In this document: positions 1 to 64,000 of the stretch, in pieces
Layout: every line of letters begins with the position of its first letter
Numbering within the stretch: the first letter of the stretch is position 1
Assembly (NCBI GenBank): GCA_902806415.1
Contig: CADCWN010000015.1
Coordinates: 57,229-121,228 of the forward strand
From: an uncultured Thermomicrobiales bacterium
GTDB lineage: Bacteria; Chloroflexota; Chloroflexia; Thermomicrobiales; CADCWN01
Reading direction: 5' to 3'
Length of the DNA: 64,000 nt
Made by a program: the position numbers and the translations under genes
The notes under the pieces: model-generated
The model's input: only the letters and a program-made list of their open reading frames with translations
Told to the model about the DNA's origin: nothing
Databases searched by the model: none

Positions 1-706
1 GTGAGCCGAACGCCCAGATCGGGGCGGAGGGGAGGAGTGTCACCTGAGCGGGGATACCGAGCGCATCAAGGGCGGCGAAGGCGTCGGCGTGGGTCGTCTC
101 GCGCGGGTAGGGGACGCCGTGAATCGCCCGCCAGAGGGCGACGAGCGGCGCATCCACCGCCGTGGCGCGCAGGATGATGACGCAGCGACGCAGGGTGTGC
201 GCATCGAGCTTGCGGATGAATGGGCCGATCTCGGCGAGCGGCATCAGCACGTTGGCACAGAGGACGAGATCGGCGGGCGACACCTCCGCCGCCTCCCAGT
301 CGTCCGCGACGAGGCGCAGACGCTCATCGCCGACCCCGGCTGCTGCGGCATTCTCGCGCAACAGTGCCCGCAACGGATCAGAGGGTTCGACCGCCGTCAC
401 CATGCGGGCGGCACGCGCCAGGGGGATCGCGAAGCGCCCCCAGCCCGCGCCGACATCGAGGACGGTCGTCTCGGCATCGACCCGATCAAGCAACCAGTCG
501 AGCGGCGGGAAGCGGTGGGCCGGATCGACGCGCATCTGCGCGCCCGGCGCGGCGGCGCGCGCGGTCCAGTAGTCGCCCTCGTCGCCGCGCCGCGCCCGGA
601 TCGCGCCGATGACCGTCTCGCGCCGCGCGTTCAGGAAGCGCCAGCGCGCCAGCGGATCAGCGGCGAGGGCGTCCACCTCGGGTATCGGCTTATCCCCATC
701 GCTCAT
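1..706 (-). CDS. class I SAM-dependent methyltransferase (C-terminus runs off the left window edge)
   Basis: Absent from the ORF track because there is no stop inside the window. My minus-strand translation from the ATG at 706..704 reads MSDGDKPIPEVDALAADPLARWRFLNARRE...TTVLDVGAGWGRFAIPLARAARMVTAVEPS... VLDVGAGxG is SAM-binding motif I. The + ORF 89..721 is its antisense shadow. The start overlaps the upstream stop as ATGA. Confidence 0.75.
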   Translation of the reverse strand, partial: MSDGDKPIPEVDALAADPLARWRFLNARRETVIGAIRARRGDEGDYWTARAAAPGAQMRVDPAHRFPPLDWLLDRVDAETTVLDVGAGWGRFAIPLARAARMVTAVEPSDPLRALLRENAAAAGVGDERLRLVADDWEAAEVSPADLVLCANVLMPLAEIGPFIRKLDAHTLRRCVIILRATAVDAPLVALWRAIHGVPYPRETTHADAFAALDALGIPAQVTLLPSAPIWAFGS

Positions 707-999
707 CGCGGCTCATCCTGACCTGGCTCTACAGAGGGGATAGCCCGGTACGGCAACCCGGCCCGCGCACCGGCGATGATGAGGTCCTCCAACGCCGTCC
801 GCTCGCGCTGCATCTCGCGCACCTCCTCCAGCCAGCGGTACTGCGCCTCGGGATTGAGCCGGTCCACGCCGAAGCCCCAATCGCGCTCCGACTCCGCGAG
901 CGAGCCGATCGCCCCCGCCAGATAGGCGGCCAGTGCGCGATACCGCCGGACGAGCGCGGCGTAGGTTTCGCCGGTGAATTCGCCCGCCCGCTCGTCCAT
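703..999 (-). CDS. hypothetical small helical protein
   Basis: 98-aa track ORF with a charged, helical-looking sequence (…AQYRWLEEVREMQRERTALEDLI…). I recognise no family. Its stop overlaps the methyltransferase start (ATGA), which suggests co-translation. Confidence 0.5.
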   Translation of the reverse strand: MDERAGEFTGETYAALVRRYRALAAYLAGAIGSLAESERDWGFGVDRLNPEAQYRWLEEVREMQRERTALEDLIIAGARAGLPYRAIPSVEPGQDEPR

Positions 1000-1033
1000 C
1001 GCCTCACCCCCGAGCGCCGGTCGGCACCGTTGA

Positions 1034-1375
1034 TCACTCCGCCGCCTCGATCGTCACCGTCAGGCCGAAGGTGCCGAGGCGTTCGGCATAATACTCGGCC
1101 TGCTCGCGCGCGCAGATGACCACCGTTGCGCGCCCGGTGACGTGCGCCTGGAGCATGATCAGGATCGCCTTGCGCTGACTGAGGCTCGGCACCGACTTGC
1201 AGAGCGCCCGCACCACCTCATCGGTCGAGTGGACATCGTCGTTGTAGAGGATGACCCGATATGGCGGAAACCGCCGCAGCAGATATTCGGTATCGAACTC
1301 GGTGCCAACACCAGGCGTTGCTGGTGCGCTTGAGGCGCGCGGAGCGGGTGAGATGGAGCGGCGCTCGGCGTTCAT
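1034..1375 (-). CDS. clpS: ATP-dependent Clp protease adaptor ClpS
   Basis: The C-terminal 113 aa of track ORF 1034..1606 (…FPPYRVILYNDDVHSTDEVVRALCKSV…ILIMLQAHVTGRATVVICAREQAEYYAERL…) is ClpS-like. I trimmed to the in-frame ATG at 1375. The upstream part is Arg-rich read-through. Confidence 0.85.
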   Translation of the reverse strand: MNAERRSISPAPRASSAPATPGVGTEFDTEYLLRRFPPYRVILYNDDVHSTDEVVRALCKSVPSLSQRKAILIMLQAHVTGRATVVICAREQAEYYAERLGTFGLTVTIEAAE

Positions 1376-1422
1376 CGGTCCCTCTGCATTACAGCTCGTC
1401 CCCATACCTCCCGCCCGCGTAC

Positions 1423-2361
1423 TCAGCCGACCAATCCGCCGACCTCGGCGATCTCGTCCGCGCTCAGTTGCCACTCGGCGGCGCTGGCATTCGTTTCGAC
1501 CTGCCCCGGCGAGGTGACCCCGGCGATGACGGTGGAGACCTCGGGCTGCGAGGCCAGCCAGGCGATCGCCAGGTCGCCGAGCGTCTTGCCGCGCGCCTCG
1601 GCCCACCCGGCCAGCCGCTCGACCGCCGCCTCATCCTTGCCGGCCAATTGCCGATCGAAGAACCCGGCCCCTTCCTGGTCGGTGCCGCGCGCCCCCTCGG
1701 GCCGCGCCCCGCCGCGATACTTGCCGGTGAGGATCCCGCCCGCCAGCGGGCTGTAGGGGACGATCCCGATCCCGAAGGCGCGGCAGGCGGGGACCAGCTC
1801 GGCCTCGATCCTGCGATCGAGCAGGCTGTAGCGCGGCTGGACCGAGACGAACGGCGCATAGCCGCGCTTGTCGCTGACCCACAGCGACTGCGTCAGTTGC
1901 CAGGCGGTGAAGTTCGAGCAGCCGAGATAGCGCACCTTGCCCGCGCGCACCAGATCGTCGAGGGCGCGCATCGTCTCCTCGATCGGCGTCTCGGGATCCC
2001 AGCTATGGACCTGGAGGAGGTCGAGATAGTCGGTCCCGAGGCGGCGCAGGCTGGCCTCGACCCCGGCGATGATATGCCCGCGCGACAGCCCCTGCTCGTT
2101 CGGCCCCTCGCCCATCTTCATCGCCACCTTGCTGGCGATCAGCCCCTTGTCGCGCCGGTCGGCCAGCGCCTTGCCGACATGGTCCTCCGACACACCGATC
2201 GAGTAGACGTCGGCGGTGTCGAAGAAGTTGATCCCCAGTTCGATCGCGCGGTGGATGATCCGCGCCGTGCCGGGCGCATCAACGTAGCGCCCGAAGGTGT
2301 TGCCGCCGAGCCCGATGACCGAAACCTTGAGGCCGGAAGTGCCGAGTCGCTTGTAGCGCAT
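1423..2361 (-). CDS. aldo/keto reductase
   Basis: MRYKRLGTSGLKVSVIGLGGNTFG…FFDTADVY…LDLLQVHSWD…VRYLGCSNF… is a typical AKR. I moved the start to ATG 2361, which is preceded by GAAGGAG. Confidence 0.9.
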   Translation of the reverse strand: MRYKRLGTSGLKVSVIGLGGNTFGRYVDAPGTARIIHRAIELGINFFDTADVYSIGVSEDHVGKALADRRDKGLIASKVAMKMGEGPNEQGLSRGHIIAGVEASLRRLGTDYLDLLQVHSWDPETPIEETMRALDDLVRAGKVRYLGCSNFTAWQLTQSLWVSDKRGYAPFVSVQPRYSLLDRRIEAELVPACRAFGIGIVPYSPLAGGILTGKYRGGARPEGARGTDQEGAGFFDRQLAGKDEAAVERLAGWAEARGKTLGDLAIAWLASQPEVSTVIAGVTSPGQVETNASAAEWQLSADEIAEVGGLVG

Positions 2362-2469
2362 GAGTGCTCCTTCTCGGATCGCCATCCGATCGCCGATCGA
2401 TGCTCACGCCCGCCACGATTGTACCGCAAGGGATGGCAAGGAATCGGTAGGTAGGCACAGCGGTTGGGC

Positions 2470-2564
2470 GTAGGGGCGTATTGCATACGCCCGACCCACG
2501 CCGGGGTTGCCTGCGGGCGTTTGTAGCTGGGCAAGGCCGTTGGGCGTATTGCATACGCCCCTAC
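2470..2564. repeat. 95-bp MITE-like element with GTAGGGGCGTATTGCATACGCCC / GGGCGTATTGCATACGCCCCTAC termini
   Basis: Both termini were read directly at 2470..2492 and 2542..2564. A second copy in opposite orientation lies at 56335..56427 and shares the internal GACCCACGCCGGGG. A half copy lies at 47927..47941. Confidence 0.8.
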
Positions 2565-2681
2565 ATCCGACCGCCTCCGCCACCCACTCATGTTCGCGCC
2601 CCCTCACCCATAGCTTGCCACTGCTATACTGCGCCCACTCACCCATCGACGACTGACGGCTGACGACTCCCCGGAGGACAG

Positions 2682-3755
2682 ATGCGCGACGAATCACGAG
2701 GTTTCTTGCACGGGCTGCTCGAAGCGGCGGGGCCGTCGAACTACGAGATCGAGGCGGCGCGGGTCTGGCGGGCCGAGGCTGAGCGGTTCTGCGCCGAGGT
2801 CGCGGCGGATGTGAACGGCAACTCGATCGCCCGGCTGCGCGGCGACGCGCCCGCCGGGGCGAAGAAGGTGCTGCTCTGCGGCCACATCGACGAGATCGGC
2901 CTGATCATCACCCACGTCAACGACGATGGCACCCTCGCCTTCCGGGGGATCGGCGGCTGGGATCCGCAAGTCCTCGTCGGCCAGCGAGTGCGCGTGCTGG
3001 CGCGCGGCGGCGGGGTGACCGGTGTGATCGGGCGCAAGGCGATCCACCTGCTGCGCGGCGACGACCGCGACCGCGCGGTGAAGCTGGACGACCTCTGGAT
3101 CGACATCGGGGCGAAGGAGAAGGCCGAGGCGGCGGCGCGCGTGCGCGTCGGCGATGCGGCGGTGATCGACGTTGCGCCGATCATGCTGACCGACGACCTG
3201 ATCGCCTCCCGCGCGCTCGACGACCGCTGCTGCGCCTTCATCGCGCTGGAAACGCTGCGCCTCCTCAGCGAGGGCGAGCCGCCCCGCTGCGATGTCTACG
3301 CCGCCGCGACGGTGCAGGAGGAGATCACCTTCCGGGGGGCGCACACCGTCGCCGCGACGGTCGCGCCGGACGTGGCGATCGCGCTCGACGTGACCCACGC
3401 CAGCGACCGACCGGGCGTGTCGCCGCAGGAGGTCGGGGCGCACGCCTGCGGCAGCGGCGCGGCGATCTCGCGCGGCAGCGTCTCGAATGATCTGCTGGTC
3501 GATCTGCTGATCGCGACGGCGGAGCGCGAGGGACTGCCCTACACCCTCGAAGCATCCGGCGGGCGCAGCGGCACCGACGCCGACGCCCTGGTCGTCAACG
3601 GGCGCGGCACCGCAGGCGGCGTCATCTCCGTCCCCTGCCGCTACATGCACTCGCCGGTCGAGGTCGTCAGCCTGACCGACCTGGAGACCTGCGCCAAACT
3701 CCTCGCCGCCGCGATCCGCGCGATCGGCCCGGAGACCGACTTTGTCCCGCGCTGA
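2682..3755 (+). CDS. M42 family metallopeptidase (glutamyl aminopeptidase / FrvX-like)
   Basis: 357-aa track ORF containing …VLLCGHIDEIGLIITHVNDDGTLAFRGIGGWDPQVLVGQRV…. A GGAGGA sits upstream of the ATG. Confidence 0.85.
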   Translation: MRDESRGFLHGLLEAAGPSNYEIEAARVWRAEAERFCAEVAADVNGNSIARLRGDAPAGAKKVLLCGHIDEIGLIITHVNDDGTLAFRGIGGWDPQVLVGQRVRVLARGGGVTGVIGRKAIHLLRGDDRDRAVKLDDLWIDIGAKEKAEAAARVRVGDAAVIDVAPIMLTDDLIASRALDDRCCAFIALETLRLLSEGEPPRCDVYAAATVQEEITFRGAHTVAATVAPDVAIALDVTHASDRPGVSPQEVGAHACGSGAAISRGSVSNDLLVDLLIATAEREGLPYTLEASGGRSGTDADALVVNGRGTAGGVISVPCRYMHSPVEVVSLTDLETCAKLLAAAIRAIGPETDFVPR

Positions 3756-3825
3756 GTCGGCGGCGAGTCGTTTGCTCCGCCCGCCGCATCGCGGCGGTTA
3801 ACGCGCAATGGCTATCCATGGGGGC

Positions 3826-3860
3826 GGGGCGACTCCGCACGAAGGTCGCGGAGTCGCCCC
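3826..3860. terminator. 13-bp perfect hairpin between convergent genes
   Basis: GGGGCGACTCCGC (3826..3838), a 9-nt loop, then GCGGAGTCGCCCC (3848..3860). No U-tract is present. It lies between the M42 peptidase (+) and GNAT (-) 3' ends. Confidence 0.45.
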
Positions 3861-3886
3861 ACCCCCACAACCTCCGCGAGTGCGGA

Positions 3887-4366
3887 TTATGACGGCTGAA
3901 GGAGGCTCTTGCGCATCCGAAAGTTTGTCATGCTCACGCCGCGTACGCTGGGACGTTGCTCCGCCTCGACGTGAAATCCCCACTTCTCGAAGAATGGGCG
4001 CGCGGTGATGCTGACGTGTGAGTAGAGGCCCGTCGCGCCGCGCGCGGTGGCGGTCGCGTGAATCTGCCGCATCAGTGCGGAGCCGACACCCCGCCGCGCC
4101 ACCGTCGCCGCAACATAGAAATGATCGATATAGCCATCGCCCTGCACGTCGGCATAGCCGACAATCCGCCCCCCCTCTTCCGCGACGAACGGTTTAATCT
4201 CGCGCATCCGCCGCGCCCAATCCTCGCGATCGACCGCCTCCGGTGCCCAGGCATCGATCTGCTCACGCGTGTAATCGGCCGACGCCGTACCGTGGATCGC
4301 CGAGGAAAAGACTTCCCGTAGGGCCGGTTCGTCGCCGCGGCGGAACTCCCGAATCCGCACGCTCAT
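3887..4366 (-). CDS. GNAT family N-acetyltransferase
   Basis: MSVRIREFRRGDEPALREVF…IVGYADVQGDGYIDHFYVAATVARRGVGSALM… I trimmed to ATG 4366, preceded by GAGGAGGA. Confidence 0.85.
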   Translation of the reverse strand: MSVRIREFRRGDEPALREVFSSAIHGTASADYTREQIDAWAPEAVDREDWARRMREIKPFVAEEGGRIVGYADVQGDGYIDHFYVAATVARRGVGSALMRQIHATATARGATGLYSHVSITARPFFEKWGFHVEAEQRPSVRGVSMTNFRMRKSLLQPS

Positions 4367-4403
4367 TCCGTCCTCCTCGCGAGCGGCGGCCAACAGTTCC
4401 TAC

Positions 4404-5243
4404 TCACCGACGCACGCGCGTTTCCATCCATTCGACGCCGAAGCGCACGAGATCGGCCGCCGGAAGGAGCGCCGACGGTGCCGCGCCGACAAGTCCGCTG
4501 CTGCCGCGACCGGTCGCGAGATAATCCCGCCCGATCGCCGCGAAGGGGTCGTCCTCGCCGAAGTCGGCGATCCCGTTCGTCGTGTCGTACTCCTCGATCT
4601 CCACCCACACCCGCTCTCCATCGCGCAGAATCGGCATCAGGTAGCGATCGATCCGCTTATCGGGGATATTCGCCAGATGTTCCGCGTGGTGCAGCAGCGT
4701 GATATTCGAGAGGATCGGTCCGAGCAGGAGCACCGCACCATCCGCCGCGCAGAGCCGCGCTGGCGGCGAGTCGGGGCCGTGGCCGTATTGCCAGGAATGG
4801 CGCGCGGTGAGCGCTTCGGCACCCGCGCCCACGGCGACGAACGATGCGAGGGGATGGTCGCTGCGCCGGGCGCCCGGCCAGGTACGCAGATACTCAGCGA
4901 GGACGCTCATCTCGTGATGATCGGCTGGAGAAGTGGCTGGGTCAAACGGCGGACACTCGGCCAGCCAGGCCGCCCGTTGCGCCTCTGACCACCCTGCCAT
5001 CTCGTAAGGATTCCCCTCCCAACTCGCCAGCATCAGCAGCGTCCCGCGCGGCGTCAGCAGATCGAGGAGCGCATCGAGGACGACACGCGGGCCGCCCACG
5101 ACCCAGCCGATCGCCCGCACCGAGGCGTGGAGCATCACCACGCCGCCCTCGCGCACACCCAGCGCGCGGAGGTCGGCGATCAGTTGACTGCGCGTTACGT
5201 GCTGCGCGGCGACGGGGTCTGCTGCGCCCATAGTTGTCCTCAC
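4404..5243 (-). CDS. aminoglycoside N(3)-acetyltransferase family (AAC(3)/Antibiotic_NAT-like)
   Basis: …LRALGVREGGVVMLHASVRAIGWVVGGPRVVLDALLDLLTPRGTLLMLASW…LLLGPILSNITLLHHAEH… resembles AAC(3)-type enzymes. The start is GTG 5243 or ATG 5231. Confidence 0.8.
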   Translation of the reverse strand: MRTTMGAADPVAAQHVTRSQLIADLRALGVREGGVVMLHASVRAIGWVVGGPRVVLDALLDLLTPRGTLLMLASWEGNPYEMAGWSEAQRAAWLAECPPFDPATSPADHHEMSVLAEYLRTWPGARRSDHPLASFVAVGAGAEALTARHSWQYGHGPDSPPARLCAADGAVLLLGPILSNITLLHHAEHLANIPDKRIDRYLMPILRDGERVWVEIEEYDTTNGIADFGEDDPFAAIGRDYLATGRGSSGLVGAAPSALLPAADLVRFGVEWMETRVRR

Positions 5244-5433
5244 AACGAGCCGACCGCCTCAATTCTAGCAGTTTCTTTCGAGCACACGATATGATAGGGG
5301 GGAAAAGTCGGTGCTGTCTCAATTCGTCACTCGTCATTCACTTGGAAAGCTGACCCGGCGCACCCGGCGGCGTATACTTCCCGGCAGCACGATCGATAGC
5401 CTCGTTCACAACGCAAGGCAAGGGCAAGGCACC

Positions 5434-6024
5434 ATGAACACTTCCCTGCGGATGACCTCCGCCGACCTGGCGAATTTCCCCGATGACGGCAAGCGACGCG
5501 AGATTATCGACGGGGAGTTGTACGTGTCGACGCAGCCGCACTGGTATCACCAAGTCCTCTGCGCCCGCTTCGGCCAATTTCTGGGCGAGTGGGGCGATGA
5601 GTCCGGTCGCGGTCAGGTCGCCGTCGCGCCGGGGCTGATCTTCGCGGAGGACGACGATGTCGCGCCGGACGTTGTCTGGGCCAGCCGGGAGCGGCTGGCG
5701 CGGATTCTCGAAGGCGGGAAGCTCTATGCCGCGCCCGAGTTGGTGATCGAGGTGCTGTCGCCGGGTCGGAAGAATATCGCGCGCGACCGCGAGACGAAGC
5801 TGAAACTGTATGCCCGCCGCGATGCCGACGAATACTGGATCGCCGACTGGCCTCGACACGCCGTCGAGATCTACCTCCGCGCGGGCGACACCCTCACGCT
5901 CGCCGAGACACTCGGCCCCGGCGACACACTGACGACGCCACTCCTGCCTGGCTTCGCCGTGGCCCTCGATCGGCTCTTCGCGGGGTTCCCCTTCGCCGAG
6001 GCCGTGGGGGAGGGCGAAGGATAA
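5434..6024 (+). CDS. Uma2 family (DUF820) endonuclease
   Basis: …DDGKRREIIDGELYVSTQPHWYHQ…APDVVWAS…APELVIEVLSPG…DRETKLKLYARRDADEYWIAD… I trimmed to ATG 5434. The upstream 41 codons of the track ORF translate a heptamer-repeat half site. Confidence 0.85.
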   Translation: MNTSLRMTSADLANFPDDGKRREIIDGELYVSTQPHWYHQVLCARFGQFLGEWGDESGRGQVAVAPGLIFAEDDDVAPDVVWASRERLARILEGGKLYAAPELVIEVLSPGRKNIARDRETKLKLYARRDADEYWIADWPRHAVEIYLRAGDTLTLAETLGPGDTLTTPLLPGFAVALDRLFAGFPFAEAVGEGEG

Positions 6025-6388
6025 GAGAAGCGGCCCTCACCCCCGCCGCCTCCGGATGAACCGGATTTATCCTGCTGCAAGTCAGGACAATATGCGGGCG
6101 GCACCCCCTCTCCTGATTCCAGGAGAGGAGGGAAGCCATTGCGGGTCTTTTGGCCGACGGATATGTCGCAGTCATCCCCACCAACACGTTCGACCACTTC
6201 CAGAAGCATTCGCCAGGCACCGTCCCTCCCTTGAAATGGGGGTATCCAATCTCATGCGCCGTCACCGCGCCGCCGAGTACAATACCCCCTTTGGCGGGCG
6301 ACCACGCCCACAGCAGCAGTTCGCCACATCGCCATCGCCAGGAGCGCCGCAGGGCGCGCTCGATAGCCACTCATGGGGGAAGAAGCTG

Positions 6389-7444
6389 ATGGCCCGGACC
6401 GCATCCCAGACCGTGCTCGTCACCGGCGGCGCGGGGTTCCTGGGGATTAACTTGCTGCGCTACCTGCACGCGCGCGGTTACGACCTCGTGTCGCTCGACA
6501 TGGCCGATTTCGATTACCCGGATATGCGCGACAAAGTGTTCGTCGTCAAGGGCGACATCCGCGACCGCGCGACCGTCGAGCGCGCGATGAAGGGGGTCGA
6601 TCTCGTCGTCCACGGGGCGGCGGCGCTGCCGCTCTATTCCGAGGAGGATATCTACACCACCGATGTGGTCGGCACCCGGCTGATCCTCGACGTCGCGCGG
6701 CAGCACGGCATCGCGCGCGCCGTCCACGTCTCCTCCACCGCCGTCTACGGGATTCCCGACCATCACCCGCTGGTCGAGGAGGACAAATTGGACGGCGTCG
6801 GCCCCTACGGCAAGGCGAAGATCGAGGCGGAGGAGGTCTGCCTCGAATTCCGCAAGAAGGGGCTGGTCGTGCCGATCATCCGCCCCAAGTCGTTCGTCGG
6901 CCCGGAGCGGCTGGGCGTCTTCGCCCTCTTCTACGATTGGGCGCTTAATGGGCGCAACTTCCCGATGATCGGCAACGGCAAGAACCGCTACCAGTTCCTC
7001 GACGTGGAAGACCTCTGCGCGGCGATTCACCTCTGTTTGACCCTCCCCGCCGAGCGGGCCAACGACACCTTCAACATCGGCGCGGAGGAATTCACCACGA
7101 TGGCCGAGGACTACCAGGCGGTCCTCGACAAGGCGGGCTTCGGCAAGCGGATCATCGGCTTCCCTGCCGAACCGGCGATCTGGGGCCTGCGCTTCCTCGA
7201 ACTGCTGCGCATCTCGCCGCTCTACAAATGGGTCTACGAGACGGCCTCGAAAGATTCGTTCGTCTCGATCGACAAGGCGAAGCGCCAGCTCGGCTTCAAG
7301 CCGCAGTATTCCAATAAGGATGCGCTGCTCCGCAACTTCGCCTGGTATATCGAGCACCGCGATCAGTTCGCCAGCCAGTCCGGGGTCTCCCACCGCGTCC
7401 CCTGGAAACAGGGCGCGCTCGGGCTGCTGAAGCGGGCCTTCTAG
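6389..7444 (+). CDS. NAD-dependent epimerase/dehydratase family protein
   Basis: MARTASQTVLVTGGAGFLGINLLRYL…YGKAKIEAE… shows a Rossmann GxxGxxG and a YxxxK. I trimmed to ATG 6389 (GGGGGA upstream). The first 111 codons of the track ORF are read-through. Confidence 0.9.
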   Translation: MARTASQTVLVTGGAGFLGINLLRYLHARGYDLVSLDMADFDYPDMRDKVFVVKGDIRDRATVERAMKGVDLVVHGAAALPLYSEEDIYTTDVVGTRLILDVARQHGIARAVHVSSTAVYGIPDHHPLVEEDKLDGVGPYGKAKIEAEEVCLEFRKKGLVVPIIRPKSFVGPERLGVFALFYDWALNGRNFPMIGNGKNRYQFLDVEDLCAAIHLCLTLPAERANDTFNIGAEEFTTMAEDYQAVLDKAGFGKRIIGFPAEPAIWGLRFLELLRISPLYKWVYETASKDSFVSIDKAKRQLGFKPQYSNKDALLRNFAWYIEHRDQFASQSGVSHRVPWKQGALGLLKRAF

Positions 7445-7471
7445 GCAACTATTACCCGACAAGATCACAAT

Positions 7472-7505
7472 ATCGGGGCGATCATAGTAGTATGATCGCC
7501 CCGAT
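7472..7505. terminator. 15-bp perfect hairpin, bidirectional terminator candidate
   Basis: ATCGGGGCGATCATA, GTAG loop, TATGATCGCCCCGAT. It lies between the convergent epimerase (+) and the 7546..8010 ORF (-). Confidence 0.6.
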
Positions 7506-7545
7506 CCATAGGAAGGTTATCAGCGACAAAGCAAATGATTTGCCG

Positions 7546-8010
7546 CTATGGCTCTACAAACCACTCAGGTTGGTGAATGAATTCCGGCACATCGATCTCA
7601 AAGTCGGTCGCAATGATGTAGTCGTCGCCATTGATCAGGAATAGCACCGGCATATCCGGCGTATCCTCGACCTGATCATTACCGAGGTACCGCGCACCGA
7701 TAGTGTCGAGAAAGCTGATTACCTTGCGATACAGCGGCGTGGGAAACCAGCCCAGCACGAAAGACTTACTCGCGGTCCACTCATAAAAAATGCGCGTATC
7801 TCCTGGCACGTTGAGGAAAAGGTACGGATTCTCGTGATAGCGCGTCTCGGCACGCACCAGATCGATGATCTCGCTGGTCTGTTGCTGCGTCAGCGGTGTG
7901 GTGCAAAGAATTTGGTGGCTTGGATGGTACGCCCATAGTAGTGGATGATCCTCAATAAACATCCAGTCGATTATTTCGCCAGCGTGCTGCGACAAACACG
8001 CCATGTACAC
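7546..8010 (-). CDS. hypothetical protein (AT-richer orphan)
   Basis: 154-aa track ORF with protein-like composition (…NPYLFLNVPGDTRIFYEWTASKSFVLGWFPTPLYRKVISFLD…). Hand counts of two 60-nt lines gave 29/60 and 31/60 G+C. I recognise no family. Confidence 0.55.
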   Translation of the reverse strand: MYMACLSQHAGEIIDWMFIEDHPLLWAYHPSHQILCTTPLTQQQTSEIIDLVRAETRYHENPYLFLNVPGDTRIFYEWTASKSFVLGWFPTPLYRKVISFLDTIGARYLGNDQVEDTPDMPVLFLINGDDYIIATDFEIDVPEFIHQPEWFVEP

Positions 8011-8076
8011 AGTATGAGCAAGTACTGTTACGTTCTTCTTTGCTTCTTCACCGGGCTGTAGCTTCCAGGGTTTGTT

Positions 8077-8238
8077 CTACTGTCTCGCTTCGAGATAGCG
8101 CGGGTGCTCCCACCACGGATAGAAGCGCACTGTATAGCGCGCTTCACGTTCAGGCAGGGAAACGTGCGCGCTGACGAATTCAGCATCAATTTGTGGGTAG
8201 AACCGATCCGCAACCTCGCAATAGTTCAATACTGGCAT
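8077..8238 (-). CDS. hypothetical 53-aa protein
   Basis: MPVLNYCEVADRFYPQIDAEFVSAHVSLPEREARYTVRFYPWWEHPRYLEARQ. Its ATG overlaps the upstream stop (TGATG). It could instead be a frameshifted tail of 8238..8699. Confidence 0.35.
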   Translation of the reverse strand: MPVLNYCEVADRFYPQIDAEFVSAHVSLPEREARYTVRFYPWWEHPRYLEARQ

Positions 8239-8699
8239 CAGATGGTATGCTCCGCCGGCTCGAAGTTGATCGGATGTCCGGCAAAGCGGCACTCGAGATG
8301 GATCTGCGCGTGCTGCGGACCGGCCCAGCGGCAGCGGGCGCAGTGGCTCACGCCGTAGAAATGGTCGAAGAGGGGCTGGCTCATCGTCGTCAGATGGCGG
8401 TCGAGCGCGAGGCGCTTGTACTCCTCGCGCACCGCAGCGTCGAGAGCGCGCGGCAAGCACTGCGGGTAGTGAAGCTGATAAGTCTCGCCGCTGGCACTGT
8501 CCTCCAGCGTCAGTATCTCGACCTCCAAACCACCTTCGATCGCAGCCGCCCGCCCGTTGAGGCGCAGCACCCCCCAATCGACCCCCGCCATCGCCGAGAG
8601 GTACTGGAGGAGCCGCGCCTTATCGATCGTGCGCGTCGCCAACCGCTCCAAGAGCGGGCGTACGCGCTGCACCACATCCTGCGTCGCTCGGTATGTCAT
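8238..8699 (-). CDS. hypothetical Cys/His-containing protein
   Basis: 153-aa track ORF with GGAGGGG upstream of the ATG. It contains …HYPQC…SHCARCRWAGPQHAQIHLECRFAGH…, a possible metal-binding cluster. I recognise no family. Confidence 0.55.
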   Translation of the reverse strand: MTYRATQDVVQRVRPLLERLATRTIDKARLLQYLSAMAGVDWGVLRLNGRAAAIEGGLEVEILTLEDSASGETYQLHYPQCLPRALDAAVREEYKRLALDRHLTTMSQPLFDHFYGVSHCARCRWAGPQHAQIHLECRFAGHPINFEPAEHTI

Positions 8700-8711
8700 G
8701 GCCCCTCCGGG

Positions 8712-8815
8712 GAGTGACGAGTGACGAGTGACGAGTGACGAATGGGAACGTGACGGAGGTCATACATCTTGAGAGTCCTCCCGCGAACCTTATTCGTCAC
8801 TCGTCATTCATCATT
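8712..8815. repeat. heptamer-array hairpin element (locus B)
   Basis: (GAGTGAC)x4 at 8712..8739. The inverse arm ATTCGTCACTCGTCATTCATCATT lies at 8792..8815. The thiM stop (8804..8806) lies inside the right arm. Confidence 0.85.
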
Positions 8816-9607
8816 AATCTTGACTTCTGCAACACCCCGCTGGCCGAGGGCGGCGACCTCATCGATCAAGCGAGCGCGGAAGGTGCCGGGGCCGGGGTCG
8901 CCAGCGGCGGCGCGCTCGGCGGCGAGGCCGTAGGTGCCGAGGGCCAGCGCGGCCTGGGTCACGGGATCACCACCGGCGGCCAGGAAGATGCCGATCGCGG
9001 CGGTCGCCATGCAGCCGGAGCCGGTGATCCGCCCGAGGAGCGGGTGACCGTTGTGGACGGCGAGCGTTTGTCCACCGCCGACAACGATATCGATCGCACC
9101 GGTGACCGCGACCGCGACCCCGAAGCGCGCCGCCGCAGCCCCGGCGACGGCGCGCGGATCTTCCCCGCCGACCGCATCGACGCCGCACATCTGGCCTGAG
9201 CCGACGAGCGCGCCGATCTCGCCGCGATTACCACGCAGCACCGTGATCGGCAGTTCGGAGAGGAGGCGCAGGGCGCTCTCGGTGCGGAACGCCGTCGCGC
9301 CCGCGCCGACCGGATCGAGGACGATCGGCACCCCGCGCGCGGCGGCGGCGCGCCCCGCCAGCAGCATCGCCTCGATCTCGGCCCGCGAGAGGGTGCCGAT
9401 GTTCAGCGCCAACGCCCCGGCCAGCGCCGCCATCTCGGCGGCCTCCTCGGGCGCGTAGGCCATCACCGGCGACGCGCCGAAGGCGAGTGTGACGTTGGCA
9501 ACATCGTTGGTGACGACGATATTGGTGATGTGGTGGATCAGCGGCACCCGCTCGGCCACGCGCGCCAGGGCCGCCGCCGCTTCAGTGCTGAAATCGATGC
9601 CACTCAT
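8804..9607 (-). CDS. thiM: hydroxyethylthiazole kinase
   Basis: …PLIHHITNIVVTNDVANVTLAFGASPVMA…IVLDPVGAGATAFR…TGSGCMATAAIG… is ThiM-like over its full length. Confidence 0.9.
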   Translation of the reverse strand: MSGIDFSTEAAAALARVAERVPLIHHITNIVVTNDVANVTLAFGASPVMAYAPEEAAEMAALAGALALNIGTLSRAEIEAMLLAGRAAAARGVPIVLDPVGAGATAFRTESALRLLSELPITVLRGNRGEIGALVGSGQMCGVDAVGGEDPRAVAGAAAARFGVAVAVTGAIDIVVGGGQTLAVHNGHPLLGRITGSGCMATAAIGIFLAAGGDPVTQAALALGTYGLAAERAAAGDPGPGTFRARLIDEVAALGQRGVAEVKINDE

Positions 9608-9754
9608 CGGCTGCTCCCATCATGACTGCGCGACAAGGTTTACTGAGCATTGATAACAGGTGACGGCGGGGCGGGCAACTGGAGGTCGTTCAAGGTAGGC
9701 GGTTTCAACCGCCTGTTACAGCGCCGCTTTCCCCTACTGCCCGCCTCGCCCGCC

Positions 9755-12448
9755 CTACGCCTCCACGCTCCCGCTCACACTCCGCGCCTCATCCTTCGCC
9801 CCGGACACTTTTTGCTTCAACTCATAGAGCTTCGTGATCGCCTCCAGCGGCGAGAGCGATTCGACATCGAGGGCGCGCAGTTCCTCCACCACCGGGTCGG
9901 GCGCGCCGAAGAGGGAGAGTTGGAACTGGGGCGGCGCGGCGACGGGGGCGGCGCGGCGACCACCGGTGCGGCGCGGGGCGCGCTCGCCGCCACCTTCGAG
10001 GTCGGCCAGGATCTCGCCCGCGCGACGGACGACCGCGCGCGGCATCCCGGCCAGACCGGCGACGTGGATCCCGTAGGAACGGTCGGCCCCGCCGGGGACG
10101 ACGCGCCGCAGGAAGACGACCCGATCGCCCTCTTCGAGCACATCCATCCGCTCGTTCTGCACGCGCGGCAGGATGTCGGCCAGCGCGGTCAACTCGTGAT
10201 AGTGCGTGGCGAAGAGGGTGCGGCAGCCGAGGCGCGGCGTGTTGTGGATGTACTCGCTGACGGCCCGCGCGATCGAGAGGCCGTCGTAGGTGCTGGTGCC
10301 GCGCCCGATCTCGTCGAGGACGATCAGGCTGCGGCGCGTGGCCGAGTTGAGGATCGCGGCCATCTCCAGCATCTCGACCATGAAGGTGCTCTGCCCCGCC
10401 GCCAGGTCATCCTGCGCGCCGATCCGGGTGAAGATCCGATCGACCAGGCCGATCTCGGCGCGGTCGGCGGGGACGAACGCGCCGATCTGCGCCAGCAGGA
10501 CGATCAACGCGACTTGCCGGAGATAGGTGCTCTTGCCGGCCATATTGGGGCCGGTGATGATCACGACCTGGCGCTCGGCGGTGTCGAGATTGGTGTCGTT
10601 CGGCACAAACCCCTCGCTGGCGACCGCCAGCGATGCCTCCACCGTCGGGTGCCGCCCGCCCTCGATGCAGACGATCGGCTCCGGGTCGTCGTTGAGCGTC
10701 GGGCGGACGTAACGGCGCTCGACCGCGACCGTCGCCAGCGCGGCGAAGACATCCAGGTGGGCCAGCGCCTCCGCCGCGCGCATGACATACGGCGCCGCGC
10801 CCGCGACCCGGCCCACCACCTCGCGATAGATCGTCCCCTCCAGCGCCGCGATCCGCTCCTCCGCGCCGCTGACCAGCGTCTCGTACTCTTTCAGCTCGGG
10901 CGTGATGTAGCGCTCCGCGCCGACGAGGGTCTGCTTGCGGATGTAATCGTCGGGGATGGCGTCGCGGTTGGTGTGGCTGATTTCCAGGTAGTAACCGAAG
11001 ACCTTGTTGTAGCCGACCTTCAGCGAGCGGATGCCGGTGCGTTCGCGCTCCGTCCGCTCCAGCCCGGCGATATATGCCTTCGCCTCGCGGGCTTTCTCGC
11101 GCAGGTCGTCGAGGTCGGGCGCGAACCCGGTGCGGATCGACGGCACCTCGGGGCCGAGCGCCGCCGGGGGATCGTCGGCGATCGCCGCGCCGATTGTCGC
11201 CACCAGGTCGTCGAGGCGCGCGGCGCGCAGCGGCGGCAGCCAGGGCGCGAGCGGCCCGCCTGCCCCATCCTCACTAGGAACATCGGCGATCGCCGCCAGC
11301 AGATCGGGCAGGCGGCCGAGCGAGCGCGCCAGGGTGGCGAGATCGCGCGGGGTCGCCGCGCCGGTGACCGCCCGATTGATCAGCCGCTCCAGATCGCCGA
11401 CCCCGCCGAGCAGGGGCGTGATCCGGGCGCGCAGGAGGGCGTCGCGCGCGCAGAGCGCCACCGCCTCCTGCCGTTCAATCAGCGGCGCGAGCTCGACCAG
11501 CGGCTGCCCGAGCCAGCGGCGCAGGAGCCGCCCGCCCATCGGCGTCCTGGTGCGGTCGATCGTCGCCAGCAGTGAGCCGCCGCGCCCGCCGCGACTCCCC
11601 TCGGTCAGTTCGAGGTTGCGCCTGGTTGCGGCGTCCAGGGGCATATAGGCGTCGGTGCTGTAACCGTGCAACTCGGTGATCTGGGCCAGGCCGTCGAGTT
11701 GCGTCGCGGCCAGGTATTGCAGCAGGGCACCCGCCGCACGGATCGCCAGCGGCTGCCCGCCGATCCCGAAGCCGTCGAGCGCGCCGACCGCGAAATGGTC
11801 GCGCAAGGCGTCCTCGGCGCGGTCGAGTCGCCACTCGCGCCCGTCGGTGCGGCTGGTGTAGGCACCGCTCGGCAGCCAGGGCGGCACGTTCCCATCCGGG
11901 TCGTCATCCTTCGTCAGCAGGATCTCCGCCGGGCCGAGCCGCAACAGTTCCTGCGCAATCGCCCCCTCGATCGCTTCGGTGTCGGCGCGGGTGAGTTGCG
12001 TGGCGGCGAACTCGCCGGTGGTGATGTCGGCGTAGGCGACACCGGCGCGCGCGCCCTCGACCAGCACGGCGGCGAGGTAATTGTTGGCGTGACCGGGGAG
12101 CATACTCGGCTCGACGACGGTGCCGGGGGTGACGACGCGCGTGACGCGGCGCTCGACGATCTCCCGCCCCTTCGTCGGCTGGCCGATCTGCTCGCAGACG
12201 GCGACCTTGTACCCGGCAGCGATCAGCTTGGCGATGTGGGCCTCGGCGGAGTGGTACGGCACCCCGGCCAGTGGCAGCTTCTGCCCCCGCCCCATCTCGC
12301 GCGCGGTGAGGGTGATGTCGAGGATGCGCGCGGCGATCTTGGCATCCTCCTCGAACATCTCGTAAAAGTCGCCGAGACGGAAGAAGAGGAGGACATCGGG
12401 GTACTGGCGCTTGATCGCCAGGTATTGCTGCCGGATCGGCGTCGTCAT
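9755..12448 (-). CDS. mutS: DNA mismatch repair protein MutS
   Basis: 897 aa. MTTPIRQQYLAIKRQYPDVLLFFRLGDFYEMFEEDA…, Walker A in IITGPNMAGKSTYLRQ, then …STFMVEMLE…DEIGRGTSTYDG…. Confidence 0.97.
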   Translation of the reverse strand: MTTPIRQQYLAIKRQYPDVLLFFRLGDFYEMFEEDAKIAARILDITLTAREMGRGQKLPLAGVPYHSAEAHIAKLIAAGYKVAVCEQIGQPTKGREIVERRVTRVVTPGTVVEPSMLPGHANNYLAAVLVEGARAGVAYADITTGEFAATQLTRADTEAIEGAIAQELLRLGPAEILLTKDDDPDGNVPPWLPSGAYTSRTDGREWRLDRAEDALRDHFAVGALDGFGIGGQPLAIRAAGALLQYLAATQLDGLAQITELHGYSTDAYMPLDAATRRNLELTEGSRGGRGGSLLATIDRTRTPMGGRLLRRWLGQPLVELAPLIERQEAVALCARDALLRARITPLLGGVGDLERLINRAVTGAATPRDLATLARSLGRLPDLLAAIADVPSEDGAGGPLAPWLPPLRAARLDDLVATIGAAIADDPPAALGPEVPSIRTGFAPDLDDLREKAREAKAYIAGLERTERERTGIRSLKVGYNKVFGYYLEISHTNRDAIPDDYIRKQTLVGAERYITPELKEYETLVSGAEERIAALEGTIYREVVGRVAGAAPYVMRAAEALAHLDVFAALATVAVERRYVRPTLNDDPEPIVCIEGGRHPTVEASLAVASEGFVPNDTNLDTAERQVVIITGPNMAGKSTYLRQVALIVLLAQIGAFVPADRAEIGLVDRIFTRIGAQDDLAAGQSTFMVEMLEMAAILNSATRRSLIVLDEIGRGTSTYDGLSIARAVSEYIHNTPRLGCRTLFATHYHELTALADILPRVQNERMDVLEEGDRVVFLRRVVPGGADRSYGIHVAGLAGMPRAVVRRAGEILADLEGGGERAPRRTGGRRAAPVAAPPQFQLSLFGAPDPVVEELRALDVESLSPLEAITKLYELKQKVSGAKDEARSVSGSVEA

Positions 12449-12577
12449 CGGCCCTCAGTCCAGGGTGAAGGGGTATACGTACACATCAATATGGCGGATT
12501 ATAGGGCTGCGGGGTGCGCGGTTCAAGCATGGCGAGCGCGGCTATAAGCGCCCCATCCCCCGGCGTGCCACCCGTTC

Positions 12578-13045
12578 TCAGCGCCGGAAGTCGCGCACAT
12601 GCCGCCCGAAGAGGCTCAACTCCTCCGATACTGTCGCCACCTCGGCGGCGCTGGGGCCGTGCCACTCGCCAGCGGGCAGGTGGCACAGGGCGGCGGTGTC
12701 GCGATTGTAGAAGTAGGCGTGTGCCGCGACCTCCCGGCCATCGTCGGTCGCGGCAGCGACGACCCGGCGCAGGTAGATCGAGCCGGTCGGATCGGATGGG
12801 GCATACCCTTCGAGATCATCCAGGATCGCCAGGACCCGCGCCAGCTCGGTCGGCTCGATCAACAGCAACTCGCCGCGCACCGGATCGTCGCCCTCGGCCA
12901 GCGCCGGGAACGGGCCGACATCGTAGAGCCGCCCACGGATCGTCGCCGGGGTGGCGGAGCGCACCGCGGCGGCGATCAAATGGTGATTCGTCTGCCTGCG
13001 CTTGAGCGTGCCATAGACGAAGCAAAATTGCGGCCCAACGACCAT
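12578..13045 (-). CDS. gamma-glutamylcyclotransferase (GGCT/AIG2-like) family protein
   Basis: MVVGPQFCFVYGTLKRRQTNHHL…IRGRLYDVGPFPALAEG…VRGELLLI… I trimmed to ATG 13045, preceded by GGGAGGAGG. Confidence 0.8.
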   Translation of the reverse strand: MVVGPQFCFVYGTLKRRQTNHHLIAAAVRSATPATIRGRLYDVGPFPALAEGDDPVRGELLLIEPTELARVLAILDDLEGYAPSDPTGSIYLRRVVAAATDDGREVAAHAYFYNRDTAALCHLPAGEWHGPSAAEVATVSEELSLFGRHVRDFRR

Positions 13046-13285
13046 TGCCTCCTCCCAAACCCGATGAAACCAACGGCGCAATGATAGACGAACGGCGACG
13101 GTGTCGCACTTGTGGGGCCGCGCGCCTGTCACCCTGTCGCGACCCGACTCCGAGGCCCGGCAGGATCGCGCGATAACTGGTCCCCCTATTCATCCTTCCC
13201 ACCGCCTCCCCCCGCGTGCTATCCTCCCCGCTCTGCAGCGAGAACAACGAGAACAACGCGGGCGGCGGAACGGGGCGGGTGGACG

Positions 13286-14563
13286 ATGGCCGGGCGACCA
13301 GCAGTGACCGGGGAATCGTCGGCAACCGCGACGCCCGAGCGACCGGGCGGTCCGGGTCTCGCCGAGGAAGGCGGCGGGGCGGGGCGAGGGCGGATGCTGC
13401 TGGCCCTCTGCTTCGCGACATTTCTGGTCACCGGCAACGGGGTCGCGGTCTCGCCGTTCCTGCTCGACATGGCGCGCGATCTCGGGGCCGATCTCGCGGC
13501 GGTCGCCAATCTGGTCGCCCTCTCCAGCGTCACCTGGGGGCTCTCCTCGCTCTGCGCGGGCGCGGCCTCCGACCGGATCGGTCGCAAGCCGCTCCTCGTC
13601 GGCGGCCTTTGCGTGCTGGTCCTCTCGCCGCTCGGCGTGGCGCTGGCGCAGGGGTATTCGGCGGTCGCGGCCTGGCGGATCCTCGGCGGGGTCGGCGGCG
13701 GCGCGTTCATGGGGACCGTCTTCGCGACGGTCGCCGATCGTTTCCCGGCGCGCGAGCGCGGGCGCTCGCTCGGCTGGCTGACGACCGGGCAATCGCTCTC
13801 GCTCGTCGCGGGCGTGCCGCTCCTCACCGGTATCGGCGGTATCTGGGGCTGGCGCGGGGCGTTCTGGGCCTACGGGATCGCGATGCTCCTCGCCGCCTGC
13901 CTCACGATTTTCGTCGTGCCAGCGACGGGGCGCGACCGCGCGATCGCGCCGCTGTCATTCGCGGCGACCCTGCGCCTGCTCCGGCCACGGACGGTCGCGC
14001 TCCTCCTCGCCGGGATCGGCGATCGGCTCTGCTACGCGGCGGTCTCCGTTTTCCTGCCGACCTATCTGGTGCAGACCTACGGGATCTCGCTCGGGACGCT
14101 GGCGATCGCGCTGGCGATCGTCGCCTCGGGCAACCTCGTCGGCAACCTGATCGGCGGGCGGCTGGGCGATCGGTTCCAGGCGCGCGGCGCGATCGTCGCG
14201 GCCTCGCTGGCGCTGACCGGGCTGACCGCGCTGCCGCTCCTCCTCTGGCAGCCCGCGGTCTGGCCGTCGGTCGGGCTCGGCTTCGCCTACATGCTCCTCA
14301 ATTCGTTCGGACGCCCGGTCCTGCTGACGGCGCTGAGCGAGGTGTCGGGCGAGGCGCGCGGCGCGGTCCTCGGCCTGAATATCACCGGGGCGAGCGTCGG
14401 CTGGCTGGCCGCGACCTCGATCGGCGGCCCGATCATCATCGGCGCGGGGTATGGCGGGCTCGGCCTCTTCGCGGCGAGTGTCGGCTTCATCGGCGCGGCG
14501 CTGGCCCTCGCGAGCCGAACTGGCGGTGCGGTGCGGGCGCTGCCGGTCTCCACGCCGGCCTGA
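13286..14563 (+). CDS. MFS transporter
   Basis: Multiple hydrophobic spans plus an MFS-type loop motif (…ASDRIGRKPLLVGG…). The start is uncertain (ATG 13286 or downstream MLLAL). The first 58 codons of the track ORF are read-through. Confidence 0.85.
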   Translation: MAGRPAVTGESSATATPERPGGPGLAEEGGGAGRGRMLLALCFATFLVTGNGVAVSPFLLDMARDLGADLAAVANLVALSSVTWGLSSLCAGAASDRIGRKPLLVGGLCVLVLSPLGVALAQGYSAVAAWRILGGVGGGAFMGTVFATVADRFPARERGRSLGWLTTGQSLSLVAGVPLLTGIGGIWGWRGAFWAYGIAMLLAACLTIFVVPATGRDRAIAPLSFAATLRLLRPRTVALLLAGIGDRLCYAAVSVFLPTYLVQTYGISLGTLAIALAIVASGNLVGNLIGGRLGDRFQARGAIVAASLALTGLTALPLLLWQPAVWPSVGLGFAYMLLNSFGRPVLLTALSEVSGEARGAVLGLNITGASVGWLAATSIGGPIIIGAGYGGLGLFAASVGFIGAALALASRTGGAVRALPVSTPA

Positions 14564-14701
14564 GCGGCGGCGACTGGCGGGGGATACGCTGTCCCCACAC
14601 GGATGGTAGGCTACCGACACAAACCCGTTGAAGCCTGGAGCAGCGCCTTTGGTAATACCGCCAGTGCATCTCACGCGGGCGGGGAATGCCGCAAACCCTG
14701 C

Positions 14702-15049
14702 TCACAATGGGATGAACGTCACGCGTCCAGTGAGTTCCTCCGCCGAACATGTCAGCGCGATCAACTCCAGATCATCGATACACTGCCCGATGGAAACGCG
14801 CAACTGATGTGCATAGATGATCCCACCGAAGGGGTGGTCAGCGCGTTGGCGTCGGCGGGCTTCTATGAGCAAATCTTTATCTTGAGAGAAGAGTACGCGC
14901 CCCAATGCAGTGGCGCGTTCCAGCAGCAAATCGTCTGGAAACTGATCGGCCCCGTCTTCATGGGCGGTCAACACGTCGAGGCCGCGCTGTCGCAGCCCGG
15001 TGGTTATGGCGCGTGGGATATGCTGATCCATGTACAGGGCAAGAGGCAT
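14702..15049 (-). CDS. DUF5615-type (PIN-like) putative toxin
   Basis: MPLALYMDQHIPRAITTGLRQRGLDVLTAHEDG…LFSQDKDLL… Its start overlaps the DUF433 stop (TGATG). Confidence 0.75.
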   Translation of the reverse strand: MPLALYMDQHIPRAITTGLRQRGLDVLTAHEDGADQFPDDLLLERATALGRVLFSQDKDLLIEARRRQRADHPFGGIIYAHQLRVSIGQCIDDLELIALTCSAEELTGRVTFIPL

Positions 15050-15363
15050 CAGCGCTGCGGATCCCTCTTCAGTTGAGCAACTGTCGGGGCGGGAGTCAGC
15101 TCGCGCTCTAACTGATCAACAAGGGCGAGACCGCGCGCGATCTCGTCGTCTAGCTCACCCTGATGATCCCAGTAATACGCGAGAGCCGAGTGGATTTGGC
15201 CGAGCGTGAGGTATGGATACTGGAACTGGAGCTCGGCAGGGCTCCAACCGTAAGCACGTTGCGCCACGACGAGTTCGAGTACTTTCATCGTCGTGCCAGC
15301 AATAAGCGGTGTATGCTGATCGTTGAGGACAACGTGCTGATAGCGTGTCGCGGCGAGCGCCAT
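15049..15363 (-). CDS. DUF433 domain putative antitoxin
   Basis: MALAATRYQHVVLNDQHTPLIAGTTMKVLELV…QFQYPYLTLGQIHSALAYYWDHQGELDDEI… I trimmed from the 224-aa track ORF to ATG 15363. Confidence 0.8.
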   Translation of the reverse strand: MALAATRYQHVVLNDQHTPLIAGTTMKVLELVVAQRAYGWSPAELQFQYPYLTLGQIHSALAYYWDHQGELDDEIARGLALVDQLERELTPAPTVAQLKRDPQR

Positions 15364-15658
15364 GAGGTTCCATCCTTCTCGCGACAGCGTGCCGGAAAGG
15401 GCGCGCAGCACGAGAGCAAATATACCATGCCCCTCGACGGGCTGGGGGGCCGACGAGAGAGCTTCCCGCCCACTGTCGTGCCAGGGAAGCGGCACCTGGC
15501 CACCCATCCCTCCCCAGCATGTTCGTTGCGCCAGTATCCGGTAGTTCCGGGTCGTGCGCCCCTTGCCCGACCCCGCCGGGAGTGCTACCCTAAGGGGTGT
15601 CGGCGCATGATGACGCGCCGATGCTGAGCGATAGCCCCATTGTGTGGAGGTGAGAGGA

Positions 15659-16270
<612 letters not shown>

Positions 16271-16273
16271 GCT

Positions 16274-16410
16274 GAACGCGGAAGTCGGAGCGCGGAGCGC
16301 GGAATAAGAAGCGAGGACCGGGCGGGGGGCACATGTTGTGCCGCCCCGCCGCATTATTCGGCAGGGCCATCACCCCTTGTTCCGCGTTCCGACTTCCGAC
16401 TTCCGCGTTC
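16274..16410. repeat. heptamer-array hairpin element (locus C) with nested GC hairpin
   Basis: The arms 16274..16307 and 16377..16410 are 29/34 complementary by my alignment. An inner hairpin GGCGGGGGGCACA/TGTGCCGCCCCGCC lies at 16321..16350. The element starts 4 nt after the sodA stop. Confidence 0.85.
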
Positions 16411-16489
16411 CACAGCCCCTCTGGCACCATCCTTGCGCTGCCTGCGGGGAAGACCTCGTCGTTCTAGCAAAGACCAGAAGGAGGATCTT

Positions 16490-17167
16490 ATGACCGGGGA
16501 AACCTATGTGCGCGACGTGATGGTGCCGATGACGCAGGCGATCCGTGTCACCCAGACGATCGTCGCCGCGCGCCAGCGGATGCAGGGCGACATGCGCGTC
16601 AAATCGCTCGTCGTCGTGGATGACAACGATCGCCCGCTCGGCGCGGTTCGCTACAACGACATCAGCGCCGCCGAGGCCGGCGGCACCGTCGCTGACGTGA
16701 TGGTCGGTAATATCCCGACGGTCAGCCCCGACCAGTCGCTCGCCGACGTCACCGGGCTGATGAGCGAGCACGACATCGACCGCCTCGCGGTGGTGGACAG
16801 CAGCGGCGCGATCGTCGGCGAACTGCCCCGCAACGTCCTCACCCTGTCCGAGACCCACGGCACGGTCGGCACCACCGGCGAGAGCCTCTCCGATGCGACC
16901 GCCGGGCGCGACACGCCGGCCTACCAGGTCGCGCAGAATATGACGGTCATCGGCGACGATGGCGGCAAGATCGGCACGGTGAAGGACGTCCTCTCCGACG
17001 CCCTCACCGGCGCGCTGACCCACATCGTCGTCCACACCGGCCTGATCTTCGGGCATGACAAATCCGTCCCGGCCGATCTGGTAGACAGCGTCGCCGGCGA
17101 CGAGGTGCGCCTGAAGGCCGCGAAGAGCGACATCGAGGCGCTGCCGGACATTGAGAAGGCCGAGTAA
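16490..17167 (+). CDS. CBS-pair plus PRC-barrel-like domain protein
   Basis: MTGETYVRDVMVPMTQAIRV…VADVMVGNIPTVSPDQSLADVTGLMSEHDIDRLAVVD… is a CBS pair. The C-terminal …VIGDDGGKIGTVKDVL…HIVVHTG…SVPADLV… is PRC-barrel-like. AAGGAGG precedes ATG 16490. Confidence 0.8.
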   Translation: MTGETYVRDVMVPMTQAIRVTQTIVAARQRMQGDMRVKSLVVVDDNDRPLGAVRYNDISAAEAGGTVADVMVGNIPTVSPDQSLADVTGLMSEHDIDRLAVVDSSGAIVGELPRNVLTLSETHGTVGTTGESLSDATAGRDTPAYQVAQNMTVIGDDGGKIGTVKDVLSDALTGALTHIVVHTGLIFGHDKSVPADLVDSVAGDEVRLKAAKSDIEALPDIEKAE

Positions 17168-17192
17168 TCCTCGCCCGCAAGAAGTAGTGGCT

Positions 17193-17232
17193 ACGACCGG
17201 CCCCGCATTGAGTATGCGGGGCCGGTCGTTTT
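17193..17232 (+). terminator. rho-independent terminator
   Basis: ACGACCGGCCCCGCAT, TGAGT loop, ATGCGGGGCCGGTCGT, followed by TTTT. It lies 26 nt after the CBS gene stop. Confidence 0.75.
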
Positions 17233-17269
17233 CATGCCATGCGCGTGCGCTATTGCCCGATGGTGTCGG

Positions 17270-17950
17270 CTACAGCCGCGAGGCGTATGCCTCGTTATAG
17301 AGGAGCTCGCGCGACCACGCGCCGGGCGGCTGCGCGTGCAACTGCCAATACGCCTCCGCGATCCGGTCGGCGTCGAAGAGGGTCCGCTCGCGCACCTCGC
17401 CGAGGATCGTCACCGTCGCCGCGTGGATCCCCTGCGGCTCCAACTCCGCCCCGAGGTTCAGCGCCAGGCTCCGCAAGGCCGCCTTGCCGATCCCCAGCGA
17501 CGCCATCGGCGCGTAGGTGTTGAGGGCGAAGCCGCCGCCGGTGAGCATGATCGTCCCCTCGCCGCGCTCGCGCATCGCCGGCAGCACCTCGCGCACACAG
17601 GCGAGCGCGGCGACCACGCTGACCGTGAGATCGCCGCGCAATTGCTCGGCGGTCAGCTGCGATGGCACCCCGTGCGTGACGGCGCTGGCGTTGTAGACCA
17701 GCACATCCGGCGCGCTGAGTTCCGCGCCGATCCGCGCGAATAGCTCGGGGATCGCCGTCAGATCAGCGAGATCGGCAGGGTAGGCGACTGCGGTGTCGCC
17801 TTCGGCCCGCAACTCCTCCGCATACTGGCGTAGCGCCTCGGCCCGACGCGCCACCAGCGCGATCCGGAAGCCCTCGCGCGCGAAGCGGCGGGCGACCGCC
17901 AGGCCGATCCCCGGCCCCGCGCCAACGATCACACAGGTCTGCCCCTCCAC
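17270..17950 (-). CDS. SDR family oxidoreductase
   Basis: MEGQTCVIVGAGPGIGLAVARRFAREGF…VLVYNAS…, a short-chain dehydrogenase Rossmann pattern. Confidence 0.85.
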   Translation of the reverse strand: MEGQTCVIVGAGPGIGLAVARRFAREGFRIALVARRAEALRQYAEELRAEGDTAVAYPADLADLTAIPELFARIGAELSAPDVLVYNASAVTHGVPSQLTAEQLRGDLTVSVVAALACVREVLPAMRERGEGTIMLTGGGFALNTYAPMASLGIGKAALRSLALNLGAELEPQGIHAATVTILGEVRERTLFDADRIAEAYWQLHAQPPGAWSRELLYNEAYASRL

Positions 17951-18044
17951 CCGTCGCGCCCCTTCCTAACACCCACCACATCATCACGCGCCCGACTCTC
18001 TCCGGCGGGTGCCCATTTTACCAGCAACGCGGCGGGCGTGGGCA

Positions 18045-18100
18045 CGATCCCCTACAATCTCGCCGTGGCGTGAGCGCGATCCCCCACAGTCTCGCCGTGG
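18045..18100 (+). promoter_or_regulatory. tandem 24-nt direct repeat (32-nt period) upstream of the sigma-factor gene
   Basis: CGATCCCCTACAATCTCGCCGTGG (18045..18068) and CGATCCCCCACAGTCTCGCCGTGG (18077..18100) are 22/24 identical. Copy 1 contains TACAAT. Confidence 0.4.
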
Positions 18101-18138
18101 TGATGGGGCGACGCGAGCAAAGGTGCATCGGAGGCGCG

Positions 18139-18993
18139 ATGAGCGGGGCACGTAGCGGGCGCGATCCCGCCGAGGGTGTCTTCGCGGGCTTCCTCGATCG
18201 CCACTGGGCGGAGGTGGTGCGCTTCTTCCGGCAAGGGCTCTACCGCGAGCGTGACCGGCGCAACGCCGAGGACTGCGCCCAGGAAGCGTTCATCAAGCTG
18301 GCGCGGCGGTATCGCGATGACACCGCCACCGTGCGCGCGGTCGTCGGCCAGGGTCGGGCAACGGGGCGACCGCTCGCCATCGCTGAACTGGCGCGGCACC
18401 TCGCGTGCGACCCCGCCGAGGCCGAGGTGCGGGCGCGGCGCGCCGTCGTGAGCGGCTGGCTCCGCGTCAGCGAGACGGAAGGAGGGACAGCCTTTGACGG
18501 CGCGATCACCTTCGGGTCGGCACCGCTCGTCCTCGATCTCGCGCCGCTGGCGGCGATGCGCTGGACAACCTACCGCAATGTCCTGGCCGATTATGGGCGA
18601 CGGCGGATCGCGGCGGACAACGCCCGCGCGGGCGACCTGGCGGATCTCGTGGCAACGGGCCAGGAGCCGCGCGATCCGCAGCCCGGCCCCGAGCGCGCGA
18701 CCGCAGCGACGGAGCTACACGCACAGATCGCCGCCTGCCTGGATACGCTGCCGCACGCCGAGCGCACGGTCCTGATCCTGCATTACTTCTATGGGCTGCG
18801 CTTCCCGGCGATCGTCACAGTGCCGGGCGTGCCGGAACTCCTCGAACCGCCGGGCATCGCCGAGGGGCGCTCCGCGACCCAACTGGTGCAACGGCTGAAA
18901 GATCTGGCCAAGGCCGGGCGGCGGCAGATGCGACGACACTGCCCGCATCTGGCCGACTTCCTCGTGGGCGGGGGCGACGATGACGAGCGGTGA
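18139..18993 (+). CDS. sigma-70 family (ECF-like) RNA polymerase sigma factor with insertions
   Basis: Region-2-like …AEDCAQEAFIKLARRY… and …RWTTYRNVLADYGRRR…, and region-4-like …LDTLPHAERTVLILHYFYGLRF…QLVQRLKDLAKAGRRQM… I trimmed to ATG 18139. Confidence 0.65.
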   Translation: MSGARSGRDPAEGVFAGFLDRHWAEVVRFFRQGLYRERDRRNAEDCAQEAFIKLARRYRDDTATVRAVVGQGRATGRPLAIAELARHLACDPAEAEVRARRAVVSGWLRVSETEGGTAFDGAITFGSAPLVLDLAPLAAMRWTTYRNVLADYGRRRIAADNARAGDLADLVATGQEPRDPQPGPERATAATELHAQIAACLDTLPHAERTVLILHYFYGLRFPAIVTVPGVPELLEPPGIAEGRSATQLVQRLKDLAKAGRRQMRRHCPHLADFLVGGGDDDER

Positions 18994-19825
18994 ACCGTTC
19001 CCCATGATCGACTACTGCGATCACGCGCTGGCCGTCGCCGCGACCGGGCAACTGCCGCCGTGGGAGGCGGTGCGTGCCTGCCCGATCTGCTTGCGGCGCT
19101 GGCGAATCGCCGAGGCACGACGGCACGGCTGGACGCCGCTCCCGCGCATTGCGGCGCTCGCCCTGCTCGACCAAATGGCCGAGGCGCTCGCCAGTGGGCG
19201 CGAGCGGGCCGACGACCAGACACGACGAGGCTTCTACGCCGCCCTGGCGATCGCGCCCGACGACGAGGCCGACTTCGCCGCAGCGATCGCCGCAGCGCGG
19301 CCAGGGACGACGGAGCAGTTAGCACCGCCCGACACCTTCGGCTGGCGCGCGATCTTCGCCGACCTCAGTCCCGTAGCGCCCATGCCAGAGCCGGATCGGA
19401 TCACCCGCGTCTGGCAGTGGCGTACGGCGGGCGCGACCCTCGCCGGTGAGGGTCGCGCCTTCATCCGGGGGGAGACCCTCCCCCCGTTCCTGCCCGCCCC
19501 GCCCGACACGACGCGCGCCGGGCGATGGCTCCGCGAAGGGGCAGGCACCGATGAGCGGCCGATCCAACGGCAGATCCTCGGGCCGCTCCTCCTCGCCGTG
19601 TTCGCGGGCGATACTGCGGACACGCTGCGGCTGACGCTACGCTTGCGCGAGCACGCCCTCGCCGAGCCGGTGCCGACGCGCATCCACCTCGGGCACGAGG
19701 TGACTGACGCCCCGCGCGGTCCTGTTTGGGCGGGTGTTCTTTCGGAGGAGCGGCGGGAGTTGACCCTCCTTCTCCAGCGCGCCGATCTCGACGCCTTCGC
19801 AATCGAGATCGACACGGCGTGGTGA
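18980..19825 (+). CDS. hypothetical protein, possible zinc-finger anti-sigma partner
   Basis: It overlaps the sigma gene 3' end by 14 nt. The N-terminus …DYCDHALAVAATGQLPPWEAVRACPICLRRW… resembles a zf-HC2 anti-sigma motif. The rest is unrecognised. Confidence 0.5.
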   Translation: MTSGEPFPMIDYCDHALAVAATGQLPPWEAVRACPICLRRWRIAEARRHGWTPLPRIAALALLDQMAEALASGRERADDQTRRGFYAALAIAPDDEADFAAAIAAARPGTTEQLAPPDTFGWRAIFADLSPVAPMPEPDRITRVWQWRTAGATLAGEGRAFIRGETLPPFLPAPPDTTRAGRWLREGAGTDERPIQRQILGPLLLAVFAGDTADTLRLTLRLREHALAEPVPTRIHLGHEVTDAPRGPVWAGVLSEERRELTLLLQRADLDAFAIEIDTAW

Positions 19826-19899
19826 GGGGCGGGCGCGTTCCCATCGCTGAGCGTCGCGCTGTGGCAGGATGGCGCTCAGGTTAGCTTGTCCGAAAGGAG

Positions 19900-21552
19900 T
19901 TATTGCGGCGCGGGGATCGGCGCGGGGCGTTGCTCAAACAGGGGCAATAGGCGCTCCCAACTCGTCTCGCCGGGGTGGCGTGCCAGGCAGAAGCGCCGCA
20001 GCGACTCGGCGAGTCGCAACCCACGCGCCGGGTCATGGTCGAGCGCCCAGATCAGCGCGGCGGCGAGATCGTCATCATCGTCGTCGAGTTGCCGCCCCCA
20101 CCAAGCGCGGCCCGGCCCACCCGTCGCCTGCCGAACAGCCTCCTCGGCCAGGATAGAGCACCAATCGAGGTGACGGTCGCGCGCCTCGTCCTCTTCGCCC
20201 GCCGCGCGACCCTTCGCGCGCGCGTAGTCGCGAATCGGGCGCGCAAGACGGTAACGCAGCCCTCCATCGCGACATTCGGGCTGAATGAGCGCGGCTTGCA
20301 CCAGGCGCCGCAGACCGGTGGACACGGCAGCGCCGTCGCCCGCCCGCGCGAAGACAGGGGCAGCCTCACCGGGCCAACTGCCCGCGAACGCGGCGAGACC
20401 CCGCAACAAGGCGCGATCCTCACTGGCGAGCAGCGCATAGCTCCACGCGATCGTATCCGTCAACGTATCCTCGCTCGGCATGGCTGCGAAGCTCGCGGCG
20501 AGAGCTTCGAGCGACAGGGTGCCGACGCGCGCGGCGACCAGTTCGATCGCCAGCGGCAGACCGCCGGTCACCCGGCAGATCGCCTCGATCCGCCCCGCAT
20601 TCGCGAGGTTGACGGTGAATGTGGGGAGGGCGAGCGCGGCCCGGTCGGCGAACAGCCGCACCGCCGCGCTCGCGCGGATCGCCGGGAAAGGCGCGCGCGC
20701 GGGCCGGCCGCCGACCGACGTGCCGGATGCGCCCGGCAAGTCCAGCGGCGCGACGCGCCAGACCATCTCCCCCTCGACCTGCAACGGTTCATGGCTGGTC
20801 GCCACGAAGCGCAACGCCGGGCAGCGCCGCAGCAAACTCGCCACGAGGGTGGCGCAGGGGTCGAGCAGCAGCTCGCACTCGTCGAGCAGCAGCAAGAGTT
20901 GGCGGCTGCGGAGGGCACCGGCCAGCGCATCAAGCGCCGTCAGGCCGGACCATGCAGGCAGGCCGACGGCGCGGGCCACCGCGCGTGGCAGATTTTCGGG
21001 GTTAATCAGGCCCGAGAGCACCACGAGCCGCGTCCCGTCGCGATAGTCCCCCGCGAGATCCTCAGCGAGGCGGAGGGCGAGGCGCGTCTTACCGGAACCG
21101 CCCGGCCCCACCAAGGTGATCAATCGCGGGCGCAACGGGGGGGAAGGCCCGCCGCCCGGCGGGGCGTCCTCAGGCTCGGGCGCACCGGCAACGCGCAGTT
21201 CGGCCAGGTCGCGCTCGCGCCCGACGAAGTCCGAATCGTAGCGAATCAGGGTGCGGTGCGGCGCTTCTATCCCCGGTACGCTGGGATGGACAGGGGTTAT
21301 CGTCGCTTCGAGGTGGGCGCGCTCGTCGGCGGTCAGTCCGAGCGCGTCGGCCAGCAGGCGAATCGTATCGCCGCGCGGGCGGGCGCGGCGGTCGCCTTCC
21401 AGGCCGACGATCGAGCGCAGGGCGACGCCGGAGCGCGCGGCCAGCCCCTTCTGCGTCAGGTCGGCCCTACGGCGATACCGCCTGAGGAGTTGCCCGAATG
21501 TCTCCGCGCCCGCCATGACGCCCTTCCCCCCTGTCGCTGCGCGCGCGACCAT
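19900..21552 (-). CDS. XRE-type HTH plus NB-ARC/AAA (STAND) ATPase regulator
   Basis: HTH …FGQLLRRYRRRADLTQKGLAARSGVALRSIVGLE…, Walker A LVGPGGSGKTRLAL and Walker B LLLLLDECE. The start may be ATG 21516. Confidence 0.8.
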   Translation of the reverse strand: MVARAATGGKGVMAGAETFGQLLRRYRRRADLTQKGLAARSGVALRSIVGLEGDRRARPRGDTIRLLADALGLTADERAHLEATITPVHPSVPGIEAPHRTLIRYDSDFVGRERDLAELRVAGAPEPEDAPPGGGPSPPLRPRLITLVGPGGSGKTRLALRLAEDLAGDYRDGTRLVVLSGLINPENLPRAVARAVGLPAWSGLTALDALAGALRSRQLLLLLDECELLLDPCATLVASLLRRCPALRFVATSHEPLQVEGEMVWRVAPLDLPGASGTSVGGRPARAPFPAIRASAAVRLFADRAALALPTFTVNLANAGRIEAICRVTGGLPLAIELVAARVGTLSLEALAASFAAMPSEDTLTDTIAWSYALLASEDRALLRGLAAFAGSWPGEAAPVFARAGDGAAVSTGLRRLVQAALIQPECRDGGLRYRLARPIRDYARAKGRAAGEEDEARDRHLDWCSILAEEAVRQATGGPGRAWWGRQLDDDDDDLAAALIWALDHDPARGLRLAESLRRFCLARHPGETSWERLLPLFEQRPAPIPAPQ

Positions 21553-21698
21553 CCCCTCCGCCGTACGCTCAACAGGGGGAGGCGCGCATGGAACAGCCGT
21601 GTGACTCGCGATCCGCGCGCGGCGGATCGCTCGAACGTTGTAGGAGTGGCGCGATCACAGGGCGAGGGCAGCGGTGATGATGCGCCGACAGCGCGGGG

Positions 21699-22637
21699 TC
21701 ACCCGGCCAGCATTTCCACCAGCAGCGCCTTCTGGACATGCAGGCGGTTCTCGGTCTGGTCGAAGACGATCGACTGCGGGCCATCCACCACCTCGGCGGT
21801 GACCTCCTGACCGCGCAGGACCGGCAGGCAGTGCATGAAGACCGCGTCGGGGTGCGTGGCATCCATCAGGCCGTCGGTGACCCGATACGGCTCCAAATCA
21901 TCGACCGGCATCGTGTCGGGGTCGCCCATGTTGCGCCAGACATCGGTGTAGACGACATCCGCGCCGCGCACGCCCAGGTACGTATCGTGGATCACCTCGA
22001 CCGTGGCATCGTTGGCGGCGGCATGGCGCTCCGCCCGTGCCAGGATATCGGCGTTCGGCATCCGCGTCGGCGGACAGACAACGCGCACATTCAGCCCGAG
22101 CAGTGCCCCCGACAGCATCAGCGAATGGCACATATTGTTCGCACCGCCCACAAAGGCGAGGGTGCGCCCCTGCCAGCCGCCCAACTTTTCGCGGACGGTC
22201 AGCATATCACAAAGCGCCTGGCACGGGTGCAGGAGATCCGAGAGGCCATTGATCGTCGGCAGGCCGCCGACCAGCAGCCCCTCCAGCGTCTCGTGATGCA
22301 TCACGCGCGCCATGACCGCATCCACGTAGCGGGCCAGGACTCGGCTGGTATCCTCGATCGTCTCGCCCCGCCCGAGTTGCAGATCGCGCGTCGAGAGGAA
22401 GAGTGCATGGCCGCCGAGTTGCGCCACCCCGGCCTCGAACGAAACGCGGGTGCGGAGGGAGACCTTCTCGAAGATCAGTGCCACGGTCTTGCCGCGCAGG
22501 ATCTCGTCGTGCAGGAGTCCGCGCCGCCGATCGTCCTTCAGCGCCGTCGCCCGATCGAGGACACGGAGCAACTCTGCGGTGCTGAAATCATCATCGGCGA
22601 TGAAGCTGCGGCCCTTCAGCGATACTACTGCGGTCAT
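21699..22637 (-). CDS. argF: ornithine carbamoyltransferase-like protein
   Basis: …ALIFEKVSLRTRVSFE…HPCQALCDM…DVWRNMG…FMHCLPVLRGQEVT… The overall pattern is OTC. Two motifs are atypical (SLRTR, NMG), so the gene symbol is tentative. Confidence 0.85.
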   Translation of the reverse strand: MTAVVSLKGRSFIADDDFSTAELLRVLDRATALKDDRRRGLLHDEILRGKTVALIFEKVSLRTRVSFEAGVAQLGGHALFLSTRDLQLGRGETIEDTSRVLARYVDAVMARVMHHETLEGLLVGGLPTINGLSDLLHPCQALCDMLTVREKLGGWQGRTLAFVGGANNMCHSLMLSGALLGLNVRVVCPPTRMPNADILARAERHAAANDATVEVIHDTYLGVRGADVVYTDVWRNMGDPDTMPVDDLEPYRVTDGLMDATHPDAVFMHCLPVLRGQEVTAEVVDGPQSIVFDQTENRLHVQKALLVEMLAG

Positions 22638-22658
22638 CCCTCTCTCCGGTTTATTGTT

Positions 22659-22823
22659 GGCAGTCGGCAGTCGGCTGGTAGTCGTCGGTCGTCGGTCGTC
22701 AGTCCTCAGAAGAGCGTCCGTAGTCCGTAGAAGGGTAGCTGACCTGCGGCCCTACTCGACCACTGGCCCACTGGCTCACTCGCACCACCCTCTGACGACT
22801 GACGACTGCCGACCGACGACTCG
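22659..22823. repeat. composite heptamer-array element (locus D)
   Basis: RGTCGTC-type array, AGTCCTC-AGAAGAG, AGTCCGT-AGAAGGG, TGGCCCA/CTGGCTC units, then a complementary CTGACGA array. It fills the whole gap between the carbamoyltransferase start and the upp stop. Confidence 0.9.
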
Positions 22824-23495
22824 CTACTCGCCCGTGTGGAAGACACGATCCCCCGCGTCGCCGAGGCCGGGGCAAATATATCCCTGCTCGTTCAATTCGC
22901 GGTCGAGCGCCGCGACATAGATCTCTACGTCGGGATGTGCCTCGGTCAGCTGCGCCACGCCATAGGGCGCGGCGACGATGCCGATATAGGTGATCCGCTC
23001 CGCGCCGACCTCTTTCACCAGATCCACCGCGCTCACCGCCGAGCCACCGGTCGCCAGCATCGGGTCGACGACGATGCAATGCGCGGCCTGCCCGCTCCGC
23101 ATCGCACGGTTGTAATACGGGACCGGGCGTAGCGTCTCCTCGTCGCGGTAGAGGCCGAGGTGCCAGACGCGCGCCTCCGGCAGCAGGCGCAGCAGCGGCT
23201 CGACCATCGCCAACCCGGCGCGCATGATCGGCACGATCGCGATCGGTTGCGCCACTTTCACCCCGATCATCGGCTCCAGCGGCGTCACGATCGGTCGCTC
23301 GGCCAGTGCCAACCCGGCCAGCGCCTCATAACCGACGAGGGTCGTCAACTCGCCGAGCAACTCGCGGAAGCGCGACGGTGCCGTCTCGGTGGCACGCAGC
23401 AGAGTCAGTTGCACCGCGATCAGCGGGTGCGTCGCCACATGCAGGCGCGGCTGGCGCAACGCCTCCGCGCGCGTCGGCTGCTCCCGACCGGCCAT
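22824..23495 (-). CDS. upp: uracil phosphoribosyltransferase
   Basis: …HPLIAVQLTLLR…IVPIMRAGLAM…VDPMLATGGSAV…YICPGLGDAGDR… I trimmed from the 534-aa track ORF to ATG 23495. Confidence 0.92.
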   Translation of the reverse strand: MAGREQPTRAEALRQPRLHVATHPLIAVQLTLLRATETAPSRFRELLGELTTLVGYEALAGLALAERPIVTPLEPMIGVKVAQPIAIVPIMRAGLAMVEPLLRLLPEARVWHLGLYRDEETLRPVPYYNRAMRSGQAAHCIVVDPMLATGGSAVSAVDLVKEVGAERITYIGIVAAPYGVAQLTEAHPDVEIYVAALDRELNEQGYICPGLGDAGDRVFHTGE

Positions 23496-23808
23496 CGGTC
23501 GCGGTCGCGCGCCCTCAACCACCGCTACCCCTCCATATACGCGCCATTTTGGATACGCGTCACTGAGGCCCAAATACCCGCGCATCGGTCGCCGCTGGCG
23601 GTGCTCAGGCTCCCGACCGGTGCCGGAAGACCGGTAGTATACAACACCGCTATTCCGGCGATGTGGTGCCGTTTTCGGGGCGGCACGCGATGTGCGCCGC
23701 CCCTCCCGCTGGGGAACGTACTCGCGCTGGGCGCGCGTCCTCCCCATAGGTCTGGGCCACTGGAGCTCTATACCGTTCGCTGGAACTGTGCAATCGGGGG
23801 AGAAGCCA

Positions 23809-25260
23809 ATGCCGAAGCGTGTCCCATCCTGTTGCTTACGACGCTGGCCGTGGCTCCTCACCCTCACCCTGACGAGTTTCCTCGCCGCGTGCGGCGGCGG
23901 GCCTGATACCCCGACCGTCCCGCCGACCCCGCCAAGTACCGCGACGGCAGTCGGTGGCACCCGGGCTGCTGCGCCGAGTCCGACGACCGCCGCGACACCG
24001 CTCGGCGAGACCGGGACCGCCACGCGCGCCGGGACTGCCACACGCGGCGGGGCGACCACCACTCCCCCCACGCCAGCGAGCAGCAGTGCCCCGCAGAATC
24101 CGACGGCCACGCGTAGCGCGACAGCCACGCGCACTGTGAGTACCCCCGCTCCCGCCTCGGCGGGGCCGCCGCAGCAACAGACCCTCAGCGTCCCGACAGG
24201 GCAGGGCCAGACGCAGCCGACCCAGCAGCGAACGATTACCCTACCGGCGGGCTTCCAGATCAGCGTCTTCGCGGCGGGGCTGGGCAAGGCGCGGATGATG
24301 GCCTGGAGCCCCGAGGGAGCGCTCGTGGTCAGCGAGCAAGGACCGAGCGGGCGCGTCACAATCCTCACCGATCGCGACGGCAACGGTGCCGCCGACGAGC
24401 GTGTCCCCTTCACCCAAGGGCTGCGCAACCCGCACGGACTCGCCTTCCGCGACGGCTACCTCTATGTCGCCGCGGAGAATCAGGTGGTGCGTTACCGTTG
24501 GCAAGGGGGCGCGGCGGCGCAAGGGGAGGCGGAGACCATCATCCCCGATCTACCGACCGGCGGGCACGCCACGCGCACGATCGGCTTCGGGCCGGATGGC
24601 AAGCTCTATCTCGCGGTCGGGTCGAGTTGCAACGTCTGCAACGAGCAGGACGCGCGCCGCGCCGCGCTCTACCAGTACAACGCCGACGGGAGCGGCGGTC
24701 GGCTCCACGCGCGCGGCCTGCGGAACGCCGTCGGCTTCGTCTGGCAGCCAGGCACCGGCGCGCTCTGGGCGACAAACAACGGGCGCGACGGCCTCGGCGA
24801 CGAGTTGCCACCGGAGACGATCAACCTCGTGCGCGACGGGGCCGATTTCGGCTGGCCTTACTGCCACAATGGCCGGATTCGCGATCCGCAGTTCGGGCAG
24901 CAGGGATCGTGCGACAGCGTGACCAAACCGGCGCTCGAAGTGCAGGCCCATTCCGCGCCGCTCGGCCTCGCCTTCTACACCGGCCAGGCATTTCCCGCCG
25001 ACTACACCGGCGATCTCTTCGTCGCCTACCACGGCTCCTGGAACCGCAGCATCCCGACCGGCTACAAGATCGTGCGCGCCCGCTTCCAGGGGGGGCAACC
25101 GACCGGCCAGGTCGAGGATTTCGCCACCGGCTGGCTCCCCGATGGCGGCCGCTCCTCGTGGGGTCGCCCGGTCGATGTCAGCGTCGGGCCGGAGGGCAGC
25201 TTGTACGTCACCGATGACGCGCTCGGCGTGGTCTATCGGATTAGCTACGCGGGGCGCTGA
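23809..25260 (+). CDS. PQQ-dependent sugar dehydrogenase-like lipoprotein
   Basis: Signal/lipobox …LLTLTLTSFLAACGG, a Pro/Thr/Ala-rich linker, then …GLRNPHGLAFRDGYLYVA…GLRNAVGFVWQPGTGALWATNNGRD…DFGWPYC… I trimmed to ATG 23809. Confidence 0.85.
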   Translation: MPKRVPSCCLRRWPWLLTLTLTSFLAACGGGPDTPTVPPTPPSTATAVGGTRAAAPSPTTAATPLGETGTATRAGTATRGGATTTPPTPASSSAPQNPTATRSATATRTVSTPAPASAGPPQQQTLSVPTGQGQTQPTQQRTITLPAGFQISVFAAGLGKARMMAWSPEGALVVSEQGPSGRVTILTDRDGNGAADERVPFTQGLRNPHGLAFRDGYLYVAAENQVVRYRWQGGAAAQGEAETIIPDLPTGGHATRTIGFGPDGKLYLAVGSSCNVCNEQDARRAALYQYNADGSGGRLHARGLRNAVGFVWQPGTGALWATNNGRDGLGDELPPETINLVRDGADFGWPYCHNGRIRDPQFGQQGSCDSVTKPALEVQAHSAPLGLAFYTGQAFPADYTGDLFVAYHGSWNRSIPTGYKIVRARFQGGQPTGQVEDFATGWLPDGGRSSWGRPVDVSVGPEGSLYVTDDALGVVYRISYAGR

Positions 25261-25297
25261 ATGCGGTCCATTTCACCAGCGCTGGTGAGGCTCTTCC

Positions 25298-25318
25298 GGG
25301 GAGGGTCGCCGCCGGGGC
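25298..25318. repeat. inverted partial copy of the CGCCGCCCCGGCGGCGACCCTCCC hairpin repeat
   Basis: GGGAGGGTCGCCGCCGGGGCG is the reverse complement of 21 nt of the repeat seen at 46792.. and 53650.. Confidence 0.7.
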
Positions 25319-25437
25319 GACGGGGCGGGGTGAACTCCAACGCCAACGCAGCACTGGCATAGCGCCTGCGTACTCGCCGCAGGGTCGGCGCAGGGAAGAA
25401 CGAGGATTGATCGATAAAGAACTGGGAGGCGGGGCAG

Positions 25438-26475
25438 ATGGCACAGGCGGCGACGACACCGGAGACGACCGGCAGCGATCTCCTCGCGGGGCGTCGCCTC
25501 GGCTTCGCCTGTGTGGTCCTGGGGCGGGCCGGGATGAAGGCGCACGATGCGCGGCGCTGGCAGAACGAGCCGCACCTGCGCGTCAGCATCGGCTATCTGC
25601 ACGACATCTTCGACTATCTTGATGAGGTCGATATCCGCATGTACCGCCTCTCCTCCGGCGTCGCGCCCTACATCACGCACCCGGAGATGCCCCAGTTCTG
25701 GAACCAGATCGAGGAATGCCGGGACGAGTTGGCCGAATTGGGCGCGAAGGCGCGGCGCTACGACCTGCGCCTCAGTTCCCACCCCGGCCAGTACAGCCTC
25801 CTCAACGCGGTCGATGAGAAGATTTATGCCGATTCCCTGCGCGACTTCGACTACCACGTCACGCTACTCGACGCGCTGGGGATGCCGATCGACCACAAGA
25901 TCGTCACCCACGTCGGCGGGGTCTACGGCGACAAAGACGCCGCGCGCGACCGCTTCGCGACCCGCTACGAGACGTTGCCCGACAAGATCAAAGCCCGCCT
26001 GGTGTTGGAGAATGACGAGACACACTACGACCTGACCGATGTGCTGGCGATCCACCGCCAGACCGGGGTGCCGATTTGCTGGGACTGGCTCCACCACGAC
26101 GTCAACAACCCCGACCGGATCCCCGCCGACGAGGCGACCCGCCTCGTGTCCGCCACCTGGCCACCGGGGCAGCAGCCGAAGATCCACTACAGCTCGCAAC
26201 GTCGCGAGCCGCGCCTGGTCGCTCGCAAGAACCGGAAAACCGGCGAGCGCGTCATGGTCGAGGCCGCCGCCGCGACCGGTCAGCACGCCGACGATATCGA
26301 CGCCGCCGAGTTCGCCGCCTATCTCGCCTCGGTGCGCGACATCCCGTTCGACATCATGCTCGAGGCCAAGAACAAGGATCTGGCCCTGCTCAAGCTCCGC
26401 GCCGACCTCGCCGCCATGTCACCCCCCTTCGCCGCCTCGCCACCCCTGCCGTTTGAACACGCGGCCAACCCGTAG
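25438..26475 (+). CDS. uvdE: UV damage endonuclease
   Basis: …LGFACVVLG…YRLSSGVAPYITHPE…LSSHPGQYSLLNA…IVTHVGGVYGDK…LVLENDE… is UvdE/UvsE-like. Confidence 0.9.
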   Translation: MAQAATTPETTGSDLLAGRRLGFACVVLGRAGMKAHDARRWQNEPHLRVSIGYLHDIFDYLDEVDIRMYRLSSGVAPYITHPEMPQFWNQIEECRDELAELGAKARRYDLRLSSHPGQYSLLNAVDEKIYADSLRDFDYHVTLLDALGMPIDHKIVTHVGGVYGDKDAARDRFATRYETLPDKIKARLVLENDETHYDLTDVLAIHRQTGVPICWDWLHHDVNNPDRIPADEATRLVSATWPPGQQPKIHYSSQRREPRLVARKNRKTGERVMVEAAAATGQHADDIDAAEFAAYLASVRDIPFDIMLEAKNKDLALLKLRADLAAMSPPFAASPPLPFEHAANP

Positions 26476-26598
26476 CCCCACCCGGCGTGGCCCTTGGCAT
26501 GGACCTATCGCCCCCGAACGACCATCGGGCCTTGCATCCACGCCCGCAACACCCCCATACTCGCTCACGAAACGCCGAGCACATGCGGGAGAAGTCCG

Positions 26599-27441
26599 AT
26601 GTTCCCCACTATCGCGTATGCTGAACCCGAGCCATACGACTGGTGGGGATTCGGCCGGCAGGTCTCGCGACCGCTCTCGATCGTGGAGCTGCTCGACGCG
26701 GGGAGCTTCGACGCCCGCACCGCCGCGACCCTCTGGCTGCTGATCGAGGCGCGCGCCTCGATCATCGTCGCCGCCGGTCCCTCGGCGGCGGGCAAGACGA
26801 CGACCCTCAGCGCTCTCGCCGACTTCCTGCCGCCCGCCGTCGAACGCCGCTACCTGCGCGGCGGGAATGAGACGTTCGGCTGGCGCGCCACCGCCGATCC
26901 CGCCCGCACCTATCTCCTCTGCAACGAGATCAGCCCCCATCTGCCAGTCTACCTCTGGGGGATCCAGGTGGGGCAACTCTTCACCGCCGCCGAGGCCGGG
27001 TTCGGCTTCGGCGCGACGATGCACGCCGACACCGCCGAGGAGGTACTGGCGATCCTCACGGGTCGCCCGCTGGTGATCGCGCAGCGCGCCCTCGCCCGGT
27101 TGGATCTCGTCCTCACCCTCGCCGTGGACTATCGCGACCGTCGCCCACGCCGGCGGCTCGATGCCCTGACCTTCCTCCAGCGCGATGGCGCGGATGGCGG
27201 GCTAGTCCCGCTGATCCTCGCCCACTGGGATCTGGCGAGCGACACTGTCGTCCACCACGCCGATCCGTTCCCGTCGCCATTTGCCAGCCGAGTCGGCCTC
27301 ACACCAGACTTCTTCGCCCCCGAGCGAGACCGCCGCGCCGCCTTCCTCGCCGCGCTCCGCGAGCGCGGGATCGGCACCCGGGCCGATGTGCGTCGCGCCC
27401 TCGCCGCCTACCCTGACCTCCCCACCACGGCGGGAGCCTGA
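26599..27441 (+). CDS. orphan type II/IV secretion-family (VirB11/GspE/CpaF-like) ATPase core
   Basis: …SIVELLDAGSFDARTAATLWLLIEARASIIVAAGPSAAGKTTTLSALADFLP… (Walker A), then …YLLCNEIS… and …GFGATMHADTAEEVLAIL… I trimmed to ATG 26599 (GGGAGAAG upstream). Confidence 0.6.
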   Translation: MFPTIAYAEPEPYDWWGFGRQVSRPLSIVELLDAGSFDARTAATLWLLIEARASIIVAAGPSAAGKTTTLSALADFLPPAVERRYLRGGNETFGWRATADPARTYLLCNEISPHLPVYLWGIQVGQLFTAAEAGFGFGATMHADTAEEVLAILTGRPLVIAQRALARLDLVLTLAVDYRDRRPRRRLDALTFLQRDGADGGLVPLILAHWDLASDTVVHHADPFPSPFASRVGLTPDFFAPERDRRAAFLAALRERGIGTRADVRRALAAYPDLPTTAGA

Positions 27442-27446
27442 CCGAT

Positions 27447-28196
27447 GTGCGTCGGCAGATTATTGGCAGCGGCCTCAGCGACAACACTGTGGTCTGGGAA
27501 TGCCCAAGCTGCAACAGGGAATCGCGGCGGTTTGCGTCGTTACCCCGATACGCGGCACCGATGACCGCTCCCCCCACTCTCACCACCGGGGGAACGGCGG
27601 AAGTGCGCCGCTACATCGCGCTCCTGTCAACGCTCGGTTTCCGCCTCCGCCCGGACGAGCGCTGGTTGCCCGATGAACTGGCGATGGTGGCGGAGGCGCT
27701 GGCCGATCTCCTGCGCGTCGCCCGCTGGTCCCCTGAGGTCTGCGCCAACGCGCTCGGTGGCCCGATCACCCTGCTGCGCGACCACTCCGGGCCGATCACG
27801 ACCGACGCGGCGGGGACGCGCTATCCGATCCTCGGCCTCTACGACGCCAACCGGCGGCTCCTGACGGTCAACGATTGGAGCTTCGATGCGCGCGTCGGCG
27901 GTGTGACGAACGGGCGGCGCGTTCTCCTCCACGAGCTCGCACATGCCTGGGATCGCCGCGCCGCCTATCGTCTCTCACTGGGGATCACCCTCCTCCCCGG
28001 CCCACGCGCCTCGGGGTATGCGCGGGTTAGCCGCTTCGAGGACTGGGCTGAGGCGGTGATGGGCGCGGTTTATGGGGCCGAGCCCGGCCACGAGAGCTTC
28101 GATCGTACCGCCGCCGGATACCCATCGCCCCGCCTGCGCTACACGCGCTGGGCGTTCGCGCGCTATCGACGGCGCGGTGATAAACGGTCGCGTTAA
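27447..28196 (+). CDS. hypothetical HExxH (zinc-metalloprotease-motif) protein
   Basis: …GRRVLLHELAHAWD… plus a downstream …FEDWAEAV… It starts 5 nt after the ATPase stop (GTG 27447). ATG 27561 is an alternative start. Confidence 0.55.
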   Translation: MRRQIIGSGLSDNTVVWECPSCNRESRRFASLPRYAAPMTAPPTLTTGGTAEVRRYIALLSTLGFRLRPDERWLPDELAMVAEALADLLRVARWSPEVCANALGGPITLLRDHSGPITTDAAGTRYPILGLYDANRRLLTVNDWSFDARVGGVTNGRRVLLHELAHAWDRRAAYRLSLGITLLPGPRASGYARVSRFEDWAEAVMGAVYGAEPGHESFDRTAAGYPSPRLRYTRWAFARYRRRGDKRSR

Positions 28197-28287
28197 CCCG
28201 TATCCCCTCGGCGCGCGTAGTACCCTATGTGCATACATTGAGCACGATGAGCGACCACACCTACGGGAGCGGGAGAGAGAAAAGGCG

Positions 28288-29244
28288 ATGCAGATCCGGT
28301 TACGTCGAGCACGACCCTTCACCCTGGCCCTGACCCTGGCGGTCCTCCTCGGCGGGGGGCTGTTCCTGCGCCCCGAGGCGAGCACCACGGCAGAGGCCAA
28401 GAGCGCCGCCGCGACGGTCACTGTTGATATCCGCAGCTTCGCCTACTCGCCCAACCCGCTCGTTGTCCCGGTCGGCACCACCGTCCGCTGGACGAACTAC
28501 GACGCGGTCGGGCATGACGTCACCGGCGATGGCGAGTTCGCGCCAGTCAAGTCGCCGCTGCTGGGGCGCAACCAGTCCTGGGAATACACCTTCACCAAGC
28601 CGGGCAGCTACCGCTACCACTGCTCCCCGCACCCGTTCATGCAGGCCGAGGTCCAGGTGATCGCCGAGGGCGGCACGCCCGCCGACAGCCTCGCCTTCCC
28701 GGAGACCGGCAAGACGGTGCAGGGGGCGTTCCTGACCTACTGGCGCGACAACGGCCTCGACTTCGGCGAAGCGGGGATCTCCTACCGCGAGAGCCTGGCC
28801 CTCTTCGGCCTGCCGATCTCCGATGAGATCCAGGAGCGGATCGGCGAGGAAATTTACACCGTCCAATATTTCGAGCGCGCCCGCTTCGAGCTGCACCCCG
28901 AGAACACCGACCCACGGTACAAGGTGCTGCTCGGCCAGTTCGGGCGCACCCTGCACCCCGCCGACCCGCGCGTCGAGCAGCAGCCCGGCGCGACCTATTT
29001 CCCGGAGACCGGGCACAACGTCGAGGGGCGGTTCCTCGAATACTGGACGAAGAACGGCGGTCTCCCGATCTTCGGCCTCCCGCTCAGCGAGCCGTTCCGG
29101 GAGCAGTTGGGCGACGGGACCACCTACACCGTGCAGTATTTCGAGCGCGCCCGCTTCGAGGAACACCCCGAGAGCGCGGCCCCATACGATGTCCAGCTCG
29201 GCCAATTCGGTCGCCAGATCTACACCCAGCAGGGCGGGCGCTAG
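28288..29244 (+). CDS. secreted cupredoxin-domain protein with two C-terminal repeats
   Basis: Signal-like MQIRLRRARPFTLALTLAVLLGGG. Cupredoxin …VGTTVRWTNYDAVGHDV…YRYHCSPHPFMQAEV… Two copies of FPETG…FGLP…YTVQYFERARFE.HPE. I trimmed to ATG 28288. Confidence 0.8.
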   Translation: MQIRLRRARPFTLALTLAVLLGGGLFLRPEASTTAEAKSAAATVTVDIRSFAYSPNPLVVPVGTTVRWTNYDAVGHDVTGDGEFAPVKSPLLGRNQSWEYTFTKPGSYRYHCSPHPFMQAEVQVIAEGGTPADSLAFPETGKTVQGAFLTYWRDNGLDFGEAGISYRESLALFGLPISDEIQERIGEEIYTVQYFERARFELHPENTDPRYKVLLGQFGRTLHPADPRVEQQPGATYFPETGHNVEGRFLEYWTKNGGLPIFGLPLSEPFREQLGDGTTYTVQYFERARFEEHPESAAPYDVQLGQFGRQIYTQQGGR

Positions 29245-29274
29245 CGTGCATCACCCTCACTCAGCGACGATTAT

Positions 29275-29302
29275 GCGGGCGGAGCCACTTGGCCCCGCCC
29301 GC
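29275..29302 (+). terminator. hairpin after the cupredoxin gene
   Basis: GCGGGCGG, a 12-nt loop, CCGCCCGC, followed by TCGTATT. The U-tract is weak. Confidence 0.35.
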
Positions 29303-29450
29303 TCGTATTGTGCGTACCCGAAAAGACACGATCGCACACCGCGGCAAGCGTAGTATGATGACGCGGTGTGCGCTCCTGAGGCCACTGTACATCTCGGCAT
29401 GTGCGTGGACGGCGAGCAGTATAGGCGAACAGAACGGAGGAGTGGGCAGG

Positions 29451-30461
29451 ATGGGAACGGAGAGCAGGACCGGGATGCGCGTCGCGCCCGACCGCAATCT
29501 GGCGCTCGAACTGGTGCGCGTGACCGAGACGGCCGCCCTGGCCGCCTCGCAGTGGGTCGGGCGGGGCGACAAGATCGCGGCCGATGGCGCGGCGGTTTCG
29601 GCGATGCGCCATGTCCTCGGCAGCATCGAGATGGATGGCGTCGTCGTGATCGGCGAGGGCGAGAAGGACGAGGCGCCGATGCTCTACATCGGTGAGGAGG
29701 TCGGCAACGGCAGCCCGCCACAGGTTGATATTGCGGTCGATCCGATCGACGGCACGACCCTGACCTCGCGCGGGATGTCGAACGCGATCGCTGTCGTCGC
29801 CCTCGCCGAGCGCGGCGCGCTCTATAGTGCCCCGCCCGGGATCTACTACATGGAGAAGATCGCGGTCGGCCCGGAGGCGGCGGATGCGATCGACATCCGC
29901 AAGAGCGTCACCGAGAACCTGAACGCGGTCGCCGAGGCGAAGGGGATGCAGGTGCGCGATCTGACGGCGATCATCCTCGACCGCCCGCGCCACGACGCGA
30001 TCGTCAAGGAAGTGCGCGAGACCGGCGCGCGGATCAGATTCATCACCGATGGCGATGTCGCCGGGGCGATGCAGGCGGCGCGCGGCCACGGCGGCGACAT
30101 CCTGCTCGGGATGGGCGGCGCGCCGGAGGCGGTACTCGCCGCCTGCGCCCTCCGCTGCATTGGCGGCGCGATGCAGTGCCGCCTCTGGCCGCGCAACGAC
30201 GAGGAGCGCGCCCAGTTGGTCGCCCAGGGGGTCGATTTCGAGCAAGTCCTCCAGATCGAGGATCTGGCGCGCGGCGACGATCTTTTCTTCTCCGCGACCG
30301 GCATCACCGATGGCGAGTTGCTGGAAGGGGTGAAGTTCACCGGCAAATACGCCGACACGCAGTCGCTGGTGATGCGCTCGCGCTCCGGCACGATCCGTCG
30401 GATCGACTCGCGACATCGCCTCGACTGGGTTCGCCAATTCGTCCAGATCATGGTCGATTGA
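29451..30461 (+). CDS. glpX: class II fructose-1,6-bisphosphatase
   Basis: …LALELVRVTEAAALA-type N-terminus, …DIAVDPIDGTTLT…, …ITDGDVAGA…LLGMGGAPEAVLAA… is GlpX-like. ATG 29451 is preceded by GGAGGAG. Confidence 0.92.
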   Translation: MGTESRTGMRVAPDRNLALELVRVTETAALAASQWVGRGDKIAADGAAVSAMRHVLGSIEMDGVVVIGEGEKDEAPMLYIGEEVGNGSPPQVDIAVDPIDGTTLTSRGMSNAIAVVALAERGALYSAPPGIYYMEKIAVGPEAADAIDIRKSVTENLNAVAEAKGMQVRDLTAIILDRPRHDAIVKEVRETGARIRFITDGDVAGAMQAARGHGGDILLGMGGAPEAVLAACALRCIGGAMQCRLWPRNDEERAQLVAQGVDFEQVLQIEDLARGDDLFFSATGITDGELLEGVKFTGKYADTQSLVMRSRSGTIRRIDSRHRLDWVRQFVQIMVD

Positions 30462-30492
30462 TTGGGCGCGGCGAGGCACGGGGCGGCGGGCG

Positions 30493-31661
30493 CTAGACGC
30501 CCGCCCCGCACCTCGCCCCCGCCAGGGCACAACGCCCCTTCCCATCCTGCTTCGCCGCGTACATCGTCGCGTCGGCGGAGGCGAGCAACGCCTCGGGGTC
30601 CGCGCAGTCGGGCGAGCTGAGGGCGATCCCGACGCTGGCCGTCACGGTCGCTGTCCCCGCCGCCAGCGTGAACGGCGCCGAGACCGCCGCAATCAGCCGC
30701 TCGGCAACCAGAATCGCCTCGCGCTGATCGACGGGGGCCAGGAGGATGACGACGAACTCATCCCCGCCGAGCCGCGCCACGGTATCGCCGCCGCGCACAT
30801 GCCCCCGCAGGCGGGCGGCGATAGCGATCAGCATAGCCCGGCCTCGGTGATGGCGCGCGCGCGCGTCATCGAAGCCGCCTCGCTCGCGGGATGCCACCAG
30901 ATCGGCTCGCCGGTCGCCCAGACACGCCCTGGTAATCCGATGCCGCGCGCGAAGGTCACCGCCTCGGTGAGGGCGGTCAGCGCCTCGTCCCGATCCTGCA
31001 ACAGCGACCAGCGCGCGGCGCAGCGTAGGCTCTCCCCCCCTTCGACCGGCAGCCAGAGTTCGCCAACCGCCAGATCGAGATGCGAACAGATCGCCTCGAG
31101 GAACAGGGGGGCGGCCTCGTCGGACGAGGCCGCCTCGGCCAGGACACTGGAGACCGCGTGTTCGGCGGCGCGCTGCCGCTCGGCCCGCTTGCGCTCGGTG
31201 ATGTCGATGCCAACGCCGACGACGTAGGCAGGATGACCGAGATCATCCAGGAGCGCGGTGATCGTCCAGTCAATGTGGGCACGCTCGCCACCGGCGGTGA
31301 GCCAGATGTGCTCGAACGAGACCGGCGGGAGGCCGGCGCGGAGGAGTTCCCAGGTCGCGACGAACGGCGACGCCTCCGGCGCGGTCAGGATCGCATCGAG
31401 CGTCCGGCCCGCGACCATGGCGAACGATTGCCCGGTCAGCACCTCGCACGCCTGGTTGAAGCGCAAGATCTGCCCGGACCGATCGAGGACGACGACCAGG
31501 CTCCCGGCGGTCTCGAGGACCGCCGCGGTGAAATCCCGCTCACGCCGTAGCTCGGTCGCGATCGCCGACTCCATTGGCGGGGCAACGGTCATACCGAGGG
31601 GTGCTGATGCGCCGGGGATCTCTTCAGGCTTGAGGGCGCGAGTGGGGGATGCAAAATCCAT
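30493..31661 (-). pseudogene. disrupted PAS-GAF-GGDEF signalling gene
   Basis: ORF 30828..31661 carries a PAS domain and the first part of a GAF domain (…GIGLPGRVWATGEPIWW…RARAITEAGLC*). ORF 30493..30897, in another frame, carries only the distal half of a GGDEF domain (MLIAIAARLRGHVRGGDTVARLGGDEF…). The two overlap by 70 nt. Confidence 0.6.
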
Positions 31662-31803
31662 CGGGCTTCTCTATGCGACAGATCGATAGGGGCCGCAATG
31701 CCATCAGCATAGCGATAACCCCGCAGCAGGAGAATGGGAAATAAGTCGTGGGTGGCCGCAGGACGTCCGATACAACCGCCGACGGACACACGACCCTGAT
31801 CGT

Positions 31804-31833
31804 TTGACAGGGGTGGGAATGCGGTGGTATTCT
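31804..31833 (+). promoter_or_regulatory. sigma-70-like promoter candidate
   Basis: TTGACA (31804..31809), an 18-nt spacer, TATTCT (31828..31833). It lies about 200 nt upstream of the LysM/M23 gene. Confidence 0.35.
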
Positions 31834-32035
31834 CGCGAACGTACACTCCTATTTCTGCGTACGTTCGTAGTCGGTGCGGAATGCGCGGTCGCGGGTATCG
31901 GGTGTTGGCGGCGAAGAAGGGACACGGCGCTTGGATCGGTCAGGCAGGAGAGAAGGTCGTCGCGCGACCGCGCTTCAGGAGCCGGAACTCGCGACACCAG
32001 CGCCGTCCGATGCGCCTCCCGGCGAGATCGTGCGA

Positions 32036-33499
32036 ATGCGCGCCGATGATCGGGGCGGGAGGCGCATCGGGCGGCGGGAACGGGGCGGCGCACTGCCACC
32101 GCGCGCGCCGCTCTTCCTGGCGCGCTGCCTGCCGCATCTGCTCGTCCTGCTGATCGTCGGCGCGGTCGTAGTCGGCAGAGGCTTCTGGGATCCGGCGTTG
32201 CGCGGAGAGGGACAATTCGAGGCCGAGACGACGATCGATCTCAGCGTGCCGCTCAACCCCGCCGGGACCACCGGCGCGCCCGCCAGTCCGCCGGAGCGGG
32301 AGGCGGGCAGCGGCTCCTTCACCCGCCCGCCCCTCCCGATCACCGCCGTGCGCTTGCGCATCACCACCTACGAGACGCGGGCGAACGAGACCCCCGCGCA
32401 AGTTGCCGGGCGCTTCGGCTTGAGGGCGAGCACACTCCTCTGGGCCAACGGGCTGCAAGATCCCGCGAGGCCGCTGCTCGCCGGGACCAAGCTGCGCGTG
32501 CCGCCGACCGATGGGATGCTTCACCAGGTACAGGGCAACGACACCCTGGCGGCGATCGCGGCCAAGTACAAGGTCGAGACGACGGCGATCACCGGGTATC
32601 GCGCGAACAACGTCGGGGGGGCGGACGATCTCGTGCCGAACAGCTATGTGCTGGTCGTTGGCGGCCAAATCCCCACGCGCGAGCGGATCGAGGAGTACGT
32701 CGTCCGCAACGGCGATACCCTCTGGTCGATCGCGGAACGGTTCGGGCTGCAACCGAGCACGATCGTCTGGGCCAACAGCCTGACAAATGCCGACGTGCTC
32801 GTGATCGGGCAGCCGCTGATCGTCCCGCCGATCAACGGCGTCATCCACCGGATTGGCGCGGGGGAAAGCCTCGACGCGGTCGCCGAGCGGTACGGGGTGA
32901 AGCCGGCGGAAATCGCCGCCTTCGCGCCCAATGGTCTCGGCGGGGGGAGCCCTCTGGTGCCGGGCCAGGATATCATCGTTCCCGGTGGTACCCCGCCCGC
33001 GCCACCTCCGCCGCTGCTCGCGGAGGCACCGCCCGCGCCCGCTCCCCCGCCAGCGGCCGATCCCGCGCCCGCCGCCCCTGTTGCGCCCGCCGCGCCAACC
33101 GGCGGAGCGGGGGCCGTGGGCTCGTTCATCTGGCCGGCGACCGGCGCGCTGACCACCTACTTCGGGGACAACCCGGCCTACTACGGGCCTGGCGGCCATA
33201 ATGGGCTGGATATCGCCAACGGCCTGGGTACACCGCTACTCGCCGCCGATGGCGGGGTGGTGATCTACGCCGCCTGGCGGGGTGGACTCGGCAACGCGGT
33301 CGGGATCGACCACGAGAACGGTTTCGTGACCTGGTATGGACACGCCTCCTCACTCGCGGTCGGCACCGGGCAACGGGTCTCGCGCGGGCAGGTCGTCGCC
33401 GCCATGGGCTCCACTGGCAACTCCACCGGCTCCCACATCCACTTCATCGTCGTCCGCAATGGCGTCTATGTTGACCCGCTCGGCTACTTGCCGCGCTGA
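32036..33499 (+). CDS. LysM-repeat M23 family peptidoglycan endopeptidase
   Basis: N-terminal TM segment LLVLLIVGAVVVG. Several LysM-like repeats (…GDTLWSIAERFGLQPSTIVWANSL…). M23 core …HNGLDIA…GNAVGIDHENGFVTWYGH…GSTGNSTGSHIHF… The start is uncertain (ATG 32036). Confidence 0.88.
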   Translation: MRADDRGGRRIGRRERGGALPPRAPLFLARCLPHLLVLLIVGAVVVGRGFWDPALRGEGQFEAETTIDLSVPLNPAGTTGAPASPPEREAGSGSFTRPPLPITAVRLRITTYETRANETPAQVAGRFGLRASTLLWANGLQDPARPLLAGTKLRVPPTDGMLHQVQGNDTLAAIAAKYKVETTAITGYRANNVGGADDLVPNSYVLVVGGQIPTRERIEEYVVRNGDTLWSIAERFGLQPSTIVWANSLTNADVLVIGQPLIVPPINGVIHRIGAGESLDAVAERYGVKPAEIAAFAPNGLGGGSPLVPGQDIIVPGGTPPAPPPPLLAEAPPAPAPPPAADPAPAAPVAPAAPTGGAGAVGSFIWPATGALTTYFGDNPAYYGPGGHNGLDIANGLGTPLLAADGGVVIYAAWRGGLGNAVGIDHENGFVTWYGHASSLAVGTGQRVSRGQVVAAMGSTGNSTGSHIHFIVVRNGVYVDPLGYLPR

Positions 33500-33731
33500 C
33501 GATCGAGAGCCGCATCACGAGAAAACGTCCTCGGCATTCCGCCGCTTATGCGCGAGGACGTGGTGCATATACCCCCATCTCCGCACCCCCAGTGAACACC
33601 GCGTTTCCCAGTACACCAACCGACTCCCCCACAGCCGAACGGGCGTACCAAGTCAGTACCGTTAGGGGATGGGTAAATGACACCACCAGCCATAGCCTGA
33701 TACCATAGAGCAACGCCCCGACGGCCAGCCG

Positions 33732-36371
33732 ATGGCCTGGGTGGGCGCGATGCAAGATCGGTCAGCGCGGGCTACCCCGCCATCGCGACGCGAAAGGCAG
33801 AGGTTGGCGGTGGAATGGGGAGGACTCCTGCGCAAAGTGCGCGCGCAGGATGCCGCAGAGATCGGCGCGAATGCACCACTGAAGGACGCCACGTCGGCGT
33901 ACCAGACGCCCGCCGCCGATCCCGCGCCGCCGGTGACAAATCTGCCGACGGGCGCGCCACCGAGCCAGCGACGCACCTGGGCGAGCGGCGCGTTCCTCGC
34001 CGCCGCCGCGCGCCTCGTCGCGCGGGGTGAGGAAACGACCTATACCCTGCGCCGGGTTGTCGAATGGGCCACGGCGGCTACCGGTGCCCGGCGCGCGATC
34101 CTCTGGGCGATCGAGGGCGATACCGAGCAACCGTTGACGATATTGGCCTGGGCCGCGACCGATGGGTGGCGGCCCGACGAAGCATCCGCACCGCGCCTCA
34201 GCGCGTCGCCGTCCCTGCTGCGCGCGATCCGCAGCCCCACGACCGTGCTGATCGACCTGAACCGCCCGATGGAGCAAGCCGTCAGTTGGGGCGACATCAT
34301 CGGCGTCGAACCGATCGCGATCTGCGCCGCGATCAGCGGCGGTGAGCCGCGCGGTATCCTCGCCGTGGCGGGGATACCACCGGGGAGCGAGGCGACGACG
34401 TTCGGGGAAGATGCGCGCGCGGCACTCGCCGCTTGCGCCGCGCTCGCGGCGATCGTCTTCGAGCGTCGCAAGGAGGATGGGGTGAGCGCGGGCACCACGC
34501 CCGCGCCCGCCGAGCCGACAACCACCGTGGCGGCGACCGGGACACCGCCGGCCGGGGAGACGGTCCCCACCGCCGCCGATCCGTTCCTGCGCCTGCCGAA
34601 TCGTGCGGCGATGCTGGCGCGACTGCGCGAGGAGATCGGGCGCGCGCGCCGATTCGGCCACCCGTTCGCCCTGCTCATCCTTGATGCCGACCGGGTCGAA
34701 GAGTGGGTCGGGCATGTGGGCGCGGGCGCGATTCCCACCCTGCTCACCCATCTGGTCGAGGTTGTCAGGGACTCGGTACGCGATGTTGACCTGATCGGGC
34801 GCGGCGATGACGACGAGTTCATCCTCATCCTGCCGATGAGCGAGGTAGACGATGCCCTGCGCGTCGGGGAGCGGATCCGCGCGACCCTGGAACAGCGCCA
34901 GCCGGGGGGGCTCCTCCACGCCCCGGGCTTGCGCCTGACCATCAGCGGCGGCGTGGTCGGCTACCCGGACGACGGCACGGGTGCCGAGGAACTGCTGCAC
35001 GCCGCCGAGCGCACCGTCCTCTACGCGAAGCGGATGGGGCGCGATCAGATCCGCCTGTGCGGCCTGGGCGAGATGGAATCGCCCTCGTCGCGGCCTGCGC
35101 CACCGACCCCGGATCGTGCGGTCGCCGTGCCGGAAGGGCCGCAAATCACCCGGGTCTTCCAGGGTCTGCTCGACGCGCTGGCGACCGCTGGCGACGCGCA
35201 CGATCAGGCACGACCGGGACATGGCCGAGCGGTCGGGCGCTACGCGCGGGCGCTGGCCGAAGCGTGCGGGCTCGACGCGGCACAGGCAGGCACGATCGAA
35301 CTAGCCGGGATGTTGCACGACGCGGGGAAGATCGGCCTCCCCCGGGCGATCCTCGGTAAGCGCGGCACCCTGACGGCAGAGGAGCGGGCGATCCTGCGCG
35401 AGCAACCGGCCGTCGGCAAACTGATGCTGATGCAGATTCCCTCGCTGGAAGGGGTGATCCCGCTGGTCGAGTACGCGCACGAGCGTTACGACGGCAACGG
35501 CTACCCGGCGGGGTTGCGGGGCAATCAGATCCCCTTCGGCTCGCGGATCATCGCGCTCGCCGAGGGTTACGAGGCGATGACCAGCGACCGTCCCTACCGC
35601 CGCGCGCTCAGCCACAGCATGGCGATCACCGAACTCTGGCGCGAGGCGGGCGGTCGCTACGACCCTCGCCTGGTCGATACATTCGTGCGACTCGTCAGGC
35701 CAACCGGCGAAGGGGAGAACGCCGCCGCTTGGGATCCGGCGTTGCTAGAGCAGATCCCGGTCGAACACGTCCCAACGCCGGAGGGCAGCGACGAATCAGC
35801 GTGGCGCGCGCGCAAGGACACAGCGGTCGCCGCGTCGAGCGGGCCGGTGCATGGGCCGATGGTCGGAGTGGGGGTCGAAGCTCACGACGCCCAGGGTCAA
35901 GTATCCACCACGGAGCAGGTGCCCGACAGCGCCCGGACACACCAGCCGACTGAAGTGGGGCAGATCGATCCGGCGAGCGGCATCGCCGCCGCAGATGAGG
36001 AATTTACTCGACTCGCGCCGTCCCCGTCCAGACCAGAGGGCGACACCAACACCCCAAACGCGGCGGCGCAAGCGGAGATCAGCGTGCCCGATAACGCGCC
36101 CCCCGTCCCCGCCCACACCGCCCGAGGAGCGGGTACCGGGCCGCCGCCCTCGCGAGAACTGGCGCAGGGATCGCTCGCCGCCGACCAGGCGTCACCGGCC
36201 AAGCGCCACCAGGGGCGGGACAATAACGACCCCGCCCGGCCGAGTGTGGACGACACGCTCCTGCTGATGAGCCAGACGACCTTGTCGCGGCTGGCCGAAC
36301 TCGATCGCCTCCACAAGCGCCGCACCGGTCCCCTCCGTCGCCGCGAGGAATCGGAGAGGGACGAGGAGTAG
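33732..36371 (+). CDS. GAF - degenerate GGDEF - HD-GYP domain protein with long low-complexity tail
   Basis: …LPNRAAMLARLREEI…FALLILDAD…VRDVDLIGRGDDDEFILILP… is a degenerate GGDEF. …GMLHDAGKIGLP…HERYDGNGYPAGL… is an HD-GYP domain. Confidence 0.85.
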   Translation: MAWVGAMQDRSARATPPSRRERQRLAVEWGGLLRKVRAQDAAEIGANAPLKDATSAYQTPAADPAPPVTNLPTGAPPSQRRTWASGAFLAAAARLVARGEETTYTLRRVVEWATAATGARRAILWAIEGDTEQPLTILAWAATDGWRPDEASAPRLSASPSLLRAIRSPTTVLIDLNRPMEQAVSWGDIIGVEPIAICAAISGGEPRGILAVAGIPPGSEATTFGEDARAALAACAALAAIVFERRKEDGVSAGTTPAPAEPTTTVAATGTPPAGETVPTAADPFLRLPNRAAMLARLREEIGRARRFGHPFALLILDADRVEEWVGHVGAGAIPTLLTHLVEVVRDSVRDVDLIGRGDDDEFILILPMSEVDDALRVGERIRATLEQRQPGGLLHAPGLRLTISGGVVGYPDDGTGAEELLHAAERTVLYAKRMGRDQIRLCGLGEMESPSSRPAPPTPDRAVAVPEGPQITRVFQGLLDALATAGDAHDQARPGHGRAVGRYARALAEACGLDAAQAGTIELAGMLHDAGKIGLPRAILGKRGTLTAEERAILREQPAVGKLMLMQIPSLEGVIPLVEYAHERYDGNGYPAGLRGNQIPFGSRIIALAEGYEAMTSDRPYRRALSHSMAITELWREAGGRYDPRLVDTFVRLVRPTGEGENAAAWDPALLEQIPVEHVPTPEGSDESAWRARKDTAVAASSGPVHGPMVGVGVEAHDAQGQVSTTEQVPDSARTHQPTEVGQIDPASGIAAADEEFTRLAPSPSRPEGDTNTPNAAAQAEISVPDNAPPVPAHTARGAGTGPPPSRELAQGSLAADQASPAKRHQGRDNNDPARPSVDDTLLLMSQTTLSRLAELDRLHKRRTGPLRRREESERDEE

Positions 36372-36453
36372 CGCCAAACGCGCAAGTCATGCCGACAGTT
36401 ACAGGGCAAGGGGGGCGGGCGAAGTTCACCCGCGCTGCCGCATTGCCATCCCA

Positions 36454-37449
36454 TCAGCTCGATACCAGCAGCGCACGCACATGCCGGGAGAGCGCATCCG
36501 CAGCGTCGTACCGCGCGCGCCACCACGAATGATCCTCTTCCGCATCGCCAGCGACGCTCGCCGCGAAGTTCGCTGCCCCGTAGATCAGCGCCCGGAAGCG
36601 GATCGCGTCGGCGAGCCTATCCAGTTCCGCCACCACCGGTCGCCGGTACTGGCAGTAGCCGTCGAGCACCGCCCTGACGCGCGCCGGATCGGGCGGGAGC
36701 GGCGGCGTCCACGACGGGGCAATCTCGCAGGACGAGAGTAGGAAGCCCAGATCGAGGATCGCCGGTCCGAGCCCCGCGCCCTCCCAATCGATCAGGACGA
36801 CCTCGCCGGTCGGAGTCGTGACGGCGTTGCCAGGGTGGCAATCGTTGTGGATGATGACGACGGGCAGCCCCTCGCAACGATCGAGTCGGTGCAGCGCCGA
36901 CACGAACCAATCGTGGCACGCCCGCTGTCGCCCGGACACTCGCGCGGCCACATGGTCGAGTTGTCCCGAGACCCAGCGAATCTCATTGGGCGGGGTCATT
37001 GACGCCCGTTGGATCGGCGGGATTGCCCCGGCGGCGGCGACCGGGTCGAGCGCATGCAATTGCCCGAGCCGTACCCCGAGCGCACGCAGGCTGGCCGGAT
37101 CGTAGACTACTGGCCGCCCTTCCACGAACGTCGTCACGAGCAGCCCCCACCCGGCGGCGCGGACGATCAGCGCCCCCGCAGTGCTTGTGATGACCCGCGC
37201 GGCGGGGAACTGCTGCCCGGCCAGGAATGTAAGCAGCGCCGCCTGGGCCGACGCGTTATTCTGGGCCGCGCCTCGCTGATAGGCGCGCAGCACCAGTGGC
37301 GCATCCTCCACTCGCTCGACCCGGTAGACGCACTTCTCGGCGGTGCGAACAAGCGGGTGCAGGGCGCGCACCCGGAGCGGGTAGTGCGCCTCGAGTAGTC
37401 CGGTGAAGAGGTCGGACTCAGCCGCCTGTGCCGTCAAGTCCACGACCAT
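36454..37449 (-). CDS. phosphotransferase enzyme family (APH/homoserine-kinase-II-like) protein
   Basis: …VVIIHNDCHPGNAVTTPTGEVVLIDWEGAGLGPAILDLG… contains the Brenner/APH catalytic-loop pattern HxDxxxxN…D. Confidence 0.8.
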   Translation of the reverse strand: MVVDLTAQAAESDLFTGLLEAHYPLRVRALHPLVRTAEKCVYRVERVEDAPLVLRAYQRGAAQNNASAQAALLTFLAGQQFPAARVITSTAGALIVRAAGWGLLVTTFVEGRPVVYDPASLRALGVRLGQLHALDPVAAAGAIPPIQRASMTPPNEIRWVSGQLDHVAARVSGRQRACHDWFVSALHRLDRCEGLPVVIIHNDCHPGNAVTTPTGEVVLIDWEGAGLGPAILDLGFLLSSCEIAPSWTPPLPPDPARVRAVLDGYCQYRRPVVAELDRLADAIRFRALIYGAANFAASVAGDAEEDHSWWRARYDAADALSRHVRALLVSS

Positions 37450-37492
37450 CCCTCACACGAATAAGCCTGACACCCCGCTCCCCGGTATCCGC

Positions 37493-38671
37493 TCATCCTC
37501 CTGAGAGTGGCTGTTGCTCCGCGACCAGGCGTTCCAGCCAGGGTACCGCCGCGCTCGGCACGGGGAGCGTCAGCATCTCCGCTTGCAACGACACGGCGTT
37601 CTGGCGGTAGCGCGGGTTCCGCAAGGTCGCCCGGACCGCCGCCCTGATCGCCCTCGGCGTGCGGTCGTCGGGCGCGACGGCGACGCCCAGACCGAGCGCG
37701 GCGCAACGCCGCGCATTCTCCGGCTGGTCGGCGGCGATCGGCACGACGACCAGTGGCAGGCCGTGCCGGATCGCGGAGCGCACGGTGCCGGAACCGCCGT
37801 GCGTGACGAGGAGATCGCAATGGGGGAACACCAAACTCTGCGGCAGATAGCGCGCGATCCGCACGTTCGGCGGCTGCGGCCCGAAGTCGGCGGGATCCTG
37901 GTTGTGGTTCACGGTCACGATCAGGTTGATCGGCTCATCCCGCAACCCGGCGAGGATCGCCGCGAGGACGCCGGGAGTGCGGTTATAGGCGGTGCCGAGG
38001 GTGGCGTAGACCCTCGGCAGATCAGGGGGCGTGTCGAACCACTCGGGCAAGCCGTCCCCGGCGCGATGGTCGTGGTCGAAATCGACGTGCTGGACAAAGT
38101 GGGCGGTGGGGGGTAAGGGCGCGGCGGGGTCCGGGTAGCGCGGGGGGAAAGGGAGGAGCGTGAGATGGCGGTGCGGCATGGCGAGATCCGGGTCGGGCGG
38201 CAGACCGAGTGCGCCGCGCAGACGATCGAGCGTGGCGATCACTGCCGGGTCAGCGATAGCGCCGCGCCAGGCGGAGATTTGCACCGCCGCGTGGGGTAGG
38301 CCCAACGATTCTGCCGCGAGCGCGCCGGCATACTCGGTATGCTCGCGCACGATCAGATCGGGTCGCCAGGCGCGGGCGACCGCCAGCACTTCCGGCAGGC
38401 GTCGCTCGGCGTCGGGGAGGAAAACGTCGCGCAAGACCGCGTCGGCCTGTGCGGGCGCGGGCGGGGGCACCCCTCGTGGCGCAGGCGACGGGTTGAGCCA
38501 ATCATCGGTGCCAGCCGGGAAAGACTGAAACCCGTATGCGTCGAGTTCCCCACATAGGAACGGCGTCGCGGCGAAGGCGACCTCGTGCCCGGCCACTTGG
38601 AGCGCACGGGCGAGCGGTGCCAACGGTCGCCAATGCCCGGTGCCGACCTGGGTCGCGAACAGGACGCGCAT
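37493..38671 (-). CDS. GT1 family (MGT/UDP-glycosyltransferase-like) glycosyltransferase
   Basis: MRVLFATQVGTGHWRPLAPLARALQVAGHEV…LLVTHGGSGTVRSAIRHGLPLVVVPIAADQPENA… I trimmed to ATG 38671. Confidence 0.85.
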   Translation of the reverse strand: MRVLFATQVGTGHWRPLAPLARALQVAGHEVAFAATPFLCGELDAYGFQSFPAGTDDWLNPSPAPRGVPPPAPAQADAVLRDVFLPDAERRLPEVLAVARAWRPDLIVREHTEYAGALAAESLGLPHAAVQISAWRGAIADPAVIATLDRLRGALGLPPDPDLAMPHRHLTLLPFPPRYPDPAAPLPPTAHFVQHVDFDHDHRAGDGLPEWFDTPPDLPRVYATLGTAYNRTPGVLAAILAGLRDEPINLIVTVNHNQDPADFGPQPPNVRIARYLPQSLVFPHCDLLVTHGGSGTVRSAIRHGLPLVVVPIAADQPENARRCAALGLGVAVAPDDRTPRAIRAAVRATLRNPRYRQNAVSLQAEMLTLPVPSAAVPWLERLVAEQQPLSGG

Positions 38672-38793
38672 GGTGGCAACATCCTCACTGTTGACACAAA
38701 GCAGCCAGTCCCGGTCACAAAGAATATCCCGGAGTCGGCCGACCACCCTGAGGCAGACGCCGGTGCTGCACCGTGGCGTCGGGGACGCCGAGA

Positions 38794-39897
38794 CTAGATT
38801 AAGTCGAAATTCGGGCGGACGTCGAGGGTGAAATCGGCCAGGCGACCGACGGGGAGGCGATAGGCCGCCGCCGCGCCGATCATCGCGGCGTTGTCGGTGC
38901 AGAGGGCGAGCGGCGGATAGCGCAGCGGCAGATCGAGCCGCCGGCCCAGGCGCTCGCGCAGCAGGCCGTTCGCCGCGACGCCGCCCGCCAGCAGCACCAT
39001 CGTCGCGCCGGACTCGCGCGCCGCGCGGGCGGTCTTCTCCACCAGCGGCTCGATGATCGCCTCCTGATACGCCGCCGCCAGGTCGGCGACCGGCAAGGTT
39101 GGCCCGAACTTCGGGGGCGTGTAGGTCGGGAACGGCGCGGCGGGGGTCGGCTGCTGCCCCTTGCTCTTGCCCTTGCGACCGCCCGTCGGACCGGTCAGGT
39201 GGTGCTTCTCGGTGGCGCGCAGCAGCGCCGTCTTCACGCCGCTGTAGCTGAAGTCGAGCGAATCGCCGAGCCAGGCGCGCGGCAGGCGATAGCGGTCGGC
39301 CTGCCCGGCAGCGGCGGCGCGCTGGATCGCTGGGCCGCCCGGATAGCCAAGGCCGAGAATCCGCGCGCCCTTGTCGAACGCCTCGCCCGCTGCGTCGTCG
39401 GTCGTCCGCCCGAGGAGGCGATAGTGGCCGTGGCCGAGCATCAGCAGCAGTTCGGTATGCCCGCCGGAGACGATCAGGCAGACGAGCGGGAAGGAAGGCG
39501 GCGGCGTAGCCTGATCTTCACCCGCCTGGAGGAGCCAGTTGGCGTAGATATGCCCCTCCAGGTGGTTAACCGGGATCAGCGGCAGCCCGCGCGACCAGGC
39601 GACCGCCTTGGCCCAATTCACCCCCACCAACAGCGCGCCCGCCAGCCCCGGCCCCTCGGTCACGGCGATCGCGTCGATCCCGTCGAGGGTCAGCCCGGCA
39701 TCGGCCAGCGCCCGCTCCACGACCGGGTTGATCGCCGTGATATGCCCGCGCGCCGCCAACTCCGGCACCACCCCGCCATAAGCGCGGTGCAGCTCGATCT
39801 GCGACGCCACGACGTTCGCCAGCACCCGCCGCCCGTCGCGAACGATCGCCGCCGCCGTCTCGTCGCACGATGTCTCGATGGCCAGGATGGTCGGCAT
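38794..39897 (-). CDS. tsaD: tRNA N6-adenosine threonylcarbamoyltransferase TsaD
   Basis: MPTILAIETSCDETAAAIV…VNHLEGHIYAN…LIVSGGHTELL…. Confidence 0.95.
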   Translation of the reverse strand: MPTILAIETSCDETAAAIVRDGRRVLANVVASQIELHRAYGGVVPELAARGHITAINPVVERALADAGLTLDGIDAIAVTEGPGLAGALLVGVNWAKAVAWSRGLPLIPVNHLEGHIYANWLLQAGEDQATPPPSFPLVCLIVSGGHTELLLMLGHGHYRLLGRTTDDAAGEAFDKGARILGLGYPGGPAIQRAAAAGQADRYRLPRAWLGDSLDFSYSGVKTALLRATEKHHLTGPTGGRKGKSKGQQPTPAAPFPTYTPPKFGPTLPVADLAAAYQEAIIEPLVEKTARAARESGATMVLLAGGVAANGLLRERLGRRLDLPLRYPPLALCTDNAAMIGAAAAYRLPVGRLADFTLDVRPNFDLI

Positions 39898-39908
39898 ATC
39901 AGTACTCC

Positions 39909-39996
39909 AGTCCGTAGTCCGTAGAAGGTTCGTAGGTATGCTAATGCTTTACTTTTCTGCAGTCCCTCTACGGACTACGGACTACGGACTACGGAC
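39909..39996. repeat. heptamer-array hairpin element (locus E)
   Basis: AGTCCGT AGTCCGT AGAAGGT, an AT-rich loop, then CCTCTAC (GGACTAC)x3 GGAC. The rimI stop TAG (39982..39984) lies inside the right arm. Confidence 0.9.
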
Positions 39997-40593
39997 CGCC
40001 CCATTCGGCGAATCATGCCACCGCGCCAGCCTCAGGCCGAGGGTGGCGCGCAACCCGGCCAGGCTTTCGAGGGTCGGGCTTTCGTTGAGGGCTGGCGACC
40101 ACATGATGTGAGCGTCCTCGCCATTGTCGCTGTAATAACGCTTGCGGAGGCCCTGCCGCGTGAAACCGTACTTCTCGTAGAGCGCCAGCGCGCTGGCGTT
40201 GGAGACGCGCACCTCCAGCGTCACCCAGCGCGAGCGGCGGCGGATCGCCTCATCGATCATCGTCACGAAGAGGAGTTCGCCGAGCGACCGCCCGCGCTGC
40301 TCGGGCAGGACACCGATCGTGGTGATGTGCGCCTCGTCGAGCATATTCCACATCCCGCCGAAGCCGAGAATCGGCGGTTTCGCGGGGTCCGCGCGGCGCA
40401 CGAACGGCAACAGGTGCAGCCCGCCGCGCGGGCGCTCGTCCGGCACGCCCGTATGCGGCGGTCGCCAGCGCACGACGATGTAGTAGTTGTGCTCGGTGTC
40501 GCGCAGTTCGCGCCGATAGGCGCTGCTCGGCCAGGGGTTGGTGAAGCAGCGGCGCTCCACCTGGCTGACTTCCTGGACATCGTCTTGGGTCAT
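39982..40593 (-). CDS. rimI: ribosomal-protein-alanine N-acetyltransferase RimI-like GNAT
   Basis: MTQDDVQEVSQVERRCFTNPW…ITTIGVLPEQRGRSLGELLF…LEVRVSNASALALYEKYGF… The track ORF (to 40725) adds about 44 aa that translate repeat locus F. The start is set to ATG 40593, with GTG 40605 as an alternative. Confidence 0.8.
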   Translation of the reverse strand: MTQDDVQEVSQVERRCFTNPWPSSAYRRELRDTEHNYYIVVRWRPPHTGVPDERPRGGLHLLPFVRRADPAKPPILGFGGMWNMLDEAHITTIGVLPEQRGRSLGELLFVTMIDEAIRRRSRWVTLEVRVSNASALALYEKYGFTRQGLRKRYYSDNGEDAHIMWSPALNESPTLESLAGLRATLGLRLARWHDSPNGAVRSP

Positions 40594-40624
40594 CGGCTCG
40601 ATCACGAACGGCACGGCACGCCTC

Positions 40625-40700
40625 GGTAGATAGTCGGTAGTCGGTAGTCCGTAGAAGGGCGGCGACTCTGCTTCCCTATCCGCCCACTCGCCAGTGGCTA
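40625..40700. repeat. heptamer-array element (locus F)
   Basis: GGTAGAT AGTCGGT AGTCGGT AGTCCGT AGAAGGG CGGCGAC…CCCACTCGCCAGTGGC. It lies between the tsaB stop and the probable rimI start. Confidence 0.85.
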
Positions 40701-40728
40701 GTCGAGGGTCGCGCTTGGGGGGCATAAC

Positions 40729-41496
40729 TCAGTTATCGGGCGGCAGTCGCCAGTCGGCGACCGGCAGGGTCGGGAGCGTGGCCTCGGCGAGGGCGCGGGC
40801 GGGGTCGCCAGCGGGCGGGGCGTGCAGGTAGACCGGCTCCAGCGTATCCGCGTCATCCCACTCGTCGCGACGGAAGCGTGCCCAGGCCAACTCGGCCAGG
40901 CACCCGGCGCGGCGCGCGTTCAAGGTCGGGGAGGTCAGCAGCGCCTCGGGGGCCAGCTCGCGCCAGGCGTCGAGGCGGTCCTGTGGCAACTCGCCGCAGA
41001 CCAGGGTGGGGGCGGCGACTAGCGCCGCCAAGCCTTCCAGCGTCGTATTCTCGTACTCGGTCAGGCGACGCAAGCTTCCCTCCGGCCAGTCGTAGAGGGC
41101 GCTGACGAAACGCCCCCGCCCGGCGGCGATGACGGCGCGCACCGGGTGACCGTAGCCGCCGTGCGGGTAGGCCACCGCGTCGAGCGTCGGGATACCGAGG
41201 AGGGGCAGGCCGAGCGCGAAGCAGAGCCCTTTCGCGGTGCTCAACCCGACGCGCAAGCCATTAAACGCGCCGGGGCCGGTCGCCACCGCGACCGCGCCGA
41301 GATCGACCGGGCGCAGGGCGGCGAGTTCGAGCAGCCGCGCGGTCTCCCCCAGGATCGCCGTCGTCTGCGCGCGGCCCGCCGACCAGGAGGTTTCGCCCAG
41401 GAGTCCGCCCGCGCCGTAGAGCGCGATCCCCGCTGTCAGGGTCGAGGTGTCGAGCGCCAGCAGCGGCCCGCGCCGCGCCGCGTCAGGAGCCGACAC
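40729..41496 (-). CDS. tsaB: tRNA threonylcarbamoyladenosine biosynthesis protein TsaB
   Basis: …LLALDTSTLTAGIALYG…AVAVATGPGAFNGLRVGLSTAKGL…. Confidence 0.9.
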   Translation of the reverse strand: MSAPDAARRGPLLALDTSTLTAGIALYGAGGLLGETSWSAGRAQTTAILGETARLLELAALRPVDLGAVAVATGPGAFNGLRVGLSTAKGLCFALGLPLLGIPTLDAVAYPHGGYGHPVRAVIAAGRGRFVSALYDWPEGSLRRLTEYENTTLEGLAALVAAPTLVCGELPQDRLDAWRELAPEALLTSPTLNARRAGCLAELAWARFRRDEWDDADTLEPVYLHAPPAGDPARALAEATLPTLPVADWRLPPDN

Positions 41497-42022
41497 CGAA
41501 CGCCTCCGCCCTGATCGCCGCCAGGAGTTCGCCGGGGCGCGCGCCGCGCGGCAGGAACGCCAGGCGGCGCTTCGTCTCGCTCACGGGTGCCAGCATGATC
41601 AGCAAATGCTCGCGCGCGACCCGCTCGCCGAGACGGTCGGGCCACTCGATCGCGCAAATCCCCGCCGGATCGTCCAGCATATCCTCCAACCCGACCGACG
41701 CGACCTCCGCCTCCGTCTCCAAACGGTAGAGGTCGATATGGTACAGCCGCAGCGACGCCCCCTCGGCGTCGTGACCGTCATGCTCGTTGACGAGCGCGAA
41801 GCTCGGGCTGGTCACCCGATCGGCCACGCCAAGACCGGCGGCGAGTCCTTGCGTCAGCGCCGTCTTGCCCGCGCCGAACGTGCCGGAGAGGAGGAAGAGA
41901 TCGCCCGCCCGCGCGTGCTGGCCGAGTCGCCAGCCGAGACGTCGGGTCTGCTCGGGGCTGTGGCTGATGAAATCGAGCGTCGCGCCCCGCGTCAGCCCCG
42001 CATTCGCCCCATTCCCCGCCAT
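41483..42022 (-). CDS. tsaE: tRNA threonylcarbamoyladenosine biosynthesis ATPase TsaE
   Basis: …FLLSGTFGAGKTALTQGLA…SPSFALVNEH…LYHIDLYRL… It overlaps the tsaB start by 14 nt. Confidence 0.9.
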   Translation of the reverse strand: MAGNGANAGLTRGATLDFISHSPEQTRRLGWRLGQHARAGDLFLLSGTFGAGKTALTQGLAAGLGVADRVTSPSFALVNEHDGHDAEGASLRLYHIDLYRLETEAEVASVGLEDMLDDPAGICAIEWPDRLGERVAREHLLIMLAPVSETKRRLAFLPRGARPGELLAAIRAEAFGVGS

Positions 42023-42247
42023 TGTCTCTTACCATCCCCCGCCAGCCGCCATCCGGCGGCCCCGTTGCAGCGCGCGCACCATGCGTGCGTACTGACCAAT
42101 AGTAGCAGGGTGGGGGAAGGGTCGTCATATCGCGCGCCCGGTCGGCACCCCAAGGAGGGGCGCTGACGCGAGGCGCGGCAATTGACGCAACGCCCGCCCG
42201 CCCCATACCATGCCGCCGTATGTGGATACAGTCAGGAAGGGAGCAGC

Positions 42248-44323
42248 ATGGCAGCGAACCGAGCAATCACCGCCGACGATCTGTACGCGCTCCAATTCGT
42301 TGGCGACCCGCGCGTCTCGCCCGACGGGGCGCGCGTCGCCTTTGTCGTCACGGTGGCCGACCGGGAGCGCAACGACTATCGCTCGCGGATTTGGATCGTC
42401 CCGATCGATGGCAGCGCACCGCCGCGCCCGCTCACCGCCGGGCCGGGCAAGGACACCAGCCCGCGCTGGTCGCCCGACGGCCGGCGCATCGCCTTCCTGT
42501 CCGATCGCGAGCCGGCGACCTTGCCGGATGGCGTCGAGCGCGGCGAGAAGGCGAAGCCGCAAATCTGGACCCTCGATCTGGCCGGCGGCGAGGCGCGGCA
42601 AGTCACCGCCCTACGGCAGGGCACGAGCGATCCCGCCTGGTCGCCCGATGGCGCGCGGCTCGCCTGCACCTCGCAGGTCGGCGGGCCGGACGACGAGCCG
42701 ATCGACACCGGCAAATCGGCGACCGAGCGGGCGCGGGAGCGCGCCGACCGGGTCCGCGAGATCACCACCCTGAAGTACAAGTTCGACGGCCTCGGCTACC
42801 TCGACGGCAAGCGGCGGCACCTCTTCGTCGCCGATGTACCAGCCCCCGGCGCGTCGCCCGCCGCCGCGCACCAGCTCACCGACGGCGACCAGAACGACAG
42901 CCAGCCGGCGTGGTCGCCGGACGGGACGCGGCTCGCGTTCGTCTCCTATCGCGAGCCGGACGAGGATGTAACCTTCCGATCCGACATCTGGACGCTGACC
43001 CTCGCCGACGGCGTGTGCCGCAAGCTGACCGGCGGGGGCGGCGCATCGACCGCCCCTGCCTGGTCGCCCGATGGCGGGCAGATCGCCTATCTGGGCCATC
43101 AGGAGGGCGAGGGCGCGGCGGCGATGACCCGCCTCTGGACCGTCGGGACGGGCGGCGACGGGCCGCCGGTCTGCCGCAGCGCCGACTTCGATCGCGACCT
43201 CGGCAATAGCACCCTCACCGACCAGACCTTGCCGGGCGGCCAGGAAGGGCCGGTCTGGTCGCTCGATGGCCGCGCGATCCTCGCCCTGGTCGGCGACGGC
43301 GGGGCGACGGGGCTGCGGCGCTTCGGGCTCGACGGTAGCGAGCCGGAGGTCGTGGTCTGCGGCGAGCGGGTTGTGACTGCCTTCGCGACTGCGGGCGGGG
43401 GCGCGCGGCTGGTCTTCGCCGCGACCGACCCCGCCACACCCGCCGAACTCTTCCTACTGGATGGGGAAGGCGACGAGCGGGCGCTGACGGCCTGCAATGC
43501 CGCCCTGCTGCGCGAGCGCGCGGTCGCCCTGCCCGAGTCGTTCCGCTTCAGCGGCGCGCGGGGCGACGCGATCGATGGCTGGCTCGTGCGCCCGCTCGGC
43601 GCGGCGGCGGGCGCGGCGGTGCCGCTGGTCGTGGCGATCCACGGCGGGCCGCACGCGCAGTACGGCTTCGCCTTCTTCCACGAGTTCCAGATCCTGGCCG
43701 GGAAGGGCTACGCGGTCTTCTACTGTAACCCGCACGGCGGCACCGGGCGCGGCGACGCCTTCGCCAAGGCGATCCTCCGCGACTGGGGCGCGCTCGCGAT
43801 GGCTGACGTGATGGCCGGGCTCGACGCGGCCCTCGCGCGCGGCGGCTGCGACCCGGCGCGGCTCGGCGTCACCGGCGGCTCGTATGGTGGGTTCCTGACC
43901 AACTGGATCACCAGCCACACGACGCGCTTCGCCGCCGCCGTGACGCAACGGTCCTATTGCAACGCCCTCGGCTACTTCGGCGTGGATGACATCGGCGCGA
44001 TCAGCGATGTGGCCGAGTTGGGCGGCCATCCCTGGGAAGTCCCCGAGCGTTATCTCGCCCTCTCCCCGATTCTGCACGTCGGCAACGTCACCACGCCGAC
44101 CCTGATCGAGCACCAGGCCGAGGACTATCGCTGCCCACTCAGCCAGGCCGAGCAGTGGTACGCCGCCCTGAAGAAGCGCGGCGTCCCGACCAAGCTCCTG
44201 ATTTATCCCAATGAGAGTCACGGGATGTCGCGCAACGGCAAGCCGCGCCACCGGATCGAGCGCCTGATGCACAACAGCGCCTGGTTCGATCAGTGGCTCG
44301 GGGGGAGTAATCGTGAGTCGTGA
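42248..44323 (+). CDS. S9 family serine peptidase with N-terminal beta-propeller
   Basis: Repeated …SPRWSPDG.R.AF… propeller motifs. The catalytic region is …GVTGGSYGGFLTNW… I trimmed to ATG 42248. The stop lies inside repeat locus G. Confidence 0.9.
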   Translation: MAANRAITADDLYALQFVGDPRVSPDGARVAFVVTVADRERNDYRSRIWIVPIDGSAPPRPLTAGPGKDTSPRWSPDGRRIAFLSDREPATLPDGVERGEKAKPQIWTLDLAGGEARQVTALRQGTSDPAWSPDGARLACTSQVGGPDDEPIDTGKSATERARERADRVREITTLKYKFDGLGYLDGKRRHLFVADVPAPGASPAAAHQLTDGDQNDSQPAWSPDGTRLAFVSYREPDEDVTFRSDIWTLTLADGVCRKLTGGGGASTAPAWSPDGGQIAYLGHQEGEGAAAMTRLWTVGTGGDGPPVCRSADFDRDLGNSTLTDQTLPGGQEGPVWSLDGRAILALVGDGGATGLRRFGLDGSEPEVVVCGERVVTAFATAGGGARLVFAATDPATPAELFLLDGEGDERALTACNAALLRERAVALPESFRFSGARGDAIDGWLVRPLGAAAGAAVPLVVAIHGGPHAQYGFAFFHEFQILAGKGYAVFYCNPHGGTGRGDAFAKAILRDWGALAMADVMAGLDAALARGGCDPARLGVTGGSYGGFLTNWITSHTTRFAAAVTQRSYCNALGYFGVDDIGAISDVAELGGHPWEVPERYLALSPILHVGNVTTPTLIEHQAEDYRCPLSQAEQWYAALKKRGVPTKLLIYPNESHGMSRNGKPRHRIERLMHNSAWFDQWLGGSNRES

Positions 44324-44427
44324 GTCGTGAGTCGTGAGGGAGGCGTTGCTGGAAAAAGGGCGCCCGGCTTCAGCAAATCTTCTCGCGATTCGTGACCCAC
44401 GACTCACGACTCACGACTCACGACTCG
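44312..44427. repeat. heptamer-array hairpin element (locus G)
   Basis: (CGTGAGT)x3.9 at 44312..44338 and the complementary (CACGACT)x4 at 44398..44425, separated by a 59-nt loop. Confidence 0.9.
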
Positions 44428-44679
44428 TCCGGCCACAACAGCAGCGACAACGCCGCCACGACCAGCACGATGAGGGTCACAATCGCCAGCGTCAGCACTC
44501 TGCCCTCCCCGACTGAGCATCCCCAGAGCTTGTGCGCCAGTGGGTGTCGACGCTGGCGTATGAGCCCCAAATGTTCATCACCAAGCGGCAGCGCCGCGCG
44601 GGGTGAAGTATAGTCAGCATTGGCTCACGCTATCGGGGGTGCCATTCGTCCGTCGCACTATCGGCATCGAGGGATCACT

Positions 44680-45432
44680 ATGTCCACTTTCGTCCTCGTC
44701 CATGGCGCGTGGCTCGGCGGCTGGGTCTGGTCGCGCGTCGCGCCCGATTTGCGCGCGCGCGGCCACACCGTCCACACCCCAACCCTCACCGGCCTCGGTG
44801 AGCGCGATCACCTCCTCGGCCCCGACGTCGACCTGGAGATGCACGCGACCGACGTGCTGAGCCTCCTCGACTACGAGGGGATCGACCGCGCGATCCTCGT
44901 CGGGCACGGCTACGGCGGCGCGGTCGTCCAGCGGGTGGCCGCGCTCGCGCCGGAGCGGGTCGGGCGGCTGGTCTTCCTCGATCCGCTGCTCGCCCGCGAG
45001 GGCGCGAGCCTGATCGAAACGCTCGGCGCGGACGCCGTTGGCCTCCGCGCGCGCGCCTACGACGATGATGGCGTGTCGGTCTATCCGCCCGACATCGGGC
45101 TGCTGCTGGACGGCCTCGCGGGGCGCGACGCCGACTGGGTCGAGGACCGTTTGGCCCCGATGCCGGTCGCGCCCTACGAGCAGACGGTGGATCTGGCCGC
45201 GTTCTTCGCGCTCGACCGCCCGACCCTCGCCGTCCGCCCCTCGCGCGGCGATCGTCTGGCCGCGAGCGGGCTGGCGCTCGCCGCCGCGCGGGGGTATCAG
45301 ACCCATGAGATCGCGGGCGGACACCTGGTGATGATCACCAAGCCGGAGCCGACCGCCGAGCTGCTCGACAATTTCGCCCGCCAACCAGCGGGCCTCTTCG
45401 CCCGCGACGGCGAGGCCGATCGGCCCGATTGA
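44680..45432 (+). CDS. alpha/beta hydrolase fold protein (nucleophile Ser replaced)
   Basis: MSTFVLVHGAWLGGWVWSRVAPDL…AILVGHGYGGAVV…GGHLVMITKP… I trimmed to ATG 44680. Confidence 0.8.
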   Translation: MSTFVLVHGAWLGGWVWSRVAPDLRARGHTVHTPTLTGLGERDHLLGPDVDLEMHATDVLSLLDYEGIDRAILVGHGYGGAVVQRVAALAPERVGRLVFLDPLLAREGASLIETLGADAVGLRARAYDDDGVSVYPPDIGLLLDGLAGRDADWVEDRLAPMPVAPYEQTVDLAAFFALDRPTLAVRPSRGDRLAASGLALAAARGYQTHEIAGGHLVMITKPEPTAELLDNFARQPAGLFARDGEADRPD

Positions 45433-45578
45433 CGATTCCGGTCGCTCCTGGTACTATTACCCGCTGAGGGCCTGTGCGGCTTCGCTTGATGCGTCATGCC
45501 GTACCGGCCATCTTGTTCGCGCACAGTTGAAGTGTGCATGACTAAAACACTGAGTCGTTCGAGGGGAAGGATAGGGCG

Positions 45579-45893
45579 GTGTACGCTGTCGTCGAGACTG
45601 GAAGCAAGCAATATCGTGTGAGCGTCGGTCAGACGATCGATGTCGAACTCCTGCCCGTCGAGGCCGGCAGCGATGTCGAGCTCGACCGCGTCCTGATGGT
45701 CGGCGGCGAAGGGGCGGAACTGCGGATCGGCGCGCCGCTGCTGGATGGGGCGAAGGTCGTCGCGACCGTCGCCGAGCATCATCGCGGCGACAAGATCGTC
45801 ATCTTCAAGATGAAGGCGAAGAAGCGCTATCGCCGCAAGACCGGCCACCGCCAGGAGCTGACCCGGCTGACGATCAAGGATATTATCGTGTAG
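45579..45893 (+). CDS. rplU: 50S ribosomal protein L21
   Basis: (GTG)YAVVETGSKQYRVSVGQTIDVE…KIVIFKMKAKKRYRRKTGHRQELTRLTI…. Confidence 0.95.
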   Translation: MYAVVETGSKQYRVSVGQTIDVELLPVEAGSDVELDRVLMVGGEGAELRIGAPLLDGAKVVATVAEHHRGDKIVIFKMKAKKRYRRKTGHRQELTRLTIKDIIV

Positions 45894-45983
45894 TGGCGCG
45901 GGATGGGCGACGGAATAGCGCGGCAGTTGTCGGCGTTATATTTGGTAATCGCCCGTCATACGAAATCCCCTTGGAGGTAGATC

Positions 45984-46271
45984 ATGGCTCACAAGAAGGG
46001 TGTCGGTAGCTCTCGTAACGGGCGCGATAGCAAGCCGAAGATGCGCGGTGTCAAGCGCTTCGGTGGCGAATATGTCCAGCCTGGGTCGATCATCGTCCGC
46101 CAGTGCGGCACGAAGTTCCACCCCGGCACGAACGTCGGCATCGGTCGCGACTACACCATCTACTCGCTGATCGACGGGCAGGTTAAGTTCGAGGCATTCG
46201 CGCGCAATCGCAAGCGGATCAGCGTTTACCCCGCCGTGACCACCACCGATGTTGTGGAGGCTGCGGACTAA
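45984..46271 (+). CDS. rpmA: 50S ribosomal protein L27
   Basis: [29 protein letters not shown]…[19 protein letters not shown]… GGAGG lies upstream. Confidence 0.97.
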
Positions 46272-46329
46272 TTTCCCGCGATTCGCCCCCCGAGAGGGCG
46301 GTCGCCCCAGCAGCAAAAGGACAAGATCC

Positions 46330-46776
46330 GTGAAGCAAGGAATTCACCCCAACTATCAGCTGGCGACGGTCAACTGCGCCTGCGGTAACAGTTGGACCAC
46401 CCGGTCCACCCGCCCGGTCGTGAACGTCGATGTCTGCTCCGCCTGCCACCCGTTCTATACCGGTGAGCAGCGGATCGTCGACACCGCTGGCCAGGTCGAG
46501 CGCTTCATGCGCCGCGTGGAGAACGCGCAGGCCGCCCCGCGCCGCAAGAAGGTCGAACGCCGCGAGGAGAAGCTGGAGCAGCGCCGCCGCCTCGAAGAGA
46601 TGCGCTCCAACGAGGAAGAAGTCGAGATGGCGATCACCGACGCCCCGCCGCGCCGTGGCGAGGATACCGCCGCGCGGATGGCCGCCGCGATGGCCGGTGC
46701 CGATGAGCCGGAGGCCACGATCGACGAGGCCGCCGCCGAGCCGACCCCGACCACGACCGGTTCGGACAACGCTTAG
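46330..46776 (+). CDS. rpmE: 50S ribosomal protein L31 with long acidic C-terminal extension
   Basis: (GTG)[26 protein letters not shown]…[27 protein letters not shown]…, followed by about 75 extra residues. I trimmed from the track ORF 46249.. Confidence 0.9.
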
Positions 46777-46791
46777 GCTCGGACCTCTCCT

Positions 46792-46832
46792 CGCCGCCCC
46801 GGCGGCGACCCTCCCCTACAGGGGAGGGTGAG
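46792..46832 (+). repeat. CGCCGCCCCGGCGGCGACCCTCCC-loop-GGGAGGGTGAG double-hairpin repeat
   Basis: A 24-nt run is identical to 53650..53673. Both copies continue into an ACCCTCCC/GGGAGGGT hairpin. Confidence 0.85.
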
Positions 46833-46904
46833 ATGGGCGATGCCGATGCTACGGGTGCTGGCGCAACGATAGACTAATCCGCTCATTCCACGATGTGAAC
46901 TGAG

Positions 46905-46942
46905 AACGGCGCGAGGGTTTTGACCCTCGCGCCGTTTCTTTT
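46905..46942 (+). terminator. rho-independent terminator after rpmE
   Basis: AACGGCGCGAGGG, loop, CCCTCGCGCCGTT, followed by TCTTTT. Confidence 0.75.
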
Positions 46943-46964
46943 GTCTACCGAGGGGCGAGAGTCG

Positions 46965-47753
46965 TCAGGAGACCTTGATGGGGCGCGCCCCAACAGCGCC
47001 AGTCGCGCGCAGCGACGCGAGCAGTTGCGCGAGTGTTGGCTCGTAGGCGATCTCCGCCCCCCCCGCGACGAAGAAGGAGAGGGCGCAGACCGTCGTCCCG
47101 AACTGGCGCAGGAAGAGCGTGCCGGTGCCGGGCTGGGCCAATCGCCCCGTGAAATCGATTCGCAAGCTGTCGGCCCCCTTCGTCGCCTGTGCTTGCCGGT
47201 AATCGGCGATCGTCGCGGAGGCGGTACCGACGTATGGCAGCGCGACATCATCGAGCGTGTCGTCGGGCTCGGCAGTGAGCCCGGCCAGCGTCACGGTGAC
47301 GCGCCCGTTGGCATCGGTATACGCCCCGCCCCCAGTCGCGACGAAGTCGACCGGCAAGGTCAGCGTACACAAGCCTCGCGGCTCGGTCGCAGTTGTCGCG
47401 GGCGCGCCCGTCGGCGGGACGAGCAGCGTGGCGGTCGGGGCGAGTGAGGACGGCACCGTCGGCGCGGGTGGCACGGTGGTAGGAATCGTTGTCGGCGCGA
47501 TGGTGGCGGTCGCGGTTGGCACCACTGTCGCCATCGGCGCTGGTGGGGTGACCGTCGGCGGCGCGACCGTCGCAGTGGTCGGGGGAGTGATCGGCGAGGC
47601 TGTTGCGGCCTGTGTCGGCGACGTTACCACCCGCGCGATCGGCAGCACCGTCGCGGTGGGCGCAGTCTCGCCGAGCGGCGCGCAGGCTGCCAGCGCGCAG
47701 GCAACGAGGCCAGCGCAGCACGACGCAGAAACGATCTTCAGATGCCTGAGCAA
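46965..47753 (-). CDS. putative lipoprotein with Pro/Thr-rich linker
   Basis: MLRHLKIVSASCCAGLVACALAAC…, a long PT/A linker, then a globular C-terminal domain I do not recognise. Confidence 0.7.
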   Translation of the reverse strand: MLRHLKIVSASCCAGLVACALAACAPLGETAPTATVLPIARVVTSPTQAATASPITPPTTATVAPPTVTPPAPMATVVPTATATIAPTTIPTTVPPAPTVPSSLAPTATLLVPPTGAPATTATEPRGLCTLTLPVDFVATGGGAYTDANGRVTVTLAGLTAEPDDTLDDVALPYVGTASATIADYRQAQATKGADSLRIDFTGRLAQPGTGTLFLRQFGTTVCALSFFVAGGAEIAYEPTLAQLLASLRATGAVGARPIKVS

Positions 47754-48524
47754 CTAGACCCTCCTCGGCGGATAGCTCACCCGAGCAGAACCGGCGCACA
47801 CGCGCGACAGGGGCGCACCATATTGACGCCGAGTACGCTGGAAAGCTGTCCTCGCACAAGTGGGGAGCGGCACTGTAGGCTCATGCACGAAGGACGCTCA
47901 AACCTTTCTTGACAAGGCAAGGTGATGTATTGCATACGCCCTGTTCGAGACCGCGAAGTGCTCGTGGGTTGAGGAGCGCGGTGGTGCGTCGGCCCGGAGT
48001 GCTGCTCGCGCCATGCCCTGGTTAGGCGGCATACGCGCATCCTTTCCCGCCAAGCGATGCTCACCGATGGCACAGTAACACACACCAACCGCCCGGTCTC
48101 CCCTGCTTGCCGCTCCTATATTCGAACGTTAGGAGAACCCCTGGCGTGGGTTGGGCGCACGCGCTAGCCCCTATCCAGCAGGTCGAGCGGGAGCAGCAGG
48201 TCAAGCTGCAGGAGACCGAGATCCTGCGCCGCGAGACCGAGCGGCAGTGGATCAAGACCCTCGCCGCCGCCGAGAGCAGCCGCCACTCCCTGGAAGCGGG
48301 CGGGCGGGCGGCGGCAGACGCGCTGATGAACGATGTCACCAGGATGGTGGCGCAGGCCCTGGGCGCCCCCCGCCTTGCTGTCGCGTTGTCGCGCAGCCTG
48401 GGCGGGTGCGCGGTCCCCGGAGTCACAGCGCCGGGTCAGCACGCGGGCGACACCCGCGTGCGAGAGACCCCACCCACCGGCCTCCCCCGTCCACTGGCCC
48501 TCTCGCCCACTCGCCCACAACCCC

Positions 48525-49316
48525 TTACCCCCGCAACAGCGTCAATCCCGCGTCGATCACCACCTCCGTGCCGGTGACGTAGCGGCTGGCGTCGGAGACG
48601 AGGTAGAGGACGAGGTCGGCGACCTCCGTCGGGTCGGCGACGCGCGCGCCGAGCGGCGGGAATTTCTCCGGCATCTTGACATCGTAGGTGATCGCTTCGA
48701 GGTTGCGTCGGTAGGTGCGCTCGCCGATATTCGTGCGGATCGAGCCGGGGATGATCGTGTTGACGCGGATATTCCAGCGCGCGAGCTCGGTCGCGGCCAT
48801 CCGCGCGAACGTCGCCTGCCCCGCCTTCGAGGTCGAGTAGGCGGAGTAGCCTGGTGCCGAGAAGAGGCGCGTGCCGTTGACCGAGGCGGTGACGACGATC
48901 GCGCCGCCGCCCGCCGCGCGCAGGTGCGGGATGCTGTGCTTCGTCGTCAGGAAGGTGCCGGTCAGATTGGTGTCGATCGTCGCGCGCCACTCATCGAGGG
49001 TCATCTCCTCGATCGGGGTCTGCATCCCGTTGATCCCGGCGTTGGCGAAGACGATCTGGAGACCGCCCAGCTCCTCGACCGTGCGCACCACCGCCGCACT
49101 GACCGCCAACTCATCGGTCACGTCGGCGGCGATCGCGATCGCCCGCCCGCCCTCGGCGGTGATCGCCTCCGCCACCGTCTGTGCCGGACCCGGTCGTAGA
49201 TCGAGGATCGCGATCGCCGCGCCTGCCTGGGCGAGCGTGCGACAGGTCGCCGCGCCGATGCCGGAGCCGCCGCCGGTGACCAGGGCTACCTTGCCGGTGA
49301 GATCGGTGTTCATCAT
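48525..49316 (-). CDS. SDR family oxidoreductase (FabG-like)
   Basis: MMNTDLTGKVALVTGGGSGIGAAT…IVFANAGI…YSTSKAGQ… shows TGxxxGxG, NAG and YxxxK. Confidence 0.9.
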   Translation of the reverse strand: MMNTDLTGKVALVTGGGSGIGAATCRTLAQAGAAIAILDLRPGPAQTVAEAITAEGGRAIAIAADVTDELAVSAAVVRTVEELGGLQIVFANAGINGMQTPIEEMTLDEWRATIDTNLTGTFLTTKHSIPHLRAAGGGAIVVTASVNGTRLFSAPGYSAYSTSKAGQATFARMAATELARWNIRVNTIIPGSIRTNIGERTYRRNLEAITYDVKMPEKFPPLGARVADPTEVADLVLYLVSDASRYVTGTEVVIDAGLTLLRG

Positions 49317-49332
49317 TCCTCGGCTTCAATTT

Positions 49333-49406
49333 GAATGACGAGTGATGGGTGAAGTACGAAGTACGGGCTGGCACTGGCCCACTGGCCCATTCGTCATTCG
49401 TCGTTA
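49333..49406. repeat. heptamer-array element (locus H)
   Basis: GAATGAC GAGTGAT GGGTGAA GTACGAA GTACGGG CTGGCAC TGGCCCA CTGGCCC ATTCGTC ATTCGTC. GAATGACGA (49333..49341) pairs with TCGTCATTC (49391..49399). Confidence 0.85.
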
Positions 49407-49568
49407 ATTCCGCTTCGCGCCACCATGTTCGTGTACCTCGGCGGGTAGGATACCGTACTGGTTGTATCCGGTCACGGCGTCGGCGTGGGAGTCTTGCGCG
49501 CCGAGGCATAGTTCGAGGTCAAGTGTGCCGGATGGTGCGCCGCCATCGACCGCCCAGCCATAGGAAAT

Positions 49569-49592
49569 GGCCGACCCCATGCGGGGTCGGCC
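49569..49592 (-). terminator. 10-bp GC hairpin downstream of the YceI-like gene
   Basis: GGCCGACCCC, a 4-nt loop, GGGGTCGGCC. On the minus strand it is followed by ATTTCC. Confidence 0.5.
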
Positions 49593-49627
49593 AGCGGATC
49601 GCTCGCGGTGCGTCGTGCTCGCGGGCC

Positions 49628-50482
49628 TTACTGGCCCCCTTTCGCCTCGATCGTCATCGTCAACTCGACGCCGTTCTCCGACCGGACGATCCCCGCGATG
49701 TTCGGCGGGTCGAAGCCGAAGTCGGTCATGTTGAACGTCGTCACGGCGGTGCCGGTGAAGGTGTCGCCGACAATCTTGCCCTTGGTATCGAAAGTCACTT
49801 CTTTGGTGACGGTGCGGATCGTCAGGTCGCCGACGATCTTGAAGGTTAGTTCCTGCCCATCGGCGTAGGGGGTCGTCGGCAGCCCCTCCAGCCGCTTCGG
49901 CACGAAGGTCGCGGTCGGGTACTTGGCCGACTCGAGCCAGCGGTTGCGGATCTGGTTGTCGCGCTGGCCGCTGTCCGAGGCCAGTTTGCTGATGTCCGTC
50001 GTGATCGTGCCGATCGTGCTCCGCGCCGGGTTCTGCTTGTCGATCGTGATATTGCCCGTGATCGCGCTGGTCGATCCCTCGGCGGTGGCGAAGCGATTCC
50101 CCTGGTTGATGAAGGTCTCATCCACCTTGTATGTCGCCTTCGAGTTCGCGGCGACGATCGCGTAGGTCGTCCCGCTCGTCACGGTTGCGGAGGCCCGTCC
50201 CGCCGTCGCGGTCGAGGTTCCGCCCGTTGTGCCGGTGGCCGACCGTGTCGTCGTGGCCGGCGCGGCGCTCGCGGGCGCGGCGGCGGCCGTGCCGCGCGTC
50301 GCCACCGTCGCGGCGCTCGATGGGGCCGCCGATGCCGCAGCCGATGGCGCTGCCGAGGCGGCGCTGACCGCCGTTGGCGCGATCGAAGCTGGCGCGCCTG
50401 TCGTCCCCGTGGTCGGTGTCGCCCCGCCGCCGCACGCCGCCAGGGTCAGCGCGAGCAGCGCGCCGCCCGCGAGCGATTTCAT
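49628..50482 (-). CDS. YceI-like domain lipoprotein
   Basis: MKSLAGGALLALTLAACGG…, an Ala/Thr-rich linker, then …SKATYKVDETF…VTFDTKGKIVGDTFTG…TMTIEA… I trimmed to ATG 50482. Confidence 0.85.
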   Translation of the reverse strand: MKSLAGGALLALTLAACGGGATPTTGTTGAPASIAPTAVSAASAAPSAAASAAPSSAATVATRGTAAAAPASAAPATTTRSATGTTGGTSTATAGRASATVTSGTTYAIVAANSKATYKVDETFINQGNRFATAEGSTSAITGNITIDKQNPARSTIGTITTDISKLASDSGQRDNQIRNRWLESAKYPTATFVPKRLEGLPTTPYADGQELTFKIVGDLTIRTVTKEVTFDTKGKIVGDTFTGTAVTTFNMTDFGFDPPNIAGIVRSENGVELTMTIEAKGGQ

Positions 50483-50782
50483 CTCTGTACCGAAAGGTCT
50501 GCCGACCGCCATTGTCAATGCTCCTTGGTCGCGTTTGCCAGCCGTTGCTTCACCACACCAAACCTTCGTCCGTCCAATGGGGGATACGCATCGGCCCGCG
50601 TGTTTGGATTTGTCTGTGCTGGCTGGCGCGGGGCTGAAAATACGCAAATGTTCCCCCGATCTGTCCCATCAGGAGTGGTGCAGATCGTCTTTCTGCGGTG
50701 GAGAACGGATACTTGCCAAGCGCCCGTTGCAACCCGGCACACCCCCGCGACGGAGCGTGGGTCAAGATTCTCGCCCCAGGCT

Positions 50783-51637
50783 TTACCGTCCCGACTGCGC
50801 GCCGGTCAGAAGCGCGCCGAGCGTCCCGCCGAGGATTCGCTCCTGGTCTTCCGTCGGGATGAAGGTGCAGTGGGTGCGGAACGCTTCGAGCGATTGCTGG
50901 TAGGTCATGGAAGATCGCACCACCGGATAGTCGGAACCCCAGCAGAGGCGATCCGGCCCGAAATGCTCGTAGAGCGCCCGGAGGATCGGCGCGGTGTCGG
51001 CATACGGGTACTCCCACGCCACTCGCGAGCAGTACGCGAACCCGGACACCTTGATGCAGATATTCGGCAGCGCCGCCGAGGCCAGCACCTCCCGCAGCTT
51101 CTCGTCCAGCGCCCCGTCGGCGACGCGCAGCCCGGCGAGGTGGTGACAGAGGATCGGCATGGTGGGGTAGCGCTCGGCGACGCGCCGCAACGCGGGCTGA
51201 TGCTCCGGTCGCCCGGCGATGCTGGCGATCAGCCCGCGCTCCGCCGCGACGCCGAAGAACGCCCGCCCTTCCGGGCCGTCGAGCCAGGCACCGTCATCAT
51301 CGCCGCGCAGGTAATGGGTGAAGCCCCGGATCGGCCAGCGGTCGGCCACGTCGCGCAGGCGATCGACCGCGCCCGGCTGGTGATAGGTGTCGGTCCAGGC
51401 GCAATCGACATCGGGGAACTGGTGCAGGCGCCCTGGGAAGCGCCCCACCTGCTCAGCGATGTAGTCGTTATTGTCCGGGTTATGATCGATCCGCGCGCAG
51501 ATCACCACCGCTTGGTCGACACCGTGCAAATCCATCTCGTTGAGCAACTGCTCGACCCGCCCGCGACTCTCGCCGTCCGGTACTGGCGGTTGGTACGGCC
51601 AGCGCGGCCAGGCGTGGCAATGGCTGTCGATGATCAT
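50783..51637 (-). CDS. amidohydrolase-2 (TIM-barrel metal-dependent hydrolase) family protein
   Basis: MIIDSHCHAWP…GVDQAVVI…CWGSDYPVV…. Confidence 0.85.
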   Translation of the reverse strand: MIIDSHCHAWPRWPYQPPVPDGESRGRVEQLLNEMDLHGVDQAVVICARIDHNPDNNDYIAEQVGRFPGRLHQFPDVDCAWTDTYHQPGAVDRLRDVADRWPIRGFTHYLRGDDDGAWLDGPEGRAFFGVAAERGLIASIAGRPEHQPALRRVAERYPTMPILCHHLAGLRVADGALDEKLREVLASAALPNICIKVSGFAYCSRVAWEYPYADTAPILRALYEHFGPDRLCWGSDYPVVRSSMTYQQSLEAFRTHCTFIPTEDQERILGGTLGALLTGAQSGR

Positions 51638-51902
51638 CCCTCGCCCCCCTCTCTTGCGATCACGGTCGTTCGAGCGCGGTCAGGAACTCGGCGCTGGCGG
51701 CGACGATCTGCGCCTGGGCCTCGGCGTGGTCCCCAGGCCGTCGGCGTCTACTTGCTGGCAGGTAGACGCCTTCATCACCGTCACGCGGGGCGCGACACTC
51801 GTGGCGGACACCCGGCGTATCCGCTGACCCTCGCGGTGGTCGCGCTCGGCGCGGTCATCGCGAGGGTCATGGCGCTGGTGCGCGCCCGGCATCCTTGAGC
51901 GA

Positions 51903-52448
51903 TTAGGGAAAGAGGTGTGCCACGTCGGCGGTGATGTCGGGGAAAAGTGGGCAGACGAGGGTGTCGCCAGCGCGCAGGGGCGGTGCCTCGTCGTACCCTC
52001 TCGCGCCGAGGGTGAGCGGTTGCACCGTCTTGGCGATCGGGTCGGCGACCCAGTAGAAGCGGACACCCTCGCGCGCGTAGAGGGTTTTCTTCCAGCCCAG
52101 GTCGTGGTCGCGCGTCCTCGGCGACAGGATTTCGATGACGAGATCGGGTCCCCCAGCAATGTACTGCGGCTCGATGATCTCCAGGCGATCATTGCTGATA
52201 AACAGCAGATCGGGCTGGACAACCTGGTAGCGTCCGAAATGCACGTCAGTCGGGGCGGCGAACATCCGGCCCCATCCCGCGTCTTCCGCGCGAAAGAGCA
52301 GGTTGCCGAACCGCGCCGACACTCGTTGGTGATAAGTTGCCGGTGCCGGGCTCACGATCAATTCTCCGTCCGCAAGCTCATAACGCTTGCCGTCATCCGG
52401 CAACTGCGCCAAATCGTCGTAGGTGAAGAGCGGCGTCTTGACAATCAT
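51903..52448 (-). CDS. Uma2 family (DUF820) endonuclease
   Basis: …LPDDGKRYELADGELIVSPAPATYHQ…VQPDLLFIS…GPDLVIEILSPRT…DLGWKKTLYAREGVRFYWVAD…. Confidence 0.85.
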   Translation of the reverse strand: MIVKTPLFTYDDLAQLPDDGKRYELADGELIVSPAPATYHQRVSARFGNLLFRAEDAGWGRMFAAPTDVHFGRYQVVQPDLLFISNDRLEIIEPQYIAGGPDLVIEILSPRTRDHDLGWKKTLYAREGVRFYWVADPIAKTVQPLTLGARGYDEAPPLRAGDTLVCPLFPDITADVAHLFP

Positions 52449-52794
52449 CGTGGTGAGCCTTTCTCGCTGCGATGGCGCGAGGATGGGTGATCTCTAAACC
52501 CTGCGCGACAGTGCCATTATCGCCCGTGGTGGTTCCCCGCGCCAGCGCGTCGCCCCTCGTTGCATCCTTTCGCGCCGTCAACGAGTCGGCCCTGGCGTAG
52601 ATTGCGACTCACCCCGTCGATAGTTAGTCGTTGTTCAGCGACGCTAACGGCAACTACATTAGGGCGACGACGATGGGAGCGGGCGCACGATCGCGCTGCG
52701 TCATGGTGATGGCCTGCACCTCAGCCGTGAGGGGGCAACCTGGCCCGCCGCCACCTATACGCAAATCCGCCACGACTGACAGCTACCTTAACGC

Positions 52795-53559
52795 CTACTC
52801 GACCGTATCGGGGGCGGGTGGTTCGCCGAGATCATAGGTCGCGCCGCCCTTAGCCACACGCCGGAGCGGTGGCGCGGCGATGAGCTCTTCTCTCGCCGCT
52901 GCCGCCTCGATCGCCGCGAGGTCGGGGATAACCATTCGCCCCTCGTCCGCCACCCCGACCGTGCGCGTGCGACCCTGCCGCCAGAGCTGCGCGGTGAGCG
53001 CGCAGACGACCGCGTCGAGTTGATGTTCACTGGCCTCCGGGTGGTCAAGGCCGGGGATGAGCGGCTGGAGCGCGTTATGAATCCGCCGTCGCCCGAGTTG
53101 GGTGCGCTTTCCAGTGGTGGGCAACCCGAGCAGGCGCAGGGTGGCGAAGGGGTAGACCTCTAGCGGCGCATAGCCGACCGCACGCAAGGTGGCGGCGAGG
53201 CGGAAGCCGCGCCGCGCCAGCACCTTGATCAGCGCCGTCGCCAGGATCGGCACTTTCATCCGCAACAGTTCGCGCTCCAGCTCGCGGCTGCGCGTCCCCG
53301 GATCGTGGCGACAGGGGCACTCATCATCGAGGCAGCAGCGCCCGCGCGGCAAGGTCAGCGGCGCGTTGATCGCCACGATCGCCGCTGCGCCCGCGTGGGC
53401 GACCACCGCCATGATCTCGTCGTCCCCGCTAACCGCCGCGAGAAAGTCGAGCGCACCGTCGCGCAAGATGGCGACGCCGGTCTCGCGATGCGGCACCCCG
53501 GCGAGGTCGATCCCGACACAGACGATCGATTGTGGCGGTGGCAGGAGCAGGTATGGCAT
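52795..53559 (-). CDS. DUF429 (predicted RNase H-like nuclease) family protein
   Basis: MPYLLLPPPQSIVCVGIDLAGVPHRETGVAIL…AAIVAINAPLTLP…HQLDAVVCALTA… I trimmed to ATG 53559. The upstream part of the track ORF translates a repeat. Confidence 0.75.
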   Translation of the reverse strand: MPYLLLPPPQSIVCVGIDLAGVPHRETGVAILRDGALDFLAAVSGDDEIMAVVAHAGAAAIVAINAPLTLPRGRCCLDDECPCRHDPGTRSRELERELLRMKVPILATALIKVLARRGFRLAATLRAVGYAPLEVYPFATLRLLGLPTTGKRTQLGRRRIHNALQPLIPGLDHPEASEHQLDAVVCALTAQLWRQGRTRTVGVADEGRMVIPDLAAIEAAAAREELIAAPPLRRVAKGGATYDLGEPPAPDTVE

Positions 53560-53649
53560 GGGGAGAGTATAACGCGGCGCGCGGCCAGGGAACAAATGTT
53601 CTTTGTTTGGGACAGCCCAATATGGGAACGGTGGGGACGGCCCCCTCCC

Positions 53650-53690
53650 CGCCGCCCCGGCGGCGACCCTCCCGTGAAAGGGAGGGTGAG
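53650..53690 (+). repeat. second full copy of the CGCCGCCCCGGCGGCGACCCTCCC double-hairpin repeat
   Basis: Identical 24-mer, then loop GTGAAA, then GGGAGGGTGAG. Confidence 0.85.
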
Positions 53691-53716
53691 TATGTTGACG
53701 CCGCACCGCTCACTGT

Positions 53717-53996
53717 CTACCGCAGATACGGCCCGAGATCGATCGCGCGATCCTCTTCAGCGGCGAGATACACTCCATACGATACCGCGACGACATCGCG
53801 CGCGAGGAGTGCGCCGCTGAGCGGTTCGCGGTCGTCGGCGACAGTTTTCGCAGAGGTCTTGTAGCTCCGCCGTCGGCGAGTAGAGCCCCGCGATCGACAC
53901 CTCGACCCCGTGGACGAGCGCATAGTTCTCCAGGTGCAGCCGCGCGGCAAACCCCGCGCCGACTATGCCGATGCGGACGTGGCGGCGTGCGGGCAT
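53717..53996 (-). pseudogene. N-terminal fragment of a Gfo/Idh/MocA oxidoreductase (frameshifted, truncated)
   Basis: MPARRHVRIGIVGAGFAARLHLENYALVHGVEVSIAGLYSPTAE (53757..53996 frame) continues in another frame as …KTVADDREPLSGALLARDVVAVSYGVYLAAEE…*. No catalytic or C-terminal domain follows. Confidence 0.6.
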
Positions 53997-54013
53997 GGGG
54001 CCGCCTTCGGGGG

Positions 54014-54160
54014 AGTCGTCGGTCGTCAGTCGTCAGTCGCCAGAAGAAAATGTGCAGGCCGCAGCCCGTAGAAGGGCGGCTTCATGCTCACACTCGGCAC
54101 TCGGCACTCGGCACTTCTCTCTGACGATTGACGATTGACGACCGACGACTGACGACTGCC
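54014..54160. repeat. composite heptamer-array element (locus I)
   Basis: AGTCGTC GGTCGTC AGTCGTC AGTCGCC AGAAGAA … AGCCCGT AGAAGGG … (CACTCGG)x3 … GATTGAC GATTGAC GACCGAC GACTGAC GACTGCC. The module order matches locus D. Confidence 0.9.
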
Positions 54161-54164
54161 AACT

Positions 54165-55232
54165 CTACCCCGGCAACCAACTCCCATACTTCGGATGCTC
54201 CGGACCGATCGGCAGGGTGACCGGCTGGCCGGTCTCTGCTGAGTGGTACATCGCGGTGATCAGTTCGAGCGAGGCGCGGGCGTCGGCGAGGGTGACGGGC
54301 AGTTCGCCGCCCTCGGCGAGCGCGGTGGCAAAACGGTGAAACTGCCCGGCGAAGCTCTCCGGCAGCGGGGTGAAGTTCGCCAGTGCCTCCTCGATCCGGG
54401 TGGCGAGTTCGGGCGAGTCGCCGGTGATCTCCCAGGGATCGCCCGAATTGGTGTAGGGACGGGTGTTGCTCTCGGCGGAGAGGTTCTGGAAGGTGAAGCG
54501 ATGGCGACTGATCTCCGCCGCCGAGCCGAGGGTCACGCCGAGGGAGGCCAGCGCGCCACTCGCCAACTCCAACGAGACCGTCGCGCAATCCTCGACCTCG
54601 ATCCGATTCACGCGCGTCGCCGTGCGCGCGAAGACACTCCGCACCGGGCCGAGGACGTAGGAGAGGATGTCGTGGCCGTGGATGGCGTGGCCGAGCAGCG
54701 CGCCGCCGAGTTCGGTCGCCCACTTGCCGCGCCAGGGGACATCATAGTATGCAGCCCGCCGCCGCCAGGCCGTCTCGACCGTCGCCTGATAGGGCGTCCC
54801 GGTCAGCCCCGCCGCTTGCAGGAATTTGAGACGCTGGAGCCCATGCCCGAAGCGGTACTGGAAGATCGGCATGATCCGCCTGCCTGACGCCGCCTCGGCC
54901 CGTGCGAGCTCGTCCACGTGGCGCAACGAACCGACGAGCGGTTTCTCGCAGATCGCGTGCTTCCCCGCCGCCAGGACTTCGTTGATCTGGGCGAAGTGCA
55001 GATGGGGCGGCGTGCAGATGTCGATCACGTCGAGATCGTCCAGCCGGCAGAGCGCGCCGAAGTCGTTGACGACGCGCGGCACGCCGTGCTCCGCGGCGAG
55101 CGCCCGCGCCTTCGGCTCGTCCAGGTCGCAGATCGTGGTCAGGTCGAACTGCGCCGGCAGGGTCTTGTAGGCGCGGACGTGCGACGCGCCGATCCCGCAG
55201 CCGACGACCGCGACGCGCAGGGGGGCGGCCAT
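54165..55232 (-). CDS. Gfo/Idh/MocA family oxidoreductase
   Basis: MAAPLRVAVVGCGIGASHVRAY…AICEKPL… I trimmed to ATG 55232 (AAGGAGG upstream). Confidence 0.9.
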   Translation of the reverse strand: MAAPLRVAVVGCGIGASHVRAYKTLPAQFDLTTICDLDEPKARALAAEHGVPRVVNDFGALCRLDDLDVIDICTPPHLHFAQINEVLAAGKHAICEKPLVGSLRHVDELARAEAASGRRIMPIFQYRFGHGLQRLKFLQAAGLTGTPYQATVETAWRRRAAYYDVPWRGKWATELGGALLGHAIHGHDILSYVLGPVRSVFARTATRVNRIEVEDCATVSLELASGALASLGVTLGSAAEISRHRFTFQNLSAESNTRPYTNSGDPWEITGDSPELATRIEEALANFTPLPESFAGQFHRFATALAEGGELPVTLADARASLELITAMYHSAETGQPVTLPIGPEHPKYGSWLPG

Positions 55233-55233
55233 C

Positions 55234-56277
55234 TCAGACCTCCTTGGTGTCACTGGTGATCCGTCGCGCCGCCGCTTGCGCCCGCAGGGCCAGCTCCGAC
55301 GCCAGGAACGAGTGCTCCTGGGTCATCGCCGTCTCGGTGCGCGCCAGGATGTCGGCGACGAAGAGGTGACCGAACGGCAGATCGACTTGCGAGCAGTCGA
55401 TGTAGCGCGTCTCCTTCCCATCGACCAGGAAAAGGTGATTCGGGCCGGGTCGCCCGGCGATATCGACATTCTTGCGAACCTCGATGAAACCGTCGGTGCC
55501 GAGGACCGTCAGGCGGGTGTCACCCCAACTGTCGAGACCATCCGGCGTGAACCAATCGACGCGGATATAGCCGGTGCCGCCATCGCCGCGCAGCAGCACG
55601 TCGCCGAAATCCTCGAACGCGGGCCACTGCGGGTGTGCCAGATTGCCGACCTGGGCCGCCACAACGTCCGCCTGCCGCGAGCCAGTGAAGAAGAGGAATT
55701 GGTCCATCTGGTGCGCGGCGATGTCATTGATGATCCCGCCGAAGCGCGCGGCGTCGAAGAACCAGTCAGGGCGGCTCGTTAGGCGCAGGCGGTGCGGGCC
55801 GAGTCCGATCGTCTGCAACGGTCGCCCGATCGCCCCGCCCGCGATCAGTTCGCCCGCGCGCACCGTCGCCGCGTTCTCGAAGCGCTCGCCGTAGAAGACG
55901 GCGTGGAATTTGCCGGTCTCCGCCTGGGTTCGTCGCGCCTCCGCCAGTTGATCGAGGGAGATGAAGCCTGGCTTGTCGCTGAGATAATCTTTGCCGTGCC
56001 GCATCGCGGCGACGCCGATCGGCCCACGCTCATCCGGGATGGCGGCACTGGCGATCAGGTGCAGGGTCGGATCTTCCAGGATCTCCTCGCGCGTCGTCGC
56101 TTGCTTAACGCCGGGGAATCGCTCGCCGAACGGCGCGGCCAACTCCGGCTCCGGTGCGTGGAACGCAGCCAATTCTGCCCCGGCCCCCAGGAGCATCCGC
56201 ACCATCCCGTAGATATGATCGTGGTTGAGGCCGATCACGCCGAAGCGCACCGGCCCGTTCTCTGGAGTCGAGGACAA
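55234..56277 (-). CDS. Gfo/Idh/MocA family oxidoreductase
   Basis: (TTG)SSTPENGPVRFGVIGLNHDHIYGMV…YLSDKPG… I trimmed to TTG 56277, preceded by GGAGGTG. The upstream 83 codons of the track ORF translate the TIR repeat (…YAMRPY…). Confidence 0.85.
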   Translation of the reverse strand: MSSTPENGPVRFGVIGLNHDHIYGMVRMLLGAGAELAAFHAPEPELAAPFGERFPGVKQATTREEILEDPTLHLIASAAIPDERGPIGVAAMRHGKDYLSDKPGFISLDQLAEARRTQAETGKFHAVFYGERFENAATVRAGELIAGGAIGRPLQTIGLGPHRLRLTSRPDWFFDAARFGGIINDIAAHQMDQFLFFTGSRQADVVAAQVGNLAHPQWPAFEDFGDVLLRGDGGTGYIRVDWFTPDGLDSWGDTRLTVLGTDGFIEVRKNVDIAGRPGPNHLFLVDGKETRYIDCSQVDLPFGHLFVADILARTETAMTQEHSFLASELALRAQAAARRITSDTKEV

Positions 56278-56334
56278 CGGTTCACCTCCGTTACGGAATA
56301 GCAACCCGTCCGATTGAACCTGCGGCGCTTGTCG

Positions 56335-56427
56335 GTAGGGGCGCATTGCATACGCCCGCACGTCGTCTTCCTGCCCACGGTTGTAGACATCCCCGGCGTG
56401 GGTCGGGCGTATGCAATGCGCCCCTAC
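56335..56427. repeat. 93-bp MITE-like element with perfect 23-nt terminal inverted repeats
   Basis: GTAGGGGCGCATTGCATACGCCC (56335..56357) is the exact reverse complement of GGGCGTATGCAATGCGCCCCTAC (56405..56427). It belongs to the same family as 2470..2564, in inverted orientation. Confidence 0.85.
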
Positions 56428-56515
56428 AACCGGCGGTGGTCGGTGCTCGCCACGCGCGATTGTGTCCCCAACGTCCAGGGACACCGCACCCCTCGCTGAG
56501 TAGTCGGGCTGCTTA

Positions 56516-57241
56516 TCAACCCGCAATCCCCAGCAATCGCGCCAGGTTGCCGCCGAGGATCATCTCCTCGACCTCCTGGCCGAACTTGGCGCGGCGCAGC
56601 GACTCGACCATCAAATCGGGATAAACGTTCGGGTAATTGGAGCCGAAGATGATCCGCTCCGCGCCGACCGCCGCGATCGCCGCCGCGACGAACGACGGCT
56701 CGACCGCCGCGATCGTCGTGCCGAGATAGAGGTTTGGATTATCCTGCGCGGCGAGGATGGCGGTGTACCCCTCGGTGCGATAACCCATGTGGTCCATGAT
56801 GAAGGTCACGTCCGGGTAGCGGTGGGCGAGCGCGCCGATTTCCAGCGGGTGACTATTGTTGCCGACCGAGTGGATGTTGACGATCAGCCCCGCCTCGCGC
56901 GCCACGTCCACCAGCGCCCGCGATGCCGACCCGGTCGGCGGGGTGTTGTAAATGGCGGGCATCAGCTTCAGCATCCGGCAGCCCCCGGCGACCGCCTCGC
57001 GCACCTGCGCGACCGCGTCGTCGTGCTGCGGATTGACCTGGCAGCAGGGGATCCAGCGCGCGTCGCCCCCCAGCGTTTCCAGCAGCGCCTTGTTATCGGG
57101 GCGCGGCGTGGGGCTCGGCATGATCACAGCCAGCTCGATCCCCGCCCGATCTTCCCATACGGCCAACTCTGTCAGCGCCGCACGCCTCGCCTCGGCATCG
57201 ACCTCGGTCTGCAGATAGGCTTCAAAGTCCATCGTCGGCAT
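56516..57241 (-). CDS. amidohydrolase-2 family protein
   Basis: …RMLKLMPAIY…IVNIHSVG…FIMDHMGY…IIFGSNYPNV… I trimmed to ATG 57241, preceded by GGAAGGAGGG. Confidence 0.85.
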   Translation of the reverse strand: MPTMDFEAYLQTEVDAEARRAALTELAVWEDRAGIELAVIMPSPTPRPDNKALLETLGGDARWIPCCQVNPQHDDAVAQVREAVAGGCRMLKLMPAIYNTPPTGSASRALVDVAREAGLIVNIHSVGNNSHPLEIGALAHRYPDVTFIMDHMGYRTEGYTAILAAQDNPNLYLGTTIAAVEPSFVAAAIAAVGAERIIFGSNYPNVYPDLMVESLRRAKFGQEVEEMILGGNLARLLGIAG

Positions 57242-57524
57242 CCTGGCCCTCCTTCCGATTCCCATCTTCAGCGGCTGCTCGCGCCCGCATTCTATCACCG
57301 GGCAACGATCGAACAACCTTGCCCCAATCGCGCGCTGCTCTGCTAACCTTCGCGTATCGCTTTTGGAGTTGGTGACGCTGTATACCCAGGAAAGCGAGGC
57401 ACCCGACATTGCCGCCGAGCGGGGAGCATTCGGCGATGCACTAGCGACCGCTTTCGACGGCCTCGGACCGCGAACGTGACGCCCGAGCGGAAAGTGCGGC
57501 TCCTGGCGGTAAGGGGAATAGGTG

Positions 57525-57959
57525 ATGATCCCTCCTGTCTTGCGCGAAAGATTGGACTCGATCGCCCGCCGCTGGATCGAGCTTGGCTGGCAGCAGGGCG
57601 ACGCCGATGCCGTGCTGACGCTCTATGCACCCGGCTTTATTGATCTGGGGAACCCGAGCGGGCGACCGGGGACAGCAGAGGAAAATGTCGCGGGGATCCG
57701 CGAACTCTATACGGCGTTCCCCGATTTCGACACCACGATCGAAGACCTGATTATCGATGAGGCGGTGGGGTCGATCGCGATCCGTTGGTCGGCGATCGGC
57801 ACGCATCGCGGGCCGTTCCTCGGTGCCGCGCCGACCGGGCAACGGATCACCTTCGCCGGGATCGAGACGCTGCGCGTGCGCGATGGGCTGATCGTCGAGC
57901 GCGCGGGGGAATGGGACGCGCATAGCCTGCTACGGCAGCTTGGTCTGATTCCACGTTAG
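57525..57959 (+). CDS. SnoaL-like (ester cyclase/NTF2-fold) protein
   Basis: …WIELGWQQGDADAVLTLYAPGFIDLG…IRELYTAFPDFDTTIEDLI…GTHRGPFLG…GQRITFAGIETLRV… The start is GTG 57522 or ATG 57525. Confidence 0.8.
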   Translation: MIPPVLRERLDSIARRWIELGWQQGDADAVLTLYAPGFIDLGNPSGRPGTAEENVAGIRELYTAFPDFDTTIEDLIIDEAVGSIAIRWSAIGTHRGPFLGAAPTGQRITFAGIETLRVRDGLIVERAGEWDAHSLLRQLGLIPR

Positions 57960-58004
57960 TGCCGGGCGAAGGTGGCTCGCATCCGTCGCGGCACAACGCG
58001 CGCC

Positions 58005-59279
58005 TCATTGTGCCGCAAGCTCTCCTTCTCCTTTGTCTGCCTCATCCAGTATGTACAACCCGCGATCGAAGGCCAGTGCCAACGCTACCGCCGAGAAGAT
58101 CACGGCACTGGCGATCAGGACCGGCTGGACGCCAAGCGGCTGGAGGAGCGCCCCGGCGGCCAGCACGCCCAGCGGGCTGCCCGCGTAGCAGAGCGCCGTT
58201 GTCGCGCCGAAGACCCGCCCGCGCAATGCCTGGGGGGTGCGCTCCTGCAAGATGGTGTTGATCAGCGGGCCATTCGGGCCGCTAATCAAGCCCGCGAGGA
58301 AGAATGCCGCCACCATCAGCGGGAGCGGAGGGAGCGGGGTCAGCGCGACGAAGCCGCCGCAGATCGCGAAGACGCCGCCGACGAACGTCACCCGCCGCGG
58401 CAGCCGGTGAGCACCGGCGGCGTAGACCAGCGCCCCGAGGACGCCCCCGCCGCCGAACGCTCCGATGATCAGCCCCAGCGCAGTGGCACTGTCGTAGGTC
58501 GTCTTGATGTAGAACGGCAGGACGACCCCGAAGAGTGGGGAGAAGAGAAAGCTGATCACCGCCGCCGAGAGGAAGATCGCGCGGAGCGGCGGATCGCGCA
58601 GGACGAAGCGCAGCCCCGCCGCGAGATCGGCCAGATACCCGGCGCTGGCGACTTCTTCGGCGGCGACGCGCAGCGTCGGCACGGCGAATGCCACGAAGCT
58701 CGCGGAGACGAGGAAGCTCGCGGCGTTGAACCAGAGGGCGACGCCGGGACCGAAGGCCGCGATCAGGATCCCGGCCCCGATCGGCCCGGCGAAGACCGCC
58801 CCACTCTCGATCACCTCGTGCGCGGTGTTGGCGCGCTCCGGGCGAAATCGTCCCAGGGCAATCAGATCGGGGACGAGGGCCGCCCGCGCCGTCACGCCGG
58901 GTGCGTCGAGGACCGCCCCGAGGAAGATCAGCGCCAACAAGAGGCCGAAATTGAGCAGGCCGAGCCCGTGCAGCAGCGGGATGAGCGCGACCGTGACCAT
59001 ACTCGCCAGGTCGGCGATCACGCTGGCGCGCTTGTGCCCGAGCCGATCCACGATCGCACCGCCGAAGAACGCCGAGATGATGAGCGGCAGGAGGCCGGCG
59101 AATGCGGCGAGGCCGGTTTTCGCCGCGCTGCCGGTCGTCGCCAGGACGAACCAGGGGAGTGCCAACTGGGCGAGGGCGTTGCCGTGCATCGAGATCGCGT
59201 TCGCGCCGAGGATCGCGTAGAACGGCGCGCGGCGCGCGGGTGTCGCGGTGATCACTGTGGGGTGAATCGATCCTTCCAT
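58005..59279 (-). CDS. MFS transporter
   Basis: 424 aa and highly hydrophobic, with an MFS loop motif …GGAIVDRLGHKRA…. Confidence 0.88.
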   Translation of the reverse strand: MEGSIHPTVITATPARRAPFYAILGANAISMHGNALAQLALPWFVLATTGSAAKTGLAAFAGLLPLIISAFFGGAIVDRLGHKRASVIADLASMVTVALIPLLHGLGLLNFGLLLALIFLGAVLDAPGVTARAALVPDLIALGRFRPERANTAHEVIESGAVFAGPIGAGILIAAFGPGVALWFNAASFLVSASFVAFAVPTLRVAAEEVASAGYLADLAAGLRFVLRDPPLRAIFLSAAVISFLFSPLFGVVLPFYIKTTYDSATALGLIIGAFGGGGVLGALVYAAGAHRLPRRVTFVGGVFAICGGFVALTPLPPLPLMVAAFFLAGLISGPNGPLINTILQERTPQALRGRVFGATTALCYAGSPLGVLAAGALLQPLGVQPVLIASAVIFSAVALALAFDRGLYILDEADKGEGELAAQ

Positions 59280-59596
59280 ACATGCTCCTCCTTTCGCGGC
59301 TTCCGCGCCCGAATGGAGGGTACGGCGAAGGAAGCCGCTCTCCCTACCGCCAAGGAAAAGGCTTCCTCCGCCGTCCGCAGTATGTCCGTGTCCGGTGAAC
59401 CCCGCGCCGATCGGTCTCGCCAGCCGGGACGCCTTGCGCCCTGGTCGCTCCGAGCATCCCCAATCGTCGGGGATGGAGTGCAGACACGCGGGTTACGTTG
59501 TTGGCGCTGATTGTATCGGGTGGGGGATGGTTTGGCTAGTGGATTCAAGGCGGGCGGTTGATCGCGGTTGATTGGTTGATCCGGTGAGGCGGTGGA

Positions 59597-59764
59597 CCGG
59601 GAACTCAAGTCCCCGGCTAAGGGCTGCGGCCACGAAGTCCAGTGAACTGGACTAAGTTTGCTCGCGGCGTGGTGGTTCTAACGATAGTCTTGGCCTTTCG
59701 TCAATCTAGTTCACTTCAGTGGACTTCGTGGCCGCAGGCCACTTAGCGCCGGATTTATCCGGCG
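59597..59764. repeat. pair of inverted ~55-nt two-hairpin repeat units
   Basis: TGCGGCCACGAAGTCCA (59625..59641) is perfectly complementary to TGGACTTCGTGGCCGCA (59720..59736). Both arms also carry a CTAAG linker and small terminal hairpins. Confidence 0.8.
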
Positions 59765-59911
59765 ACACCGACTCGCCAGCAGTTAGATACTGATCATAAA
59801 GTTAACCGCCTGACCATGCCCCTATCCCCCGATTGCCCCGATCGCCCCTCCCATGCGAAACTTCGCCCGGCAATCGGGCAGCCATGTCGAGGCTGCATGA
59901 CGAGGAAAGGG

Positions 59912-62900
59912 ATGGGTATGGTGGCTCAGGAAACAGTAGCGTCGGGACAGGGTGTGAACCCGGCATTGCTCAACTCATTGCAATGGCGGCTTGTCGGGCC
60001 GTTCCGTGGTGGGCGCTGCGTCGCGGTCGTCGGACACCCGACCGAGACGCAGACCTTCTACATGGGCACGACCGGCGGCGGCGTCTGGAAGACGACGGAC
60101 GGTGCCCTCAGTTGGCAGAATATCTCCGACGGCTTCTTTAAGCGCGCCTCGGTCGGCTCGATCACCCTCTCGCCGTCCGACCCGAACGTGCTCTACGTCG
60201 GGATGGGCGAGAGCACCATCCGCGGCAACGTCTCACACGGCGACGGGGTCTACAAGTCGGTCGATGGCGGCGAGACCTGGACCCATTGCGGTCTCGCTGA
60301 GACCCGCAACATCGGCAAGGTGCGCGTCCATCCGACGAATCCCGATCTGGTCTACGTCGCGGCGCTCGGCCACGCGCACGGGCCGAATGCGGAGCGCGGC
60401 GTCTACCGCTCACAGGATGGCGGCAAGAGTTGGGAACAGGTGCTGAAGCGCGACGAGAACGCGGGCGGGGTCGATCTGGTGATCGATCCGCACAACCCGC
60501 GCGTCATCTACACCTCCCTCTGGGAGGCGCGGCGCGGCGCGCACTACATGGTCAGCGGCGGCGCGGGCAGCGGCCTCTTCAAGTCGACCGATGGCGGCGA
60601 TAGCTGGACCGAATTGACGCGCAACGAGGGGATGCCCGAGGGGGTCATCGGCAAGATCGGGATCGCCGTCTCGCCCGCCCAGCGCGGGCGGGTCTGGGCG
60701 CAGGTCGAGGCCGAGGAGGGCGGGCTCTTCCGCTCGGACGATGGTGGCAAGACCTGGGAGCGGCTCTGCGACGACCGCAACCTGCGGCAGCGTGCCTGGT
60801 ACTACACCCACATCTTCGCCGACCCGCGCGACGCCGAGACGGTCTGGGCGCTGAATGTCGAGTGCTGGAAATCGACCGACGGCGGCAAGACGTTCGAGCG
60901 GGTCGGGGTGCCGCACGGCGACAACCACGACCTCTGGATCGACCCGCAGAACACCCAGCGGATCATCGAGGGGAACGATGGCGGCGCGATCGTCTCGTTC
61001 AACGGCGGGTTGCACTGGACGACCGTTTACAACCAGCCGACCGCCGAGATGTACCACACGATCGCCGACAACCAGCAGCCGTACCGCCTCTACGCCGCAC
61101 AGCAGGACAACACGACGATCACCGTGCCGAGCAAGTCGAATATCGGGGCGATCACCCACGGCGAGACCTACGCGATCGGCGGCGGCGAGAGCGGCTACAT
61201 CGCCATCCATCCCGACGACCCGAATATCGTCTTCGCCGGTTCGTATCTCGGGATGATCACCCGCTACGATCACCGCACCGGGCAGGCCCGCAATATCAAC
61301 GTCTGGCCGGAGTACACGCTCGGCGCGGGCGCGGACGAGGCGAAGTACCGCTTCCAGTGGACCGCGCCGATCGTCCTCTCGCCGCACGACCCGAACACCC
61401 TCTACATCACCGGCAACCACGTCTTCCGCTCGCGCGACGAGGGGACGACCTGGGAGAGTATCAGCCCCGACCTGTCGCGCGCCGACCCCAAGACCCTCGT
61501 CTCGTCCGGCGGGCCGATCACCCAGGACAACACCGGCGCGGAGTACTACGCCACGATCTTCGCGTTCGTGGAGTCGCGCGTGCAGCGCGACCTCTTCTGG
61601 GCCGGATCGGACGACGGCCTGATCCACGTTTCGAAAGACGGCGGCAAGACCTGGGACAACGTAACGCCGCCCGCCGACATCTTGCCGGAGTGGGCACTGA
61701 TCAGCATTATCGAGGCGTCGCCGCACGACCCGGCGGCCGCCTACGTGGCGGCGACGCGCTACAAGCACGACGATTTCGCGCCCTATCTCCTCAAGACCAG
61801 CGACTACGGCCAGACCTGGACCGCCATCGCCGACGGCTTGCCCGCTGATCTCTTCACGCGCGTGATCCGCGAGGACCCGGCCTGGCGCGGCCTCCTCTAC
61901 GCCGGGACGGAGAACGCCGTCTGGTTCTCGCTCGACGACGGGGCACACTGGCAGCCGCTCCAGGCGAACCTGCCGGTCGTGCCGATCCACGATCTGGAGG
62001 TGAAGGGGACCGACCTGATCGCCGGGACGCACGGGCGCTCGATCTGGATCCTCGACGACATCAGCCCGATCCACGAGATCGCGCGGCGGCGCGCGGCGGG
62101 CGAGGCCGAGCGCGCGGCCCTCTACGATCCGCAGGCGGCGATCCTCTACCCGCCCCGCCCGGCGATCCGCTACGGCCAGGGGTTCGATTTCGGCAGCACC
62201 GCGAAGGTCGGCACCAGCTACCTGATGACCGGTTCGACGATGCTCCCCTACCAGCAGCGCAAGGACGAACTGGGCAACGACGACCCGCGCCGACTCGACT
62301 CCGGCAATAACCCGCCCTACGGCGTCCTCGTCCACTACACCCTGCCGGAGGGCCACGACGGGAAGGTGACGCTGACCTTCCTCGACGGCGACGGCAAGGA
62401 GATCAAGTCGTTCCGCCCGAAGGGGAGCGCGGAAGAGGAGAAGAAGGCGAAGGAGGCGGGCGACGACGACGCGCGGCTGCCGGTCGCGATTGGGGCCAAT
62501 CGATTCCTCTGGAATCTGCGCTACGAGTCGCCGAAGAAGCTCGTCGGCGATGTGTCCACGGCGATGTCCGGCGGCGTGCAAGGGCCGCAGGCCGCGCCGG
62601 GCGACTACCGCGTACGCCTGACCGTCGGTGAGACGACGCAGGAGCAGCCGTTCACGATCGTCCCCGACCCGCGCAGCAGCGCCACGCCGGACGACTTCGC
62701 GGCGCAGTTCGCCCTGCAGCAGGAGATCGGGGCCAAGCTCTCCGACGCGCACAACGCGATCCTGCAACTGCGGCAGATTCGCCAGGAGGTCGAGCGCTGG
62801 GAGGAGCGGGCGAAGGACAAACCCGAACTGGCGCGGATCCCGGAGACGGCGCAGGGGCTGAAGGAGAAGTTGCAGAAGATCGAGGATGAGCTGATCCAGC

Positions 62901-63151
62901 ACCGCGCCAAGGGGATGCAGGACACCCTCAATTACCCGATCAAGCTCAACGCCAAGCTGGTCTTCCTGGCCGGAGTCGTCGGCAGCGGCGACGGCCCGCC
63001 GACCCAGGGCGCGCGCGAGGTCTTCGCCGACCTCGCCAAGCGCGTCGATGCCCAGCGCGACGCGCTCAACGATGTCCTTTACGAGGACGTCGTCTCGTTC
63101 AATGCCCTCGTCGCCAGCTTCCAACTCCCGGCGATCACGCCACCGGAGTAA
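59912..63151 (+). CDS. BNR/Asp-box repeat (sortilin/VPS10-type) glycosyl-hydrolase-like protein
   Basis: About ten Asp-box motifs (SVDGGETWT, SQDGGKSWE, STDGGDSWT, SDDGGKTWE, SKDGGKTWD, TSDYGQTWT…). The start is ATG 59912 or 59918. Confidence 0.85.
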   Translation: MGMVAQETVASGQGVNPALLNSLQWRLVGPFRGGRCVAVVGHPTETQTFYMGTTGGGVWKTTDGALSWQNISDGFFKRASVGSITLSPSDPNVLYVGMGESTIRGNVSHGDGVYKSVDGGETWTHCGLAETRNIGKVRVHPTNPDLVYVAALGHAHGPNAERGVYRSQDGGKSWEQVLKRDENAGGVDLVIDPHNPRVIYTSLWEARRGAHYMVSGGAGSGLFKSTDGGDSWTELTRNEGMPEGVIGKIGIAVSPAQRGRVWAQVEAEEGGLFRSDDGGKTWERLCDDRNLRQRAWYYTHIFADPRDAETVWALNVECWKSTDGGKTFERVGVPHGDNHDLWIDPQNTQRIIEGNDGGAIVSFNGGLHWTTVYNQPTAEMYHTIADNQQPYRLYAAQQDNTTITVPSKSNIGAITHGETYAIGGGESGYIAIHPDDPNIVFAGSYLGMITRYDHRTGQARNINVWPEYTLGAGADEAKYRFQWTAPIVLSPHDPNTLYITGNHVFRSRDEGTTWESISPDLSRADPKTLVSSGGPITQDNTGAEYYATIFAFVESRVQRDLFWAGSDDGLIHVSKDGGKTWDNVTPPADILPEWALISIIEASPHDPAAAYVAATRYKHDDFAPYLLKTSDYGQTWTAIADGLPADLFTRVIREDPAWRGLLYAGTENAVWFSLDDGAHWQPLQANLPVVPIHDLEVKGTDLIAGTHGRSIWILDDISPIHEIARRRAAGEAERAALYDPQAAILYPPRPAIRYGQGFDFGSTAKVGTSYLMTGSTMLPYQQRKDELGNDDPRRLDSGNNPPYGVLVHYTLPEGHDGKVTLTFLDGDGKEIKSFRPKGSAEEEKKAKEAGDDDARLPVAIGANRFLWNLRYESPKKLVGDVSTAMSGGVQGPQAAPGDYRVRLTVGETTQEQPFTIVPDPRSSATPDDFAAQFALQQEIGAKLSDAHNAILQLRQIRQEVERWEERAKDKPELARIPETAQGLKEKLQKIEDELIQHRAKGMQDTLNYPIKLNAKLVFLAGVVGSGDGPPTQGAREVFADLAKRVDAQRDALNDVLYEDVVSFNALVASFQLPAITPPE

Positions 63152-63234
63152 GTGATGTAAGGGAAACAGTACTGCGTTCTAAGGTACTGAGGAAGGACTC
63201 GAACTTCTGAAGTCGGCGTCATTCATTTAGAGCT

Positions 63235-63273
63235 GGGGGGGCGCAAGGGAATTCCCTTGCGCCCCCCTCTTTT
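63235..63273 (+). terminator. rho-independent terminator
   Basis: GGGGGGGCGCAAGGG, AATT loop, CCCTTGCGCCCCCC, followed by TCTTTT. Confidence 0.8.
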
Positions 63274-63528
63274 ACCTCCTTAAGGAAGAATAAAAGGGCA
63301 GCGTCTCCGACATAATGCTTGTGTGGTCAGTTGCAAATCAGTCATTGCGGCTGATGATAGTGTAACCGGTGCCAAAATCAATGTGTCGTAAAAGTTTTCT
63401 TTAGGGTGTTGGTAGAGAATATGAGGTCAAGTTGGAGAAATCTACTACTTCGTGCTTCCAGGCGAACATCTGTTCATCTGCTAGAATTGTAGGCGTGTGT
63501 TCGTACAGTTAGCCTGGGGGGTGTCTCG

Positions 63529-64000
63529 GTGATAGTGGACGAATCGAGCGAGCGTCTTGTTTATGCTTTCCCCGACGCTAATCTCTTCATGCATTTCACT
63601 ATGTTCACTGCGGTCAATTGGCCGGAACTGCTTGAGGCCGATCAGGTGTGCTTAGTCCTTGCTCCTAGCGTCATGCGTGAGCTAGAAAAGTTCAAAGACG
63701 ATAGCTCACAACAGGCACGCCGCGATCGAGTCCGCGATGTTCTTTCTAGACTCAAACCCCTGCTGCGGGGTAGCACCACGGAAAAGCCAGCAGTCGTCAG
63801 CCATGGTGTCTCAATGTTCGACATCACGCGCGAACCCTCGATTGCATGGCAAGATTTTGGCCTCGATCCGCAGATAGGAGATGATCGGCTTCTTGCCAGT
63901 ATCCTCACGTTTGCGCCAACACCTCCCGGTCACGTAGTGCTGCTGACCAACGATTTCCTGGCAGAGCGGAAAGCGACAAGCCATGGAATCTTGTCATGGG
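63529..64000 (+). CDS. PIN-like domain protein (runs off the right window edge)
   Basis: Absent from the track because there is no stop in the window. My translation from GTG 63529 reads (M)IVDESSERLVYAFPDANLFMHFTMF…LVLAPSVMRELEKF…GDDRLLASILTF…VVLLTNDFLAERKA… The spaced D/E/D/D pattern fits a PIN fold. The region is AT-richer (29/60 G+C on a counted line just upstream). Confidence 0.6.
   Translation, partial: MIVDESSERLVYAFPDANLFMHFTMFTAVNWPELLEADQVCLVLAPSVMRELEKFKDDSSQQARRDRVRDVLSRLKPLLRGSTTEKPAVVSHGVSMFDITREPSIAWQDFGLDPQIGDDRLLASILTFAPTPPGHVVLLTNDFLAERKATSHGILSW

Follow-up and report, generated by a model that had tools for sequence, protein, structure and literature searches.

A fast-evolving family of heptamer-array mosaic repeats at gene boundaries in a Thermomicrobiales bacterium, its close relatives and two phage-like contigs

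The window, i.e. the whole 64,000-nucleotide stretch of DNA analysed here, corresponds to ENA ERZ1300058 NODE_7, a metagenome contig of a member of the Thermomicrobiales (Chloroflexota) with a GC content of about 68%. Arrays of tandem 7-nt units lie at its gene boundaries, among others beside thiM, sodA, upp, pyrB, tsaB, rimI and tsaD. A preliminary description of this DNA had listed ten such sites as one dispersed family of potential stem-loops. The family proved to be real, with a hairpin potential well above that of shuffled controls, and six of the ten sites (B, C, D, E, G and J) carry long paired-arm hairpins, while A, F, H and I are single-armed or degenerate. In addition, an eleventh array upstream of a gene starting at 2682 had been left out. 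The sites are as follows, with fold z-scores relative to dinucleotide shuffles:

2648..2668 (unlettered eleventh site): single ACT-type array (GACGACT)x3, directly followed by CCCCGGAGG (Shine-Dalgarno) and an ATG at 2682; partner arm absent, z about 0.
5322..5341 (site A): half site ATTCGTCACTCGTCATTCAC between the divergent NAT (-) and Uma2 (+) genes, flanked on both sides by promoter-like hexamers.
8709..8816 (site B): (GAGTGAC)x4 paired with a GTCACTC-type arm in the spacer from thiM to a hypothetical gene (both -); one arm contains the thiM stop, and the other extends to a Shine-Dalgarno sequence; arms 22 nt, 91% complementary, z -4.6 and -6.2.
16271..16411 (site C): arms GGAAGTC/GGAGCGC against GACTTCC around a GC-rich hairpin, downstream of sodA; arms 26 nt, 85% complementary, z -9.1.
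22655..22823 (site D): composite element between upp and pyrB, in the order (GGCAGTC)n, (RGTCGTC)n, CAGAAGA, (GTCCGTA)2 GAAGGG, centre, (CCACTSG)n, CTCT, (GACGACY)n; arms 31 nt, 90% complementary, z -3.8.
39905..39999 (site E): between rimI and tsaD, paired (AGTCCGT)x2-AGAAGG against (CTACGGA)x4; an arm contains the rimI stop, and the stem has the tsaD Shine-Dalgarno at its foot; arms 20 nt, 95% complementary, z -6.5.
40625..40700 (site F): between tsaB and rimI, a single array (TAGTCGG)x3.4 and then CCGTAGAAGGG, adjoining the rimI Shine-Dalgarno and start on the sense strand; complementary arm absent, fold not significant (z about 0).
44304..44430 (site G): paired (CGTGAGT)x4 against (ACGACTC)x4 between a convergent S9 peptidase gene (+) and a 50-aa membrane ORF (-), both of which take their stop codon from a GAG TCG TGA unit within the arms; arms 24 nt at 100% or 33 nt at 91% complementarity, z -8.0.
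48491..48518 (site H): degenerate run of CCACTSGC with period 8, beside the stop of a short-chain dehydrogenase gene; no structure (z about 0 to -1), family membership doubtful.
49333..49406 (site I): weak, decayed pair GAATGACGAGTGATG...(GAAGTAC)x2 against CATTCGTCATTCGTCG in a divergent spacer; weakly paired, z -1.3.
54010..54165 (site J): composite homologue of D, in the order (AGTCGTC)x4, CAGAAGA, CCGTAGAAGGG, (CACTCGG)x3.6, CTCT, (GACGAYT)x6, with a small hairpin and then a T-run in its centre; a GFO/IDH gene has its stop at the border of the element, and the downstream gene follows with its Shine-Dalgarno and start; arms 31 nt, 90% complementary, z -6.5.

Period-7 arrays are strongly over-represented in the window. 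With at least 13/14 matches as the threshold for a strict array, ten were found, as against 0-1 for each of the other periods from 4 to 12, 0.1 expected from 50 second-order Markov resamplings of the window, and 18 in 160 unrelated bacterial loci (2.29 Mb), or about 0.5 per 64 kb. All of them fall in spacers or overlap gene ends and none is gene-internal, as judged by a rough, GC3-based gene map (82% coding), which bears out the placement first proposed. A check for a catalogued RNA family returned no match to the elements in Rfam. Because short reads from a metagenome underlie the contig, the arrays might be due to chance or to misassembly, but the probability of such an origin is practically nil: the arrays in the window never exceed 55 nt, and it is refuted by the enrichment together with the recovery of the same family in independent JGI, ENA, NCBI and IMG/VR assemblies.

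The preliminary description had stated that unit sequences differ between sites, and they do, but only as variants of a single theme, RGT(C/G)NNN (AGTCGTC, AGTCGTG, AGTCCGT, AGTGACG, AGTGCCG, AGTACGA and others), forming one related pool that is reused across loci and genomes. The half site A, for example, is identical over 19/19 nt to the arm at 8792 in site B, as noted before. The STRR units of cyanobacteria, CCCCAGT and CAACAGT, also contain AGT. Every paired site has the order AGT-type arrays, centre, ACT-type arrays, and the AGT-type arrays often end in an AGAAG-type purine unit before the variable centre. The two halves can therefore pair into a stem of 20-35 bp. At the six paired sites the inverse-complementary arms span 20-33 nt with 85-100% complementarity, and z ranges from -3.8 to -9.1. 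Typically, arrays reach from the upstream stop codon, which they include (the stops of thiM, rimI and the S9 peptidase gene had correctly been placed inside arrays), to just short of the downstream Shine-Dalgarno sequence, and the ACT-type arrays end 0-25 nt 5' of it at about 11 sites, counted over the window, the relatives and the phage-like contigs. Watson-Crick pairs occupy 147/163 arm positions. G-U is not preferred among stem mismatches on the sense strand (4 vs 5) and the antisense strand folds as well as the sense strand, so that a purely DNA-level phenomenon is equally compatible with the data. Nor is pairing obligatory, because 2648, A and F are single-armed and one element in the related contig L082 joins non-complementary arrays, GAGTCGT with ACGGACC.

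The signature CCGTAGAAGGG occurs four times in the window, always on the + strand (chance expectation 0.76; four copies were reached in 2/100 shuffles). The further claim, that this signature always faces the same way with respect to transcription, fails: in L082 the genes flanking the cognate GTCCGTAGAAGAG motif share its strand, the AGAAGG signature of relatives is found on either strand relative to genes, and the AGT-left/ACT-right layout is identical when read from either strand.

The RGT(C/G) core common to the units, and the position of ACT-type arrays directly 5' of a Shine-Dalgarno or start, also at the single-armed 2648 and F and in the phage-like contigs, would suit a binding platform for a sequence-specific protein acting on DNA or single-stranded RNA, with hairpin potential being secondary. 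Candidate binders would include nucleoid and regulatory proteins as well as factors of the S1, Csp or CsrA type, which have been proposed for the similarly placed TAACTGA repeats of Beggiatoaceae (MacGregor 2015, PMC4679880). We regard this as improbable, as four of the seven unit positions are free between sites and copy number varies between strains, which is hard to reconcile with one specific binder, and as arm complementarity is maintained although a simple binding array would not need it.

From the clade, only about 210 kb of sequence entered the analysis. Contigs L082, L083 and L084 are 4-10 SNPs apart in 22.6 kb, and one (GAGTCGT)n array differs in length among them by exactly 21 and 14 nt. 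Whole units are thus gained or lost between near-identical strains, as slipped-strand mispairing would produce. At the thiM spacer, the paired arms consist of GAGTGAC in the window, GAAGTAC in L082 and L086, and GAGTGCC in L176, and each left arm (window, L082 and L176) prefers its own right arm over that of another lineage (-46 vs -27 to -30 and -107 vs -40 to -67 kcal/mol). Orthologous spacers keep paired arms despite the change of unit, so the arms co-vary. Further, the rimI-tsaD spacer holds AGTCCGT arms in the window and a CGTGAGT/ACTCACG element in L168, and the element is absent from that spacer in L170 and L177 (33-38 nt) and L173 (74 nt). Two elements lie inside the tsaB-rimI-tsaD cluster of the window, where the spacers of relatives measure only 21-38 nt. 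L176 has a paired CAAGGTC/GACCTTG element upstream of Uma2, and the central hairpin of site C is conserved in L082 and L086, both of which lack the heptamer arms there. The elements occupy the dispensable part of a spacer.

Modules and whole elements are common to distant loci, several genomes and two phage-like contigs. Sites D and J are full-length homologues, with 75% identity in an alignment of about 150 nt that takes in the centre; D/J-like composites also occur in L082. Such homology at unrelated loci, arms that look like inverted terminal repeats, the presence of the family in phage-like contigs and a DDE transposase gene near arrays in L176 would all fit classical MITEs, i.e. non-autonomous elements with heptamer-array terminal inverted repeats moved by a transposase encoded elsewhere. 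This explanation is nevertheless very unlikely, since the flanks of D and J, read by eye, revealed no target-site duplications or fixed termini, the copies are 75% rather than nearly 100% identical, elements are retained at the same spacer while the unit changes, and array lengths are unequal between arms and between strains.

The two phage-like contigs, L181 and L182, have genes for a terminase, a tail protein and a fused protease-capsid protein of HK97 type, and show the architecture of the family between the stop of the capsid gene and the Shine-Dalgarno of the next gene, with nine copies in the 5' arm in one and three in the other. As spare DNA is scarce in such contigs, their presence there could point to a greater functional role than a mostly neutral model would grant them.

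Based on these data, the elements are probably lineage-specific, REP/BIME-like mosaic repeats that consist of slippage-prone RGT(C/G)NNN arrays and are transcribed as intercistronic hairpins. The family is fast-evolving and is found in this bacterium, close relatives and the two phage-like contigs. Arm complementarity may be kept by hairpin-templated correction or conversion, possibly assisted by selection for pairing, and the elements would mainly be self-propagating or neutral tenants of the genome. The hairpins lack U-tracts and are thus not canonical terminators; the role of intercistronic terminator, suggested earlier, is not supported, also in view of the two elements inside the tsaB-rimI-tsaD cluster. 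Several elements lie in apparent operons and have no U-tracts, so they would be read through, and the transcripts are predicted to fold into long perfect RNA stems. Such stems would serve as RNase III sites or exonuclease barriers or, alternatively, would couple translation and so determine how strongly neighbouring cistrons are expressed relative to each other, tuned by the copy number of the array.

A rival reading would see the elements as selected cis-regulatory RNA structures for stabilisation of upstream mRNA, RNase III processing or translation coupling; in the last case a ribosome that terminates in the 5' arm would open the stem and so expose the Shine-Dalgarno downstream of it. The number of repeats would serve as a rheostat of expression. 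The co-variation of arms at orthologous spacers, the placement of stops within 5' arms and of Shine-Dalgarno sequences at the base of 3' arms, U-tract-free elements within gene clusters, the same layout 3' of the capsid gene in both phage-like contigs and the precedent of the H. influenzae hmw hairpin and RNase III (PMC12721329) speak for it. However, close relatives differ in presence and absence at the same housekeeping spacers, decayed and single-arm copies occur (A, F, H, I and L086-B), a G-U bias on the sense strand is absent, and coupling cannot apply to the one element between convergent genes or the two in divergent spacers. We consider selection of this kind unlikely, though less so than a protein platform.

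The family itself is new, but its repeat type has already been described in Xanthomonas and cyanobacteria. The earlier view that no paired-arm family was known to be described in a high-GC genome does not hold, as Rehm et al. 2015 (PMC4692102) found that intergenic regions of Xanthomonas contain 70-75 pairs of GGGAATC heptamer arrays in convergent orientation, most arrays being transcribed, with array length differing between two species and the single or paired type usually kept. Both systems combine high GC with intergenic tandem heptamers, a large fraction of them as nearby convergent arrays on opposite strands that could form stem-loops or cruciforms. Xanthomonas, however, has a single G-rich, G-quadruplex-capable unit genome-wide, whereas here there are many RGT(C/G)NNN variants without G-tracts, several array types nested per element, unit turnover at orthologous sites with co-varying arms, and phage-like contigs that also carry the family. 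The likeness to cyanobacterial STRR (Mazel et al. 1990, cited in PMC4692102; for Nostoc repeats, bioRxiv 10.1101/2022.06.06.494920), noted from the outset, holds in that both consist of tandem heptanucleotide arrays, dispersed in non-coding DNA and often near start codons. The phylum and the units are different, and paired arrays are reported to be rare in Nostoc (PMC4692102) but dominate here.

In H. influenzae hmw1A, the transcribed (ATCTTTC)n repeat is an arm of a long 5'-UTR hairpin that is cleaved by RNase III, and repeat number tunes expression (PMC12721329). A heptamer repeat likewise forms the arm of a long hairpin here, with transcription predicted, but hmw1A is one contingency locus for a surface adhesin whose other arm is non-repetitive and G-rich, whereas our elements are dispersed beside housekeeping genes and both arms are arrays. 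Dispersed intergenic heptamer arrays are also known as TAACTGA repeats a few nt 5' of start codons in marine Beggiatoaceae, where sets are almost all direct (1 indirect among 170; PMC4679880), and as (GATAGRA)n satellites in Chloroflexus aurantiacus (PMC6749651), which puts heptamer satellites already on record in Chloroflexota. Those genomes have one unit each, and neither report describes nested mosaics or paired arms that co-vary. Arrays paired as ATAGACC/GGTCTAT and ATAGACG/CGTCTAT were also seen in the more distant L046 (an Anaerolineales MAG) and in metagenome contig L092.

The REP and BIME sequences of E. coli are extragenic, often intercistronic in operons and hairpin-forming; they are mosaics of few motif types in alternating orientation and shield upstream mRNA from 3' exonucleases. 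The earlier analogy with them fits, as the elements are likewise extragenic, intercistronic, hairpin-forming mosaics, built of array modules from a pool common to loci and genomes. A REP, in contrast, is not a tandem 7-nt array but one imperfect palindrome of about 35 nt, conserved in sequence and partnered by a RAYT transposase. The window also holds a separate family that resembles true REP/REPIN doublets (GTAGGGGCGTATTGCATACGCCC).

Tandem arrays of 7-nt units (heptamers) are a real and well-defined feature of the window. Counting as an array any run in which at least 13 of 14 bases equal the base one period downstream, we found ten arrays of period 7, and none or one for each of the other periods from 4 to 12. 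Second-order Markov resamplings of the window (n = 50) held a mean of 0.1 period-7 arrays, and 18 such arrays were present in 160 loci of other bacteria (2.29 Mb), corresponding to about 0.5 per 64 kb, approximately 20-fold below the window. These loci were retrieved through MutS and TsaD homologues, with at most 56% identity among the matches listed, and represent a background control, not orthology. The arrays are thus over-represented by either measure, and Tandem Repeats Finder listed the same ones independently. On a rough GC3-based gene map, according to which 82% of the window (GC ~68%) is coding, no array is internal to a gene, and all lie in spacers or over the last codons of a gene. 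The preliminary description had named equal frequency inside genes or in shuffled sequence as evidence against such a family, and the opposite was found.

Ten sites had been proposed initially, mostly with two inverse-complementary arms able to fold as a hairpin. Six of these carry true paired arms (B, C, D, E, G and J), while the remaining four are a half site, a single array, a degenerate run and a decayed pair; one further site, at 2648-2668, had been overlooked.

Heptamer sites of the window and the arrangement of their flanking genes
2648-2668, further site, divergent spacer: (GACGACT)x3, abutting the Shine-Dalgarno sequence of the gene that begins at 2682
5322-5341, site A, divergent spacer: half site, 19 of 19 nt the same as one arm of B
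8709-8816, site B, co-directional spacer: paired arms
16271-16411, site C, co-directional spacer: paired arms
22655-22823, site D, co-directional spacer: paired arms
39905-39999, site E, co-directional spacer: paired arms
40625-40700, site F, co-directional spacer: single array, fold not significant
44304-44430, site G, convergent spacer: paired arms
48491-48518, site H: degenerate period-8 run
49333-49406, site I, divergent spacer: decayed pair, z -1.3
54010-54165, site J, co-directional spacer: paired arms

At the six paired sites, the arms are 20-33 nt long and 85-100% complementary, with Watson-Crick pairs at 147 of 163 aligned arm positions. Their hairpin potential is evident against dinucleotide shuffles, the minimum free energy lying 3.8 to 9.1 SD below these (z -3.8 to -9.1), and the stems obtained by fold prediction measure 20-35 bp. 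At every paired site, in the window as well as in relatives, AGT-type arrays are followed by a centre and then by ACT-type arrays, a layout that is its own reverse complement and therefore describes a convergent polarity of the element itself rather than one set by gene direction. An AGAAG-type purine unit, initially described as a signature, frequently closes the AGT-type arrays and pairs with CTTCT, with which the opposite arm begins. The proposal that orientation is fixed relative to transcription is refuted by the GTCCGTAGAAGAG motif, which lies on the gene strand in L082, a contig from a relative, and on the opposite strand in the window.

All units in the window and its relatives are variants of RGT(C/G)NNN, including AGTCGTC, AGTCGTG, GGTCGTC, AGTCCGT, AGTCGGT, AGTGACG, AGTGCCG and AGTACGA, and none of them is a G-tract unit. 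The earlier statement that unit sequences differ between sites thus stands insofar as several variants occur, but these belong to one theme. Unit sequence and copy number are too variable among elements for alignment; D and J are 75% identical in a full-length alignment that also covers the non-array centre. Two readings of the units themselves were rejected, namely a CcrM-type GANTC site as conserved core, since most units as read do not contain GANTC, and the provision of a stop codon in every frame, since several units have no stop triplet on either strand.

The elements flank ordinary chromosomal housekeeping genes (thiM, mutS, sodA, upp, pyrB, tsaB, rimI, tsaD and an S9 peptidase gene), of which mutS (9755-12448, minus strand) encodes a protein with Thermorudis, Sphaerobacter and Thermomicrobium as nearest named relatives at 60-64% identity. 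This MutS is 100% identical to a protein of the 134-kb metagenome contig ENA ERZ1300058 NODE_7, and its relatives place the organism among uncultured Thermomicrobiales (Chloroflexota). They are confined to, and occupy, the spacer between the upstream stop codon and the downstream Shine-Dalgarno sequence. At about 11 sites across the window, relatives and phage-like contigs, the ACT-type array ends 0-25 nt 5' of the Shine-Dalgarno sequence. As first reported, the stop codons of thiM, rimI and the S9 peptidase gene fall within arrays, and the same applies to a small membrane ORF at site G. This unannotated 50-aa ORF (44418-44570, minus strand), with one hydrophobic helix, is convergent with the S9 peptidase gene and has its stop codon in the opposite arm; the arrays encode the end of either gene, ...ES*, as GAG TCG TGA. 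At the matching position of the relative L170, a 69-aa ORF overlaps the 3' end of the peptidase gene by 31 nt; in the window, G separates the two. Arrays rewrite the last codons of genes and inflate ORF calls, and they are likely hotspots of assembly and annotation errors in metagenome-assembled genomes (MAGs).

An intrinsic (Rho-independent) terminator is a GC-rich stem-loop directly followed by a U-tract. No heptamer stem is followed by a U-tract, which rules out the canonical form, and a consensus scan of the window that finds terminators at 46904 and 49593 gave none at the heptamer stems, its sole match within an element being a 5-bp stem in the centre of J. Further, the rimI-tsaD spacer is bare in the relatives L170 and L177 (33-38 nt) and free of arrays in L173 (74 nt), which places E and F of the window inside a tight tsaE-tsaB-rimI-tsaD cluster and argues against strong termination. 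The suggested role as an intercistronic terminator is therefore not supported. In a phase-variable contingency locus, unit changes within a reading frame or a promoter spacer switch a gene on or off, typically one for a surface or virulence trait. The present arrays differ from such loci, as they occupy neither of these positions but the stretch that separates stop codons from Shine-Dalgarno sequences at housekeeping genes such as thiM, upp/pyrB, tsaB/rimI/tsaD and sodA.

For comparison across the clade, syntenic loci were taken from close MutS and TsaD homologues, representing lineages with a protein identity of 79-88%. Members of the family occur in L082-L085, L086/L087, L168/L169 and L176, and are absent or nearly so in L170-L172, L173, L174, L175 and L177. 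In the relative GCA_963851995.1, a single array was seen in the 21 kb covered, and it does not belong to the family. Four lineages carry a paired element in the thiM spacer, and no two use the same unit: the window has GAGTGAC, L082 has GAAGTAC, L176 has GAGTGCC, and the unit of L086 is a degenerate intermediate. Arm length varies among them as well. When left and right arms were paired across the window, L082 and L176, predicted binding was much stronger within a lineage than between lineages, so that the arms co-vary as the elements turn over. This comparison of orthologous spacers, called for in the preliminary description, thus revealed elements in some lineages and arm co-variation at the thiM spacer. 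The arms of the rimI-tsaD spacer consist of AGTCCGT in the window and of CGTGAGT in L168, and at site C a GC-rich hairpin 3' of sodA is kept in relatives, with heptamer arms around it in the window only.

Unit number is unstable even among nearly identical genomes. L082, L083 and L084, which originate from different samples, show 4-10 SNPs over 22.6 kb, and one (GAGTCGT)n array differs among them by exactly 21 and 14 nt (~6, ~3 and ~4 units, respectively); such whole-unit differences point to instability of the slippage type. Unit-number polymorphism between close strains is shared with phase-variable simple-sequence repeat loci. Additionally, a profile built from D and J matches similar composites at three L082 spacers, which, together with the homology of D and J, demonstrates that modules and whole elements form a pool common to loci and genomes.

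An exact search of IMG/VR for (AGTCGTS)x3 matched seven contigs. The phage-like contigs L181 (UViG 3300031471_000034) and L182 (3300031449_000105), with a GC content of 66-69%, have source JGI metagenomes numbered close to the one behind the relatives L087 and L168. Their gene products include an HK97-type protease-capsid fusion, a tail protein and a terminase. Each holds 3-5 arrays of the heptamer family in 11-12 kb, including an element between the capsid stop codon and the next gene (L181 4437-4600, L182 3760-3890) with the order TAG-(TCGGGAG)n-TCGTCAGAAAGTC, centre, (CGACTCM)n, Shine-Dalgarno sequence and ATG. The 5' arm counts 9 copies in L181 versus 3 in L182, and arrays of up to 12 units sit directly 5' of Shine-Dalgarno sequences. 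The layout equals that of the presumed host chromosome, including the CAGAA junction of D and J. Host and phage might even share one lineage-specific expression code, in which selected stop-(AGTNNNN)n-centre-(NNNNACT)n-Shine-Dalgarno hairpins would insulate, process or translationally couple cistrons, possibly with an RGTC-core factor, and slippage-driven copy number would serve as a heritable rheostat. We hold this to be distinctly unlikely; if true, it could also account for the heptamer repeats of cyanobacteria, Xanthomonas and Beggiatoaceae.

The reading that we place first, and regard as probable, is that of a repeat akin to REP/BIME elements, which would mostly propagate itself and influence operon expression incidentally or modestly. 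Its arrays would lengthen and shorten through slipped-strand mispairing, the matching of arms could arise from hairpin-templated correction or conversion, possibly plus selection for pairing, and elements may spread or swap between loci. They would be transcribed through and, as predicted, fold into long stems, with RNase III cleavage, protection from 3'-exonucleases or ribosome-dependent unmasking of the downstream ribosome-binding site as likely effects. The second reading, in which the elements are selected RNA regulators, appears unlikely, since RNA-strand-specific selection gave no signal in G-U versus A-C mismatches (no sense-strand G-U bias, 4 vs 5) or in fold energies (no advantage of the sense over the antisense strand), numerous copies have decayed or possess a single arm, and close relatives manage without elements. 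It is these points against a purely RNA-level role that put the self-propagating repeat ahead. Protein-binding arrays come third and would be quite surprising. The inverted arms are also what classical MITEs would bring, a fourth reading that we consider highly improbable, as no direct repeat representing a target-site duplication was found by eye in the flanks of D and J; the D and J copies are 75% identical within ~210 kb of the clade sampled, and one DDE transposase gene lies near arrays in L176.

REP/BIME elements are built from a conserved, imperfectly palindromic unit of ~20-40 nt that usually carries a GTAG head. The present arms are instead variable tandem 7-nt arrays, but they resemble REP/BIME elements in being extragenic, often between operon cistrons, and mosaic, with nested modules in D, J and L082. 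Among the short tandemly repeated heptamers (STRRs) of heterocystous cyanobacteria, TTGGTCA and CAACAGT are published examples. CCCCAGT is another STRR heptamer (PMC4692102). The label STRR-like is apt with regard to dispersed tandem 7-nt arrays in non-coding DNA and inapt with regard to the units and host phylum, which here are RGT(C/G)NNN and Chloroflexota (Thermomicrobiales). In Xanthomonas campestris and X. citri, ~185 intergenic GGGAATC arrays each are described, with 70-75 cases being convergent inverted pairs with stem-loop potential, conserved in type and variable in length between the two species (PMC4692102). Likewise, B, C, D, E, G and J are convergent heptamer arrays within one spacer of a high-GC genome, and length varies while pairing is kept (thiM spacer of the window, L082, L086 and L176; phage contigs L181 and L182), although the Xanthomonas unit has G-quadruplex potential and the window units are without G-tracts. 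The paired-arm architecture in a high-GC genome is thus not new, contrary to the initial impression that no such family had been described. The closest experimental precedent is the hmw1A heptamer repeat of Haemophilus influenzae, which contributes one arm to a hairpin in the 5'-UTR that RNase III cleaves (PMC12721329), and here, too, heptamer arrays form the arm of a long, stable predicted stem (20-35 bp).

Among long simple-sequence repeats, those with a 7-nt unit show the strongest over-representation in many bacteria (Mrazek et al. 2007, as cited in PMC4679880), and dispersed (GATAGRA)n satellites are present in Chloroflexus aurantiacus (PMC6749651). Paired inverse-complementary heptamer arrays also occur in three of the background loci.

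Paired heptamer arrays in background loci
L046 (Anaerolineales MAG) 11310-11360 and L092 (metagenome contig, 63% GC) 2661-2796 and 5126-5175: ATAGACC/GGTCTAT and ATAGACG/CGTCTAT
L056 (MAG labelled Clostridia) 7748-7894: CAGCCAT/ATGGCTG

The ATAGAC units of L046 and L092 resemble the Chloroflexus satellites, and the occurrence of paired arrays with other units suggests that the phenomenon is probably broadly distributed. No match to the window was found in Rfam at gathering thresholds, and none on any element at E up to 1, so that no RNA family catalogued there corresponds to the elements; full-text searches combining heptamer-repeat terms with Chloroflexi and Thermomicrobia names gave no paper on heptamer repeats in Thermomicrobia. 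The new aspects are a diversified pool of units, nested mosaics, arms documented to co-vary at orthologous sites, and the occurrence in phage-like contigs. STRRs have been on record since 1990 and heptanucleotide over-representation in bacteria since 2007, and no function or origin has gained acceptance. The Thermomicrobiales clade represents an unusually informative natural experiment, featuring unit variants, unit change with complementary arms, sisters with and without elements, strain-level copy-number shifts and phage copies. These contrasts make the origin of arrays, the upkeep of arm matching and the effect on operon expression testable by comparative genomics and transcriptomics, and the value of the system lies in comparative leverage on an old question and not in a new principle.

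The window and its relatives also hold other repeats. A second, unrelated family consists of GTAGGGGCG(C/T)ATTGCATACGCCC palindromic units (7 matches vs 0.08 expected), arranged as inverted doublets at 2460-2574 and 56335-56427, the latter with 24-nt, 100% complementary arms 45 nt apart, and with a partial copy at 47923-47941; through its GTAG head and doublet layout it is closer to REP/REPIN than the heptamer family. An inverted repeat at 59621-59654 / 59707-59740 (34 nt, 88% complementary, 52-nt loop) lies upstream of a 1111-aa BNR/sortilin-like gene at 59816. The sole Rfam signal at E up to 1 came from the region 59613-59748 and pointed to a plant miRNA precursor family; with 37 bits vs a gathering score of 100, it was set aside as sub-threshold, generic hairpin similarity. 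Between mutS and thiM of L082 (12804-12844, also in L083-L085), there is a 20-nt tandem repeat, (TGCCCTTCAGGGGTACAGTG)n, that is absent from the window and shows a two-unit difference among near-identical contigs; gene calling in L083-L085 turns the stretch into an ORF of 231-239 aa, which lacks a Pfam match and may be spurious. The 534-aa ORF at 22824-24428 (minus strand) matches uracil phosphoribosyltransferase at residues 332-532 only (C-terminal 39%), with its N-terminal 330 codons lacking a family match, and upp of L174 encodes 232 aa; the ORF is probably over-extended or hiding a second gene. Finally, a 32-nt tandem repeat at 18035-18100 (GGCGTGAGCACGATCCCCCACAATCTCGCCGT, 2.1 copies, 88% matches) is located at the start of ORF 18070-18993 (plus strand).

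Follow-up and report, generated by a model that had tools for sequence, protein, structure and literature searches.

The intergenic element between upp and argF (locus D) of an uncultured Thermomicrobiales bacterium is probably a young, fast-changing, species-specific and dispensable composite palindromic repeat, which would have been built by slippage together with arm-to-arm and locus-to-locus copying. It has a composite anatomy and paralogues, turns over among relatives and is polymorphic in unit number. It is one member of a wider set of intergenic hairpins with tandem-heptamer arms, restricted to this lineage and found across the 64,000-nt stretch of DNA analysed here (the window). It is REP/REPIN-like in form and is neither an intrinsic terminator nor a gene-specific switch; the genes flanking such elements are mutually unrelated across loci (upp/argF, Gfo, thiM, tsaB/rimI/tsaD, peptidase S9 and SOD). 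The heptamer-armed palindrome adds a local novelty to the repetitive DNA of bacteria.

Locus D occupies nearly all of the 186-nt upp/argF spacer. The downstream gene encodes ornithine carbamoyltransferase (PF02729/PF00185, with HPCQ and HCLP motifs) and is not pyrB. The first-pass annotation had read the element from 22659 as 23 heptamers filling the entire gap; the 23 strings match the sequence letters exactly and the filling is nearly complete, with 2 nt left between the end of the 3' arm (22821) and the upp stop codon (CTA, 22824-22826), and 21 nt between the element edge (22659) and the argF start ATG (22635-22637). The parts of the junction are as follows:

22638..22658, minus strand: element-free argF leader, whose Shine-Dalgarno motif GGAGAGAGGG (complement of 22638-22647) directly precedes the ATG
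22659..22679, no strand: outer degenerate units GGCAGTC GGCAGTC GGCTGGT, beyond the inverted repeat
22680..22710, no strand: 5' arm of the inverted repeat, AGTCGTC GGTCGTC GGTCGTC AGTCCTC AGA, 31 nt
22711..22735, no strand: inner heptamers AGAG CGTCCGT AGTCCGT AGAAGGG, sharing the register of the 5' arm
22720..22781, plus strand: core of about 60 nt, GTAGTCCGTAGAAGGG...CCACTGGCCCACTGGCT, common to loci D, G and I (nhmmer)
22748..22780, no strand: octamer array of GGCCCACT-type units (TRF), interrupting the 7-nt register
22791..22821, no strand: 3' arm of the inverted repeat, TCT GACGACT GACGACT GCCGACC GACGACT, 31 nt

The complementarity that had been proposed for the RGTCGTC and CTGACGA arrays is borne out by two arms (22680-22710 and 22791-22821) of 31 nt each, 90% complementary and separated by 80 nt, with unit numbers that are unequal between the arms of D, as they are within locus I. 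The two signature pairs (AGTCCTC-AGAAGAG and AGTCCGT-AGAAGGG) do lie 21 nt apart and in register with the initial array, and the left block at 22659-22735 has a clear period of 7 (lag-7 z 6.7, lag-21 z 5.8). The further claim that this periodicity extends over all 161 nt holds for 22659-22735 and 22792-22823 and fails for the middle 56 nt (22736-22791), which show period 8 instead (lag-8 z 4.7, CCACTGGC-type octamers; period-7 z -0.9), so that one continuous 7-nt register does not exist. The right arm of D shares the register of the left by a coincidence to be expected once in seven; the arms of locus I are 107 nt apart (15x7+2) and therefore out of register. The octamer sequence CACTGGCCCACTGGC recurs at 49372. 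The outer units at 22659..22679 read CCGACTGCCGACTGCC on the sense strand and match ACTGCCGACTGCCGACTG, which forms the 3' arm of the hairpin occupying this junction in a 90%-identical relative (L138), in whose argF leader an identical GGAGAGAGG is found; judged from this sequence match, they are probably a leftover of an older AGTCGGY/RCCGACT array. Folded as a 198-nt sense RNA, D reaches -92 kcal/mol (z -3.7), which was equalled by 0 of 200 shuffles.

Loci D, I and the armless G share the core of about 60 nt, and D and I also share the 31-nt AGTCGTC/GACGACT arms. The two other copies in the window are:

54014..54163, no strand: locus I, paralogue of D, with arms at 54014-54044 and 54120-54150 and two further units to 54163
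54061-54109 and 54091-54115, no strand: inner parts of locus I, the core and a CACTCGG x3.6 array, respectively
40631..40703, plus strand: locus G, a TAGTCGG x2.7 array with the third core copy at 40644-40703, within the tsaB-rimI spacer (40594-40728)

Locus I is bordered by a Gfo/Idh/MocA gene, with its stop codon at 54165, and by a truncated Gfo-like gene, a remnant of 79 codons with its ATG at 53996. Its arms are likewise 31 nt long and 90% complementary (spacers of 75-80 nt across D and I), and it also folds strongly. The common module order that had been read in D and I reflects homology, and the pairwise alignment is stronger than had been claimed, with 76% identity over about 150 nt that include the non-heptamer core. 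The cores of D and I alone align with z about 5.5 (matched by 1 of 2000 shuffles), and those of D and G share 74% identity across 50 nt (a score matched by 0 of 2000 shuffles); G carries no AGTCGTC arms. The nhmmer E-values of the core are 2e-14 (D), 2.4e-14 (G) and 1.6e-8 (I), and the mutual identity of the three copies in the window is 74-76%. More than simple slippage is indeed involved, because the shared order of D and I represents common descent of a dispersed element, with a third core copy at G. The case that had been made against slippage nevertheless stands only in part: the shared order is real, and slippage also operates, as seen in a one-unit loss in strain variant L003 and in the unequal arms.

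The inference of a conserved architecture does not survive in its evolutionary sense. About 190 kb of sequence from ten related Thermomicrobiales loci yielded no core copy, the upp-argF spacers of relatives hold other repeats or unstructured sequence, and the orthologous Gfo-Gfo spacer of an 86% relative has the same types of unit, ordered differently. No target-site duplication was found at the flanks of D, I and G, whose ends are blurred by unequal extra units on either side. Comparison of D, its L003 variant and I yielded one compensatory pair among three sequences, and the covariation term gave no support for the structure. The core was also considered as a small open reading frame and rejected, for the indels among D, I and G are not multiples of three and an ATG is present in I only.

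The window contains 19 exact period-7 arrays against 2.75 expected (maximum of 5 in 20 Markov shuffles), 18 of which are intergenic according to a rough gene map. Most of them form inverted pairs with an AGT-type arm (AGTNNNN) on the 5' side and an ACT-type arm (NNNNACT) on the 3' side, the four variable bases being locus-specific (AGTCGTC, AGTCCGT, AGTCGTG, AGTGACG and others). AGT or ACT is found in 14 of the 19 arrays against 12% expected (p 9e-10), and the AGT arm comes first in 11 of 12 inverted pairs (p 0.006). The elements favour co-directional and convergent spacers, and the hairpins are rare in divergent promoter regions (1 of 15, compared with about 25% of spacers). Sister hairpins include:

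8712..8803, no strand: GAGTGAC x4 / TTCGTCACTCG, between thiM and the next gene
16277..16411, no strand: GGAGCGC / TTCCGAC-type heptamer arms around a plain GC-rich hairpin, SOD-CBS spacer
39909..39996, no strand: AGTCCGT x2 / CTACGGA x4, rimI-tsaD spacer, with the rimI stop codon within the array
44311..44426, no strand: TCGTGAG x4 / CACGACT x4, with its start inside a peptidase S9 stop codon

The hairpin at 16277..16411 folds to -97 kcal/mol (z -8). An explanation of the units as GANTC (CcrM/HinfI) sites was rejected, as GAGTC or GACTC is present in some units only. The same window also holds a separate family of true REP-like palindromes, tagged with GTAG and of different sequence.

Comparison with strains and relatives indicates a rapid turnover. 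The strain variant L003 lacks 22703-22709, exactly one 7-nt unit, and differs from D at 4 of 186 spacer nt compared with 6 of 1097 coding nt (odds ratio 4, p 0.044). The upp-argF orthologous spacer is different in every relative compared: L138 has an AGTCGGY hairpin, L132 and L133 share an TTCGAAGG octamer hairpin with differing unit numbers, and L125, L128 and L130 show no significant structure. Three of seven orthologous spacers fold like shuffles; in L139 the hairpin is short and weak (z -2.3). In L139 the tsaB-rimI spacer is 22 nt long against 135 nt here and the rimI-tsaD spacer 15 nt against 84 nt, so that filled and empty orthologous sites can be recognized, with no precise insertion footprint definable; its SOD-CBS spacer contains the GC-rich hairpin alone. 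Further afield, the T. roseum megaplasmid was free of period-7 arrays over its first 50 kb, and D had no blastn match in a plasmid collection. A search of genome contigs (596 Gb) for GYAGYCCGTAGAAGGG, a motif too short for a search of that size, gave loci of which all those inspected were chance occurrences devoid of heptamer arrays, and a search of metagenome contigs for AGTCNNCAGAAGAN{5,25}CCGTAGAAGGG, a pattern that could not match even the known variant L003 (GGTC for AGTC), gave four matches, all low-GC chance.

It is reasonable to suggest that such elements would arise, grow, shrink and be replaced through replication slippage inside the arrays, and that similar arms could allow template switching or gene conversion to copy sequence between arms and between loci, with growth halting where the array reaches the stop codon on its upstream side or the Shine-Dalgarno sequence on its downstream side. 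Among the long simple sequence repeats of prokaryotes, heptamers are the most frequent and have been ascribed to polymerase slippage (Mrazek 2007, as summarized in PMC4679880), while template switching can create, homogenize and extend hairpin arms (PMC8794818, PMC13100816). Pure slippage is insufficient for the arm complementarity, the AGT-first polarity and the retention of AGT/ACT, which suggest some structure- or sequence-specific process. D is probably co-transcribed with upp and argF, and the transcript may then form a stem-loop of about -80 kcal/mol. The likeliest effect of this stem-loop would be the generic one of REP hairpins: it would impede 3' exonucleases and/or offer a site to RNase III, and might in this way separate the fates of the two cistrons. 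The extent from stop codon to Shine-Dalgarno sequence and the rarity in divergent regions would also fit a selected RNA role.

Such a role would make D an intercistronic RNA element that terminates, pauses or processes the upp-argF mRNA or shields the argF ribosome-binding site, thereby setting a protein ratio. It is an improbable reading, although the element reaches from 2 nt past the stop codon to the Shine-Dalgarno region, folds very stably, has same-junction hairpins in L138, L132 and L133 and shares the preference for co-directional and convergent spacers; an influence on translation has moreover been suggested for the heptamer repeats near start codons of Beggiatoaceae and Nostoc (PMC4679880; bioRxiv 10.1101/2022.06.06.494920). 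The termination or pausing that the first-pass annotation implied finds no U-tract terminator, promoter or Rfam match to rest upon: both strands of 22300-23200 were free of terminator-like sites (in the sense direction the stem is followed by ACCAGCCGACUGCC), a promoter scan of the locus was empty, Rfam at gathering score gave no match in the whole window, and by E-value it gave two chance-level snoRNA matches (E 6-9) in 22600-22860. Nor is the sense fold superior to the antisense one: among 13 hairpin entries, 12 of them independent as L132 and L133 represent one locus, sense was better in 5 and antisense in 6, with 2 ties, and no sense bias is seen. The orthologous spacers that fold no better than shuffles (three of seven, with L139 weak) speak against the role as well, together with the differences in sequence and unit number among strains, the copy of the same type that precedes a dead gene remnant, and the sisters within an essential operon; as these lie inside tsaB-rimI-tsaD, efficient termination there would presumably be harmful. 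A PyrR-type attenuator, considered since upp is PyrR-like and sits beside a carbamoyltransferase, was rejected, the gene being ornithine carbamoyltransferase and no PyrR-site match being present.

The element could alternatively be mobile, a REPIN/MITE-like non-autonomous sequence whose hairpin, with its AGT...ACT polarity, would be recognized as single-stranded DNA by a dedicated enzyme (a RAYT/IS200-type HUH transposase or the like) and copied to further intergenic sites, with the heptamer arms as a by-product. The size of about 145 nt, the long terminal inverted repeats, the intergenic position, the three paralogous copies per 64 kb, the restriction to one species and the empty sites in L139 would agree with this, and the arm polarity is equal on both strands, as hairpin recognition predicts. 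REPINs are inverted REP pairs that make long hairpins (PMC3116915, PMC3337134), and the GTAG-tagged palindromes indicate that REP-type elements are present in this genome. Nevertheless, the heptamer type is locus-specific, unlike near-identical REPIN populations; target-site duplications and sharp common boundaries are missing and the core copy at G is armless; no unpaired GTAG/CGTC tag stands beside a compact 20-40-nt palindrome (definition in PMC3733652); similar DNA is absent from the plasmid collection; and among 20 window proteins scanned with Pfam, some of them ORFs from poorly called regions, neither a transposase nor an obvious RNA-binding partner turned up. We consider mobility of this kind unlikely. 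A variant to which we likewise give a low, slightly smaller probability is a machinery that recognizes hairpin and polarity (5' AGT, 3' ACT, either strand) and both makes and spreads palindromes; it might be REPIN-like with a periodic 7-nt recognition module and possibly kin to STRR/TAACTGA, and the D/I/G core might be its cargo or recognition centre. Very improbable is a double-stranded DNA binding array, in which converging AGT heptamers would be sites of an oligomeric nucleoid-associated or regulatory protein and three units would span two helical turns. The constancy of AGT/ACT in most units beside four variable bases, the convergence of unit orientation on the element centre and the 21-nt spacing of the signature pairs are compatible with it, and SARP regulators of Streptomyces are reported to bind heptameric direct repeats (PMC5930380). 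However, no candidate for such a protein emerged, loci and strains vary freely in the variable bases, in unit numbers and in spacers, close relatives with the same genes lack the elements, and arm complementarity plays no part in such a model. Metagenome assemblies can collapse or misjoin repeats, yet D recurs in four independent assemblies (ENA, JGI and two Logan runs), a fifth contig (L142) has an identical locus I, and the statistics are far from random expectation, which leaves chance or assembly artefact a negligible probability. The preferred reading remains a dispensable palindromic repeat shaped by slippage and copying.

Among known systems, this repeat resembles REP, BIME and REPIN elements in being intergenic, mostly downstream of genes and in co-directional or convergent spacers (PMC3733652, PMC3116915, PMC3337134), in forming inverted pairs with long hairpins of about 100-150 nt, in being lineage-specific with several copies per genome, and in presumably acting as a transcribed RNA hairpin. 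Two inverted intergenic units that form a long hairpin are found here as in REPs and REPINs, but each arm consists of 4-7 tandem heptamers rather than a compact 20-40-nt palindrome with an unpaired tag; the core does contain GTAG (CCGTAGAAGGG) and the units CGTC, neither as an unpaired tag beside a compact stem of at least 8 bp. In contrast to REPINs, each locus has its own unit, the copies are not near-identical and a RAYT was not seen among the 20 window proteins scanned. Inverted repeats and the filled and empty orthologous sites (L139) recall MITEs, whereas target-site duplications and defined ends are lacking at D, I and G. Long heptanucleotide repeats, which belong to the simple sequence repeats with units of 1-11 nt, share the above-chance 7-nt tandem units, the sporadic phylogeny, the intergenic position and the slippage-like unit variation (Mrazek 2007, as summarized in PMC4679880); the present arrays exceed chance and are polymorphic in unit number among close strains (L003; L132/L133), and differ in the fixed polarity of their complementary inverted pairs about a non-repetitive core and in the duplication of an entire composite at a second locus.

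Cyanobacterial STRR and Beggiatoaceae TAACTGA repeats are similar in that heptamer arrays lie near the start codons of many unrelated genes (PMC4679880; bioRxiv 10.1101/2022.06.06.494920). Their units are fixed (CCCCAGT, TTGGTCA, CAACAGT; TAACTGA) and directly repeated at or over the ribosome-binding site, which they overlap or replace, and TAACTGA contains ACT, as do the arrays here. STRR1 (CCCCAGT) and STRR3 (CAACAGT) both contain AGT. The Thermomicrobiales arrays, by comparison, have diverse units, inverted pairs as the rule, a canonical Shine-Dalgarno sequence outside the arrays and a host in the phylum Chloroflexota/Thermomicrobia, while the earlier repeats are nearly always direct, MacGregor having described one inverted set among 170 (PMC4679880). 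A stable GC-rich stem-loop directly past a stop codon is reminiscent of intrinsic terminators, but here the U-tract is absent, the stems are at least 31 bp with large internal loops, and several elements lie within operons. MIRUs are also inter-cistron operon repeats, polymorphic in copy number, of high-GC genomes; they differ in having direct repeats of 40-100 nt with small ORFs coupled to their neighbours, and are not hairpins.

For argF and upp themselves this is an ordinary finding, with nothing suggesting a dedicated regulatory device. Its wider interest concerns why 7-nt units are favoured in bacterial simple repeats, a question standing since the STRR of the 1990s and the prokaryotic survey of 2007, and the equally long-standing question of whether such arrays do anything. 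This Thermomicrobiales lineage provides a clean natural series, with close relatives that carry or lack arrays at the same gene junctions, complementary pairs, a fixed polarity, a kept AGT/ACT triplet and one composite copied between loci, so that it becomes testable whether arm complementarity comes from RNA selection or template switching and whether a protein reads the repeat. The elements are also strain-variable markers, and they caused over-extension of ORFs by gene callers, for example of rimI in this window.

On the best-supported reading, element D, the composite heptamer element at 22659-22823, represents one copy of a composite palindrome that is young, dispensable and species-specific, within a population of intergenic, heptamer-armed hairpins restricted to this lineage. 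The window, which corresponds to positions 57766-121765 of the 134-kb ENA contig ERZ1300058 NODE_7, has a G+C content of 68%, and D sits in a 186-nt spacer between two co-directional genes, as follows from the flanking features:

21699-22637, minus strand: argF, 312 aa, identical to the NCBI ornithine carbamoyltransferase of uncultured Thermomicrobiales bacterium
22635-22637: argF start codon, one limit of the spacer
22824-22826: upp stop codon, CTA in plus-strand letters, the other limit
22824-23522, minus strand: upp, uracil phosphoribosyltransferase (PF14681)

The first-pass annotation had D filling this spacer, which it nearly does, but 21 nt with the Shine-Dalgarno sequence GGAGAGAGGG are left free. 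Its 23 heptamer strings were transcribed correctly, and its outer arrays are complementary as described, forming arms at 22680-22710 and 22791-22821 (31 nt, 90% complementary, 80 nt between them). The claim of one continuous heptamer register could be upheld for the left block 22659-22735 (lag-7 z 6.7, lag-21 z 5.8) and the right block 22792-22823 (z 5.9), but not for the middle 56 nt, where period 7 is lacking (z -0.9) and period 8 is found instead (z 4.7), arising from CCACTGGC-type octamers (TRF entry at 22748-22780); one register running from end to end of the element is thus unsupported. The arms of locus I, the related copy at 54014-54163, are 107 nt apart and thus out of register. Relative to dinucleotide shuffles, the 198-nt sense RNA of D folds at -92 kcal/mol with z -3.7, and the equivalent RNA of locus I at -92 kcal/mol with z -6.6.

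The same module order in D and I, which had been taken as a conserved architecture, is real: the two align pairwise at 76% identity across ~150 nt, including non-heptamer sequence (CAGAAGA, CCGYAGYCCGTAGAAGGG and CTCTGACGA), and their cores alone give z about 5.5, with 1 of 2000 shuffles scoring as high. A profile built from D and I recovered a third core copy, G, in the tsaB-rimI spacer, which shares 74% identity with the D core across 50 nt (0/2000 shuffles reached the score). With a profile of the core, the E-values were 2e-14 (D), 2.4e-14 (G) and 1.6e-8 (I). Conservation between species did not hold, as this core profile found no significant match in ten related loci totalling about 190 kb, so that the shared order, judged from these sequences, reflects paralogy within one genome. 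The listed rimI ORF (39982-40725, minus) carries 44 spurious N-terminal codons (MPPKRDPRLATGEWADREAESPPFYGL...) that are translated element G, and its true start is likely the ATG at 40593 (MTQDDVQEV...).

D also differs between strains. A JGI contig of the same species has lost exactly one unit (22703-22709) and carries 4 substitutions in the 186-nt spacer, compared with 6 in 1097 nt of coding sequence (odds ratio 4, p 0.044), and its junction GTCGCCAGAAGAG is nearer to locus I than that of the window D is. Locus I is identical in a second contig, L142.

The upp-argF pairing is kept in relatives with carbamoyltransferases 76-90% identical, and their spacers (78-134 nt) share homology with D only at the stop codon and Shine-Dalgarno sequence. 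L138 (90%) has an AGTCGGY/RCCGACT-armed hairpin with another centre (-74 kcal/mol, z -6.7), and because the three D units outside the inverted repeat (22659-22679, sense strand) match the L138 3' arm, an older AGTCGGY hairpin may have been overwritten by a D-type element. Two relatives at 76%, L132 and L133, contain a TTCGAAGG octamer hairpin whose unit numbers differ, giving spacers of 78 and 110 nt; the difference between L132:9923-10000 and L133:9891-10000 amounts to several TTCGAAGG/CCTTCGAA octamer units, a second case of unit-number change between close genomes. In L125, L128 and L130 the corresponding spacers show no more folding than their shuffles do (z -0.7 to 0.2), and that of L139 (83%, 59% G+C) is short and weakly structured (z -2.3), with no period-7 array in 21 kb of this relative.

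L139 further provides empty sites, its tsaB-rimI and rimI-tsaD spacers measuring 22 and 15 nt versus 135 and 84 nt in the window. Its SOD-CBS spacer (12490-12676) holds a plain GC-rich hairpin alone, while in the window (16277-16411) heptamer arms flank the same kind of hairpin, an indication that a terminator-like stem already in place can serve as the base from which arrays extend outwards; the GC-rich hairpin in the window reads CGGGCGGGGGGCACATGTTGTGCCGCCCCGCCG followed by CATTATT. In an 86% relative, L143, the spacer orthologous to that of locus I contains CCAGTGGG, AGTCGTC and CACTCGG units in changed order. Searches of 50 kb of the Thermomicrobium roseum megaplasmid and of a 13-kb contig resembling T. 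roseum gave no period-7 arrays, so the distribution among the sequences sampled is patchy, in line with reports on long simple sequence repeats generally (PMC4679880).

Exact period-7 arrays number 19 in the window versus 2.75 expected (shuffle maximum 5), 18 of them intergenic on a rough gene map, and inverted pairs fold into stable hairpins at seven places:

8712-8803: hairpin
16277-16411: hairpin
22659-22823: hairpin, element D
39909-39996: hairpin
44311-44426: hairpin
49333-49404: hairpin
54014-54163: hairpin, locus I

The flanking genes are functionally unrelated (upp/argF, Gfo/Idh/MocA, thiM, tsaB/rimI/tsaD, peptidase S9, SDR and SOD/CBS), and arrays overrun gene ends, the stop codons of peptidase S9 and rimI (the latter in a CTACGGA array) lying inside them. 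Arm units vary by locus (AGTCGTC, AGTCCGT, AGTCGTG, AGTGACG, AGTCGGT, GGAGCGC), and AGT or ACT occurs in 14/19 arrays versus 12% expected from base composition (p 9e-10). The AGT-type arm is 5' and the ACT-type arm 3' in 11/12 inverted pairs from the window and relatives (p 0.006); since the polarity of a palindrome is the same on either strand, this reflects some property of the hairpin or symmetric duplex and not which way transcription or replication runs. The sole exception (NNTGCGT/ACGCANN) comes from a Sphaerobacter-like contig, L141.

Neither a sigma-70-like promoter nor an intrinsic terminator was detected on either strand around D, and there was no Rfam match in the window or D locus, no match to D in a plasmid collection and no transposase among 20 window proteins scanned. 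Across 13 hairpin entries, the better fold belongs to the sense strand in 5 and to the antisense strand in 6, and 2 are tied; G-U pairing thus shows no trace of selection on the mRNA. In an alignment of three sequences (D, its strain variant and I) the outer stem is conserved with one compensatory pair only, and the covariation term gives the structure no support. Of the 398-aa Gfo/Idh/MocA gene 3' of I, a remnant of 79 codons is left (53760-53996, minus); therefore I is not kept for a working downstream cistron. The first ~45 residues of the remnant match the N-terminus of the 398-aa protein of the relatives L143 and L144 before divergence and a stop, and the truncation is also present in L142, a second assembly. 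Sister elements as efficient terminators appear to be ruled out by their position inside the tsaB-rimI-tsaD operon.

For a dispensable palindrome of this kind, arrays would change by slippage, and template switching or gene conversion via similar arms, the former documented for hairpins elsewhere (PMC8794818, PMC13100816), would uphold arm complementarity and move composites between loci; array growth would halt at the stop codon and Shine-Dalgarno sequence. Because slippage alone does not explain the fixed polarity and conserved AGT/ACT triplet, there is room for a putative hairpin-specific enzyme or binding protein. If transcribed, D would form a predicted stem at least 31 bp long. Stems of this type could block 3' exonucleases or serve as RNase III substrates, as has been suggested for REP elements (PMC3733652).

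D resembles REPs and REPINs in location, form and presumed RNA effect, but lacks their defining compact GTAG- or CGTC-tagged palindrome. It qualifies as a heptanucleotide long simple sequence repeat, and shares unit length and closeness to start codons with the cyanobacterial STRR and Beggiatoaceae TAACTGA repeats, but D-type elements differ in that their arrays form inverted pairs, their units are diverse and the Shine-Dalgarno sequences are left intact. A separate family in the window, GTAG-GGGCGTAT-TGC-ATACGCCC(-CTAC), comes much closer than the heptamer elements to what defines a GTAG-tagged REP; the related loci that were scanned yielded no copy of it. Its five copies include two closely spaced pairs, one inverted and REPIN-like (56340/56406):

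2475-2500: GTAG REP-like copy
2543-2568: GTAG REP-like copy
47924-47945: GTAG REP-like copy
56340-56362: GTAG REP-like copy
56406-56430: GTAG REP-like copy

Several other features were observed. A half-element at 2625-2668, CCCACTCACCCATC followed by GACGACT GACGGCT GACGACT, lacks a partner arm on the 5' side and is similar to the right-hand half of D and I; it is directly followed by the Shine-Dalgarno sequence of a plus-strand gene for an M42 peptidase. The Sphaerobacter-like MAG L141 (73% G+C) has long arrays of degenerate heptamers, reaching about 13 units (4905-5145, 7220-7330, 15080-15180), whose NNTGCGT/ACGCANN pairing is opposite to the AGT/ACT polarity of the window elements; the phenomenon thus has a second dialect, in a different lineage of the Thermomicrobia. 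Within a long ORF (17719-18993) that has only a weak sigma-70 region 4 match there is a 32-nt tandem repeat (18035-18100, 2.1 copies, 88% match). In L139 (13590-16749), the orthologue of a 153-aa protein (window 8238-8699) is directly 3' of mutS with a 28-nt gap, and in the window (8238-12448) thiM with repeat-filled spacers stands between the 153-aa gene and an 897-aa ORF (9755-12448).

Follow-up and report, generated by a model that had tools for sequence, protein, structure and literature searches.

Heptamer arrays flank rimI on both sides in the tsaE-tsaB-rimI-tsaD operon of an uncultured Thermomicrobiales bacterium, raising the question of what these elements are and whether their occurrence at two adjacent junctions reflects targeted or selected placement in this operon, as the original prediction held. 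We examined the elements at the rimI-tsaD junction (E) and the tsaB-rimI junction (F) in the context of the whole 64-kb stretch of DNA analysed, here termed the window, and of related sequences. The presence of heptamer elements in both gaps was confirmed from the sequence and with Tandem Repeats Finder.

Elements flanking rimI

The operon lies on the minus strand, with Pfam domains in the order of TsaE, TsaD-family, Acetyltransf_1, and TsaD. The features of the region are as follows (window coordinates).

42022..41483, minus strand: tsaE (Pfam TsaE)
41496..40729, minus strand: tsaB (Pfam TsaD-family)
40661..40728, minus strand: remainder of the tsaB-rimI spacer, with a degenerate CCACTSGC-type motif at 40680-40700
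40615..40725, minus strand: false 37-codon N-terminal extension of the 247-aa ORF, non-coding spacer including element F
40626..40660, minus strand: element F, a one-armed heptamer array with the family signature and no partner arm
40621..40624, minus strand: rimI Shine-Dalgarno GAGG, 6 nt 5' of GTG and kept in relatives
39982..40614, minus strand: rimI, corrected model, 210 codons from GTG at 40614, plus stop
39964..39997, minus strand: E 5' arm in mRNA, GGUCCGUA(GUCCGUA)x3 then GAGGG, holding the last five rimI codons and UAG
39929..39963, minus strand: E loop, 35 nt, 13/35 G+C (37%) in a window of 68% GC
39909..39928, minus strand: E 3' arm in mRNA, CCUUCUACGGACUACGGACU, 20 nt, 95% complementary to the 5' arm and forming a 20-bp stem with it
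39895..39908, minus strand: tsaD ribosome-binding region, GGAG at 39908..39905, 7-nt spacer, ATG at 39897..39895
39897..38794, minus strand: tsaD (Pfam TsaD)

Element E (39909-39997) comprises inverted AGTCCGT/ACGGACT arrays on either side of the loop. On the plus strand, 39909-39928 reads AGTCCGT AGTCCGT AGAAGG and 39964-39997 reads CCCTCTAC (GGACTAC)x3 GGACC, for which Tandem Repeats Finder reported 2.3 copies (39909-39924) and 4.1 copies with a 100% match (39968-39996), respectively. The mRNA is predicted to fold at -48.9 kcal/mol (z -5.5), with the stem starting within the rimI stop codon and the element ending at the tsaD GGAG. As had been proposed from the sequence, the AVRSP tail and the stop codon of rimI (UAG, 39984..39982) sit inside the array, and the GGAG directly abuts the E arm. 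The minimum-energy fold has the GGA of this GGAG paired to surplus heptamers of the E 5' arm. The rimI-tsaD gap amounts to 84 nt here and to 13-40 nt in relatives. Neither an Rfam match nor a promoter-like site was found in the loop, and the bases flanking this one element (..gtactcc / cgcccca..) contain no direct repeat, inverted arms being present.

Element F reads GGTAGAT AGTCGGT AGTCGGT AGTCCGT AGAAGGG on the plus strand and CCCUUCU ACGGACU ACCGACU ACCGACU AUCUACC in the mRNA (Tandem Repeats Finder, 3.4 copies at 40631-40654). We rejected F as a hairpin, as both strands fold no better than shuffles (z +1.3). Lacking both a complementary arm and a significant fold, F contributes no stem; thus, the operon contains a single stem (E) and not the two that had been predicted. 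The CCACTSGC-type motif in the rest of this spacer resembles motifs adjoining other elements.

The rimI gene model

The original prediction regarded about 44 residues at the N-terminus of the 247-aa rimI ORF as F translated. The read-through is borne out, but the extension spans 37 residues: the ORF runs through element F, and the annotation is 37 codons too long. The start codon is the GTG at 40614 behind GAGG in 11 of 11 orthologous loci, across which the GAGG-N6-7-GTG spacing is kept (N9 in L088). RimI homologues are 210-211 aa in length with the N-terminus (M/V)PFVIEPM. The best homologues span at most 85% of the 247-aa ORF (residues 38-247), and residues 1-37 were covered by none of the homologue matches inspected; full-length coverage was obtained for the 210-aa model and not for the 247-aa ORF. 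An in-frame stop codon occurs within 7 codons upstream of the GTG in 6 of 10 relatives, and GC3 is 0.65 in the extension as opposed to 0.88 in the remaining ORF. With F, the tsaB-rimI spacer reaches 114 nt, and the element gives rise to the false extension. This false gene model is the sole demonstrated effect of E and F in the tsa operon.

Related elements in the window

The window contains seven hairpins of this kind, as well as F, beside unrelated housekeeping genes. The members other than E and F, listed without strand, are the following.

8712..8815: hairpin GAGTGAC x4 / GTCACTC between a ThiM-like kinase gene and a 153-aa gene (dG -44.8, z -4.5)
16271..16406: GGAAGTC / GACTTCC arms enclosing a GC hairpin, after a superoxide dismutase gene (dG -95.6, z -9.3)
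22659..22821: composite member at the UPRTase/OTCase junction, with outer AGTCGTC/GACGACT arms, inner GTCCGTAGTCCGTAGAAGGG signature, and GGCCCACT repeats
44304..44430: CGTGAGT x4 / ACTCACG x4 between convergent peptidase S9 and small membrane protein genes (dG -80.7, z -9.4)
49335..49405: member preceding a short-chain dehydrogenase gene (z -3.6)
54013..54165: composite member with outer AGTCGTC/GACGACT arms, inner AGCCCGTAGAAGGG signature, and CACTCGG x3.6

The fold z-scores of these members range from -3.6 to -9.4. All of the eight loci are located in spacers or overlap just the final gene codons; the stop codons of both convergent genes lie inside the arms of the member at 44304..44430. 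The arms vary by locus (AGTCCGT, AGTCGTC, CGTGAGT, GAGTGAC, and others), and the part in common is a signature of 13-19 nt. A 70-nt 'module' aligned between F and 22700-22800 by MAFFT was dropped, as BLAST backs only the 15-16-nt signature. The same kind of element occurs at six other, unrelated junctions, arguing against a placement special to the tsa operon. Since elements fill 8 of approximately 55 gaps in the window, chance alone should put about one pair side by side.

The recurrence itself is far above chance. Matches to AGTCCGTAGTCCGT with at most two mismatches numbered 7 (0.29 expected) and those to AGTCCGTAGAAGG numbered 5 (0.69 expected), and neither count was reached by any of 100 shuffles. 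Exact arrays with at least three copies were found five times at period 7 and never at periods 6, 8, and 9. Per 100 kb, exact period-7 arrays amount to 21.9 in the window, 4.6 in close relatives, and 0.2 in 80 other genomes, so the family, at roughly one member per 5-8 kb, is about 100 times as dense as period-7 arrays in other genomes. AGT/ACT is present in 14 of the 19 arrays of the window and in 90 of the 136 from metagenomes, as opposed to 0 of 20 in other genomes (random expectation, 12%). GTAG recurs within the AGTCCGT and AGTCGGT arrays and is absent from the AGTCGTC, AGTCGTG, and GAGTGAC arrays. A separate REPIN-like family with a GTAG head is found in the same genome; the GTAGGGGCGYATTGCATACGCCC doublets in the window fit REPIN much better.

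Orthologous operons and strain variation

Relatives of the operon were taken from protein-cluster look-ups instead of the species-representative genome collection, in which the best TsaD was just 57% identical. The element is absent from the orthologous operons L083, L085, L089, and L087, and the gaps are short (15-40 nt) in the element-free operons, of which the RimI identities are 71-79%. L086 retains a one-armed remnant, L133 possesses an AGTCGTG-type hairpin (dG -49.7), L082 CGTGAGY/CTGACGA arms plus a 230-nt insertion, L090 a GTAAGGC array, and L088 an 8-mer GGCGGGCA version in both gaps. L132, a 92% relative, shares the E arm with the window. At least six related lineages have an element between rimI and tsaD. 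The site of F is orthologous, and F resident, in the 92% relative, of which the unit is GACCGAC as opposed to TACCGAC in the window; one unit change can spread across a whole array. That orthologous operons do without the element, and that the signature is found in sense, antisense, and convergent contexts, further argues against a special placement here.

Between strains with flanks more than 99% identical, the arrays differ mainly by indels of 7, 14, and 28 nt, as well as 12 and 32 nt. Such change mainly in heptamer-sized steps indicates slipped-strand mispairing or unequal exchange. We rejected an assembly artefact, as a Logan assembly made independently also has the E arm and the F site, and members of the family turn up in assemblies from ENA, JGI, and NCBI. 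Assemblies do break inside arrays (L132, L090, and L094 end in one).

Copies elsewhere in Thermomicrobiales

A metagenome scan added approximately 30 loci from other Thermomicrobiales that bear the same CCTTCTACGGACTAC signature. The scan with CCTTCTACGGACTACSGAC yielded 41 matches, about 34 of which are real elements on Thermomicrobiales contigs; among the seven rejected, L121 and L130 proved to be tRNA-Tyr genes on low-GC contigs, and L095, L099, L102, and L120 consist of coding or unrelated sequence. Relative to transcription, the signature is in sense (11-12), antisense (8), convergent (7), and divergent (2) contexts. An identical 19-mer is found in other Thermomicrobiales with clearly diverged proteins, and this conservation beyond the expectation for neutral spacer DNA hints at a sequence-specific factor.

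The metagenome copies have a conserved core, TGGCGCGGTGCCGATAGCAGGCAAYGCCTATCAACGAAC (35 nhmmer matches). The 45-nt core of these copies was sought in the window and found to be absent; thus, the window and metagenome sets may be only partly one thing. RNAalifold gave no consensus structure for the 45-nt core, and covariation in its GCGGTGCC/GGCAYCGC helix was not above shuffles, while its GATAG/CTATC helix was weakly supported (paired cells 4/500, covariation 17/500).

Comparison with known repeats

The long heptanucleotide SSR and cyanobacterial STRR (Mrazek et al. 2007; Calothrix STRR), as summarised in PMC4679880 and PMC4692102, are 7-nt tandem, intergenic repeats with lineage-specific units, for which slippage is the accepted driver. 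The arrays of Thermomicrobiales are alike in their 7-nt tandem units, strongly intergenic location, lineage-specific unit families, and strain-variable copy number, but differ in being inverted pairs that form long hairpins with an RGTC core and an AGAAGG/CCTTCT inner stem joining array and loop. We found 7-nt head-to-tail units above other periods and chance, an intergenic location, and copy-number polymorphism between strains, all of which characterize STRR-like repeats. The STRR units CCCCAGT and CAACAGT also contain AGT.

The Xanthomonas GGGAATC and Nostoc GGGGA(T/C)T repeats, G-tract heptamers studied for G-quadruplex formation, comprise hundreds of arrays that are likewise intergenic, variable between close relatives, and in some cases inverted pairs able to form stem-loops (PMC4692102). 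Among those repeats inverted pairs are exceptional (PMC4692102), whereas in the Thermomicrobiales family they are the rule; the unit sequence differs as well. The TAACTGA repeats of marine Beggiatoaceae are heptamer arrays a few nucleotides upstream of the start codons of genes that are unrelated to one another and in part essential (PMC4679880); F, 5 nt upstream of the rimI Shine-Dalgarno, is comparable in position. Unlike the Thermomicrobiales family, they are direct repeats, mostly in one orientation, which replace a recognisable Shine-Dalgarno and form no hairpins (PMC4679880). REP/BIME/REPIN are similar in being extragenic, hairpin-forming, high-copy, found in transcribed spacers and 3' ends, rare in promoter regions, and dispensable per locus (PMC3116915). 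On the other hand, REP copies have one common palindrome and a RAYT (REP-associated tyrosine transposase) gene (PMC3116915), whereas the arms of the present family are tandem heptamers varying between copies, and no RAYT was seen in the examined loci. The single conserved imperfect palindrome that defines REP/REPIN was not found in the heptamer family. The family can also be likened to the small dispersed repeats (SDR) of Nostoc punctiforme, reportedly described by Elhai and colleagues in 2008 as dispersed elements of very small size that form hairpins, in a genome where heptamer arrays abound as well; we know of no sequence relationship between the two.

Origin and possible function

Altogether, we regard E and F as two resident members of a dispersed, lineage-specific family of extragenic repeats in uncultured Thermomicrobiales (probability about 0.6). 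The family is a fast-changing, REP/STRR-like dispersed hairpin repeat that fills many gene junctions of this genome; it is confined to gene junctions and variably present at orthologous ones. A typical member consists of an RGTCNNN heptamer array, an AGAAGG(G)/CC(C)TTCT inner stem with a loop, and a complementary array, forming a hairpin of 20-33 bp. The targeting to cistron boundaries originally proposed can be upheld only in a broad sense, in that the family sits in transcribed spacers that lack promoters.

Copies would spread into new spacers via trans-mobilisation or ectopic recombination and would expand until meeting a stop codon on one side and a Shine-Dalgarno on the other. The complementarity of the arms may be kept by selection for the hairpin or by template switching in the palindrome, and F would be a decayed, unstructured half-copy. 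At E, a ribosome terminating on rimI would have to open the predicted stem and so release the tsaD site, and the insertion would therefore preserve or even enforce the translational coupling of rimI and tsaD over 84 nt. A regulatory role is not required, the element being dispensable in relatives. Against this reading, no transposase was found among the loci examined, the 19-mer is more conserved than neutral spacer DNA should be, and the 45-nt core of the metagenome copies is missing from the window.

Non-autonomous mobile elements of a REPIN/MITE-like kind are a less probable origin, one we would hold only tentatively: a protein encoded elsewhere would recognise the hairpin and the conserved AGAAGG/CCTTCT stem, joined in sister lineages by the 45-nt core, and copy the element into transcribed spacers, with array slippage being secondary. 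The signature common to the dispersed window copies, the identical 19-mer alongside diverged proteins, the matches to the conserved core, the nested and composite arrangements, and the classical REPIN-like family in the same genome are all consistent with this. However, no transposase, RAYT-like gene, or Y1_Tnp Pfam was found among the examined loci (the window and the relatives' loci), the arms vary between copies, and near-identical strains differ in unit number, not in the presence or absence of an element. The residence of F at an orthologous site in the 92% relative and the lack of the 45-nt core in the window copies also speak against it. We consider it somewhat less likely still, and speculative, that the heptamer-array hairpins represent a new class of dispersed element, in which a putative sequence-specific protein would copy or maintain a short recognition module, consisting of the AGAAGG/CCTTCT stem and, in sister lineages, also of the 45-nt core, and hypervariable arms would serve as tunable spacers keeping cistrons coupled or marking them for RNase III.

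The reading of the original prediction, selected cis-regulatory RNA devices at cistron boundaries (RNase III/processing sites, decay barriers, or coupling devices setting operon protein ratios), appears improbable. The long perfect stems (20-33 bp) that abut a stop codon and a Shine-Dalgarno would suit RNase III, promoter-containing divergent spacers are rare (2 of about 30 contexts), and the rimI-tsaD junction is repeatedly occupied, but orthologous operons work without the elements, and a given junction keeps neither heptamer unit, loop, nor length from one operon to the next. The elements lie in mixed orientations relative to transcription, F is unstructured, and the sense strand folds no better than the antisense (n=17; mean difference 0.2 kcal/mol, p=0.85), a comparison that leaves an RNA-level role unproven and lends weight to neither side. 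Neither a terminator nor an internal promoter was found within E or F; there is no terminator-like site in 38500-42300, where the E stem is followed by GGAGUACUGAUAUG with no U-tract, and Rfam 15 gave no match at E<=1 in window positions 38000-43000 and none on the elements of 8 related loci. It is very doubtful that the arrays would bind a putative sequence-specific nucleic-acid-binding protein in a 7-nt register, the hairpin being incidental: the RGTC/GACY core is kept in every unit, many arrays stop 0-11 nt before the Shine-Dalgarno, and the TAACTGA repeats, for which such binding has been proposed, offer a published analogy (PMC4679880), but the arrays occur in both orientations and also where convergent genes meet at their 3' ends, no candidate protein emerged, and the arm complementarity is too consistent for an incidental hairpin.

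Implications

E and F leave the knowledge of the tsa operon unchanged. In these high-GC genomes, gene callers and ORF tracks can be expected to read through the arrays, resulting in false N-terminal extensions, as in rimI, and in repeat-coded C-terminal tails (AVRSP*, SRES*, and NRES*). The dispersed extragenic repeat family offers a dense case of palindromic tandem arrays evolving in concert, and its strain-level polymorphism, already visible in public metagenomes, makes it a possible strain marker for soil Thermomicrobiales. It could further be used to examine how genes whose translation is coupled tolerate long hairpins between them.

Elements E and F in the tsaE-tsaB-rimI-tsaD operon

Elements E and F are members of a dispersed, intergenic, hairpin-forming and hypervariable family of heptamer arrays. 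The window (68% G+C), which belongs to a 134-kb contig of an ENA metagenome assembly (ERZ1300058 NODE_7), carries the operon on the minus strand, and each of the four gene products matched the expected Pfam family. The nearest relatives of RimI and of the helicase belong to Thermomicrobiales according to the sources that name them, and no TsaD closer than 57% identity was found in the species-representative genome collection.

Operon genes and elements (element sequences read on the plus strand)
42022..41483, minus, tsaE
41496..40729, minus, tsaB
40614..39982, minus, rimI (true CDS, start from orthologue comparison)
39897..38794, minus, tsaD
39909-39997, element E, rimI-tsaD gap: AGTCCGT AGTCCGT AGAAGG, 35-nt loop (37% G+C), CCCTCTAC (GGACTAC)x3 GGACC
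40626-40660, element F, tsaB-rimI gap: GGTAGAT AGTCGGT AGTCGGT AGTCCGT AGAAGGG

Re-reading of the sequence placed E and F exactly where the original prediction had put them, and agreed with it that E supplies the end of rimI (the last five codons and the UAG lie inside the array) and that the tsaD Shine-Dalgarno (SD) sequence follows the E stem, as GGAG starts one base beyond the other arm. All three arrays of E and F were reported by Tandem Repeats Finder. The double heptamer was matched 7 times in the window against 0.29 expected and the AGTCCGTAGAAGG signature 5 times against 0.69, each count being reached in 0 of 100 shuffles.

As mRNA, E was predicted to form a perfect 20-bp stem with nine further pairs (three 3-bp segments), with a fold energy of -48.9 kcal/mol versus -29.1 in shuffles (z -5.5). 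The main stem would start within the rimI stop codon, at base 2, and its extension would pair the GGA of the tsaD SD with surplus heptamers in the 5' arm. F has no complementary partner and folded no better than shuffles on either strand (z +1.3 and +1.0); thus, the operon has one stem, not the two that had been proposed. Neither a terminator-like or promoter-like site (38500-42300) nor an Rfam match (38000-43000) was found in the operon region. The last codons of tsaB (40732-40755) comprise two GCCGACT-type heptamers (GCCGACT GGCGACT), as do those of an orthologous operon, L132 (215-229; GCCGACT x2). These share their strand with the F array and so make direct, not inverted, repeats with it.

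Gene model of rimI

The 247-aa ORF annotated for rimI had been suspected to be an artefact with about 44 residues translated from F. The suspicion was borne out, but the spurious residues number 37. As anticipated, the orthologues lack the long N-terminal extension: the closest homologues (77-92% identity) are of 210-211 aa with the N-terminus (M/V)PFVIEPM, and the best 120 homologues covered at most 85% of the 247-aa ORF. The rimI start is a GTG behind GAGG in all 11 orthologous loci (6-7 nt apart in 10 of them, 9 nt in L088), and 6 of the 10 relatives have an in-frame stop within 7 codons upstream of this GTG. GC3 is 0.65 in the extension versus 0.88 in the rest of the gene, and 210 aa is also the length that gene calling gave in the record of the contig. 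Judging from these comparisons, the 247-aa ORF is artefactual and the true CDS is 40614..39982. RimI tails diverge among the relatives beyond ..LARWHD, several of them having a heptamer-coded end (SRES*, SRGS* or GSR*).

Other members of the family in the window

The window contains seven hairpins of like build, E included, plus F.

Hairpins in the window (coordinates, units, adjacent genes)
8712-8815, GAGTGAC, ThiM-like kinase and a 153-aa gene
16271-16406, GGAAGTC/GACTTCC, superoxide dismutase and CBS-PRC protein
22659-22821, AGTCGTC outer arms around the GTCCGTAGTCCGTAGAAGGG signature, UPRTase and ornithine carbamoyltransferase (OTCase)
39909-39997 (E), AGTCCGT, rimI and tsaD
44304-44430, CGTGAGT, convergent peptidase S9 and small membrane protein
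49335-49405, GAAGTAC and related, short-chain dehydrogenase
54013-54165, AGTCGTC outer arms around AGCCCGTAGAAGGG, GFO/IDH/MocA oxidoreductase

The z values of the hairpin folds ranged from -3.6 to -9.4. The density of exact period-7 arrays per 100 kb is 21.9 for the window, compared with 4.6 for close relatives and 0.2 for 80 other genomes. AGT/ACT was found inside 14 of the 19 window arrays against 12% expected; among the arrays without it, those of the family deviate by a single base, and a few GC-rich repeats within genes are unrelated. The heptamers make up one family, RGTCNNN. The original prediction took the two elements in one operon as targeted or selected placement at cistron boundaries. 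This finds no support beyond the general habit of the family: the hairpins other than E sit at six unrelated junctions and, as elements fill 8 of the roughly 55 spacers, chance alone would give about one adjacent occupied pair (our own arithmetic), so that the co-occurrence of E and F is uninformative.

A second type of array, with 7-8 nt units (GGCCCACT, CACTGGCC, CACTCGG, CCACTCGC), accompanies the heptamer elements (22748-22790, 49372-49389, 54091-54115, 40680-40700 and 48491-48518), and in composite loci has the signature on one side and the outer arm on the other. Both peptidase S9 and the small membrane protein end in heptamer-coded ..ES* in the two arms of a single hairpin (44304-44430). 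In the relative's locus L089 (6148-6342), the small membrane protein runs about 40 residues further past the conserved LWP, with 8 nt to the peptidase S9 gene; the array seems to have replaced a C-terminal tail.

Two repeats of other kinds were noted. Inverted doublets of GTAGGGGCG[T/C]ATTGCATACGCCC (2470-2564 and 56335-56427; 4 matches against 0.00 expected), composed of palindromic units with a GTAG head spaced by 47-49 nt, match the classical REPIN layout. A 34-nt inverted repeat, GGGCTGCGGCCACGAAGTCCAGTGAACTGGACTA (59621-59740; 88% complementary, 52-nt spacer), is not heptamer-based and lies just upstream of a 1135-codon ORF starting at 59747.

Orthologous operons

The comparison of relatives with and without the elements, which the original prediction had called for, gave a mixed outcome: some gaps are filled, but L083, L085 and L089 have no repeat.

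Orthologous operons (RimI identity; tsaB-rimI gap; rimI-tsaD gap; repeats)
L132, 92%; 79 nt; contig ends; E arm as in the window
L086, 86%; 41 nt; 13 nt; AGTCGTC GGCAGTC GGTAG run as the source of the stop, second arm absent
L082, 84%; 44 nt; 329 nt; 230-nt insertion enclosed by CGTGAGY and CTGACGA arms
L133, 81%; 40 nt; 96 nt; AGTCGTG/CACGACT hairpin, -49.7 kcal/mol
L083 and L085, 79% and 76%; 21-22 nt; 40 nt; no repeat
L090, 77%; 36 nt; contig ends; GTAAGGC array
L087, 73%; 90 nt; 74 nt; rimI-tsaD gap without array, no hairpin element; 2-copy GCTGGAT run at the tsaB stop
L088, 73%; 137 nt; 73 nt; both gaps with the 8-mer GGCGGGCA in inverted arrays
L089, 71%; 22 nt; 15 nt; no repeat

L089 also has no element at the UPRTase-OTCase and peptidase S9/small protein junctions, both of which bear elements in the window. 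With orthologous junctions carrying no or differing elements, the elements are dispensable and fast-evolving. The F site has GACCGAC x3 in L132 versus TACCGAC in the window, a single base change that has propagated through the whole array. In the clade nearest to the window, occupation of the rimI-tsaD junction has been either repeated or continuous.

In L086 (895-921), the tsaD SD (GGGAG) directly follows GTCGGTAGTAGGGAG, which looks like the left arm and AGAGGG-type junction of an element minus the loop and right arm; the run may be a deletion product. In L082 (6525-6775), the insertion of about 230 nt within the heptamer element is MITE-like, with 34-nt terminal inverted repeats (GGCCCCCCGACCCCCCAATTCTGGGGGGTGAGGG / CCCTCACCCCCCAGAATTGGGGGGCCGGGGGGC), and contains a motif similar to GTAGGGGCG[T/C]ATTGCATACGCCC (6650-6690). 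The 8-mer inverted arrays of L088 (GGCGGGCA / TGCCCGCC; 9838-9985 and 10640-10760), in place of heptamers, are alike in habit but differ in period, and their fold z was only -1.5 to -1.8.

Metagenome copies and mode of change

One search of JGI metagenomes with CCTTCTACGGACTACSGAC yielded 41 loci, of which about 34 are real elements in contigs of 66-72% G+C. The others are two tRNA-Tyr genes and coding or unrelated sequence. In the former (L121 473-558 and L130 1908-1993), which lie in tRNA clusters on contigs of low GC (41-47% G+C), the 19-nt pattern matched the 5' part of the gene; we take this as chance. A helicase on one element-bearing contig has 78-81% identical homologues named Thermomicrobiales by their sources; proteins common to the window and the metagenome contigs are only 40-58% identical. 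The usual layout is a left array, AGTRGTGGCGCGGTGCCGATAGCAGGCAAYGCCTATCAACGAAC, CCTTCT(ACGGACT)n, CTCTCT and a right array complementary to the left. A 45-nt core, TGGCGCGGTGCCGATAGCAGGCAAYGCCTATCAACGAAC, sits in the hairpin loops of these other Thermomicrobiales (loci L091-L131; e.g., L106 1248-1324, L112 1119-1195 and L124 2405-2481). It has no Rfam match, and its GATAG/CTATC helix received weak covariation support (17/500 shuffles). nhmmer found 35 matches of the core in the metagenome loci and none in the window and close relatives; thus, what the window has in common with the metagenome copies is limited to the arrays and the AGAAGG/CCTTCT junction. Another 27 arrays in the metagenome loci lack the search pattern but draw on the same unit repertoire. 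By a crude ORF-based call, the flanking genes were sense co-directional in 11-12 cases, antisense co-directional in 8, convergent in 7 and divergent in 2. These contexts agree with the REP-like pattern, in which transcribed spacers are occupied and promoters avoided, and polarity relative to transcription is not fixed.

Five sets of contigs from different samples, with flanks >99% identical, allowed strain comparison. Arrays differed by whole units or unit blocks in four sets (28 nt; 14 nt; +7 and -12 nt; 32 and 14 nt) and by one base substitution in the fifth (L093/L118). In one strain pair, four clustered differences also make the core hairpin a perfect palindrome. Tandem arrays subject to slipped-strand mispairing or unequal exchange behave in this way, and template switching within the palindrome may contribute as well.

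Proposed working and standing of the family

Copies would arrive in new spacers by some route, and arrays would then grow up to the stop codon and the SD. Many copies have arrays whose end lies 0-11 nt upstream of an SD, with the stop codon next to or inside the other arm. As 7 and 3 are coprime, units containing TAG/TGA stop any reading frame within three units, hence the repeat-coded protein tails. On the predicted fold, a ribosome terminating at the rimI UAG would open the E stem along most of its 5' strand and free the tsaD site, and folding of E would bring the rimI stop and the tsaD start together across the 84-nt gap, so that rimI-tsaD translational coupling would be preserved. We infer that coupling is kept across E, while relatives achieve it with gaps of 13-40 nt. 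The sense strand did not fold better than the antisense (17 elements, p=0.85), and an RNA-level function thus neither gains nor loses support from this test.

Among the long simple-sequence repeats of many prokaryotes, heptanucleotide repeats are the most abundant class; they are mostly intergenic, and polymerase slippage is their proposed cause (Mrazek et al., 2007, via PMC4679880 and PMC4692102). Known families include the STRR of cyanobacteria, GGGAATC of Xanthomonas and GGGGA(T/C)T of Nostoc, among which some inverted pairs are mentioned (PMC4692102), as well as (GATAGRA)n of Chloroflexus (PMC6749651) and the TAACTGA arrays just upstream of start codons in Beggiatoaceae (PMC4679880). The extragenic hairpin habit recalls REP/REPIN, but REP/REPIN copies share a single conserved palindrome and are partnered by a RAYT (PMC3116915), and the window family has no such single palindrome. 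No account of the present family from Thermomicrobiales was found in open-access text. We file the family as heptamer simple-sequence repeats, a kind already known, whose arrays are inverted, form hairpins and enclose a conserved inner stem. The correction of the rimI annotation in the original prediction was right and useful; the operon itself is of moderate to low interest, and the repeat family of moderate interest.
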